The notes beneath the pieces were generated by a model that worked only from the letters and a program-made list of their open reading frames with translations, was not told where the DNA came from and made no database searches. The position numbers and the translations under genes are program-made. Shown here piece after piece: positions 1-38,882 of a stretch of DNA of 38,882 bases. Position 1 is the first letter of the stretch. Every line of letters begins with the position of its first letter. Where the stretch lies: assembly GCA_963715195.1 (NCBI GenBank), contig CAVQRT010000026.1:1-38882 (forward strand), written 5' to 3'. Origin of the DNA: Thermodesulfovibrionales bacterium. Lineage in GTDB: Bacteria > Nitrospirota > Thermodesulfovibrionia > Thermodesulfovibrionales > SM23-35.

Positions 1-4
1 ATCA

Positions 5-146
5 ATTGAAGAAGTCCGCAAGAGAAGGATTTCGAAAACCTTGAAAATCTTAAAATTGTTTACTACACATAGAAATCTGCAATCTGGGGGGTTTTTGACT
101 TCCGTTAGTCCTTCCAGTAGTCCACAACTCCAGGAATTGTTATAAT
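5..146 (+). repeat. Copy A of dispersed module-boundary repeat (conserved block, 44-nt spacer, GTAGTCCACA motif, extended -10)
   Basis: 5-72 (ATTGAAGAAGTCCGCAAG...TACACATAG) aligns with the reverse complements of 11615-11680 and 22190-22255. AGTAGTCCACA at 116-126 and TGTTATAAT at 138-146 have counterparts in copy C. Confidence 0.85.
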
Positions 147-229
147 AGTGGGCATTTCAAGCGGTAATCATTGAATTGAGCCAATACTTTAACCTTTAAT
201 ATTCTAAGAAGGAGGATAAAATAAAAACC

Positions 230-1266
230 ATGAGAATAAGCAATTTGGGAAGATTCTATGCAGCATCTTAGTCATTGTACTTGTACTTGTACTTATTTGC
301 TTTGGATTTGTTAATACATCATTTGCACAGGACAATACAGAATTGGCAAAGCAGTCCCAGAACCCAGTTGCCAATCTGATAAGCGTGCCTTTTGAAAACT
401 GGCTCTATTACAACGTTGGCCCGGAAAACGAGACAGTATATTCCTTGATGGTAAAACCCGTCTACCCCGTGAGTTTCAAAAATATAAACCTCATTAACAG
501 ATTGATCCTACCGGTCATCTACCTGGAAGGTCAGGATGTTACGGTAGATACCAATGATGTTGGCATTGGGGCTGGCACGCAAACCGTTTCAACCGACGAT
601 GCGTTTGGACTGTCGAATATCCAGTATCAGGCCTTTCTCTCACCTGCGAAAGCAGGCAAGATAATATGGGGCGCGGGAATGGCGATGGAAATTCCCACAC
701 ACACGAAAGAAGCGCTTGGTTCTGATAACTGGTCTGCAGGCCCCGCATTCGTCGCGCTGGCCATGCCTGGGAAATGGGTATTAGGAGGACTTGTACAGCA
801 CTTATGGAACTTTGCCGGTCCCAGTGATGAGCCATCCCTGAGCAAGTCAACATTCCAGTATTTTATTAACTATAACATCACAAACGGGTGGTACCTTACG
901 ACAACGCCTACTATCGCGGCAAACTGGACAGCAAAGAGCAGTAAGGACATATGGACTGTCCCTGTCGGCGGAGGCATAGGCCGTCTCATGAAAGTCGGAA
1001 AGCTCCCCGTTGATTTCAAGTTGCAGGCTTATTACAACATAGAGAAGTCGAACTACGGGCCTGAATGGACCTCGATGTTTGCGTTTAAGTTCCTGTTTCC
1101 AAAATCGGCGCAATTCCAAACACTCTATAATGGGATAAAAATATGTGGATTACAATGTAAAGCAACAAAAAGACATATAGCTGATAGTCAGTTATACATC
1201 ATATCCTCATGCGTATGGCATTTTGCCCTATTACTGTGTTTTCCACAATTTGTAAGTACCTTATAA
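230..1266 (+). CDS. Putative outer-membrane beta-barrel transporter ('neuromedin U'-annotated family); frameshift near the start, true stop probably near 1105
   Basis: AGGAGG upstream of ATG 230. A signal peptide (..VIVLVLVLICFGFVNTSFAQ) joins ELAKQSQNPVANLISVPF after a 1-nt shift near 268. Alternating aromatic strands end FKFLFPK. Confidence 0.7.
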
Positions 1267-1282
1267 ATATTATTTTTCAATC

Positions 1283-1298
1283 TGGCATCATTGTTGCT
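1283..1298 (+). promoter_or_regulatory. sigma54 (-24/-12) promoter for the sulfatase gene
   Basis: TGGCATC-ATTG-TTGCT matches TGGCACG-N4-TTGCW spacing, 70 nt before ATG 1368. Palindrome GGCATTTTGCC near 1217 is a possible enhancer site. Confidence 0.65.
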
Positions 1299-1367
1299 TT
1301 TTCAACAAACATGCAAAAGAAGTCTGAATGAAAATATCAAAAAACCAACCAAAGAAAGGAGGATCAT

Positions 1368-3463
1368 ATGAAAACTGCAGTAAACCTTGTGTTAGTCTTA
1401 ACTCTCGTATTCTGTAGCTGGATCACCAGCCCTGCCTTCGCCGCTGGCGGCGGCGGTGTTGTTACGGCCGATCCAACGAAGCACTTTCACCCCAAGGGGA
1501 AGATGCCATCAAAGTTCACGGTGGAATTACAGAACGGGCTTCGCAAGTCATTGCCGTTTGATGACGAGCGCGATTTTGAAGAGTCAAAGAGAGGCTTTAT
1601 CGCCGCTCCCGAATACATGCAGATCATGGCTGATGCAGGCAACGTTGCATGGGACATGGGCAGCTATGAATGGCTGTTGCAGGGCAAGGATTTCGACAGC
1701 ATCCACCCCTCGCTGCAGCGTCAGGCGATACTGAATATGGGATACGGTCTGTATGAGGTCGTGCCAGACAGAATCTACCAGGTCCGTGGCTACGATTTAG
1801 CGAATATCAGCTTTATCAAGGGCGAAACCGGATGGATTGTGTTCGATCCACTGACTGCCAAGGAAACCGCGAGGGCAGCGCTTGAGTTCATTAACGAGAA
1901 GCTCGGGAAGCGTCCGGTTGTGGCAGTCGTTTATTCGCATTCCCACGCTGATCACTTCGGTGGTGTTCGGGGGGTCGTGGATGAAGCGGATGTGAGAAGC
2001 GGCAAGGTCCCAGTGATCGCTCCTATTGGTTTCATGGATTATGCAGTCTCCGAGAATGTTTACGCCGGTAATGCAATGAGCCGAAGGCTGTTCTACCGGT
2101 ACGGGGTGCTCTTGCGAGAAGCCCCTTCGGCCATGTTGATCAGTCTATCGGGAAGAATACAGCGGCAGGTAATCTTGGTCTCATTCCGCCGACTGTCATT
2201 ATCGAAAAGGATATCGAGGAAATGACCGTCGACGGTGTAAAGATGATCTTCCAGAACACCCCGGGCACTGAGGCGCCTGCCGAGATGAACACCTACTTCC
2301 CGCAGTTCAAGGCCTTCTGGCAGCTCAGAACATTTGCGCAACCATCCACAATATTTACACATTACGTGGGGCCTTGGTTCGTGACCCCCTTAAATGGTAC
2401 AAGGATATTAACAAGGCACTCTACCTTTTCGGGCAGGAGGCAGAGGTGATGTTTGCCTCTCATAGCTGGCCGCGGTGGGGTAATGAGAGGATTCAGGAGA
2501 TCATACGGGCACAACGGGACACCTATGCGAATCTTAACAATGGCGTTTTGCACCTCGCCAACCAGGGGGTAACCATCAACCAGGTTCACAACGTCTATGA
2601 TGTGCCCCTAAGCCTCCAGCAACAATGGGCAGCACGCAGTTACCATGGCTCAGTTGCACACAACAGCCGGGCTGTCATCAACCGGTACCTTGGCTATTGG
2701 GACGCCAACCCCACAACACTGATTCCACTCTCACCGGAGGATTCCGCACCGCTCTATGTCGAAATGATGGGTGGCGCAGAGAAGATCATGAAAAAAGGCA
2801 GGGAACTTTTCGATGAGGGCAAGTACCGCCATGCTCAGGAGATACTGAACAAACTGGTCTATGCTGAACCGAAGAACCAGAAGGCGAAGGACCTATTGGC
2901 GGATGTATTTGAGCAGATTGGTTACCAGCAGGAAAGCCCCAGTGTCCGTAACAGCTTCCTTGCAGGGGCATATGAATTGCGCTCCGGGATACCTACAGGG
3001 GCCTCACCAAAGAGTGGAGGTCCGGATATGATCCGTGCCATGACCACCGAGTTGTGGCTGGACTTCCTTGGCATTCGTCTGGACAGCAAAAAGGCTGAGG
3101 GTAACGAGTTTACGATTAACTTGATCAGCGCCAGACAATGACGAGAAGTTCATCGTGGAGTTAAGCAATGCAACTCTGACCAATATCAAGGGATTCCAGG
3201 CCAAGGATGCTGACCTGACTGTTACTATCAACCGCGCTGATTTGGAGGATACAATGCGTGGGCAGTCTCCTTCGACGAGCAGATTGCCTCCGGGAAGGCA
3301 AAGCTCGTAGGCAACCGTGAGCCATACAAACAGCTGAAGGAATTGCTTAGTGCACTTCGACCTCGGATTCGAGATCATGCCGGGTACCGCACCGGACACA
3401 CCAGGCAAAACTGACATGGAAGTGTTCGAGCAAGAACCGCCGGCTCGGAGCGATGGAGGTTAA
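1368..3463 (+). CDS. Secreted alkyl/aryl-sulfatase (SdsA1/BDS1/YjcS type: MBL fold, dimerisation and SCP2-like domains), split by several frameshifts
   Basis: Signal peptide; YSHSHADHFGG MBL motif; TPGTEAPAEMN, FASHSWPRWG, YLGYWDANP in successive ORF fragments; ends FEIMPGT...SDGG* at 3463. Confidence 0.88.
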
Positions 3464-3545
3464 TGTGCAATGTATGTAACCTCTTGAATTTTAGATAATC
3501 AAGTGGTAGGACTGTTGCAGATTTCATAACAACTATCTGCTTTCA

Positions 3546-3576
3546 AAGGGCGAGTTCAATTCTCGCCCTTCTTTTA
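3546..3576 (+). terminator. Rho-independent terminator
   Basis: AAGGGCGAG/CTCGCCCTT stem followed by CTTTTA. Confidence 0.75.
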
Positions 3577-3779
3577 TGCCTATTACAATCAGAATTCCTC
3601 ACTTCTCATTCGAGATCAGAAGTGTTTCTTTGTACCCATATAGAGGGCACCTGTCAAGAGGTAAAACGATCCTATACCAAGAAAGCTTTTCTTGTTTCAT
3701 AGCTTAAAGTTATCATTGTCCATTACCATTGCCGTTTTTTCTTTACTATAGTGCGTCAGTCTTCACTGCGCCACGCACC

Positions 3780-4035
3780 CATCAGGATTAAGGTTGTACC
3801 CTAAGACTATACTGCAAGGCAAACCCTTTCCGCTTCAATGCGGACCAGAAAACCTTCGGTTCCGGATCGGGTCCATTTGTTATATATCAGATCGCGTGGT
3901 TATAAGCCAACCCACCACTGGCTCCCGACGCGGACAGTAAAGACACTGATAACTTTTATGTTACTGGCGGGGACGGTTTGCCACTCAGGTGCTTGGTTTT
4001 TCCCAACAAGTACACAGGTTCACCGTTCCCGCCAG
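3780..4035 (-). ncRNA. Candidate bridge/seek RNA of the IS110 element
   Basis: Stem 3964-3977/4022-4035 and stem-loop domain 3885-3951. 3794-3801 is identical to the element end 3630-3637. IS1111-type elements are known to encode guide RNA downstream of the transposase. RNA boundaries are approximate. Confidence 0.65.
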
Positions 4036-4039
4036 ATCT

Positions 4040-5059
4040 TTATGCAAAGGCTTTTTCCGGCATGAATACCACTCCATCCTTCATGATGTAATACGCAGCT
4101 CTGGCCAGCTTGTGAGCAAGTGCGTTATGTGCTATTGGAGCATTCGTTTTCTGCAGTTTGCGCTGGTAATATGTTCGGGATTCAGCATCGAACAGTCGTG
4201 CATGATCAGAGGCCTCTGAGAATGCCCATGCCAGATATTTGTTGCCGTTTTTCCTGTTGCCCGCGCCCTTCTTCTTGTCATTACTAAACCGTCCGCTGGG
4301 AACCTTCCTGCAATATGAGACATAGTTACCGACTTTCTGGAATCGATCAATCGAGCCGGTCTCCAATTGAATCGTGAATGCAAGTATCTTCCCAACTCCC
4401 GGAATACTCAAGAGACGGTCATAGGGATTGCTTAACTGTATTCTTCCACCAATGGTTGCCTCTATAGTTTTGATCTGCCTGGTCATAAAGTCTATGGCCT
4501 CCTTGCTCACTTTTCCAGCCAGTGCAAGATCCTCATTGCCCTGAAAGAGAGGCATTACTCTGTCCGTCGTTAGAATCTTTACATCGTTTGACTTAAGCCT
4601 GCTGCCCAGATTCCGCGCGATAATGTTTTGAAGACTGACGATAAGCGATGTCCGCAATCTTACTAAATGTCCTCTCTTCCGCAACAGGTCTCGTATTGGT
4701 CGCTCTTCCTTAGGATAAATGTAACCCTCTGGCAGTATGTTGAGCCGTAACATCTCAGTAAGCCAAAATGCATCATGTTTGTCATCGGAGTATTTCAGTC
4801 CAGCATATTGCTGGGTCTTCATCACATTGGCCAGATGTACCCGGTATCCCTCTTCCTTTAGCAGATCAACCAAAAAGTACCAGTTGTACGTTGACTCTAC
4901 AACAATCCCTTCAATATCAGCTTTGAATGGTTTGAGTGCTTCTTTGATCCTGGCTGGATCATTGGGAAGTTTCTTCTTGAATACTCGCTTGCCTTTCTCA
5001 TCGCTGATACCCAAGTACGAGTTACTTGAATGCAAATCAAAAGCTGCATATAATCTCAT
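4040..5059 (-). CDS. IS110-family DEDD recombinase/transposase
   Basis: MRLYAAFDLHS, VVEST, KYSDDKHDA (DEDD); LSIPGVG; PSGRFSND with candidate catalytic Ser; GNKYLAWAF. GGAGG RBS supports ATG 5059 rather than 5134. Confidence 0.95.
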   Translation of the reverse strand: MRLYAAFDLHSSNSYLGISDEKGKRVFKKKLPNDPARIKEALKPFKADIEGIVVESTYNWYFLVDLLKEEGYRVHLANVMKTQQYAGLKYSDDKHDAFWLTEMLRLNILPEGYIYPKEERPIRDLLRKRGHLVRLRTSLIVSLQNIIARNLGSRLKSNDVKILTTDRVMPLFQGNEDLALAGKVSKEAIDFMTRQIKTIEATIGGRIQLSNPYDRLLSIPGVGKILAFTIQLETGSIDRFQKVGNYVSYCRKVPSGRFSNDKKKGAGNRKNGNKYLAWAFSEASDHARLFDAESRTYYQRKLQKTNAPIAHNALAHKLARAAYYIMKDGVVFMPEKAFA

Positions 5060-5355
5060 ACGGCACCTCCTAAAGGTTAAGATTGGTTTCATTCCTTGAG
5101 CATACCGCAACTCGATATGCTCAGGAGGTGCCATCTATATGATTATCGGCTGTAGTTCGCAAGGCATGAGAACGCTCTGAAGTGCGGACTTATTGAAGTA
5201 GCAAACGCTAATTATCTCTTCGTAATTGTTATAAACCGGGACGGAGAGAGCCCCCTCTCTCTCGCAGGACCGGCCCCTCGGTTGTCCTTCCTGATAACTT
5301 GATATATATATAGTCATAACTGCAACAGAATTATAGTCGAGGTATAAAATAATGC

Positions 5356-5388
5356 TTGACAATGTCAATAATTATTGAATGGTAAATT
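5356..5388 (+). promoter_or_regulatory. Promoter/operator of the RHH-xis-int unit
   Basis: Perfect palindrome TTGACA-A-TGTCAA (5356-5368), TGGTAAATT extended -10-like (5380-5388), RBS AAGGAGG at 5401. Confidence 0.5.
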
Positions 5389-5414
5389 CTAAGAATTTAT
5401 AAGGAGGGGTTGAG

Positions 5415-5748
5415 ATGGGATTAAAGACATACGCATTAAGGCTGGATGAGGAGGTTTATGAGGGTTTGAAGAAGGAGTTGGCAAGCCTATGGTGACCCTG
5501 ACTTAAACCTTAGTTTTATCATCAGGCGGTATCTCAGGGATTTGTACGAGGCCATGCCAAATCTTAAGAAGTCTGACATTACGATAATGAATAATCTCAC
5601 CTTCTGGGGAACGATGCTCAAAAATATAAGGGGTATCTCTCAGTTTGAGAATCTTCTTAAGGGCGCGCCAATTGTTGAGAGGGCACAGGCAGAGGTGGAT
5701 GATAAAAAAGAATACAAGAAAACGAGGAAGAAGAGGAAGAAGGGATGA
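5415..5748 (+). CDS. Putative ribbon-helix-helix DNA-binding protein (frameshift near 5485)
   Basis: MGLKTYALRLDEEVYEGLKKEL is an RHH-like strand-helix start. It continues in another frame as YGDPDLNLSFIIRRYLRDLYEAMP into ORF 5542-5748. Confidence 0.55.
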
Positions 5749-5921
5749 GTGAAACTTATTACACATATGAAGACCTTGCTAAGAGGTGGCAAGTGGCAGT
5801 CAATACCTTACGTCAGTGGGTTATGGCAGGGATTCTGGTTCCTTCAATGCGTCTGGGGCGTCTTGTGAGGTTCTCAGAGTCCTACATTCAAGAGATTGAG
5901 TCTAAGGGTGGCGTTAGATAA
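5745..5921 (+). CDS. Excisionase-like winged-HTH protein, 58 aa (not in ORF track)
   Basis: MSETYYTYEDLAKRWQVAVNTLRQWVMAGILVPSMRLGRLVRFSESYIQEIESKGGVR*. ATGA overlap upstream; abuts the integrase start. Confidence 0.85.
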   Translation: MSETYYTYEDLAKRWQVAVNTLRQWVMAGILVPSMRLGRLVRFSESYIQEIESKGGVR

Positions 5922-7038
5922 ATGATAGTAAAGAGGTGGTGCGACACTAAAAAGCGTTTTCTCTATTCTGTACGTCTGAGGGATGCAGATGGTAAAAGAC
6001 GTATGTTTGGTTCTGCACACACTTCCATTAAGTTGGTTAGGGAATTTGAGGAGAAGAAAAAGCGAGAGATAGCTGAAAAGAAGATGTTTCCAGAGAGGTT
6101 TGTTCAACGGATTCAATTGAAGGACTTTATTCCTGAGTATCTAGAAAAGCACGCTTCAAGAAAAAGGTCATACCGTGATTATCTCAGTATCTGCAAGAAG
6201 CTCTCAGCGTTCTTTGGTGAGTACTATCTCGATCAGATTACTAAATATCATGTGGAGACATATCAGAGTATGCGTTTTGAAAAGGTCGGGGTGTATATGC
6301 TGAATCGTGAGATAACAATTCTGAAGGGGATATTCACTAAGGCTATTGATTGGGGTTTTGTGTTCAAGAATCCTGTGAAGGGGGTAAAACTGGAGAAGGA
6401 AAAACCTCGTTTCAGGTTTTTGAATGAACAGGAGAGAAATAAGCTCGTGGATGCCTGTAATAAGGGTTCCCAAGGCTCGCTATTTGGTTTCAATGGTCAG
6501 GGTTGACCTGCTTACTGGTCTTAGGAAAGAGGAGTTATTAAGCCTCAAATGGAGGGCTGTAGACTTGGATAAGGATGTTATCTGGGTAGAAGATGGGAAG
6601 GGAGGTGATCAGAGAAGAATCCCAATAAATGAGACTGCAAAGGGTGAGTTGTGCAGGCTTCGGGAGAAGAAAAGGGGAGAGTTTGTATTTCATGACAGGT
6701 ATGGGAGGCAGTATAAGGACATCAAGAAGTCATTTCATTCTGCTGTGAAAGATGCAGGGTTAATGGATGTCAGATTTCATGACCTGAGGCGTACATTTGC
6801 TACCATGTGCGTGTTTAATAATATCTCTCCTAAGACTCTCATGAAGTGGATGGGTCATAAGTCCATTGAGACAACTATGAGGTACTATGTGGTGTCTCCT
6901 GAGGACTATGAAGTAGAGGCAATCAAGAGGTTAGATGGTAACCATAAACCAACTGACGATATTGAAGAAAAGGGAAAAGCTCGCAAGTTACTGAAAAATA
7001 TGGTGAGCCGTGTAGGATTCGAACCTACGACCCGCTGA
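5922..7038 (+). CDS. Phage-type tyrosine integrase (frameshift near 6465)
   Basis: NPVKGVK, LLTGLRKEEL (R), GKGG (K), FHDLRRTFAT (HxxR), MGHKSIETTMRY (H, Y). Confidence 0.93.
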
Positions 7039-7046
7039 TTAAGAGT
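7001..7046 (-). other. att core: 3' half of tRNA-Lys(CTT), overlapping the integrase C-terminus
   Basis: Reverse complement ACTCTTAATCAGCGGGTCGTAGGTTCGAATCCTACACGGCTCACCA gives anticodon loop CTT, T arm, acceptor 3' strand and CCA. No 5' half is present. Confidence 0.9.
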
Positions 7047-7165
7047 TATTTCATTAAGGGTCTAACAAGTGCTTGGAAATACTACTTAAAGCCTTACCAG
7101 TCAACGATTTAAGCCTTATTTACATTTCTATATAATTCGCTATATTTATACCGTTTTTGATATGT

Positions 7166-7186
7166 TTTTATCACGATTTTATCACG
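7166..7186 (+). repeat. Tandem arm-type-like site pair TTTTATCACG x2
   Basis: 11-bp period, about 120 nt from the tRNA-Lys att core. Confidence 0.6.
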
Positions 7187-7218
7187 TTTAAGTTTATCCA
7201 CTTAATCCCTTAGCTTCC

Positions 7219-7290
7219 GTGAGATTCGAACTCACTCTGACCCTTGATAATAAAGGCTCCCGACTGTCCATTGAACGAGCATTGAACGAG
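7219..7290. other. Second att-like scar: tRNA T-arm fragment plus tandem CATTGAACGAG x2
   Basis: 7219-7235 reverse complement is GTGAG-TTCGAAT-CTCAC. Perfect 11-bp tandem at 7269-7290. Confidence 0.55.
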
Positions 7291-7297
7291 ATTATAG

Positions 7298-8235
7298 CTA
7301 AGGGCTACATCTAAGCACTATTGAACAAACAGGACAGTGAACTTTAATTCTTTTGCCAAAAGCGGGGACTTTAAGTTTTTGTCCACAAATGGGACATTTG
7401 AAAATTACCGATAAGGTATCTGAAAGAGCAAATTCATATCCAAGTGTTTTGCCCCTGAGTTTTTTTGAAGAATCAGAGGATATCATGAAATTTCTTGCTC
7501 GTCTTTTTGCTAAAAAATACATTATTTTTTTAACATTATAAAAAGAAAATATAAATTCATCTATCGGAGGTTTACTAAATTCACTCTCAAAATATTTCCA
7601 CCCAGTGTGTAATGCAGAGTAAGAAAAATTACTACTTATTTTGCTTCTTTGGTCATCTCCAAAAACTTTTTTTCGTAATGCAAGAATATAGCTAACCTCA
7701 TCAGGAGTAAGATAACCGAAATATATGGTTCTTACAATATTTGCTTCCATATTGAAGCCTTCTAAGAGATAAAAACCTAAACCTAAAAATGAAGCTGCAG
7801 TATCGGTCAGGATTTCATTATCTTTTTTTTCAGGGAAGCTAATTTTATATTTATGTAGAAAGATGTGAGTTACTTCGTGGGCTAAAATTGAGGCAATAGA
7901 GTTGGGATAATCTTTATGTTGGCTATGAAGTTCAATGAAGAAGTCATTCGAAGAAGATAGTTCAACTACACCCGGAGATTTTAAATTTGACTTAAAAGAA
8001 ACATTGATTGTCCCGATAGGCAGATGATAATAATTTGCAAAATTTCGAGCAATGCCCTGTACTTCAATAATCGGGTCCTCCATTTAACAGGAAGTGGTAA
8101 GTGTTTTGGTCCCTGTTGGAATTGTTTTAAATAATCAGAGCCAAAATGCTTATATAGTTTACGTAACGCTCTGTGAATTTCATGAATATGGGGAAATCCT
8201 CTTTGCAGTTGCACTGACATATAGCTTATTCTCAA
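7298..8235 (-). CDS. HEXXH metallopeptidase-like protein with C-terminal Zn ribbon; N-terminus probably extends to 8235 via a frameshift
   Basis: SILAHEVTHIFL...NEILTD; C-terminal CPICG...CPVC. ORF 7981-8235 overlaps just upstream of the 8083 start. Confidence 0.65.
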
Positions 8236-8368
8236 TTATATATAAAACATTCGAAATATTTTCGTAAACTTATTCACTAAAAAATACCATTTTATGCTTG
8301 TGCAAGCTTTCTTATTAGGGAGACAATTGGAAATGAGAGTTCTCGGCATTTAACTCCTTGTAGTTTGT

Positions 8369-8466
8369 CGGGTTCGAGTCGCGTCCCACCCCGTCATAAC
8401 TTCTTCTTGTAAATCAATAAGTTAACCTTTCCAATACCCCTGAAAACTAGGGCTCAACTAGGGCAC
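8369..8466 (+). other. Third att-like scar: degenerate tRNA 3' fragment, IHF site, tandem arm-like sites
   Basis: CGGGTTCGAGTC...CCACCCCGTCA; AATCAATAAGTTA (8412-8424) matches WATCAAN4TTR; AACTAGGGCTC/AACTAGGGCAC at 8445-8466. Confidence 0.6.
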
Positions 8467-8661
8467 AAAATTAATCATTAGGGACTTGTTGTGTGACATG
8501 CAATCAGGATGAGGGGGGGCATATCAAATCTTCACAGCTTTCACTCTAACAACGCAGGCCGAGTACTATCGATTTATGCGCAGATATTTTTTCTGTACGG
8601 GGAGCAACAATTATCTATTAACCATTTCGAATGAAAACTTTTACTAAAGATCGCTAAGTAT

Positions 8662-8767
8662 TTTTGCGAACTACTTCAATAAATACGCACCACGGAATAT
8701 TTTCGTGACATGCACGTTATTTCATCAACTACGCACCGTGCGCAACACTGGATAACTGCGGAGTACA
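8662..8767 (-). repeat. Partial copy D of the module-boundary repeat
   Basis: 8662-8689 matches 11662-11689 at 27/28. AACTGCGGAGTACA at 8754-8767 is identical to 11708-11721. Confidence 0.8.
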
Positions 8768-8856
8768 CCACAAGTCCTCAGCGCAAGGTATTAATAAATA
8801 TTGATGATTATTGGTTATAACATGCAGTGACACCACTCGAGAGGAAGATAAGCAAG

Positions 8857-9459
8857 CTATGTTGTACGTAGGTTGAACAGCTCGTTGATGTAATCAGGAG
8901 GTTCTCTTTGAAAGCGCCAAGGCCACAATCTCGATATTTCTCAACCATCATGATACGATAGGAAATCCGCATTCATTGAGGACCTTGGTTAAGGATTTCT
9001 GTGAAAATCCAGTCTTGTGTGCGAAGAAATCGTTCCCGCTTCGTTCTATTTCAACCCCGTATCCATAAATCACATCTCGCACGGTTATGGGCACGGCCGG
9101 GGACTGATACAAAAAATCATCGATATCCATCCCCTTATCCACCGCAATTCCGATCAACGCCTCTAAATCGGGAACGTTTATGTGTGAAACCCGTCCTCGT
9201 TTTAGTACGTGAGCAAAACCCAGGACGACTTTGCGGACATCGTGCCGGTAATAATGCTCGAGATTGTGTGAACAATAAATTGCATCATATTCATTTCCAT
9301 CCATGCTCAATAGATCTCGTGCATCGCAAACAATATCTGGGGCCCCCTTGGATCAATGTCTAGGAGAATGTGTTGCCAACCGCTGTAATGACCTGGGAGC
9401 GGAATATTTTTGCTGGTCCCGCCTACATTCAACATCTTTCTTGTACGTTGTTCTGTCAT
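8857..9459 (-). CDS. Class I SAM-dependent methyltransferase (frameshifted)
   Basis: MLNVGG..LLDIDP, then DAIYCSHNLEH..HVLK..INVPDL..FAHKTGF across ORFs 9307-9507 and 8948-9310. The C-terminus continues in another frame to TAG at 8857. Confidence 0.8.
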
Positions 9460-9561
9460 ATCGCGGATCCCAATAAATCGGAACGAACTACCGTACCCTA
9501 CGAGCAAACTTTAATCTGAAGCCATAAAATTTACAGATCATGCGAGTACTAATAGAAATAT

Positions 9562-11441
9562 TCATATTTGAGTAGATTTGCACCATGTCTCCCAAATCTC
9601 ACGGTAACATTTTTCTAAATTAGCAGTAAATCGTTTCGCATCAGTTAGTGGTGAGTGTGCCATTCTGTCTCTCAAACTTACACGTAAAATGCTTAATTTT
9701 TCAATGTCGGTTGCAAGACTAACAGCTAATTCAATGTATTCATCAGGTGTTTTGGCAACGAGCTCAGTGAAGACCGACATTCGACAAAAGACTTATTCCG
9801 ACACGTGAATGATAGGCAGTGCCTGCAAGAGTTATAACAGGCACTCCCATCCACATCGCTTCGCATGTCGTTGTTGCTCCATTGAACGGGAATGTATCCA
9901 AACCTATATCGACAAGGTTGTATGATTCCAGATGCTTTGGTGATGGATCCGATGAGGTTGCAATATAATTCGTTCTGCAGCAATACCTCTCTGTGTAAAC
10001 ATATCCATTGCATATTCACAAGTTGTTCTATCATAAAAACTCTTTCCCTTTATGATCAAACGTGAGTCTGGTACTTCATTTCAAAATCCTTGCCCACAGG
10101 GTAAAAACTTCAGAGGTTACTTTGGCGAAATTGTTAAATGAACCAAAGGTTATATGCCCTGTTGATAGGGCTGGAAGCTGCCAACCTCAGGGCTATCTCT
10201 ATCAGGCAGATAACAAAGAAAACTCTCAGGCAATCGTATCAGTTTTTCGGTATAGAATTGCTCGGTCTTTCCGATAGGATCAGTATAGATTATCAGCGAT
10301 TTTATAATCCATGGTTGACAGACCCGTGGTCGCAAGATACCCTATCCAGCTTATTTGAATCGGAGCTGGCTTTCGAGCAAATACTAATATTCGATTGTTT
10401 GCTGTATGTCCTGCTAAATCTACAAGTATATCAATTTTGTCTTTTCTGTATTAGTTCTGCAACCTCCTCATCAGATATTCCTGCAATGTTACGCCATTGA
10501 TCTGCATATCTCTTGAATACGTTTTGTTACTTCATCATGTTTGAAACTGTTTGAATAACAAAATACTTCAAAGTGTTCACGGTTGTGTGCAATTATCACT
10601 GGTTCAATAAAATATGCAACTGCATGTCTTCTGAAATCAGGGGAAACATAACCAATTTTTAGCCGGCGGTAGGGACTGTACGGTCATTTATGTTAGAGGG
10701 ACATTTAGAAAATAGGGGTTCTTCAAATTGTTTAGCAAATTCTAAATGCTCAGAGAAAATAGTTTGTGCATTATGTTTGGGATAATAACTTAACAACACT
10801 AAAAAAGCCTGATATAGTTTTAATTCATCAGGTTTTATTTGAATAGCACACTTGAAACATGTTTCAGCCTCTTCATGTAATCCCTGAGTCATTAAAATGT
10901 TCCCAAGGATATAATAGGCAATAACGTCAGATGGATTGATTTTTAATATATTTTGGCATATCTTCATAGCCTCACCCAATCGCCATGTTTTGACAAGAAC
11001 TGCGGCTAAACTATGATATGCCCGAACAAAATTAGGATCAATCTGAATGGTTTTTTGAAAATAAGCTATGGCATCATCAAGTTGCCCCTTTTTTTGTAAA
11101 ATATCACCTAAGTTGAAATGTGCTTCTGCTGAATTAGGCTTACTTTGTATGAATTTTGTATAGGCCTCAATTGCGTCATCGACTAACCCTTTTTGTTGCA
11201 AAGCCATACCAAGAGTAAAATACGCATCAGAATTGCTTGAATTAAGATGAATTGATCTTTTCATATGGTTTATTGCTAAATCGTAATTTTCTAATTGTGC
11301 ATTTATAATCCCGAGTAAGTACAAAATATCTGGATCATCTGGTTGTTTTCCAAGTGCTTCTTTGCAAAATTGCTCCGCTTGCTGCAAATTACCAGATTGA
11401 TAATGCTGAACAGCTAATTGGATCATTGTATTAATATGCAT
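9562..11441 (-). CDS. TPR-containing O-GlcNAc transferase-like protein (SPINDLY/GT41), several frameshifts
   Basis: TPR repeats in 10659-11441. Further fragments [71 protein letters not shown]. Confidence 0.88.
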
Positions 11442-11553
11442 TTTTTTAGTAGGTAAGAATAAAGATTATTAATAGAAATATACAATATTTTAGCAAACTT
11501 ATTCCTTGAATATTATAAGATTATAGGAAGTAGTGAGCGAAGTATAGAATCCT

Positions 11554-11721
11554 TCTGAAGTGCGGACTACTTCTATGAATCAATAGGAGTTAGACTTTTC
11601 TGATTTGTTTGTTACTATGTGTAGCAAACAATTTTAAGATTTTTGAGATTTGAAATCCTTGTTTTGCGAACTTCTTCAATAAATACGCATTTAGGAATGC
11701 TCTCAAAAACTGCGGAGTACA
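11554..11721 (-). repeat. Copy B of the module-boundary repeat
   Basis: Block 11615-11680 is 58/66 identical to 22190-22255. 44-nt spacer, then GTGCGGACTAC at 11560-11570. TCTGAAGTGCGGACT at 11554-11568 is identical to 5176-5190. Confidence 0.85.
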
Positions 11722-11830
11722 TCAGCAAACACTCATATTTACATGCTCTGCGCAGTGTGGACTTGTAGGTAGACTTCCCCTGAATTGATGGACACTCCTA
11801 ATAGTTAGTATCATTTGATAGGAGGTGTTC

Positions 11831-12133
11831 ATGGCAAAAGAGAGCAACCGCCGTCATTTCACAACAGAGTATAAGAAGAACGCAGTGAAACTGGTAACCG
11901 AAAAGGGGTTGCCGGTAGGCAAAGTAGCCCGTGATCTTGATATTCATCCACAACTCCTACATCAATGGAGAAAGAAGTACTTTCAAAAGGGCGAAGCTGC
12001 TTTTGTAGGGAAAGGGAATCCAAAGCCAGAGGATGCAGAAATGAAGAGAGTATTGAAGAAACTGGCAGAGGTTGAAGAGGAGCGTGACATTTTAAAAAAA
12101 GCGTTGGCCGTCTTCTCCAAACAGCAAGGATGA
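11831..12133 (+). CDS. IS3 transposase OrfA
   Basis: RRHFTTEYKKNAV..VARDLDI..LHQW HTH; EERDILKKALAVF. Confidence 0.92.
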   Translation: MAKESNRRHFTTEYKKNAVKLVTEKGLPVGKVARDLDIHPQLLHQWRKKYFQKGEAAFVGKGNPKPEDAEMKRVLKKLAEVEEERDILKKALAVFSKQQG

Positions 12134-12985
12134 AGTATCTGTTCATGGAGGAATACAGAGGAGTATTTAGGCTGAAGAGGATGTCCAAGGTCTTGAAAGT
12201 ATCTCGAAGTGGGTATTATGCATGGAGAAAGCGGAGGCCGAGCAGGCGAGAAGAAGCCAACAAAGGGCTTTTAGAACGCATTCGGGAGGTTTACAGAGAC
12301 AGCCGTAAGACCTATGGGAGTCCACGGATTACAGATGCGCTCAATGAACAGGGGATAGTATGTGGCAAGAACCGAGTCGCCAGGATCATGAGAGACAGCG
12401 GTATTCGGGTAAAGATGAAGAAGAGGTTCAAAAAGACAACAGATTCAGCACATGGGTATCCTGTAGCTCCGAATCTTCTCATGGAGAACAAGCAGACAGA
12501 ACGTTTATGGGTATCCGATATCACATTTATTCGTACTCGTGAGGGATGGCTGTATCTTTCAGCGGTTATGAATGTAGAAACGAGGAAGATCGTGGGATTT
12601 TCCATGAGAGATGAATTGTCGCAGGAGCTGGTTATGGCAGCATTGAGGCAGGCGATAGAGAGTTAGTCCACCTGAAGAAGGACTGATCCATCATTCTGAT
12701 CGAGGCAGGCAGTATGCGACATATGCGTATCAGGGACTTCTTCAGAAACATAATATCCTCTCCAGTATGAGCAGAAAGGGGCGTTGTTATGATAATGCAT
12801 ATATGGAATCGTTCTTTGCGACACTGAAGAAGGATTTAGTGCACGGTGAGAAGTACCAGACACGGCAAGAGGCAAGCTTAAGCATATTTGAGTATGTAGA
12901 AGTGTTTTATAATCGTATCAGAAAGCATTCGGCATTAGGGTATAAGAGTCCTGTACAATATGAAAAGGCTCTTAGTGTAACTTAA
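12130..12985 (+). CDS. IS3 transposase OrfB (DDE), broken near 12660-12770
   Basis: [53 protein letters not shown]. Confidence 0.9.
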
Positions 12986-13027
12986 TTCGGTGTCCACTTT
13001 TTCGAGGGAAGTCCAGGTAGAACTATA

Positions 13028-13064
13028 TAAAGAAGGGGCAAGTGATTAATTTGCCCCTTCTTTA
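13028..13064. terminator. Bidirectional Rho-independent terminator
   Basis: TAAAGAAGGGGCAA/TTGCCCCTTCTTTA stem just after the 13078 stop. Confidence 0.8.
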
Positions 13065-13077
13065 TTATTCTACAATT

Positions 13078-14244
13078 CTAAAATGCCGCGGCAATCTGAA
13101 TGGTGAATCTATTGTCTCTTGTAACTCCACTCGGTTTATCTGTCTGCGTCCAGTACTCTGCGAAACCTTTAATATTTTGCGTAAAGTAGAAAGTTACGTT
13201 TAGAGTGAGTTCATCATACTCATCTTCTCCATCTTTTTCTTCATAGCTATCAAAGCGAATTGCAGGCACTACAAGAGGTCTAGCATCTTTTTGAAATACA
13301 TAGAACGCTTGCAAATACCAGGCATTGTTTTGTTCATTTCCTCGTTCTTCTTTGTCGTCTTTTGCTTGAAGATATGCCCCTGTAACCCTCATATTATAAA
13401 AATCAGCCTGCACATCAAACCCGTAGCGGCTAAAATCACGTTCTGTATCATTTTCATTGTCATCCCACTCGCCAATCATACCGAATGCACCTATAGTTGC
13501 TTCTGGTATTATGTCAAAAGCAAGTCTTGCGTGAAGATTATTCGCATTCTCTCCCCTCTGAATCATCTGCCACACCACTATAACCAATACTGTAGAACAA
13601 CTGTTCTACAGGTCTTCCGTAAAGGGAAATTAATTGACGTGAATCTCCAAGAGTGCCGTCATTATCTGCCCCCCAAATACTTGATCAATTGGTGAGTATG
13701 AACCACGAGTAAGCCTACGATGTGGGGCAAACGTATCATAGGGGTCAGCCCATAACAGTGACGTATACCCAAGCTGTATATTGAGAAATTGAAAAGGATG
13801 GTATCCGAAAACACCAATTGGTATTTCAGGATCAAAATCTTCCTCATCTTCCGCTTCAATTTCTATAAATCCTGACACATTTTTATACAGTACGCCTGCA
13901 ACCATAAGTTCCACTTCATGAAGAGCTCTCACTTTTCTCACATCAGATCTTTTGTCATCGTAAGGTCGAGAGACAATAACCGCTGTAATAGGGACATGCT
14001 TATCCCACTGAAGGAAATCTGAGATAACCTCTTGGCTTTCTTCGTTAAAAGACAACTTATATCCGTTTTCCTTGAAATTCCTTCCCACTTTATTCAACTG
14101 TGGCCATGCAACATGGCACATATTGCAATCTGCCTGATACTTTCTTGCAAAGGCAGGAATCGCATCTGATACTTGTGGGAATACAGATACAAACAAACAT
14201 ACCAAAAAACAGACTGCGATGGATGTTATAACAAACTGTTTCAT
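13078..14244 (-). CDS. Cyc2-like monoheme cytochrome c-porin fusion (frameshift near 13660)
   Basis: Signal peptide, then AIPAFARKYQADCNMCHVAWPQLNKVGRNFKENGY (Cyc2-type N-terminus with CxxCH). Beta-barrel C-terminus ends NRFTIQIAAAF. Confidence 0.8.
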
Positions 14245-14347
14245 AATCTTTACCCCCTTTTTTCATCGACAATAGCAGTTTCGATGATAGATTTTGATAC
14301 AAAATCATAAATGATGAGCCCTGTAGTCTGTATGCGATTTAACAAAA

Positions 14348-16694
14348 TCAGAAAGAAACCCGTATCCCCCCTCCCCACCGAAACTCTGAATGCCACTGGG
14401 CAATAATGTCAAAGTGCTTGCTGACTGTATATGATGCCCCTACCGCACCCTCCCACATATCATGGGTGTCGTATTCTGTCTCGCCAAACAGTACCCAACG
14501 GGGTGTCAACTCAAACTCTTTGGCAAAGTTGAAACGTGCACCGCTGTCAGAATCCACCCAGATACGAGACTCGATATTGAGCGGGAGAAGGTAATGAAAG
14601 CCGAGTACCGCACGAATGTCTTCTTTCTGATTTCCTTCGCCCAATAAATCACCGCCGGCAAAGATACTGAAAAACCGGTTGAGATAACGTTCCCAGGTAA
14701 AAATAAATTCCCATTCCGTTTCATGCACATTCTGCCAGCCTACTTTCCATTCTGCAGCAAGAATGTTCCTGCTGTTTGAGATTTCAAAAGATCCCTCGGT
14801 CATATTGCTCAGAATTTCAGCTTCTGTCAGAAAATACCATGGATCGCGATAAAGCAGAGGCCGTACCTCGGCAAGTTCTTTGTCGATGGTGTATCCGTCA
14901 TAGTGGATAAGACGTGCCATGCCGCTTTTCATGTGATACAGCAGATGACAATGAAAGAACCAGTCGCCAAACTCATTCGCATCAAATTCGATCACTGTCG
15001 TCGACATCGGGGGAACATCCACGGTATGTTTGAGGGGAGCATAGTCGCCTTGCCCGTTGAGAACCCGGAAAAAATGGCCGTGCAGATGCATCGGATGATG
15101 CATCATTGTACGGTTAATCATAATGAAACGGACAATCTCTCCTTTTTTGATAAGTATGGAATCACTCTCTGAAAGGGGCTTGTTATTTAAAAACCACACA
15201 TAACGCTCCATATCTCCATCGAGTGTAAGGCGTATGATCCGTACCGGGCTTGTCTTCTTCAAAGCTTGTTGGTTTGACAGCCCGAAGTTTCTCATAAGGG
15301 TCCCAGGGCCTGCGTGGATCAATACCGTCAAGTGCAAGATTATGAGAGGATGATATATCTTCACCAAGCAGGCTGAAGCCTGAAGGCTGGTCTTCGCTGG
15401 TCATTTTCATATCTGATGTCATTTCGGACCCATGGTTAGCGTGACTCATGGTTCCGTTGGAATGGGATTTGTGATTCATCTCTGTTTTGGGAACCGTTGA
15501 ATGATCCATCTGCATGGTGTGATCATCTCCGTTCATTTCATGCATAGAACCCATTCCCATCATGCCAGGCTTATCAAACTTGCCTGCCTCAACCTGACTA
15601 TCCGACATGCCCATGCTGCCCGCAGGGGTAAGGGCAAAAAACTGCTTCAAGTGTAAGCCTCCCATAGTATGATAGAGGTTCGGCTTTGGCACATCAGGCA
15701 CATAATGTTTTTTCCCAGATCCGACCCATACAGATGCGTAGCCTGAACCATCATGAGCTGTTGCCCTGAGTTCATAAGACCCGGATGCGGGGACATGAAG
15801 TATTACGTCATATGTTTCAGCGACAGCAAGGAGAAAACGATCTGCCTTGACCGGTTCAACACGCAGTCCGTCTGCAGAAATAATGGTCACAGGCCCGCCA
15901 GCAAATTCTATATGGAAGTACGTGGTGGCAGAGCTGTCGATAAGGCGAAGCCTTATCTTTTCTCCTGGATTCGCTTCCAGTGATATTGCTGGGCTTCCAT
16001 TGGCTAGAAAACGGTCATATGCAACATCTGCAATATCCATAGGGGGCATTCGTTGAAGTTCACGCTGGAAATAGTCACCGAGCATCCCAAGTCGTGCAGC
16101 ACCAAAAATACTCTGTCCGCTGTGCTTTTGAATCGCATACCACTCGCTTCCTCGTTTTAGCGTCCTTAACACTTCATGGGGATCTTCATCTGTCCAATCG
16201 GAAAAAAGTACTACATAGTCTTTGTCGGTTTTTACCTTGTTGTTTTGTGGTTCAATGACAATAGCTCCGTATACCCCGCTCTGTTCCTGCAGATTTGTGT
16301 GGGAATGATACCAGTATGTACCGCTCTGGCGAATAGAAAACTCATAGGTAAATGTTTTGCCCGACTGGATTGGAGGAAAACTGATAAGAGGAACCCCGTC
16401 CATGCCAGGGGGGACAAGAATACCATGCCAGTGGATTGAGGTCTCCACATCCATCTCGTTGTGGACATGGATGCGTGCGGTATCTCCTTCTGTGAAGCGG
16501 AGCGTAGGGCCGGGAATCCTTCCGTTTATCGTCATTCCCAAGCTTGGCTTTGATGTGATGTGAATTTGTTTCTGTTCAATCGTCAGGTCATACTCGACCG
16601 TTGCAGCATGCACTACTCCAAGAAAACAGAAGGCTACAAGCCCCAAGCTAAGAACAGAAAATGCAATCTTCCTCAATAAATGATCATTTTCCAC
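14348..16694 (-). CDS. CopA-type multicopper oxidase with Met/His-rich linker fused to a C-terminal CopB-like beta-barrel (frameshift near 15260)
   Basis: HWHG, YWYHSH, HPMHLHGH, HCHLLYHM Cu motifs. C-terminal amphipathic strands end GGGIRVSF. Confidence 0.9.
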
Positions 16695-17110
16695 TATTTC
16701 ATCTGCATCATCATATCAAGGGACTTATCCATTTCCATCATCTGTTTTCTCATATCATTCATATCTTCCTGAGTAGCCTTGCCTTCCTTCATCATGCTTG
16801 ACATGTCCATCATCTGCTCTGACATATGTTCCATAATTCCGGACATTTCATGCATCTGCGACATATTCATGCCTTTCCCCATCATCTTCGACATACCCTG
16901 CATCATTCCCGACATCTGGTCCATGTTCTGCATCATAGGTGTCATCATTCCCTGCCCCATCATCATGCCTTGACCCATCATCTGCTGTTCGCCCATCATG
17001 TCACTTCCCATATGTCCTTTGCCTTCCATCATGTCCCCGCCCATTTGTGCAAAGCTATAGGAAAATAGCACAATGGTGAGCAGGCTGGTTATGAAGAGTA
17101 CTTTTTTCAT
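16694..17110 (-). CDS. Secreted Met-rich protein, probably metal (Cu) binding
   Basis: Signal peptide (..SYSFA) and a very Met-rich mature region. Stop overlaps the oxidase GTG start. GGAGG RBS. Confidence 0.8.
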   Translation of the reverse strand: MKKVLFITSLLTIVLFSYSFAQMGGDMMEGKGHMGSDMMGEQQMMGQGMMMGQGMMTPMMQNMDQMSGMMQGMSKMMGKGMNMSQMHEMSGIMEHMSEQMMDMSSMMKEGKATQEDMNDMRKQMMEMDKSLDMMMQMK

Positions 17111-17183
17111 CTAATCCTCCTGTACAGTTGATTGTTTATAATTCTCTGCCCGTGAATGGGGATGCCCCACTTTTAAATATTTA

Positions 17184-17199
17184 TGCAAAAGAGATGCCA
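17184..17199 (-). promoter_or_regulatory. sigma54 promoter of the Met-rich/oxidase/Cyc2-like operon
   Basis: Minus strand TGGCATC-TCTT-TTGCA. IHF-like AAACAATAACTTA adjacent. Near-palindrome CGGGCAATTTGTCCG near 17253. Confidence 0.7.
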
Positions 17200-17466
17200 A
17201 GATATAAGTTATTGTTTTATTTATATATTGACCAAGAGGACTCGAAGATTTTCGGGCAATTTGTCCGTGAATAAGCTGTTTTTGCCAAAATATGTATTAA
17301 CGAGTTTATCGTTGTACTTCGCAACTTACAAGGGTTCACAATGGTGCACAGTTCAGGCAGGAATAAACAGTAGGTTAAAATTATGAACAGTGTGAACTTC
17401 TATGTGAAGGTTGCAAGAGAGACTTAATCTGACATGTCTGTAAAGTGAAATCTTATCTATTCCAAT

Positions 17467-18033
17467 TTACCGATGGCAACGATTCCCATCAAGGATATGT
17501 TCCAAAACCTCGTTCAAATTCGCAAACAATTTCACTCCATTATCTGAATATCCTCTATTCCATGGGAATAATAACCCTGAAGCCCTTATTCCACTTTCAG
17601 CCGCCTTCTCCAGGACATGTGGGGAATCGTCAACCACAACATCAACGGATATATTAAATAGGTGCGTCTTGTGGAAAGACAGGTGCAAATCATCGTATAA
17701 AAGCCTGTGCTTCTTGAGCCACTTCTCAGTTTGTTTCTTATGGGTAGGATCCCTATGACTTGCTATTGTTATGTGGTACCCGTTCTCCTTAAGTGAAGAG
17801 AGAAAGTTTTGAGCCTCGGGATATGGCTTATGCCTTTCATGGTCCTGAACAAGATGAACAGCGTTCACTGCACCAAGAAAATCATCTATGGAACAGTGCT
17901 CCTGCCATATGTCCCAATGTGTCCAAGTGTCGGGAGGCGGAAATCCCCTATTTATCCTCCTGAGCTGCTCATATAGAGCATCACAGAAATGCCAGAGGGT
18001 ATTATCAATGTCAATGATTGCTTTTTTACGCAT
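17467..18033 (-). CDS. HAD-family 5'(3')-deoxyribonucleotidase-like protein
   Basis: IIDIDNTL motif I; KPYPEA; VVVDDSP; PWNR. Confidence 0.8.
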   Translation of the reverse strand: MRKKAIIDIDNTLWHFCDALYEQLRRINRGFPPPDTWTHWDIWQEHCSIDDFLGAVNAVHLVQDHERHKPYPEAQNFLSSLKENGYHITIASHRDPTHKKQTEKWLKKHRLLYDDLHLSFHKTHLFNISVDVVVDDSPHVLEKAAESGIRASGLLFPWNRGYSDNGVKLFANLNEVLEHILDGNRCHR

Positions 18034-18059
18034 TTGATTCTGCTGTTTTAAGTGAGGAA

Positions 18060-18269
18060 TTATTCTTCTTCAGGTTCTATATCAACTAATATTTTTTCAA
18101 CTTCTTTCTGTGTATTTCTCAGTCTGTCTTTACAGTACTTTATCAGTTCTGATGCCCTTTTAACTTTTGCGGCCAGAACATCAACATCAATCTCACCCGA
18201 TTCTATGTCTTGGACAATTGATTCAAGCTCTGTAATTGCTGTTGTATAAGTTAATTTACTCTTTGACAT
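18060..18269 (-). CDS. xseB: Exodeoxyribonuclease VII small subunit
   Basis: YTTAITELESIVQDIESGEIDVD..VKRASELIKYC; overlaps xseA. Confidence 0.93.
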   Translation of the reverse strand: MSKSKLTYTTAITELESIVQDIESGEIDVDVLAAKVKRASELIKYCKDRLRNTQKEVEKILVDIEPEEE

Positions 18270-19596
18270 CCATTGCCTCCACTTTGCTTTTAACGCTTCC
18301 TCTAAAAAACTTAGTTCTTATTATATTCCCTTTTTGCAGCTCATTGCGGTCTTTGATTGCTTTTTCGTGTAAATAGGTAATGCTAAAGCCTCTTTTAAGA
18401 ACATTGACGGGATCAAGAAGCCTTATCGCTTGTTCGAAATTCCCTATCTTGCTTTCATGTCCCTGGAACAGTATTTTTACCCCACTCATAAGCTTGTTCA
18501 CATCGAGCGTTAGTTTATTATTATCCCCATCAACTATCTGTGTTGAACCATGAATCAATCTGTGCAAAACCGATTCTGTCCTTTTAGTCTCACCATGAAG
18601 CCTGTCTTTGACCATATGTTGCAATGTTTGTGTCAGATACTGCAGACTGTAACCTTCTTCTCTCAGGAATTCTTTTGCCCGCTCTGTTAATGTGCTCTGT
18701 GCATCCAAAAGTCTTTCTTCGAAAATGCTCATCCCCGACAAAAGGAAATCGGCTACAGCAGTAGGTGTTTTCAGTTTTGTGTGAGACACCATGTCCACTA
18801 CTGTATCATCCCTCTCATGTCCGATTCCTGTTATGACAGGCAGAGGGAATTTGGCAACCTCAACAGCAAGACGATATGTATCGAAACAGCTTAAATCAAC
18901 CTGTGAGCCTCCGCCTCTGATGATTACCACAGCGTCATAAAGGGTCTTTTGCCTTCTTACGTGGGCCAAAGAGGACAGGATAGATACCTCGGCCTCCTGC
19001 CCCTGCATTAGAGCCTGATGAAGTGTATGGAAGATTTTGTATCCGTAAGGATTATCATCAATATGGTCAATGAAGTCTCCGTATCCTGCTGCCGTTTTCG
19101 ATGATATAATCGCAATCCTCTGGGGAACCAACGGCAAGGGGATCTGTTTGTTGAGGTCGATAAAACCTTCTTTTGTTAATCTCTCTATAACCTCTCTTTT
19201 TTTCTTTGCCATTTCCCCGAGTGAATAAGTAGGATCTATGTCTTTTACATTCAAACTCAGCCCATAGACTTCATGAAAAGTAACATTTACTTGAAGCAAT
19301 ACTTTCATGCCTTGCTTCAAGGTCTCTTCTGTTGCTTCCTTAAATTTTGATGAAAGATTCCTGAATGTGTAAGCCCAGATGTTGGCTCTAATTTGGGCAA
19401 TGGTTTTCTCTTCCTCTCTTTCCACGAGTTCAAGATAGCAATGTCCCTTGGAATTACATCGGATTTCGGATATTTCCGAAATGACCCATATAGATTCAGG
19501 AAAGGCAATTTCTAAGGTTGCCTTAATAGCCGTGTTTAATTCAGACAGCGTTAATACTGGCATACTTGAGTATACTTCTGCTTGTGCTTGTTTCAT
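18256..19596 (-). CDS. xseA: Exodeoxyribonuclease VII large subunit (alternative start 19563)
   Basis: GHCYLEL, IIRGGGS, PVITGIGHERD, KTPTAVA, LDPVNVLKRGFS. Confidence 0.95.
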   Translation of the reverse strand: MKQAQAEVYSSMPVLTLSELNTAIKATLEIAFPESIWVISEISEIRCNSKGHCYLELVEREEEKTIAQIRANIWAYTFRNLSSKFKEATEETLKQGMKVLLQVNVTFHEVYGLSLNVKDIDPTYSLGEMAKKKREVIERLTKEGFIDLNKQIPLPLVPQRIAIISSKTAAGYGDFIDHIDDNPYGYKIFHTLHQALMQGQEAEVSILSSLAHVRRQKTLYDAVVIIRGGGSQVDLSCFDTYRLAVEVAKFPLPVITGIGHERDDTVVDMVSHTKLKTPTAVADFLLSGMSIFEERLLDAQSTLTERAKEFLREEGYSLQYLTQTLQHMVKDRLHGETKRTESVLHRLIHGSTQIVDGDNNKLTLDVNKLMSGVKILFQGHESKIGNFEQAIRLLDPVNVLKRGFSITYLHEKAIKDRNELQKGNIIRTKFFRGSVKSKVEAMDVKE

Positions 19597-19887
19597 TACG
19601 GTTTTTCCTCAAGGGAATCAACAATCCAAGGGAGGGGGTGGTGATTAGATTTATTTTGCTTGTTTAAATACAGGGTCATATAGAATTTTACTGTATTGTG
19701 TTATTTTGTGTCTCCAGGAAAGTAAGGGCTTGACGATATCAAGCCCCATTTTTCCCCACAAAACACAAAAATCGTAATTCTGGTTAATACATCATGATGT
19801 CCTGTGAAAGTGAATCAAGTGACAGATATTTTCATGTTCCCTACTTAACTCTTGTAATCTATTTCTTCACTATGCAAGTATATATCG

Positions 19888-20649
19888 GTGATTGCAATTT
19901 CCCTTCAATCAGGCAGCAACGGCAACTGTACTTATGTTGAAACAAATGGCATAAGGTTGCTTTTTGACGCAGGTATTTGTGGCATCAGAGCAGCATCCAG
20001 ACTTGCAGCATATGCACGTGATATCAGGGAAGTCGATGCGTTAATAATCTCACATGATCATTCTGACCACATCAATTACGCTGGTGTGTATCAAAGAAAA
20101 TATGGGCTGCCTATTTATACCACTCAAAAAACACTGTGCAAAGTTGAAAGAAAAAACAGACTTGGCAAGTTAAATAATGTGAACTGCTTCCTGTCAGGAG
20201 AAATATTGCAATTCGGAAAGGTATCGGTTCATACAATACCGACACCACATGATTGCGCAGACGGAGTGGCCTTTGTAATATCTTCCGGGGGGAAAAAGCT
20301 CGGCATACTAACTGACCTTGGTCATCTGTTTAAGGAACTGTTTTCCGTCATTGCCTCTCTTGATGCTATTTTTATCGAAAGCAATTACGATCCGGTAATG
20401 CTTTCAAGTGGGCCATATCCTGCCTTCCTTAAAAAACGCATTCAAGGGCCCAAAGGACATATTTCTAATATAGAGTCAGCAGAATTGCTTCAGTCCGGCA
20501 CGAAACTAAAATGGGCTTGTCTGGCACATCTTTCTGAAGCTAACAACAATCCTGATGTTGCCCTAAAGACACACCATAAGATTGTGGATCGCAGGTTCTC
20601 TTTTTATACTGCCAGCCGCTATATGTCATCAGGGATATTGACTGTTTAA
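19888..20649 (+). CDS. MBL-fold hydrolase, YycJ/WalJ-like exonuclease
   Basis: SGSNGN, ISHDHSDH, PHD, TDLG, IESNYD, GHISN, LAHLSEANN. Confidence 0.85.
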   Translation: MIAISLQSGSNGNCTYVETNGIRLLFDAGICGIRAASRLAAYARDIREVDALIISHDHSDHINYAGVYQRKYGLPIYTTQKTLCKVERKNRLGKLNNVNCFLSGEILQFGKVSVHTIPTPHDCADGVAFVISSGGKKLGILTDLGHLFKELFSVIASLDAIFIESNYDPVMLSSGPYPAFLKKRIQGPKGHISNIESAELLQSGTKLKWACLAHLSEANNNPDVALKTHHKIVDRRFSFYTASRYMSSGILTV

Positions 20650-20701
20650 CACTATTGAGATTTTTTTAAAAAGCGAGGACTACTGGTAGAAATATGCAAA
20701 T

Positions 20702-22034
20702 TTATTTATCAGAGTAATGTAAATAGGAAAACAGGTAGGATCGAAGGTTGGTTTTCTTGTTTTGTAACCCTAATTTCCTTCTGATACTCCCCCTGTGAAA
20801 GGCTATTGCCTTGGGGGAACTATTTAATAAGTCAGCAATCTCTTTGCTCCTCTTTCCTTGCTTTATAAGGTTTGCCACTTGTATTTCAGTTGGGGTAAGG
20901 TTTAAATCAGTTTTGGAAAATTTCAAAGCAAAGGATGAGACTACCTCATCCAGATTTGATTCAATGATATCCACAAGTGTTTCCTGAGATTTTATTCAGG
21001 TCTTCCTTCTTTAATTTCTCCAGATAAGGTTTCACAATTTCCCTTATACTCATCATTACTTTCTCTTCACCCCGAATCTTTTCTTCGTCTCTTTTTTGCA
21101 GTAATACTTTTAATGCTGTATTTAATTCTTCGAGATTTTGTGTCTTAATCTCCAATTCCTTTTCTCTTTCCTGCAGAGCTATCTCTGTTTCCTTCCTCTC
21201 AGTGATGTCTCTTGCCATTGAGAGCGCCCCGGTTATATTACCTTTTGTATCTTTGAGCACCCGGCACCACCAGGCGAGCAAAGGCTTTTCCCCATCTTTG
21301 CGACGCTGCCAGCTTTCGACATAGAATACGTCTTCCTCGCCCTTAAAGAGAGGTTGGACTGTTTTATAGGTTTACTGCTCTCCTTCAAAATAAAATGCGG
21401 CTTCCTTGCCGATTACATCTTCTCCGAAGAACTCTATACCAGGCTGATTCGACCAAGTGTATACTTTGTTTGTGTCCACTTCCATAATGAAGTACGGTAC
21501 TGCGGCAAGTATGGCTTGCTGTTTCGAGGATAAAGCTTTAAACGACTCCTCTGCCTGTTTTCGTTTAGTAATATCTCGTCCTATTGCAATAATATACTCA
21601 GGGTTTCCATTCTTTTCCTTTATAGCCGCCCCTGTGTACTCAGTCGGTATGGATCTTCCATCTTTTGTTATTAGGGTTAATTCAATAGTAACTGTTTCTT
21701 CCTGTAATATTTTCTCAGTACTGTCTGTTGCCTTTTTTAAATCTTCTTTACTTTAGTAACTATCCGAAGCTTTCAACGACCGTATCTCTTCATCACTATA
21801 TCCTGATATTTCATTAAACGCCTTATTCCATCGAATAACTCTTCCTGTTCTGGGGTTAAATATAAAGAAGGTATCTCGTTGGGCATTTAGTGCTGCTTCC
21901 GTAAGTTCTTTTTTCACTTTGAACTTCTCAGTTTGTTTCCGATTAGCTTCATTTTTTTCTAATTTCTTTACACGACGGCGAAGTTTTACCAATTCATCTA
22001 AAAGTTGTCTTTTTGTCTTATCTGTGTCTTGCAC
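20702..22034 (-). CDS. PAS-domain LuxR-type transcriptional regulator (several frameshifts)
   Basis: MQDTDKTKRQLLDEL coiled coil; PAS fragments (WNKAF..SGYS, RDITERK); LEELNTALKVLL; LTPTEIQVANLIKQGKRSKEIADLL..HRGSIRRKLG. Confidence 0.85.
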
Positions 22035-22112
22035 AATATTTACGACTTTTTTTCAAATAAATAGATCGTTTCAAAAAATAATCAATTTTCGATATTAATT
22101 ATATTCTGCACC

Positions 22113-22290
22113 ATTATATCAAGTTTAAGGAGTGTGGACTACTAAGGGGATTCAGGACAAGTGTAGTTTTTTAATATTGCTGACTTCTTCTATGTGTAGC
22201 AAAAAATTTTAAGATTTATGAGGTTTGAAATCCCTTTTTTGTTTACTTCTTCAATTAATACACTTAATTTAAAGTTCTTACGGACTATTG
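22113..22290 (-). repeat. Copy C of the module-boundary repeat
   Basis: Block 22190-22255, 47-nt spacer, GTGTGGACTAC at 22132-22142, minus-strand TGATATAAT at 22113-22121. Confidence 0.85.
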
Positions 22291-22310
22291 ATTTCTTTTA
22301 ATAATCTTCA

Positions 22311-23237
22311 CTATTTTTTATATTTTTTTAACTCTTTCTGCAATCTCTCATTTTGTTTTTTTAGTTCTACCATCCTTAATTCTCTTCCGACTGCCATGTT
22401 ATAAAACTCTTCAAGTTCGTGAACTTTTTCTATAAGCTCTTTCTTTTGCTTTGTTATTTCTTCCTCCGCTTGTTTACGCTCAGTTATATTGTGAGCCGCC
22501 TCAATCACCCCTTTCACTTCCCCCCTGTCGTCAAGGACAGGATACACATGCAATTCCCAGATCCTTCCGTCGGGAGTCTTCGCTTCAACAATTTTCGGTT
22601 TATGAGAGGCGTAACAGTCCAGCACAGGACACATTGCACAGGGCTTTGCCCGCCCATGTCGCACCTTGTAACAGTACTGCCCGATAAAATCATCCACACT
22701 CATATTCATGTTCTTTGCGGCGACCTCATTTGACCAAATGATCTTAAAATCACTGGAAAGAAGCACAAGAGCATCAGGAATCGCATCGAGAATCCCCCGG
22801 AATTCCCGGTACAGGGACCGATATTTTCTTTCGCTCTTCTTGATTTCTTCCTCAAGAAGCTCGAACTTAGTGATGTCCCTAAAAATACCTGCAATATAAT
22901 ATTCCCCAGATAATACTATTGGGAATGACTTAATCTCTGCATAAAAAATGCTCCCGTCTTTTCTTTTAACCGGAATATCACTAGCTAATTCTATTCCTTT
23001 TTTTGACATTTTATTAAAATGTTTAATTACAATAGGGAGGCTCTCTTCAGGATGGATATCCGTTACCCCCAAGTTTTTAATTTCCTTCAGAGAATAACCC
23101 AGCATCTCGCAAATCATCTTATTGCCCAGAAGGAATTTCTTGTTTTCAACATTCGCAATAAGCATCCCGTCTGAAGCGTTATTAAAAATCTTTTCATATA
23201 TTTCAGATAATGCTTCTTGCTTATTTTTGTCTTTCAT
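22311..23237 (-). CDS. Tandem-PAS sensor protein with C-terminal coiled coil and no output domain
   Basis: Two PAS/PAC units (RKDGS..FRDIT; CY..CAMCPV..HNITERK); ends GRELRMVELKKQNERL. Confidence 0.85.
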   Translation of the reverse strand: MKDKNKQEALSEIYEKIFNNASDGMLIANVENKKFLLGNKMICEMLGYSLKEIKNLGVTDIHPEESLPIVIKHFNKMSKKGIELASDIPVKRKDGSIFYAEIKSFPIVLSGEYYIAGIFRDITKFELLEEEIKKSERKYRSLYREFRGILDAIPDALVLLSSDFKIIWSNEVAAKNMNMSVDDFIGQYCYKVRHGRAKPCAMCPVLDCYASHKPKIVEAKTPDGRIWELHVYPVLDDRGEVKGVIEAAHNITERKQAEEEITKQKKELIEKVHELEEFYNMAVGRELRMVELKKQNERLQKELKKYKK

Positions 23238-23417
23238 CTTAAGGCCTTAATCCTAATTGGTTACTAATAGAACTATAAAGGGTTTGATGTAAGTCGTCAA
23301 CACAATAGATCAAGAAGGATTGTTTCCTGTGTATTTCCAATGGAAGTTTTGCCCCAAAAATAAGAAATAGTCTCCGTGTTTCAATTTGAAATAAAAGAAC
23401 TTCGGAAATTGCACAGG

Positions 23418-23435
23418 TGCTGACTTCTTCTATGT
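23418..23435. repeat. 18-bp direct repeat of 22178-22195 at the accessory/core boundary
   Basis: TGCTGACTTCTTCTATGT is identical at both positions. Confidence 0.85.
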
Positions 23436-23535
23436 ACTCTGAACCTTGAATACAGACGTGTGATTATTTTTTCACCTTCAACAATTATGTGAGAGGGTGG
23501 AATATCAATCGAAGAAAATCAGTCAACCTATAACA

Positions 23536-23563
23536 CAAAAAGAGCGAGTATTTTACTCGCTCA
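23536..23563 (-). terminator. Rho-independent terminator after the tusA-like gene
   Basis: GAGCGAGTA/TACTCGCTC stem with an A-run on the + strand (U tract on -). Confidence 0.7.
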
Positions 23564-23619
23564 ATAACTGGTGCCTGTTGTGTGGGGATATGAATTTCAG
23601 ATCCATTGAAATCTTCTCA

Positions 23620-23841
23620 TTAAAACTGTATTTGGCAGCGCAGATGCCCGTTGTCACCCCTTACCCAGAGAAGAGTTTTCTTCGTTCTTTCACACCATTG
23701 ACGCACATCTTTTTCAAATGTTGGACAATCGGCTACCACTTCAAGAAGATCGCCAAGTTTCAGTTCTGCCGATTTAGCCGCAATTTTCAGTACAGGTTGT
23801 GGACATTTCAGACCTAATGCATCCAGATTTACAGTTGCCAT
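23620..23841 (-). CDS. TusA/SirA-family sulfur carrier
   Basis: LDALGLKCPQP motif; LEVVADCPTFEKDVRQWC. Confidence 0.88.
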   Translation of the reverse strand: MATVNLDALGLKCPQPVLKIAAKSAELKLGDLLEVVADCPTFEKDVRQWCERTKKTLLWVRGDNGHLRCQIQF

Positions 23842-24123
23842 TCAATTTCACCTCCTTTCCCACTCACTACCCGCCTCTGATTTTCATAAAATCTCACCCC
23901 CTTTTCTATTTACTCTCATTCCTTAATTTCATTATAGATACATCACAATAAAAGAATATCCTACTATAGTAGGGAAGATGATAAATACTGAGCATACCCC
24001 GTATCTTGACCACGTACCTGTGGGTCTTATGGCAGATACAATAAATGAAATCAAAAAAACAGAAAATGCAGGAAACTAATTGAATATCAAATGTTGAGAC
24101 CTGCCCCCTGCTTTCCTCCCGAC

Positions 24124-24525
24124 TTACCCGATAGTCACGTGACTTTCTCCGGCACCGATCAGGGGGAGTATCTTTTCAACCCTGAATATGACAAGATGCT
24201 TCGGCCCTTTCTCCCTGTCTTCTTCCTGTGTCAGGTTTCTCCTTGTCATCCGTGCAATCATCTCAGGGTCATCGTCCTCCCTCATCTTCTTCAGAAAAAG
24301 TCTTACCCCCTGGTAACCGGCATTTTTTTCGATAAACATGAATGCTGCATGCGGGTTGGCCAGAAGGTTCTGGTACGTGAGACGCTCACGCATAATAAAC
24401 GCAATGGTATTATCCTCACGCACACGTGGCGCAGAATAAATTGCGGTCGTTACCCTCCCCTGCCCATCTGCGGTAGAAAGAATGCTTAACCCCTTTGTCT
24501 CCTCAAAATAATCTTTCAGTTTCAT
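24124..24525 (-). CDS. Pyridoxamine 5'-phosphate oxidase-like FMN-binding protein
   Basis: ILSTADGQG..TYQNLLANPHAAF..GVRL; GGAGG upstream of ATG 24525. Confidence 0.8.
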   Translation of the reverse strand: MKLKDYFEETKGLSILSTADGQGRVTTAIYSAPRVREDNTIAFIMRERLTYQNLLANPHAAFMFIEKNAGYQGVRLFLKKMREDDDPEMIARMTRRNLTQEEDREKGPKHLVIFRVEKILPLIGAGESHVTIG

Positions 24526-24702
24526 AACCTGCACCTCCTGCCTGAAAATTTCACATAAGATGTTCAGGGATTGGGGCTGTCCCCTGATCTTATTTGATGT
24601 TCCTGCGTGTTCCGGCTCACGACACTGAAAAAAAGCACCTTGTCTCGCTCATACAATCCTTCTTTACCTTTACTTTTATCTTGCTTGACACTCACTCCAG
24701 AG

Positions 24703-25119
24703 TTACTCTCCAATAATCTTGACCAATACCCTCTTTTTCCTTTTTCCGTCGAATTCACCGTAGAAAATCTGTTCCCACGTCCCGAAATCGAGCTTTCCTC
24801 CGGTGACCGCTACTACGACTTCCCTGCCCATAATCTGTCGTTTCATATGGGCATCCGCATTGTCCTCCCCCACGTTGTGGCGGTATTGAGAAACCGGGGC
24901 GTGGGGTGCGAGCTTTTCAAGCCATGCTTCATAGTCGTGGTGCAGCCCTGATTCGTCGTCGTTGATGAAGACAGAAGCGGTGATATGCATCGCGTTCACA
25001 AGCACCAGTCCTTCGGTGATCCCGCTCTCCCTGAGGCACGTGTTCACTTCCGGCGTTATGTTGAGAAAAGCCCTTCGTGTTGGCACCTCAAACCATAATT
25101 CTTTTCTGTAGCTCTTCAT
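24703..25119 (-). CDS. yjbQ: YjbQ/UPF0047 family protein
   Basis: [37 protein letters not shown] before ATG 25119. Confidence 0.9.
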
Positions 25120-25345
25120 ATGATCCTCCTCTGTCGCATTTGGCAAGGCATGCAGGAATTGCCTGATATTTTTCAGCATTTTGCTTTAAAACACAAGTCC
25201 CGGAAGCAGGGGATAACGTCCCTGCAAAAGTTCCCCGCAGGTGAATTTCCGGCAGGGAGATAAATTGTAATACCCGAAACGCATACGGCATGTATAATAT
25301 ATCAGTTTATCGAACGGTAATCCTTGCCTGCCCGGGGTTCATCAT

Positions 25346-26050
25346 ATGACGAGCTATCAGGAACAAACGCACAGCCATAAATCGTGGGTGAAAAGATACT
25401 CACATAAAAAAAGATTCAAAATTGCCATAGAGTTACTTCAATTAGGGCACAAAGACAGGTTGCTTGATTTCGGGGCTGCAGACGGGTATCTGACAGACAC
25501 TATCCTTTCCTGTGCCGGGATTGATTTGTCAATTACCTGCTATGAACCTGATGTAACCCTCTTCCGTGAACTATCCGGCAGGGTAGCGCACCTGCACAAC
25601 GTCAGCGCATATAACACTCTTGACGGCTTAAGATCTCAGACCTTCAACAAGATCGCATGCCTTGAGGTTCTGGAACACCTGAACAGGGAAAATCAACTGT
25701 CGGTCTTGCGGCAAATAAAGAATCTCCTTGATCAGAAAGGTCTCATTGTTGTCTCGGTACCGATAGAAATCGGGCCGAGTTCTCTCATAAAAAACACGTT
25801 CAGGGCGCTGCATCATGAATATCAGGAAAACATGCAGGCGTCGAATGTCGTCAGGAGTCTCCTGGGGATGAGGATTACACGCACGTCAGAAAAGGCGTAT
25901 TTTCCTACACACACCGGCTTTGATTTTCGTGATCTCGAGCAACTCTTTATAAATGCGCGGCTCACAATTACGAGGAAATGCTTCTCTCCCCTCCCTTTGT
26001 TGGGGAAGACCCTTAACTCACAAATCATCTATCTCCTGGAACCACTTTAA
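25346..26050 (+). CDS. Class I SAM-dependent methyltransferase
   Basis: LLDFGAADG; IACLEVLEHL; IVVSVP. Confidence 0.82.
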   Translation: MTSYQEQTHSHKSWVKRYSHKKRFKIAIELLQLGHKDRLLDFGAADGYLTDTILSCAGIDLSITCYEPDVTLFRELSGRVAHLHNVSAYNTLDGLRSQTFNKIACLEVLEHLNRENQLSVLRQIKNLLDQKGLIVVSVPIEIGPSSLIKNTFRALHHEYQENMQASNVVRSLLGMRITRTSEKAYFPTHTGFDFRDLEQLFINARLTITRKCFSPLPLLGKTLNSQIIYLLEPL

Positions 26051-26175
26051 TTCCTGATCTATCAAGGCACTTGAATTTTATGTCAAATCAGCATAATTTA
26101 TGTATTGTCTGGTCCTTCTTTGCATGGACCTGCACGCGATCACCTGAATATGCATTGCACGGGTATTAGGATTTT

Positions 26176-27309
26176 ATGTCATCGGTCAGCAGTTTGAGCT
26201 TCAGTCAGCCCACCCCGGACAGTCTGCTCCTGAATCTGGGGGGAACCTGGAAAATCGGCACCATTGTGCATTCAGTTGACGATGTCCGAAAAGAATGCGA
26301 GGCCCGCCCCGGCATAAAGCACCTCTCTTTTGACTCTCAGGCCCTCACCGGATGGGACAGCACTCTTTTGACATTCATCCTGGGTGTCATCGAACTCTGC
26401 TCGCGTCTTCAGATAACGGTCAGGAAGGACGGCCTTCCCCTAGGAGTAGGGAAGCTCCTTGCCCTCGCCGGCGTCCCCTCAGGAAGACAGGTTCCCGGAG
26501 AAACACCCGCATCCGACAATTTTCTGGTAAAGATTGCGAATGTCTCATTCGACCTCTGGAAATCATCGGCTGACATGCTGCATTTTATCGGGGACGCAGC
26601 GGTCTCTTTCTTCAGACTGCTGACCGGGAAGGCACGTGTGCGGAGCACGGATGTATTTGTCATCATGCAGGAATGCGGGGCACAGGCACTGCCCATAGTC
26701 TCGGCTATCAGCGTGCTGGTCGGTGTCATTCTCGCATTTGTAGGAGCTATCCAGCTGAAAATGTTCGGGGCGGAAATCTACGTGGCGAATATCGTCGGAA
26801 TCGCGATAGTCCGTGTGATGGGTGCGATTATGACGGGAGTGATAATGGCGGGGAGAACCGGCGCAGCCTTTGCAGCACAACTGGGAACCATGCAGACGAA
26901 TGAAGAGATTGACGCACTCAAAACCCTCGGGATATCTCCCATGGAATTTCTCGTCCTTCCCCGCATGATTGCGCTTATGCTTATGATGCCCCTTCTCTGT
27001 CTCTACGCAGATCTCATGGGCATTTTCGGCGGTTTCGTCGTAGGGGTCGGAATGCTTGACCTGAACCCTGTGGAATACTACAATCAGACCAAAGCGGCAG
27101 TCCATATCAACAATCTCTGGATTGGTCTTTTTCACAGCGCGGTATTCGGAGTGCTTGTCGCTCTTGCGGGTTGCATGAGAGGGATGCAATGCGGCAGAAG
27201 CGCTGCATCCGTGGGTCAGGCCACAACTTCCGCGGTCGTGACCGGAATCGTGAGCATCGTTGTCGCAACCGCGGTGATTACTTACATGTGCAACGTGCTG
27301 GGAATCTGA
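26176..27309 (+). CDS. MlaE-family ABC permease with N-terminal STAS-like domain
   Basis: AGRTGAAFAAQLGTM..EEIDAL..PR; SVGQATTSAVV. Confidence 0.92.
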   Translation: MSSVSSLSFSQPTPDSLLLNLGGTWKIGTIVHSVDDVRKECEARPGIKHLSFDSQALTGWDSTLLTFILGVIELCSRLQITVRKDGLPLGVGKLLALAGVPSGRQVPGETPASDNFLVKIANVSFDLWKSSADMLHFIGDAAVSFFRLLTGKARVRSTDVFVIMQECGAQALPIVSAISVLVGVILAFVGAIQLKMFGAEIYVANIVGIAIVRVMGAIMTGVIMAGRTGAAFAAQLGTMQTNEEIDALKTLGISPMEFLVLPRMIALMLMMPLLCLYADLMGIFGGFVVGVGMLDLNPVEYYNQTKAAVHINNLWIGLFHSAVFGVLVALAGCMRGMQCGRSAASVGQATTSAVVTGIVSIVVATAVITYMCNVLGI

Positions 27310-27312
27310 GGA

Positions 27313-28104
27313 ATGAGCGCGACACCGGAAAAAACCTCGCTGCCGGTAATTGAAGCCAGGGACATTGACATGGCATATGGAAGCTTTGTGCTCATGAAAG
27401 AAATCACTTTTACGGTAAACCATGGTGATATTTTTGTCATTATGGGAGGGAGCGGCTGCGGGAAGAGCACCTTAATGAAAATCATGATCGGGCTGAAGGA
27501 GCCGGCAAGGGGCGACCTGCTCTACGATGGCAAGTCCTTCTGGAATTCGGACCCGTCTGAGAGAGATCAGATTATGAGGCGGTTCGGCATTCTTTACCAG
27601 AGCGGGGCACTCTGGAGTTCCATGACCCTTGCGGAAAACATCTCACTCCCTCTGGAACAGTATACCGACCTGCGTCCGGATCAGATTGATGAACTTGTGT
27701 CACTCAAGCTTTCCCTTGTAGGGTTAAGGGACTATGGCAGTTTTTATCCTTCGGAAATCAGCGGGGGCATGCGCAAGAGGGCTGCTCTTGCACGTGCAAT
27801 TGCTATGGATCCAGATATACTTTTTTTTGATGAGCCCTCTGCAGGGCTTGATCCGGTCAATGCCCGGATGCTTGACGACCTGATACTCGAACTCAGGGAT
27901 AGCCTCGGGGCGACGATAGTGATTGTCACACACGAACTCGCGAGTATTTTTTCGATTGCCGACAATTCAGTCTTCCTTGACGCGGATCAGAAGATTATGA
28001 CCGCACAGGGAGACCCAAAGAAACTGCGTGACGAGTCAGTCGACCCGAAATTGATCCAGTTTCTCACGCGGGGGGAGAAAAAAAGCAATGAATCATTCAC
28101 CTAA
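27313..28104 (+). CDS. MlaF-like ABC ATPase
   Basis: GGSGCGKS, ISGGMRKRAALARA, FFDEPSAGLDP, VTHE. Confidence 0.93.
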   Translation: MSATPEKTSLPVIEARDIDMAYGSFVLMKEITFTVNHGDIFVIMGGSGCGKSTLMKIMIGLKEPARGDLLYDGKSFWNSDPSERDQIMRRFGILYQSGALWSSMTLAENISLPLEQYTDLRPDQIDELVSLKLSLVGLRDYGSFYPSEISGGMRKRAALARAIAMDPDILFFDEPSAGLDPVNARMLDDLILELRDSLGATIVIVTHELASIFSIADNSVFLDADQKIMTAQGDPKKLRDESVDPKLIQFLTRGEKKSNESFT

Positions 28105-28173
28105 GGTATGTTTTAATATGCACAGGGGCGGGTTCACAGGGAATGCCCCCGGGAAGAGGGTTAAGGACAGTCC

Positions 28174-29169
28174 ATGAGCAAAAAGGCATCAAAAACCCTT
28201 ATTGGCGGGTTTGTTCTCGGGGCAGTCGCCCTGCTGATCGCAGGGGTTTTTGTGTTCGGTTCCGGTAAATTTTTCAGTAACACCTTCAAATATGTCATGT
28301 TTTTTCAAGGTTCAATCAAAGGACTGAATATCGGCGCCCCTGTAATGTTCCAGGGTGTAAAAATAGGCTCCGTCACTGAAATAAGCCTGGTCTACAATTC
28401 CAGGGATGATTCTATCTACATCCCTGTCATCATCGACACAGAACCTGAAAAGATCTCCGGGGTCACTGCAAACCAGGACCCCGGAGATATTGAGAATGCG
28501 GTTGACCGCGGGCTCAGGGCACAGCTCCAGATACAGAGCATCGTGACAGGCCAGCTCCTCGTGGCGCTCGATTTTTTCCCGGATAAACCTGTCAGACGCA
28601 TTGGTCTTGTGAAAGAGTATCCTGAAATCCCTACAGTCCCGACAACCCTTCAGGAGCTCTCAAAGACCATTCAGGACTTTCCCGTCCGGGAACTGTTCGA
28701 AAAACTGAATCTCGCCGTCGACGGGATACAGAGGCTGGTGAATTCATCCGATGCCAGGGAGAGCGTTGCGGGGCTCAATCAGACACTGAAGGACGTTCAG
28801 CAGCTCGTCAATTCCCTGAACACCAATATCGAACCGCTCATGGCGAGCCTCACGAAGACTTCGGACACAGCCCGTGAGACCCTTGCCCGGGCAGAGAAGA
28901 CCCTGGACTTCCGGGAGGGTCCGGCTGCCGAGGTCATTGCCAATATGAACGAAACACTTGCGGCGGCACGCCATACTCTCGCACAGTCGGAAAAGACACT
29001 TTCCTCGATCCAGGGCTTGATGTCTCAGGATTCCCCGGTAATCGCTGAGTTCGAAAGCACGCTCAGGGATCTTTCAGATGCCGCACGTTCAGTTCGTGCC
29101 CTGGCTGACTATCTCGAACGGCAGCCTGAATCGCTCCTGAGAGGCAAAGGGGCATCCGGGAGGGAATGA
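28174..29169 (+). CDS. MCE (MlaD/PqiB-like) protein
   Basis: GLNIGAPVMFQGVKIGSV; helical tail ADYLERQPESLLRGK. Confidence 0.92.
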   Translation: MSKKASKTLIGGFVLGAVALLIAGVFVFGSGKFFSNTFKYVMFFQGSIKGLNIGAPVMFQGVKIGSVTEISLVYNSRDDSIYIPVIIDTEPEKISGVTANQDPGDIENAVDRGLRAQLQIQSIVTGQLLVALDFFPDKPVRRIGLVKEYPEIPTVPTTLQELSKTIQDFPVRELFEKLNLAVDGIQRLVNSSDARESVAGLNQTLKDVQQLVNSLNTNIEPLMASLTKTSDTARETLARAEKTLDFREGPAAEVIANMNETLAAARHTLAQSEKTLSSIQGLMSQDSPVIAEFESTLRDLSDAARSVRALADYLERQPESLLRGKGASGRE

Positions 29170-29170
29170 C

Positions 29171-29815
29171 ATGAACTCCCGGTATTTTCTGAGGCAGGCA
29201 CACGTTGCGCTCATATGCTTACTGCTTTCATTGTCCGGCTGTGCACATACTGATCCGTCACGCTTCTACGCTTTGACCTCCATCGGGGAACCTCTCACGG
29301 ACCAGGAGCGAAGCATGGTCACATCTGGTCCTGTAATCGTGGTCGGTCCTGTGAAAATTCCCGAATATCTAAAGTGGCCCCAGATCGTGACACACACCGG
29401 TGAGAACGAGATCGTACGTGACGAGTTTCACAGGTGGGCAGGAAGTCTCCAGGAAAATATCCTGCGTGTGCTCACAGAAAATCTCTCGAACCTTCTCCCG
29501 TCGGATATGGTCTTCTCTGTCCATCAGGCAACGCCCCTTCCGGCAAGATACCGCGTCATGGCAGACATTCTCCGGCTTGAGAGCAGAAAGGGAGAAAATG
29601 TACTTCTGAAAGCCCGATGGACGATACTCGATACTCAGGGAGAAAAAAAACGTCTTACCCGTATTTCCGCATATAATGAAACAATCAGCGGTGATGATTA
29701 TGCCTCTCTTGTTGCAGGGATGGGCCGCGTATTCGGACATCTCAGCCGGGAGATCACTTCTGTGCTCAGCCCTATGTTACATGAGTCCTCATTCTCAGGG
29801 ACAGCAAATGAATGA
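29171..29815 (+). CDS. PqiC-like ABC auxiliary lipoprotein
   Basis: Lipobox LSGC; RFYAL; GPVKIPEYL; HRWAGSL. Confidence 0.88.
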   Translation: MNSRYFLRQAHVALICLLLSLSGCAHTDPSRFYALTSIGEPLTDQERSMVTSGPVIVVGPVKIPEYLKWPQIVTHTGENEIVRDEFHRWAGSLQENILRVLTENLSNLLPSDMVFSVHQATPLPARYRVMADILRLESRKGENVLLKARWTILDTQGEKKRLTRISAYNETISGDDYASLVAGMGRVFGHLSREITSVLSPMLHESSFSGTANE

Positions 29816-29993
29816 TTCAGACAGATGGATAAAAGATGAACTGCTGCAGGCCTTCTATTCGGTAGTGTCAGACTACAAGTTCGGCACAATAGATGAGGAG
29901 ATGATGAGAGAGCTCCTTTTGCGGCTGGCCGAGAGATATGAACGCAGTTTTGGAAGCACAGAGGCCGGGACAGACCAGACAAGCCTCTTTTAG
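29808..29993 (+). CDS. Small hypothetical protein (61 aa)
   Basis: MNDSDRWIKDELLQAFY... overlaps the upstream stop. Confidence 0.45.
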   Translation: MNDSDRWIKDELLQAFYSVVSDYKFGTIDEEMMRELLLRLAERYERSFGSTEAGTDQTSLF

Positions 29994-30111
29994 TCCCTTT
30001 TAATAAATACGTTGCCTGTACAGTCCCATGAAATTTTCCGTTCCCCGGAGCCGAATATGCTGAAGCACATTGAGCATTCCGCACCCTCTCAAGTACAGGT
30101 GTGAATAAATT

Positions 30112-30149
30112 TTCATAATGTTTTCACATTTCCTTCACTGTTTCTTCAT
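30112..30149 (+). promoter_or_regulatory. Four TTCAY direct repeats at 11-bp period (PhoB/OmpR-type boxes)
   Basis: TTCAT 30112, TTCAC 30123, TTCAC 30134, TTCAT 30145, upstream of the HtrA gene. Confidence 0.65.
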
Positions 30150-30293
30150 ATTTTTTCGGTAATTTAATACCGTATGACACGTGATCTCACACACAACATT
30201 CCGGGACCTTGCCTGCTTTTTCACTTTCCTCCCGGACGTGCGATACCGGAGCCTTGCTTCGACAACTTTTTATATTCTGGATAAGGAGAAAAG

Positions 30294-31763
30294 ATGACAT
30301 TCAGGAAAAAGCCGCTATATATTGCAACACTTTTCACAATCGTCGGTCTCATTCTCGGCCTCACCATTGCGTCAAATTTGAATTTCCACACAAACGGGCA
30401 TACAGAGGAGGCACACATTTCAAACGAATCGATTGACTTCCTCGCGAACACAAACCGGGCAATCTCAGAAATTGCGACAGTGGTCAAGCCTTCCGTAGTC
30501 AATATATCATCAACAAAAACTGTAAAAACCAGGGGCATGTCTTCTCCTTTTTTCAATGACCCCTTTTTCAGGAGGTTCTTCGGAGATGAATTCGGACCTT
30601 CCGGCCAGCCCAGGGAATACAAACAATCAGGCCTCGGCTCGGGAGTGATCGTAAGAGAAGACGGGTATATACTCACAAACAATCACGTAATCAAAGGCGC
30701 TGACGAGATAAAAGTAACCCTGCCTGACAGTCGTGAATTCACCGGGGAAATCGTTGGTACGGATCAGAAAACGGATCTGGCAGTGATAAAGATAGACGCA
30801 AAGAATCTCCCCGCAATACGTATTGGCAACTCTGAAGAACTGAAAGTCGGGGAAACCGTACTCGCAATCGGCAACCCTTTCGGCCTTACCGCAACCGTCA
30901 CGTCAGGAATCGTGAGCGCGACCGGCAGGGCAAATGTGGGAATCGCTGATTACGAGGACTTTATTCAGACAGACGCCGCGATCAACCCCGGCAACTCGGG
31001 AGGAGCACTCGTGAACATACGCGGGCAGCTGATCGGGATCAACACCGCAATTTTCAGCACGACCGGCGGCTACCAGGGGATAGGATTCGCAATCCCGAGC
31101 AGCATGGCGGAAGCAGTGATGGACAATCTCATTTCAAAAGGGAAAGTCGTCAGAGGATGGCTCGGAGTCTCCATCCAGCCGCTGACCCCCGATCTTGCAG
31201 CGCAGTTCAAGCTCAAAGACGACAAGGGCATCCTGGTAGGAGATGTTGTGGAAGATGGGCCCGCATATAACGCAGGCATTCAAAGGGGAGACGTGATCAT
31301 TGAGTTTCACGGGAAAAAGGTCGAAGACGTCACGGGACTCAGGAATATGGTTGCAGGTACTTCACCCGGGGAAAGAGTGAATATCCTTGTGGTCCGTGAA
31401 GGGAAGCAAAAATCCATCGAGGTAAAAATTGAGGAAATGTCTGAGGACGAGATGGGTACTCTCGCCACTGCTGCTGAAAACAGGCTCAGGGGTATTCATG
31501 TCCAGGACATTACGGCCCAGATGAAGCAAAGTCTGAACATTCCGAAGCGCCTGACCGGGGTGGTCGTTACCGACATCGAGGATGACAGTCCGTCCGGAGG
31601 AGTCCTGAAAAGGGGAGACCTGATACTCGAGATCAACAGGCAACCGGTCAGAAATACAAAGGATTACGAAGCTGTGGTCACAAAGATAAAAACGGATGAC
31701 ACTGTTCTGCTCCTGATCTTCAGGCAAAATGCAACTTTTTATATCACGCTCTCTGCGAGATAG
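30294..31763 (+). CDS. DegP/DegQ (HtrA) serine protease with two PDZ domains
   Basis: LTNNHV, DLAV, IQTDAAINPGNSGG; two PDZ domains. Confidence 0.95.
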   Translation: MTFRKKPLYIATLFTIVGLILGLTIASNLNFHTNGHTEEAHISNESIDFLANTNRAISEIATVVKPSVVNISSTKTVKTRGMSSPFFNDPFFRRFFGDEFGPSGQPREYKQSGLGSGVIVREDGYILTNNHVIKGADEIKVTLPDSREFTGEIVGTDQKTDLAVIKIDAKNLPAIRIGNSEELKVGETVLAIGNPFGLTATVTSGIVSATGRANVGIADYEDFIQTDAAINPGNSGGALVNIRGQLIGINTAIFSTTGGYQGIGFAIPSSMAEAVMDNLISKGKVVRGWLGVSIQPLTPDLAAQFKLKDDKGILVGDVVEDGPAYNAGIQRGDVIIEFHGKKVEDVTGLRNMVAGTSPGERVNILVVREGKQKSIEVKIEEMSEDEMGTLATAAENRLRGIHVQDITAQMKQSLNIPKRLTGVVVTDIEDDSPSGGVLKRGDLILEINRQPVRNTKDYEAVVTKIKTDDTVLLLIFRQNATFYITLSAR

Positions 31764-31817
31764 CATACGAAATGCGGGGGAGCCCGGACAAATCCAAAAG
31801 AAAAGGTGGTGAACTAC

Positions 31818-31985
31818 ATGAAAACATACAAATGCACCGCATGCAACAATAAAACATTCCAGAAAGACAGCGTCTGCGCACTCTGCAGAATCGGCCTCAC
31901 GGAAATGTACGACGAACTGGTGAATCTTGTTCAGAAAGACAATAAGCATAATCTACGGATTCCCAGAGCAGCAAAATCCCGGTAA
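31818..31985 (+). CDS. Small Zn-ribbon-like protein (55 aa, not in ORF track)
   Basis: MKTYKCTACNNKTFQKDSVCALCRIGL...; AAGGTGG RBS. Confidence 0.6.
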   Translation: MKTYKCTACNNKTFQKDSVCALCRIGLTEMYDELVNLVQKDNKHNLRIPRAAKSR

Positions 31986-32029
31986 GGGGTCTGCAGAGAA
32001 CATTGCATCTCTTTTCGAATATCCCGTTT

Positions 32030-32071
32030 TGAAGATACGGGCACCCTGATCCCGGGGTGCCCGTATCTTCA
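32030..32071. terminator. Long perfect hairpin (terminator or REP-like)
   Basis: TGAAGATACGGGCACCC/GGGTGCCCGTATCTTCA 17-bp stem. Confidence 0.65.
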
Positions 32072-32217
32072 CTTGTTATCCCTGTCCCGGCTCCTTCTTG
32101 AACGGTATCTGGTAAAATAGACTGTAGTATGCGGCATGTTCGAGTGCGTGAGATTTTCAGCCGTGAACAGCATCAGGGAGAACCCCCTGTATCATACATG
32201 GTGAGTATGCCGGGAAT

Positions 32218-34248
32218 ATGCCAGTCGATCTGAAACATGTGCTGAACCCTTCACAGATGGAGGCGGCGACCTCCATGGACGGACCTGTCCTGGTCATCGC
32301 GGGGGCCGGTTCGGGGAAAACAAGGGTAATCGAATACAGGGTCCTTCACCTTGTCCAGAAAAAGATCAATCCGCATTCGATCCTTCTGCTGACCTTCACC
32401 CGGAAGGCAGCCCACGAAATGATCTCCCGTGCCTCCGCACACGATCCCCGGTGCAAGGATATCGAGGGAGGCACCTTCCATTCCTTCGCATACAGGATAC
32501 TCAGGCGATACGCAAAAGCGATAGGCTTCTCAGGCTCATTCATCGTCCTGGACGAAGGTGATGCCGAGGAGGCTGTGCAAAGGTGTGCCACAAAGATGGG
32601 ACTCTTCGATAAAAAGAAGAGATTTCCCAAAAAAGACACACTGAGATCGATCATCAGCACGTCGATTAACAAGAATTCCTCAGTGGAAGGGGTCATTAGG
32701 AAGGAGTACCCTCATTTCATCGAGTATCTGGAGGATATCACGCGTCTCAGGCAGGAGTACAGCGAATACAAGATCGACAGAAATTATGCTGATTATGACG
32801 ACCTCCTGGTCTATCTGAAAATTCTCCTTGAGCATCATGAGATACAGGACCGCGTTTCACGTCAGTACCGCTACATTATGGTAGATGAATATCAGGATAC
32901 CAACTCGCTCCAGGGAGACATTGCACATCTCCTGGCAAAACAGCATGGCAACATCATGGTGGTTGGGGATGATGCACAGAGCATTTACGGGTTCAGGGGC
33001 GCATCACATGAAAACATCATGCAGTTCCCCCGGAAGTTCAGTGGGTGCACAATCGTGACACTGGAGGAGAATTACCGCAGCACACAGTCAATCCTCGACG
33101 TAGCGAATGCGGTGCTCGGGAACATGAAAAACAAATATTCTAAATGTCTCGTCTCGGCAAAAAAAATAACCGGGCAGAAACCGCACCTCCTTTTCTTCAA
33201 GGACATACACGAAGAGGCGGAATGGACAGCAGACCTCATCAAGGAACAGCTCGACGAGGGGATACCCCTGAGCCACCAGTGTGTACTCTTCAGGTCGATG
33301 TATCTTTCCATTCCACTCCAGTCAGAACTGAGCAGACGGAACATCCCTTACGAAACATACGGCGGGCTGAAATTTTATGAAACCGCTCATGTGAAAGATA
33401 TCATGGCACATATAAAAGTGCTCGCAAACCCGAAAGATGAACTTGCATGGAGCAGGGTGCTCATGCTGATAGGAAGGATCGGCCCGAAGACTGCAGCGCT
33501 GATAACCGACGAGGCTATCCGCCATTCTTCATGCAGTGCAATCCTTTCCCAGGTGCTCACGAAATATGCCCGGAAACAGGCCTACTCTGAAGGAATAGCA
33601 CAGCTTTTGACCGCGCTCAGGGATGCTGACCGGGAAGGGATGAACACGGGTGAAGTCTTCGGCCTGATCCTCGAGTATTACATCCCGCTTTTAAAAAACA
33701 GGTACGACGACTGGCATCTCCGTCTCAACGACCTGGAATCACTGCGCCAGATTACCATGAGGTACCGGTCACTGGAAGAACTCCTCGAAGACTTTTCACT
33801 GGAACCGCCGCAACGGGGGGTCTGGGGAATCGAACCGGAGACCAAGGACGAAGAGAAGCCGCTCGTGCTTTCCACCATACACTCGGCAAAGGGGCTTGAA
33901 TGGGAATCGGCAGTCATAATGGGACTTGTGGACGGGGTGCTTCCGGTCACCTTTTCCCTTGACAGCGAGGAAGAGATCGAGGAGGAACAGAGGCTCTTCT
34001 ATGTCGCCCTCACAAGGGCGAAGAGCAGGTGCTTCCTCACCATGCACCATGAAGGCATAAGAGGCGGCATCACACAGTTCAATAAAATCTCCAGGTTCAT
34101 AGATAATCCGGGCATTCTTTCACACCTTGATGTGCATGAAATTCCTAAACCGGGAAGGCCTTTTCATTGCGAACATACCGCAGAAGAGTCCATGACGCTC
34201 TATGACAAAAAGGCCCTCATGGAGAGGCTGAACAACTTTTACAAATAG
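32218..34248 (+). CDS. UvrD/PcrA/Rep-family SF1 helicase
   Basis: AGAGSGKT, VDEYQD, VGDDAQSIY, NYRS, STIHSAKGLEW, EQRLFYVALTRAK. Confidence 0.95.
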   Translation: MPVDLKHVLNPSQMEAATSMDGPVLVIAGAGSGKTRVIEYRVLHLVQKKINPHSILLLTFTRKAAHEMISRASAHDPRCKDIEGGTFHSFAYRILRRYAKAIGFSGSFIVLDEGDAEEAVQRCATKMGLFDKKKRFPKKDTLRSIISTSINKNSSVEGVIRKEYPHFIEYLEDITRLRQEYSEYKIDRNYADYDDLLVYLKILLEHHEIQDRVSRQYRYIMVDEYQDTNSLQGDIAHLLAKQHGNIMVVGDDAQSIYGFRGASHENIMQFPRKFSGCTIVTLEENYRSTQSILDVANAVLGNMKNKYSKCLVSAKKITGQKPHLLFFKDIHEEAEWTADLIKEQLDEGIPLSHQCVLFRSMYLSIPLQSELSRRNIPYETYGGLKFYETAHVKDIMAHIKVLANPKDELAWSRVLMLIGRIGPKTAALITDEAIRHSSCSAILSQVLTKYARKQAYSEGIAQLLTALRDADREGMNTGEVFGLILEYYIPLLKNRYDDWHLRLNDLESLRQITMRYRSLEELLEDFSLEPPQRGVWGIEPETKDEEKPLVLSTIHSAKGLEWESAVIMGLVDGVLPVTFSLDSEEEIEEEQRLFYVALTRAKSRCFLTMHHEGIRGGITQFNKISRFIDNPGILSHLDVHEIPKPGRPFHCEHTAEESMTLYDKKALMERLNNFYK

Positions 34249-34250
34249 CC

Positions 34251-35189
34251 ATGATTCGCATAGGGACATGTTCATGGACAGAAAAAAGCCTTCTGAAGAG
34301 CGGGGAGTTCTACCCCCGTGAAGTGAAAACTGCCGAAGGGAGACTCAGGTACTATGCGAGCAATTTTCCCACAGTAGAAGTTGATTCAACCTACTATGCC
34401 CTGCCAGACAGAAAAAACACTTCCCTGTGGGCCGTCAGAACACCTGACCATTTTATCTTTCATATCAAGGCATACGGCGCCCTGACCGGCCACGGAGTTG
34501 ACCCGAGAACTCTCCCGAACGAAGTCCGGTCCATGCTCACGGCAAGTGACACAGGCCGGGGGCATGTATACATCAAGGATCCTCCCCTCATACACCTGAT
34601 CGCCGAACGATTCAAAGACGGACTCATACCGCTCCTCTCAGCGAATAAACTTGGGCTGCTCGTCCTGCAGTTTCCGCCCTGGTTCAGGCACGAGAAGAGA
34701 AACTTTGACTTTATGCTCAAATGTCGTGATATCATGGCCGGGTTCGCTCTTGCGGCCGAATTCAGGCACGGGAGCTGGCTTACACCCCGCAACCTGGATT
34801 CAACCTTGAATTTTTTGCGGGATCACCGTTTCACCTTCATCGTTGCTGACGAACCTCAGTACGGGACTCTTGCAACTGTACCCTTTTGTCCTCAGCTTAC
34901 CTCAGAAACAGCGTATTTTCGCTTTCACGGCAGAAATACCAAAAACTGGCTCAGGAAGGGAATCGATACTTCGCTACGGTATGCGTACGATTACTCTGAT
35001 GCTGAGTTCAATGACTTTATTCCGTCCATTCAGGATATCGCTGCACACGCAGACGTAACCTATGCGATGTTTAACAATTGTCATGGGGGCTTCGCCATGA
35101 AAAATGCCCTGAGACTGAAGACGTTGCTCGGTACAGGTGCCCGTGGAGATGATGAAGAAAAAAGAGATCATACAACACCCGAATATTGA
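34251..35189 (+). CDS. DUF72 (YecE-like) protein
   Basis: IRIGTCSW, VEVDSTYY, QFPPWF, EFRHGSW, YFRFHGRN, FNNCH. Confidence 0.9.
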   Translation: MIRIGTCSWTEKSLLKSGEFYPREVKTAEGRLRYYASNFPTVEVDSTYYALPDRKNTSLWAVRTPDHFIFHIKAYGALTGHGVDPRTLPNEVRSMLTASDTGRGHVYIKDPPLIHLIAERFKDGLIPLLSANKLGLLVLQFPPWFRHEKRNFDFMLKCRDIMAGFALAAEFRHGSWLTPRNLDSTLNFLRDHRFTFIVADEPQYGTLATVPFCPQLTSETAYFRFHGRNTKNWLRKGIDTSLRYAYDYSDAEFNDFIPSIQDIAAHADVTYAMFNNCHGGFAMKNALRLKTLLGTGARGDDEEKRDHTTPEY

Positions 35190-35390
35190 CAACAACCCAA
35201 AAATATGGTGTCCTTACAAGGAACACCAGCAATATGTGTCAGCCTGCAGGAAGAACTGCAGGAGGAAAGAACACTGTCAGGCATACAGGGATTATCGTGA
35301 GCCCAGGCTTTTTTGACATGCTGAGCGGTATCTCCGACAACACGCTCATCCCGGTGCAATCGTCATCTTTACTGCACGGATGGAGATAAT

Positions 35391-36641
35391 ATGATCACAC
35401 CGCACCTGCTTACAAGTCTTCTGCTTATCCTTGTCGTCGCATGGATCATGGGTGCCGTCTTTGTCCGGTTCGGGCTTCCCTTCGTGCTGGGACAAATGCT
35501 TGCGGGCGTGCTTCTTGGGCCCCCGCTTCTCGGGGTAATCGGAACATCTCCCGCCATTGAACTGCTGGCGGAACTGGGGATATTCTTCGTCATGTTTCAC
35601 ACGGGGATGGAGATGGACCCAAAGGAACTCGTGGAACATATCTGGCCCTCCCTCGTGGTTGCCGCCGGGGGCTTCATCCTGCCTTTTGCCCTCGGATATT
35701 TCACCACCAGGGCATTCGGCGGAACCCTGTACCAGGGGCTCTTCGTCGGCATGGGAATCTCCATCACCGCAATAGCCGTTCAAGCAATAATCCTCTATTC
35801 AATGAGGATCAGCGGGACCTACCTCGGGCATATCATTATCGGTGCCGCAATTGCCGACGACATCTTCTCACTGGTCGGCCTTTCTGTCCTGCTGGGCCTC
35901 GCAAAGACAGGGACGCTGGATGTATCCGTCATCGCAATGATCTTCGCAAAGGTAGCCGCGTTCTTTATCTTTACCTTCCTAATCGGGCACTTTGTCATGC
36001 CAAGGATCGTAAAAAACCTGCACGACCGGGAAGGGAAGGCATTCACGTTCGCGATCACCACCGCACTCGCGATGGCCTTCCTGGCTGAACTGGTCGGACT
36101 GCACCTCATCATAGGGGCCTTTCTCGCCGGGCAGTTCGTACGCAAGGAGGTCATGGATCAGAAAATCTATCAGAAGATACACGACCGTTTTTACGGATTG
36201 AGCTACGGGTTCCTCGTCCCCATATTCTTCGCTTCTCTCTCTTTCCATCTTCATATTTCATGGGACATCTCCTTCCTGGGATTTGCCCTTGCTGTCACAG
36301 GTGCTGCCATAGTCGGTAAGCTGCTTGGATGCGGGATCGGGTATGCGATATTCAGCAGGAAGTTCTGGGAATCAGCCATTGTCGGCTTTGGGATGAACGG
36401 ACGCGGTGCGGTCGAAGTGATAATCGCTTCCGTTGTGCTAAAACTGAGCAACAGCCTTATGGCTTCAGGGAAGATTACCGAACCGCTCCTCACACAGACC
36501 CAGTTCTCTGCGCTGATCCTCATGGCATTCATCACTACGCTCATGGCCCCCCTCACCCTTCGGTGGTCAGTGGGCAGGGCATGCAGGGCTGACGAGGAGG
36601 CAAGCTTTTGCCGCCTTTGGCAGGAGTCAAAAGAAACCTAG
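35391..36641 (+). CDS. CPA2 cation:proton antiporter
   Basis: Many TM segments; AAIADD, IIGAFLAG, VGKLLGC, GMNGRGAV. Confidence 0.9.
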   Translation: MITPHLLTSLLLILVVAWIMGAVFVRFGLPFVLGQMLAGVLLGPPLLGVIGTSPAIELLAELGIFFVMFHTGMEMDPKELVEHIWPSLVVAAGGFILPFALGYFTTRAFGGTLYQGLFVGMGISITAIAVQAIILYSMRISGTYLGHIIIGAAIADDIFSLVGLSVLLGLAKTGTLDVSVIAMIFAKVAAFFIFTFLIGHFVMPRIVKNLHDREGKAFTFAITTALAMAFLAELVGLHLIIGAFLAGQFVRKEVMDQKIYQKIHDRFYGLSYGFLVPIFFASLSFHLHISWDISFLGFALAVTGAAIVGKLLGCGIGYAIFSRKFWESAIVGFGMNGRGAVEVIIASVVLKLSNSLMASGKITEPLLTQTQFSALILMAFITTLMAPLTLRWSVGRACRADEEASFCRLWQESKET

Positions 36642-36760
36642 CACATAGTACTCACCGGCCGGTCATCTTGCAAGGTCCCCCTCCCGGGCAGAGAACGTCT
36701 TCCCCGTGTATCTGAAAATTCTGTATACTGTATCATAATGAAAACTGCAACAGTGGACAC

Positions 36761-37738
36761 ATGAAGAAAAGACTCGCAATTACTATGGGGGACCCGGGTG
36801 GAATCGGCCCTGAAGTGATCGCAAAGGCTCTTTCCGTCCCTTTGCCGAAAAAGCGCTACGTCCCGTTGGTGATCGGGAATCTCAGGGTTATGCGGAAGGC
36901 GATGAAAGTTGCAGGGGTATCTCCCGCGCTGCAGGTCCTCTCCGGGGACAAGGGGGTTCATCCTTCGGGAGAGGGAATCTTTTTTCTGGATATCAAGACG
37001 GGTAGCACCTTCAGGGAAAAAGGACCTACCAGAGAAGGCGGCATTGCCTGTGTCCGTTATATCCGCAAAGCTGTCGAATTGGGCATGGAAGACAAGGTTG
37101 ACTCCATTGTTACCGGACCGATCTCAAAGGAGTCCCTGAAAATGGCAGGGTTCGCCTGGCCCGGGCATACTGAGATGCTTGCGGACTTGACACGCACAAA
37201 AAACTACGCGATGGTACTTGCAGGAGGGCCCCTGAAGGTCATTCTCGTGACCACGCATACCGCGATGAAAAACCTCCCCTCGTTGATCACGAAAAAGAGA
37301 GTATTGCACACAATCCGTCTCGCACAGACCGCCTGTGACATGCTGCGAATAAAAGATCCACGGATCGCGGTTGCAGGACTGAATCCCCATGCGGGTGAAG
37401 CAGGCATTTTTGGTGATGAAGAGATTAAGAAGATACTCCCCGCAATAGAGGAGGCATCCGGGGAAGGAATTCCCGTATCCGGTCCTTTCCCGCCGGACAC
37501 GATCTTTCACAAGGCTTACCGTGGGGAAACAGATATCGTTGTCTGCATGTATCATGATCAGGGGCTTATCCCGATAAAAATGATCGCGTTTGACCGTGGG
37601 GTGAACTTCACTGTCGGCCTCCCCTTTGTGAGAACTTCTCCTGACCACGGAACCGCATATGATATTGCATGGAAAGGGACCGCAAACCCTTCCAGCATGG
37701 TCCACGCAATCCGAATGGCTGTCCGGTTAAAAATATAG
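36761..37738 (+). CDS. pdxA: 4-hydroxythreonine-4-phosphate dehydrogenase
   Basis: TMGDPGGIGPE, GHTE, GLNPHAGE, MYHDQG, RTSPDHGTAYDIA. Confidence 0.95.
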   Translation: MKKRLAITMGDPGGIGPEVIAKALSVPLPKKRYVPLVIGNLRVMRKAMKVAGVSPALQVLSGDKGVHPSGEGIFFLDIKTGSTFREKGPTREGGIACVRYIRKAVELGMEDKVDSIVTGPISKESLKMAGFAWPGHTEMLADLTRTKNYAMVLAGGPLKVILVTTHTAMKNLPSLITKKRVLHTIRLAQTACDMLRIKDPRIAVAGLNPHAGEAGIFGDEEIKKILPAIEEASGEGIPVSGPFPPDTIFHKAYRGETDIVVCMYHDQGLIPIKMIAFDRGVNFTVGLPFVRTSPDHGTAYDIAWKGTANPSSMVHAIRMAVRLKI

Positions 37739-37755
37739 CAAAGCCGGTTTTTTAA

Positions 37756-38882
37756 ATGAGTCTCGACAGAAAACATATAACAAGCTGGACCCTTTTTGAT
37801 TTCGCAAATTCAAGTTATTCTGCTGTGATCGCTGCGGTGGTCTTCCCTGTGTTCTTTGCCCAGACAATCGTAGGAAACGAAGCAGGGCGTGGAGACCTGT
37901 GGTGGGGATGGGCCATATCACTGAGCATGGCTTTTGTGGCATTCACATCACCTCTGATGGGCGGCATTGCTGATTACGGGGGAGGCAGGAAAAAATTCCT
38001 TTTCATCTATACGGCCCTGAGTGTTGGGGCAATTGCGAGCCTGTCCATCCTCGAAAAGGGGATGGTCATGGAGGGGCTTCTACTGATCGTGATGGCGAAT
38101 ATCGGCATGGAGGGAGGCCTTGTCTTCTATAATTCGTTTCTCCCGAGAATCGCACCGAGGCACTATCAGGGAAGGGTTTCCGCCTGGGGATACATGGTCG
38201 GATATGCCGGCTCGATCATCTCCCTCCTCTGCGCGCTCTTTCTCATCACACACGGGTACTTTTCAGGCACATGGGTTTTTATTGCCTGTTTTTTTGGACT
38301 TTTCTCGGTGCCCGCCTTTTTATTCCTTCCCGGGGACAGCCGGGCAAAGACCTCGTACCTCCACGGGGCAAAAAAGGGGATTCACTATTCGATGCATACC
38401 CTGGGAGAAATATGGAAAAGGAAGGAACCCAGGAAGTTTCTGATTGCGTACCTCATTTATGAAGACGGGGTCAATACTGTCATTGTATTTTCGAGTCTCT
38501 TTGCCGCGACAACTCTCGGCTTTCAGACGACAGAACTGATCATGCTCTATCTTATGGTCCAAACAACGGCACTGGCCGGTTCGTTCATCATGGCAAAACC
38601 TATCGACACCCTTGGTCCGAAGAAGGTTGCGCTCAGTTCGCTTTTGCTCTGGACATGTGTCGCAATCGTCGCCTTTTTCATACAGACAAAGGTCCAGTTC
38701 TGGGCACTTGCCTCATGTGCAGGGCTTGGGCTTGGCACAGTCCAGGCAGCCTCCCGTGCCTTTCACGCCCAGTTCATCCCGCAGGGGAAGGAAGCCGAAT
38801 ACTTCGGGGTATATTCGCTTGCGGGAAAATCTTCTGCAGTACTCGGCCCTCTCCTCTTCGGATATTTGTCCGCAGGCCTGGG
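37756..38882 (+). CDS. MFS transporter (UMF1/ATG22-like), runs off the window end
   Basis: MSLDRKHITSWTLFDFANSSYS..GGIADYGGGRKK..FYNSFLP..AYLIYEDGVNT..QAASRA..EYFGVY. Absent from the ORF track because there is no stop. Confidence 0.88.
   Translation, partial: MSLDRKHITSWTLFDFANSSYSAVIAAVVFPVFFAQTIVGNEAGRGDLWWGWAISLSMAFVAFTSPLMGGIADYGGGRKKFLFIYTALSVGAIASLSILEKGMVMEGLLLIVMANIGMEGGLVFYNSFLPRIAPRHYQGRVSAWGYMVGYAGSIISLLCALFLITHGYFSGTWVFIACFFGLFSVPAFLFLPGDSRAKTSYLHGAKKGIHYSMHTLGEIWKRKEPRKFLIAYLIYEDGVNTVIVFSSLFAATTLGFQTTELIMLYLMVQTTALAGSFIMAKPIDTLGPKKVALSSLLLWTCVAIVAFFIQTKVQFWALASCAGLGLGTVQAASRAFHAQFIPQGKEAEYFGVYSLAGKSSAVLGPLLFGYLSAGL

What the first reader, a model, noticed from the sequence alone, without database searches (positions are those of the whole stretch)
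5..23435. Unrecognised dispersed repeat family punctuating accessory gene modules (possible cassette or att-site system)
Seen: three full copies (5-146 +, 11554-11721 -, 22113-22290 -) share one layout. A ~66-bp block (ATTGAAGAAGT...TACACATAG; B vs C 58/66) is followed by an unconserved 44-47-nt spacer, then GTAGTCCRCA, and in A and C an extended -10 (TGnTATAAT). Partial copies lie at 5151-5190, 8662-8767, 20677-20686 and 23418-23435. A GAAGWAGTCCRCA-like submotif recurs within copies. Each full copy sits upstream of, and co-oriented with, an unrelated cargo module (barrel/sulfatase; TPR-GT41/methyltransferase; PAS-LuxR). I saw none in the core region beyond 23.5 kb. Inference: these are recombination ends carrying an outward promoter, giving an integron-like accretion of cassettes through a site that is not attC, dif or CRISPR. 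The cognate recombinase is unknown; the 5922 integrase appears tRNA-Lys directed.
Basis: partly seen in the sequence, partly recalled or inferred. Interest (0 to 1): 0.85.

Follow-up and report, generated by a model that had tools for sequence, protein, structure and literature searches.

The report
Two-key recombination sites swapping gene modules
The repeats are short DNA crossover sites of two fixed types that bracket swappable gene blocks at about a hundred places in this sediment bacterium's genome and in relatives from two phyla; the system works like the gene-module shuffling of Acinetobacter plasmids but uses different sites and an enzyme not yet identified.

Summary
The repeat is real, but the unit is not a 66-bp block. 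It is a 25-bp imperfect palindrome (9-bp arm, 7-bp core, 9-bp arm) with a second palindrome 45-47 bp to one side. Cores fall into two classes, L (CTTCCTG/CTTCATC/CTTCAAT) and R (CTATGTG/GTAGGTG). The 66-bp block is the short linker between an R core and the next L core. The genome holds about 97 such ends, 5 of them in ORFs. Contigs C11 and C12 are one locus with different cargo, diverging at an L core and rejoining at an R core. A closed relative has 99% duplicates that begin and end at cores. The same cores and layout occur in two deltaproteobacterial genomes. Four unrelated mobile elements insert into the sites. It works like Acinetobacter dif modules but fails membership (7-bp core, arms unlike the host's own dif); it is not an integron. 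The recombinase is unidentified: a mobile two-recombinase element, host XerC/D, or another. This scan already described that element (e1-3400687) and similar module systems in archaea; these sites were not found in its notes.

The parts
5..20 (-). L core (5-11) and outer arm; inner side cut off by the contig start
12..65 (.).
57..126 (+). R end of module 1: core CACATAG 66-72, accessory palindrome 102-126; TGnTATAAT at 138-146
230..3417 (+). Module 1 cargo: outer-membrane-type protein without Pfam match at E 0.001 and a frameshifted alkyl sulfatase
3577..3633 (.). Accessory palindrome (3577-3601) and left half of a site split by IS110
3634..5147 (-). IS110-family element inserted in the core of a 9-7-9 site
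   Evidence: Pfam; ends
5148..5207 (-).
5922..7045 (+). Frameshifted phage-type tyrosine integrase followed by a 46-nt tRNA-Lys(CTT) 3' fragment; not the cassette enzyme
8665..8826 (+).
8948..11441 (-). Module 2 cargo: TPR protein (Pfam) and broken downstream frames
11515..11630 (-). R end of module 2: sites at 11515 and 11561, core CTATGTG 11615-11621
11622..11673 (.). R-to-L linker, cores 59 bp apart (copy B)
11665..11771 (+). L end of module 3 (core 11674-11680), accessory 11711-11735, R-like core 11765-11771 at the IS3 junction
11772..13015 (+). IS3-family element inserted at that core
13078..17110 (-). Module 3 cargo: multicopper oxidase cluster and Met-rich protein
17299..17415 (-).
20674..20698 (.). 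Lone accessory-type palindrome without a class core 46 bp away; probably a decayed left end of module 4
20702..22034 (-). Module 4 cargo: broken PAS/LuxR regulator
22133..22205 (-). R end of module 4 (core 22190-22196 with 3 extra bases on the inner side; accessory 22133-22157)
22197..22248 (.). R-to-L linker, cores 59 bp apart (copy C)
22240..22310 (+). L end of module 5 (core 22249-22255, accessory 22286-22310)
22311..23237 (-). Module 5 cargo: two-PAS protein
23328..23442 (-). Degenerate R end of module 5 (accessories 23328 and 23373; core near 23427-23436)

Best explanation
A chromosomal gene-module exchange system run by a tyrosine recombinase. Shown from sequence: each end is a 9-7-9 site with a second 9-7-9 site 45-47 bp towards one side, which gives it polarity; the 7-bp cores come in two classes (L and R); DNA changes partner exactly at identical cores. 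Inferred: the core is the strand-exchange overlap and only like cores recombine (L with L, R with R); the second palindrome is an accessory binding site. A module arrives on a circle or second replicon, integrates through one core class and is resolved through the other, which replaces the resident cargo and leaves the flanks intact, a natural form of two-site cassette exchange. One crossover alone adds, deletes or copies a unit between like cores. Segments between outer arms (59- or 83-bp linkers, or gene-carrying ones) move by the same rule. Enzyme, not shown: my odds are 0.4 a mobile Xer-like pair of the two-recombinase ('duo') type acting in trans, 0.3 host XerC/XerD, 0.3 another tyrosine recombinase.
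For: Junctions: C11/C12 are 50 of 50 identical outside and 23 of 50 inside the L core, 31 of 50 inside and 50 of 50 outside the R core, with 3.9 kb versus 5.6 kb of unrelated cargo. C11/C23 part at another R core (20 vs 48 of 50). In closed G042 a 1056-bp unit (99.5%) sits at two loci between CAGGAAG cores (17|50 and 50|17 of 50) and a 529-bp unit (99%) between inverted L cores (24|50, 50|16). G013/G020 share 1.5 kb (90%) from an R core. Independent profile: arms from 115 duo-element target flanks in other genomes rank 11 of 12 named window sites in the top 0.1% of window positions, and show second sites at +46 and -46 (means -1.5 and -2.1 against -6.1, SD 0.9). A core-blind profile trained on G042 finds CACATAG 19, CTTCCTG 15, CTTCATC 10, ATAGAAG 5, CTTCAAT 5 among 213 G000 hits, and CACCTAC 22, CTTCCTG 13 among 80 hits in mainly deltaproteobacterial loci (the R count is inflated by how the loci were chosen). 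5 of 97 G000 ends lie in ORFs that cover 80% of the genome. Modules with both accessories inside are L-R in 8 of 14 (G000), 19 of 21 (G042 regions) and 12 of 12 (G141/G142 regions). A tyrosine-recombinase element is flanked by exactly these 7-mers, which fixes the 7-bp register; an odd-length centre does not fit a serine recombinase (established knowledge).
Against: No recombinase is identified and nothing was tested at the bench. Across all G000 self-matches only 20 of 1617 interior ends carry a shared core, not above the 2% chance level, 32 of 286 ends did, 22 of them duo ends. So the breakpoint evidence rests on a handful of exact cases. Polarity is clear for CTATGTG (31 vs 5 of 188) and CTTCCTG (26 vs 2 of 910) but not for CTTCATC (10 vs 10 of 1013), CTTCAAT (5 vs 5 of 753) or GTAGGTG (4 vs 2 of 119), and 21 wrong-polarity cores pass the cut-off that gives 97 ends. 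Neighbouring ends face the same way in 34 of 61 intervals in G000 and 24 of 59 in G042 regions. No window module was found with both ends in another genome. Arms are weak (mean 3.7 of 9 complementary at cores). G042 counts overlap the profile's training set. G000 is 6.6% contaminated, so C11/C12 may come from two strains.
Confidence: 0.8

Rival explanations
1. Same module system, but run by host XerC/XerD on atypical sites, i.e. chromosomal dif modules with a 7-bp spacer and accessory sites.
For: XerC- and XerD-like genes are the only simple tyrosine recombinases shared by the site-rich genomes examined (G000, G042, G010, G060, G141, G142; G022 and G053 show only two SAM_1 hits each). Some arms resemble XerC arms in Table 1 of PMC13141974. 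One dif-like site is fused to an L core at C30:147693. Site-hunting IS are known at pdif (PMC10132070, abstract).
Against: The host's own dif (C7:154508, 6-bp centre, recurring across the order) has arms that score at the background median under the inner-arm profile (48th and 35th percentile). Position 2 of the arm is A in 81% of 115 target arms but T in dif. Sister families with the same dif lack the sites in the genomes searched, while two deltaproteobacteria have the same cores.
Confidence: 0.25
2. No cassette system: the sites are footprints and preferred targets left by repeated insertion and excision of mobile tyrosine-recombinase elements, and the junctions are by-products.
For: Duo elements carry a constant 7-mer on one side that matches the core classes (CAGGAAG, CACCTAC, GATGAAG) and could overwrite targets. 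G060 holds a deleted duo remnant. Site counts tend to be higher with a duo (medians 7 vs 6, 11 vs 45 genomes, p 0.07).
Against: Footprints do not explain conserved 83-bp R-L linkers across genera, L-R pairing in 39 of 47 inner modules, cargo exchange without any element, or 26-44 R hits and 99% duplicates in closed G042, which has no duo gene or exact duo end. An IS110, a different chemistry, also targets the cores.
Confidence: 0.1
3. Operators of a transcription factor, spread with co-regulated accessory genes.
For: Palindromic, intergenic, often in pairs; an extended -10-like motif lies at a fixed offset in 15 of 100 L ends (16 of 100 L and 4 of 73 R ends carry one, against 1.4% in shuffles).
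Against: An operator does not need a conserved, polar 7-bp centre; ends lie at gene 3' ends as well (22249); exact breakpoints at cores; gene direction is mixed.
Confidence: 0.04
4. Single-strand hairpin sites (attC- or REP-like) or MITE relics.
For: A GTAG tetramer precedes some arms; an IS91-type element uses the sites.
Against: Ends do not fold better than shuffles (mean z -0.2 to -0.3; 1 of 24 L and 3 of 29 R below -2); 0 of 53 have an attC box pair; no Rfam match over the sites; no IntI in G000, G010 or G142.
Confidence: 0.03

Closest known systems
dif modules / pdif sites of Acinetobacter Rep_3 plasmids (PMC13141974, 12 passages read; PMC10132070, abstract and outline)
   Same: Polar recombination sites bracket modules; modules come with the 'inner' or 'outer' side of the sites facing in; crossover at identical spacers; one module replaces another between matching left and matching right spacers by a two-step route; empty modules; IS that hunt the sites.
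   Different: 7-bp not 6-bp centre; arms unlike the host's XerC/XerD dif arms; an accessory palindrome 46 bp inside; only two core classes shared across two phyla; about 100 ends on the chromosome; no strict alternation; enzyme unknown.
TnpI/IRS of Tn4430 (PMC2847244, 12 passages read); Xer cer/psi sites (recalled)
   Same: Core site plus accessory binding motifs on one side that give polarity.
   Different: IRS is a single resolution site beside its gene, with cleavages 6 bp apart and directly repeated DR1-DR2; here the accessory is a palindrome, sites are dispersed, and no gene is attached.
Integrons and CALINs (features recalled; search listing only)
   Same: Tandem arrays of accessory genes separated by recombination sites.
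   Different: No IntI in G000, no attC boxes or hairpin, two site classes, multi-gene modules in either orientation.
Engineered recombinase-mediated cassette exchange with heterospecific lox/FRT sites (abstract starts in search listing)
   Same: Cargo swapped between two non-cross-reacting spacers while flanks stay.
   Different: Natural, genome-wide, with accessory sites; the non-cross-reactivity is inferred, not measured.

Membership tests
dif modules (pdif) | Site = XerC arm + 6-bp spacer + XerD arm resembling the host dif | tested here: not met
   Host dif found at C7:154508 with 6-bp centre; its arms score at background under the site profile; cores are 7 bp (the gap test in 113 is mildly biased to 7 by site selection)
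dif modules (pdif) | Crossover between sites with identical or near-identical spacers | tested here: met
   Junctions at identical cores: C11/C12 twice, C11/C23, L179/L185 twice, L179/L189 twice
dif modules (pdif) | Strict alternation of the two module types | tested here: not met
   Same-direction neighbours in 34 of 61 (G000), 24 of 59 (G042 regions), 4 of 24 (G141/G142 regions) intervals; missed sites may account for some
dif modules (pdif) | Carried on Rep_3/OrfX plasmids | tested here: not met
   Sites spread over the single 3.6-Mb contig of G042; no real match in 72,556 plasmids
dif modules (pdif) | Catalysed by XerC/XerD | not testable with these tools
   XerC/XerD present in all site-rich genomes examined, also in site-poor G001, G002
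Integron / CALIN | Integron integrase IntI | tested here: not met
   No TIGR02249 match at E 1e-40 in G000, G010, G142; one over cut-off in G042, one fragment in G141
Integron / CALIN | attC: RYYYAAC...GTTRRRY boxes and a folding bottom strand (definition recalled) | tested here: not met
   0 of 53 ends with the box pair; folding z about -0.2
TnpI IRS / cer-psi type sites | Core plus one-sided accessory motifs | tested here: met
   Second site at 45-47 bp on one side
TnpI IRS / cer-psi type sites | Cognate recombinase gene beside the site; resolution selectivity | tested here: not met
   No recombinase gene consistently beside sites in 65 loci; selectivity untestable here
REP / MITE / structured RNA | Stable hairpin or Rfam match | tested here: not met

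The most novel reading that the evidence does not exclude
A dedicated, horizontally shared two-key cassette-exchange system: one still unrecognised recombinase reads two reserved 7-bp cores kept compatible across Nitrospirota and deltaproteobacteria, so that modules form a cross-phylum pool that can be slotted into about a hundred chromosomal positions, with at least four unrelated mobile-element families specialised to parasitise the sites.
Probability: 0.35. Interest if true: 0.92.

Novelty: new variant of a known kind. Interest (0 to 1): 0.76.

Why it matters
It would be a third route to modular gene shuffling beside integrons and dif modules, acting across the chromosome in uncultured sediment and soil bacteria and missed by attC- or dif-based searches. 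It gives a testable rule (two cores, one accessory site) for how accessory genomes of these lineages are built. It explains the targets of a two-recombinase element that this scan described earlier. A natural recombinase with two orthogonal cores would also be a candidate tool for cassette exchange.

Tried and rejected
Window integrase 5922: tRNA-Lys island type. A C31 dif candidate was found in 1 of 41 genomes only; the real dif is C7:154508. A 364-aa recombinase-like protein shared by G010, G042 and G060 has C-terminal TOBE-like repeats (label recalled), lies among transport genes and is absent from G000. Short recombinase fragments at C31 and C7 are phage-integrase remnants. Serine resolvase PF00239: none in G000, G010, G142. 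The tyrosine recombinase of the IS91-type element: 21 of 56 family genomes, absent from G000. The apparent reading frame ending at the R core in C11/C12/C16 is not an ORF. Strict pattern searches were too narrow (7 of 41 genomes). A loose genome-wide pair scan was noisy (462 pairs), though 45-47 bp spacing was in excess: 30, 37, 25 against 8-20 at other spacings. Viral contigs: 1 match, inside a coding region, taken as chance. Plasmids: no duo match, 3 short chance DNA matches. The 133-aa protein of a mobile outer module has only unnamed look-alikes. Sequencing runs: no RNA holder listed; six DNA runs with shares 0.05-0.07. Laying four of them gave one contig (depth 2) joining 5201 to 11658, near an L core and the B linker; a weak hint from another organism. 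L032 was dropped from the arm profile because its left end was mis-assigned. Literature: 10 searches listed no paper on these sites; the library lacks most subscription papers; no supplements were read.
Full report
Setting. The window is all of contig C26 of genome G000 (2.81 Mb, 36 contigs, 97.8% complete, 6.6% contaminated). Its closest named relatives by a shared mobile element and by the linker pattern are Thermodesulfovibrionales and other Nitrospirota MAGs; an earlier scan note calls it a sediment Nitrospirota bacterium. Many genes are frameshifted, probably long-read errors (inference).

Observation. The three copies, their 58-of-66 identity, the 44, 44 and 47 nt gaps and the partial copies are as described. 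Rfam finds nothing in the window.

The unit. The copies break down into 25-bp imperfect palindromes, 9-bp arm, 7-bp centre, 9-bp arm. Genome-wide, CACATAG is the 7-mer most often followed by the arm (16 of 189, p 3e-17, best of all 7-mers; the arm came from the window, so this is partly circular). Sites come in pairs 45-47 bp apart. One member has a class core, the other a variable centre, and the variable one lies on a fixed side for the two commonest cores: 31 vs 5 of 188 for CTATGTG, 26 vs 2 of 910 for CTTCCTG. The rarer cores showed no such bias in that test. A profile of inner arm plus accessory site, trained on G042 regions and blind to the core, picks out two core classes in G000: R (CACATAG 19, CACCTAC 3) and L (CTTCCTG 15, CTTCATC 10, CTTCAAT 5) among 213 hits, plus ATAGAAG 5, an R core with three extra bases; nearly all other 7-mers occur once. 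With these rules G000 has 97 ends, 5 in ORFs of 100 aa or more that cover 80% of the genome; reversed cores give 1 hit, wrong-polarity cores 21. A pattern for it hit 15 loci in the genome collection, 14 Nitrospirota and 1 labelled Bathyarchaeota; these overlap genomes searched under handles and are not independent.

Window map. R66 > barrel-like protein, sulfatase, IS110 < L5192; tRNA-island integrase; L8674 > TPR module < R11615; linker; L11674 > IS3, copper oxidase cluster < R17400; HAD, second xseA, metallo-hydrolase; decayed end, PAS/LuxR < R22190; linker; L22249 > PAS < degenerate R near 23430.

Breakpoints. C11 and C12 are 99.3% identical up to an L core, carry different cargo (multicopper oxidase, sensor kinase and small genes, 3.9 kb; a 1586-aa surface-type protein, 5.6 kb), and are 99.4% identical again from an R core. 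C11 and C23 share 1.4 kb that stops at another R core. In G042, a single 3.6-Mb contig, a 1056-bp unit occurs twice between directly repeated L cores and a 529-bp one-gene unit twice between inverted L cores; the latter is 83% identical to a unit ending at an L core in G000. G013 and G020 share 1.5 kb from an R core; two loci of a deltaproteobacterium share 3.4 kb from an R core to an L core. Seven-base repeats are too short to mislead an assembler (inference). Against this, core-marked ends are not enriched among all repeat ends in G000 (20 of 1617, chance 2%), since most repeats are ordinary paralogues, and no window module turned up with both ends elsewhere.

Range. An R-end model (R1, 43 sequences) hits 50 of 56 same-family genomes (39 with three or more hits, 10 with a single hit; at most 35 candidates scored per genome) and 23 of 84 in other families of the order, mostly singles. 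In a phylum sample it hits 26 of 150, 20 of them in one family of 38, and none in families of 25, 12 and 7. G141 and G142, labelled delta proteobacterium, give 46 and 28 hits; G143-G145 give 1, 2, 0; some hits are training sequences. In 12 regions of G141/G142 all 12 inner modules are L-R and linkers are 56-69 bp. Over the three sets, 39 of 47 inner modules are L-R (binomial p 3e-6 against one half; sets chosen around hits).

Site hunters. (1) A 2.1-kb element with two Xer-like recombinases (C14), 80 relatives fetched of 164 found, is flanked by 7-mers of the core classes, with arms outside that match the window's and the accessory site on the side predicted. In G003 and G004 it abuts a CACATAG core. 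(2) A recombinase plus IS91-type transposase element has three near-identical copies in G042, each just after a 9-7 half site, one of them the accessory site of an R end. (3) The window's IS110 (3634-5147) splits a site; of 10 relatives' loci aligned, 6 gave both flanks, which by eye rebuild the R core exactly in 3, with one or two mismatches in 2, and an L core in 1. (4) The window's IS3 and its 90% sister on C14 both abut a core. Such targeting suggests the sites are a stable resource, as for pdif (PMC10132070, abstract).

Enzyme. Not found. The duo gene is in 11 of 56 family genomes at E 1e-40, probably under-counted in fragmented MAGs (G060 has end remnants), but G042 and G010 show neither gene nor exact end. 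Its own arm, like the host dif arms, scores at background under the inner-arm profile, and its ends lack the 46-bp accessory site. XerC/XerD are the only shared simple recombinases, yet the order's dif is a canonical 6-bp-centre site and related families lack the sites. The patchy range with identical cores in two phyla favours a mobile enzyme (inference). IntI, resolvases, the window integrase and a TOBE-fused regulator were excluded.

Comparison. PMC13141974 (12 passages) describes alternating C and D modules, exchange at identical 6-bp spacers, and replacement of one module by a cointegrate and its resolution; the C11/C12 pair fits that route. PMC2847244 (12 passages) describes a core with one-sided accessory motifs. 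PMC8138268 (3 passages) lists simple recombinase subgroups and did not, in those passages, describe this pair. The system works like dif modules but fails their site definition, so it is not filed as a member. Ten literature searches listed no description; subscription papers and supplements were not seen. Scan notes describe the duo element and 'small palindromic repeats' as its targets and similar module systems with other sites in archaea and other bacteria; a sequence look-up of copy B found none.

Verdict. Real; a site-specific module-exchange system with a new site design (0.8); enzyme open; new variant of a known kind; interest 0.76.

Noticed in passing
window 3634-5147: IS110 element with 89-91% copies in four other family genomes; its insertion points rebuild R or L cores, so its guide RNA may be programmed for these sites.
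   Followed up: partly
G000 C14:81805-83946 and 78718-80373; C30:152228-152333: Two-recombinase element, a partial second copy and a lone right end. In Nitrospirota copies the right 7-mer is constant and the left varies; in 22 deltaproteobacterial-type copies both are CACCTAC.
   Followed up: yes
L179:3182-5766 (G042): 2.58-kb element with a tyrosine recombinase and an IS91-type transposase that inserts into 9-7-9 sites; relatives in 31 of 141 genomes.
   Followed up: partly
G000 C30:147693-147740: A dif-like site with a 6-bp centre lies in an inverted duplication fused to an L core.
   Followed up: no
window 22187-22196, 23427-23436; C17:4687; C30:152210: R cores with three extra bases, which read as overlapping L and R cores; possibly products of an off-register L-by-R crossover.
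   Followed up: no
window 11514-11530: Sequence resembling the IS110 upstream end next to a TAGGAAG centre; possibly a remnant of a second insertion. This explains the 5136/11514 repeat.
   Followed up: partly
window 18256-19596: Second xseA copy (73% to C30), with HAD and metallo-hydrolase genes, lying outside an R end; the hydrolase region is 97% identical to G003.
   Followed up: partly
L006:8060-8143, L005:9803-9886: c-di-GMP-I riboswitch-like match (E 2.7e-9, below gathering score) inside a module of C11/C12.
   Followed up: no
L179:10724-11125; L006:9419-9805: 128-133-aa hypothetical protein, sole cargo of a mobile segment between inverted L cores in two genera.
   Followed up: partly
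L224: A 6-kb contig labelled Bathyarchaeota carries the 83-bp linker pattern; mis-binning or transfer, not examined.
   Followed up: no
G000 C7:154504-154531: The chromosomal dif site; the same motif recurs in many genomes of the order.
   Followed up: yes

Follow-up and report, generated by a model that had tools for sequence, protein, structure and literature searches.

An apparently intact IS1111-type insertion sequence with a predicted target loop, a donor multiloop and an additional target-type loop in its 3' RNA

The window (the 38,882-nucleotide stretch of DNA that was analysed as a whole) carries on its minus strand an IS110-family insertion sequence of 1514 bp with an IS1111-type layout, in which a transposase gene is preceded by 82 nt and followed by a non-coding region of 406 nt, counted from the stop codon to the end of the inverted repeat (Table 1). 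The assembly contains no second full copy, i.e. the element is single-copy. Around it are found an alkyl sulfatase gene (metallo-beta-lactamase fold) in pieces across frames (1368-3417) and a phage-type tyrosine integrase gene that is divided between two overlapping frames (5922-7038), the 3' end of which reads by eye like a tRNA fragment; ARAGORN finds no tRNA there.

Table 1. Features of the insertion sequence and its flanks (window coordinates).
Feature	Position	Strand	Details and basis
Insertion sequence	3634..5147	-	6-nt left and 3-nt right extension; crossover predicted within 2-nt core; end conservation, contig breaks
Left terminal extension GATAAT	5142..5147	-	98-99% conserved per base, 112 left ends
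Left subterminal inverted repeat	5126..5141	-	
Right subterminal inverted repeat, then GGT (3636-3634)	3637..3652	-	Kept in homologues
IS110 DEDD transposase/recombinase, 339 aa	4040..5059	-	D8, E55, D93, D96, S259; PF01548 + PF02371
Putative target-binding loop 1, seekRNA-like hairpin	3964..4035	-	Guide-flank concordance; stem with compensatory changes
Loop-1 right-target guide (predicted)	4016-4006	-	
Loop-1 left-target guide, core and 2-nt handshake (predicted)	3993-3984	-	
3' RNA domain	3706..3956	-	Closing helix 3956-3942/3720-3706; predicted fold, z = -3.56 for 3700-4042
Second target-type loop	3864..3931	-	Closing helix 3931-3924/3871-3864; guide-like strands 3919-3910 and 3896-3886
Probable right-donor guide	3848..3857	-	Imperfect complement of left end; position and complementarity
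8-mer of the earlier note	3794..3801	-	Arm of hypervariable hairpin within donor multiloop; not a guide
Left-donor guide region (predicted)	3774..3784	-	Left-donor guide 3782-3778, core guide 3777-3776, 2-nt handshake-like guide 3775-3774; conservation, core covariation
-35 box TTGACA of circle promoter	3652..3657	-	
Right target flank	3628..3633	-	Contains the AA read as core in the earlier note; right-target guide is matched by core A and CAA
Left target flank	5148..5203	-	One copy of dispersed ~55-bp repeat; unoccupied copies end in loop-1 target

The deduced transposase combines a DEDD RuvC-like domain with a Transposase_20 domain, as expected for the broad IS110 family, and matches the NF033542 model with 148.5 bits (cutoff 140). 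Its start codon at 5059 is preceded by a ribosome-binding site (5071-5064); a longer, 364-aa start was rejected, its ATG at 5134 lying inside the left inverted repeat, where it is created by the single mismatch of the repeat. Residues D8, E55, D93 and D96 are present in all 132 distinct intact homologues (obtained from 147 open frames in 160 loci) and S259 in 129 of them; judged by motif position, these residues are presumably catalytic. The protein is only distantly related to ISSba8-family (24% identity over 302 columns) and IS4321-family proteins (match confined to the C-terminal 144 aa), and is 46% identical over 340 aa to an ISGsu4-family protein (annotation on AP028203.1). A sequence search of the PDB gave no match at E≤0.001. 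The open reading frame, the retained DEDD and serine positions and the structured guide RNA predicted on the 3' side agree with the suggestion of an earlier note on this DNA that an intact transposase is followed by a guide RNA.

The comparative analysis used the best 79 of 337 confirmed genome stretches and the best 80 of 521 from metagenomes. The closest relatives share 81-93% amino acid identity with the window transposase, and the named ones among them are Nitrospirota records. Multi-copy genomes gave few new insertion sites and, except for five distant loci of which one was parsed, were left out of the counts. Right ends were placed in 122 elements, with six of them shifted by one base and four tandem duplications adjusted by hand.

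The 16-nt arms of the inverted repeat are complementary at 15 positions (94%), as the earlier note had it; this match is far above chance and is conserved in homologues. Among the 112 distinct left ends, the extension GATAAT outside the repeat is almost invariant and is preceded by T in 91%. Among the 94 distinct right ends, the GG next to the repeat was fixed by the search pattern; it is followed by T in 83% and then by G in 93%, beyond which the letters become clade-dependent. An identical dinucleotide, mostly TG, is found at both ends in 92 of the 110 two-ended elements, and the G is common to both ends in 101 (the window is included in both counts). Judged from these alignments, the core is (T)G and the exchange would take place around it, giving terminal extensions of 6 nt on the left and 3 nt on the right (or 7 nt on the left if the shared core base is counted). 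Independent contigs are consistent with these borders, as two of run X1 cease matching at 3634 and one of run X5 ceases matching at 5147, with a foreign flank beyond. On the other hand, one divergent X1 contig (85% likeness) aligns on to 5158, which is evidence against this left end. Both cores of the window copy depart from TG, being CG on the left (5148-5147) and TA on the right (3634-3633), the sole such pair among 103.

The earlier note had placed the ends at 3630 and 5144 and joined them through a shared AA (or a single A) core, obtaining a promoter with a TACAAT (or TATAAT) -10 box and a donor guide at 3801-3794. The arithmetic of the AA join is literally right, as it yields TTGACA-17-TACAAT, an 11/12 promoter, together with an exact 8-mer match. 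Against this, the other copies show different ends and a different core: AA is common to both ends at those positions in only 3 of the 110 two-ended elements (window included), TACAA is possible in 2 of 110, the GAT to the left of the AA is conserved at 98-99%, the dinucleotide common to 92 elements sits further out on the left, and the contigs break at 3634 and 5147. The single-A version likewise disagrees with the (T)G seen in other copies.

A promoter formed only in the excised circle, which that note had proposed, is retained in a modified form, with a -10 box GATAAT at 18 bp rather than TACAAT or TATAAT at 17. The reconstructed circle junction of the window element reads TTGACA-18-GATAAT and, whichever core is chosen, leaves NATAAT at 18 bp. 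A promoter-like junction could be reconstructed in 112 of 122 elements, 108 of these with GATAAT, at spacers of 16-18. No internal minus-strand sigma70 match was found, and neither a circle junction nor an empty-site joint was present in the X1 and X5 contigs. By analogy with known elements, the insertion sequence would leave as a circle, in which the junction TTGACA-18-(G)ATAAT would drive the transposase and the downstream RNA. In one locus (L005) the left end is GAAAAT, which fits the probable right-donor guide better than the usual GATAAT, suggesting that the usual T is kept for the -10 box.

Directly after the stop codon, the RNA is predicted to begin with a hairpin (loop 1) that would select a target of the CACC-core-CAA type. 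From its covariation with the flanks, the first guide would pair with the right target on its top strand and the second with the left target on its bottom strand. This order of a top-strand guide 5' of a bottom-strand guide is that of IS1111 seekRNAs in the accessible text of PMC11187229. At 91 non-redundant sites, loop 1 predicts the flanks with 9.5 of 12 matches (5.7 permuted), to which the left-target guide contributes 4.54/6 (permuted 2.47, maximum 2.87) and the right-target guide 4.95/6 (permuted 3.19, maximum 3.58; 2000 permutations in each case), although, the loci being related, these permutation tests and those given below for the donor guides overstate significance. For the right guide, matches were scored in either of two registers, both in the data and in the permutations. 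The guides thus covary with target DNA, and the reprogrammability anticipated in the earlier note has a natural counterpart in the reprogramming seen among relatives. The core in loop 1 is followed by AT, equal to the start of the left end, in 109 of 116 elements; the AG of the window copy is a minority form (6/116). In each second guide, the dinucleotide that follows the core matches the recombinant product in the manner of the handshake guides described for IS621 (in the accessible portions of PMC11208158 and PMC13626964), and we infer by analogy that it is equivalent to these if the site is read in the reverse orientation.

The remainder of the RNA is predicted to fold into a domain whose donor multiloop would read the ends of the element. 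A search against Rfam returned nothing beyond one sub-threshold chance match. In an alignment of 76 non-coding regions (330-470 nt), positions 3783-3778 and 3776 are conserved in 75-76 sequences, and their letters copy the right end plus core; position 3777 is A in five and C in one, all six in elements that have AG or CG as the right-end core. The two adjacent bases also follow the target, as 3775 matches right-target position +1 at 71 of 73 non-redundant sites (permuted mean 28.7, maximum 41) and 3774 matches position +2 at 58 of 73 (permuted mean 40.9, maximum 51). Conservation and covariation with the core in the sequences compared thus identify 3784-3776 as the left-donor guide. The right-donor guide (3857-3848) is one that we only infer, owing to its constant mismatch and little variation; it is nearly invariant and gains no support from covariation.

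These guides, as well as loop 1 and a second target-type loop, had all escaped the earlier note, which assigned the donor-guide role to the 8-mer GGGTACAA, present at 3801-3794 and at 3637-3630. The exact occurrence is real and arises in only 1.25% of 20000 shuffled non-coding regions, a point in favor of the AA core. On the other hand, some end-derived 8-mer (near either end) turns up in 26% of 5000 Markov-shuffled regions, so that the match is not convincingly above chance. The 8-mer columns are variable, with the commonest base in only 28-47 of the 76 sequences, and do not covary with the donor in homologues; an element's own right-end 8-mer is found in the non-coding region of none of the 11 closest relatives (81-93% amino acid identity) and of 6 out of 120 elements overall. 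The predicted fold pairs these positions in a hairpin. We consider the whole model (AA or A core, ends at 3630 and 5144, TACAAT/TATAAT box and donor guide at 3801-3794) exceedingly improbable. The IS1111-type layout proposed in the same note agrees with every layout feature tested, and 3634-5147 is very probably an apparently intact, RNA-guided element of this type, with a circle promoter, targeting by loop 1, a donor multiloop and a (T)G core.

Within a dispersed host repeat, the window copy occupies an imperfect target. Agreement with its own loop 1 extends to only 7 of 12 positions, which places it in the bottom seven of the 91 sites. The left flank belongs to a ~55-bp repeat for which the search gave six matches at E<1e-4, including the four seed copies. 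Four unoccupied copies end in CACC-TA-(C/A)AA, the loop-1 target, and an alignment of the reconstructed empty site with two unoccupied copies runs through the junction; the ACAA at the right border, which contains the AA taken for a core, is therefore target DNA. The 11-12-base target pattern occurs four times in the genome (1.3 expected). As a general target the repeat was rejected, no convincing match to it being found beside the element in 21 close loci. Copies were located at 5148-5203, 8671-8707, 11544-11568 and 11671-11724 of the window and on contigs C20, C22 and C35 of G000; the repeat lies between foreign-looking genes and has arms around a 6-bp spacer, which presumably recall Xer/dif-type sites. 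A run X5 contig carries a related element beside letters similar to the repeat.

The weak target match and the non-TG cores raise the question of whether this copy is immobile, either because its junctions have drifted or because it was inserted by a partial match. Frameshifts in the neighbouring genes point the same way; half-match insertion is described for IS621 in the available part of 10.64898/2026.08.31.748434, and circles of ISEc11 needed intact flanks according to the accessible text of PMC11187229. On the other hand, the reading frame is open, the catalytic positions are intact and all RNA modules are present, and its three departures from the family consensus are common to close relatives. 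Immobility is, in our view, the less likely state of this copy.

Between loop 1 and the donor guides, the RNA contains a second target-type loop (loop 2) built on the scaffold of loop 1, a departure from the canonical bridge RNA with its one target and one donor loop. Loop 2 could be parsed in 121 of 122 elements, and an HMM of loop 1 reaches 5 bits or more on 59 of the 76 loop-2 regions but on no shuffled region. In an alignment of 28 sequences selected for diversity, compensatory changes are seen in the closing helix of loop 2. Loop 2 is also found in seven distant elements at 32-48% identity (six on plasmids, picked from 271 plasmid matches, and one genome locus), with patterns that were tuned after viewing them. 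The loop HMMs match none of five control IS110/IS1111 3' regions; being clade-trained, they would miss divergent loops.

The near-core guide bases of loop 2 resemble the loop 1 of the same element, with 5.88 of 9 matches vs 3.68 over 11 clusters (105 of the 121 elements fall into a single cluster, and one mis-parsed element was dropped) and 6.67 vs 4.06 over nine chosen lineages (0/10000). This likeness, the shared scaffold, the covarying helix and a loop-2 core guide that reads AG in all four parsed AG-core elements (possibly one clade) would fit a working second target loop, conferring two insertion specificities or serving as a standby guide. The insertion sites speak against this, as loop 1 fits better at 80 of 91, ties at 8 and loses at 3 by one base, and flank departures from loop 1 follow loop 2 at the chance rate (left 24/84 vs 0.30, right 25/54 vs 0.47). 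Moreover, the handshake AT is present in only 6 of 121 loops 2, the core guide stays TG in the sole CG-core element, and the genome contains no exact loop-2 target pattern. We rejected loop 2 as an independent targeting loop, finding no independent signal in the flanks, and as a guide for an internal pseudo-core in the right inverted repeat, a fit that by eye holds in some elements and fails in others.

The lack of an independent flank signal would suit a scaffold or vestige that does not pair with DNA and owes its likeness to loop 1 to occasional gene conversion. A 3' strand longer than that of loop 1 and an RNAalifold consensus that folds the interior as two hairpins are in line with this, while its retention (121 of 122 elements, plus relatives with 32-48% identity) is not; the hairpin linkers of the two loops are never identical, which argues against recent wholesale conversion. 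Given the overall account of the element preferred above, our leading, still tentative, choice is an auxiliary loop that would bind the recombinase and pair, close to the core, with the same target, without choosing sites itself. The scaffold or vestige comes next and is rather unlikely, and a working second target loop ranks last, as a doubtful reading. A broader proposal, which we regard as speculative, is that bridge RNAs with three loops are encoded by an ISGsu4-related branch of the IS1111-type elements. Loop 2 would then bind the target and be re-tuned with each reprogramming of loop 1, and would serve as a second specificity, as a standby guide or as a half-site excision clamp.

The accessible text of Siddiquee et al. 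2024 (PMC11187229) describes the IS1111 seekRNA elements ISEc11, ISPa11, ISKpn4 and ISPst6, with which the window element shares subterminal inverted repeats, a 3' non-coding region, a predicted junction promoter and a 339-aa transposase. Its extensions (6/3 nt) compare with the 7/3, occasionally 6/3, given there; its first hairpin of ~72 nt resembles a short seekRNA, whereas its predicted RNA of ~330 nt exceeds the 145-172 nt of long seekRNAs. It differs from the elements described there in the extra target-type loop, the 16-nt inverted repeat and a Ser-Asn in place of Ser-Gly. With the IS621 bridge RNA, as presented in the portions of PMC11208160, PMC11208158 and PMC13626964 available to us, it has in common separate (here predicted) target and donor loops, a 2-nt core, handshake-like dinucleotides that match the product, and DEDD plus Ser. 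Unlike IS621, its RNA lies downstream of the gene, the site is read in the opposite orientation, the core is TG, the donor guides are placed in a multiloop and the loops number three instead of two. The ISGsu4-family element (AP028203.1) has the same end pattern and, when parsed, a three-module RNA, with target guides that differ from those of the window element.

Donor-binding bases in the multiloop of many IS1111 elements were noted by Durrant et al. (PMC11208160), where the accessible text presents the donor role in IS1111-type RNA as a prediction only; the corresponding part of PMC11187229 leaves the role of the long RNA open. A second target loop is not described in the accessible text of the literature searched (including PMC13604230, 10.1101/2025.05.14.653916, 10.64898/2026.08.31.748434 and 10.64898/2026.10.21.760802, key figures of which were not visible). 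Many of the 86 models in 10.64898/2026.10.21.760802 deviate from IS621, according to its available part, so that a three-loop architecture may already be drawn there. Since the element class has been known since 2024, the element by itself is a new example; judged at the level of sequence, the mechanism is known and the RNA architecture with the third loop is a new variant. Natural covariation places the guides and reveals handshake-like bases in an IS1111-type RNA. If true, the presence of a third loop of the recombinase type, tracking the target, would amount to a new architecture bearing on retargeting and excision. Building this system requires the corrected ends and guides.

A ~395-bp derivative of a related element that lacks the transposase (G000, contig C30, 46119-46513) has its left inverted repeat fused directly into loop 1, followed by loop 2, the donor loop and a right inverted repeat with the -35 box. 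By eye, its right flank fits its loop 1 and its left flank fits its loop 2 better. With its different target guides, it is possibly a non-autonomous element or a source of trans-acting RNA. In 16 of 122 elements (L002, L004-L006, L008, L017, L054, L080, L081, L083, L090, L119, L121, L132, L136 and L152), the terminal 15-20 bp (right inverted repeat plus GG) is repeated in tandem one to six more times, which could stem from insertion into the internal pseudo-core of another copy plus homologous recombination, or from slippage. An extra 200-340 nt separates the stop codon from loop 1 in L031-L035, L038, L064, L070, L129, L151 and L152, and other elements carry long insertions inside the donor multiloop.
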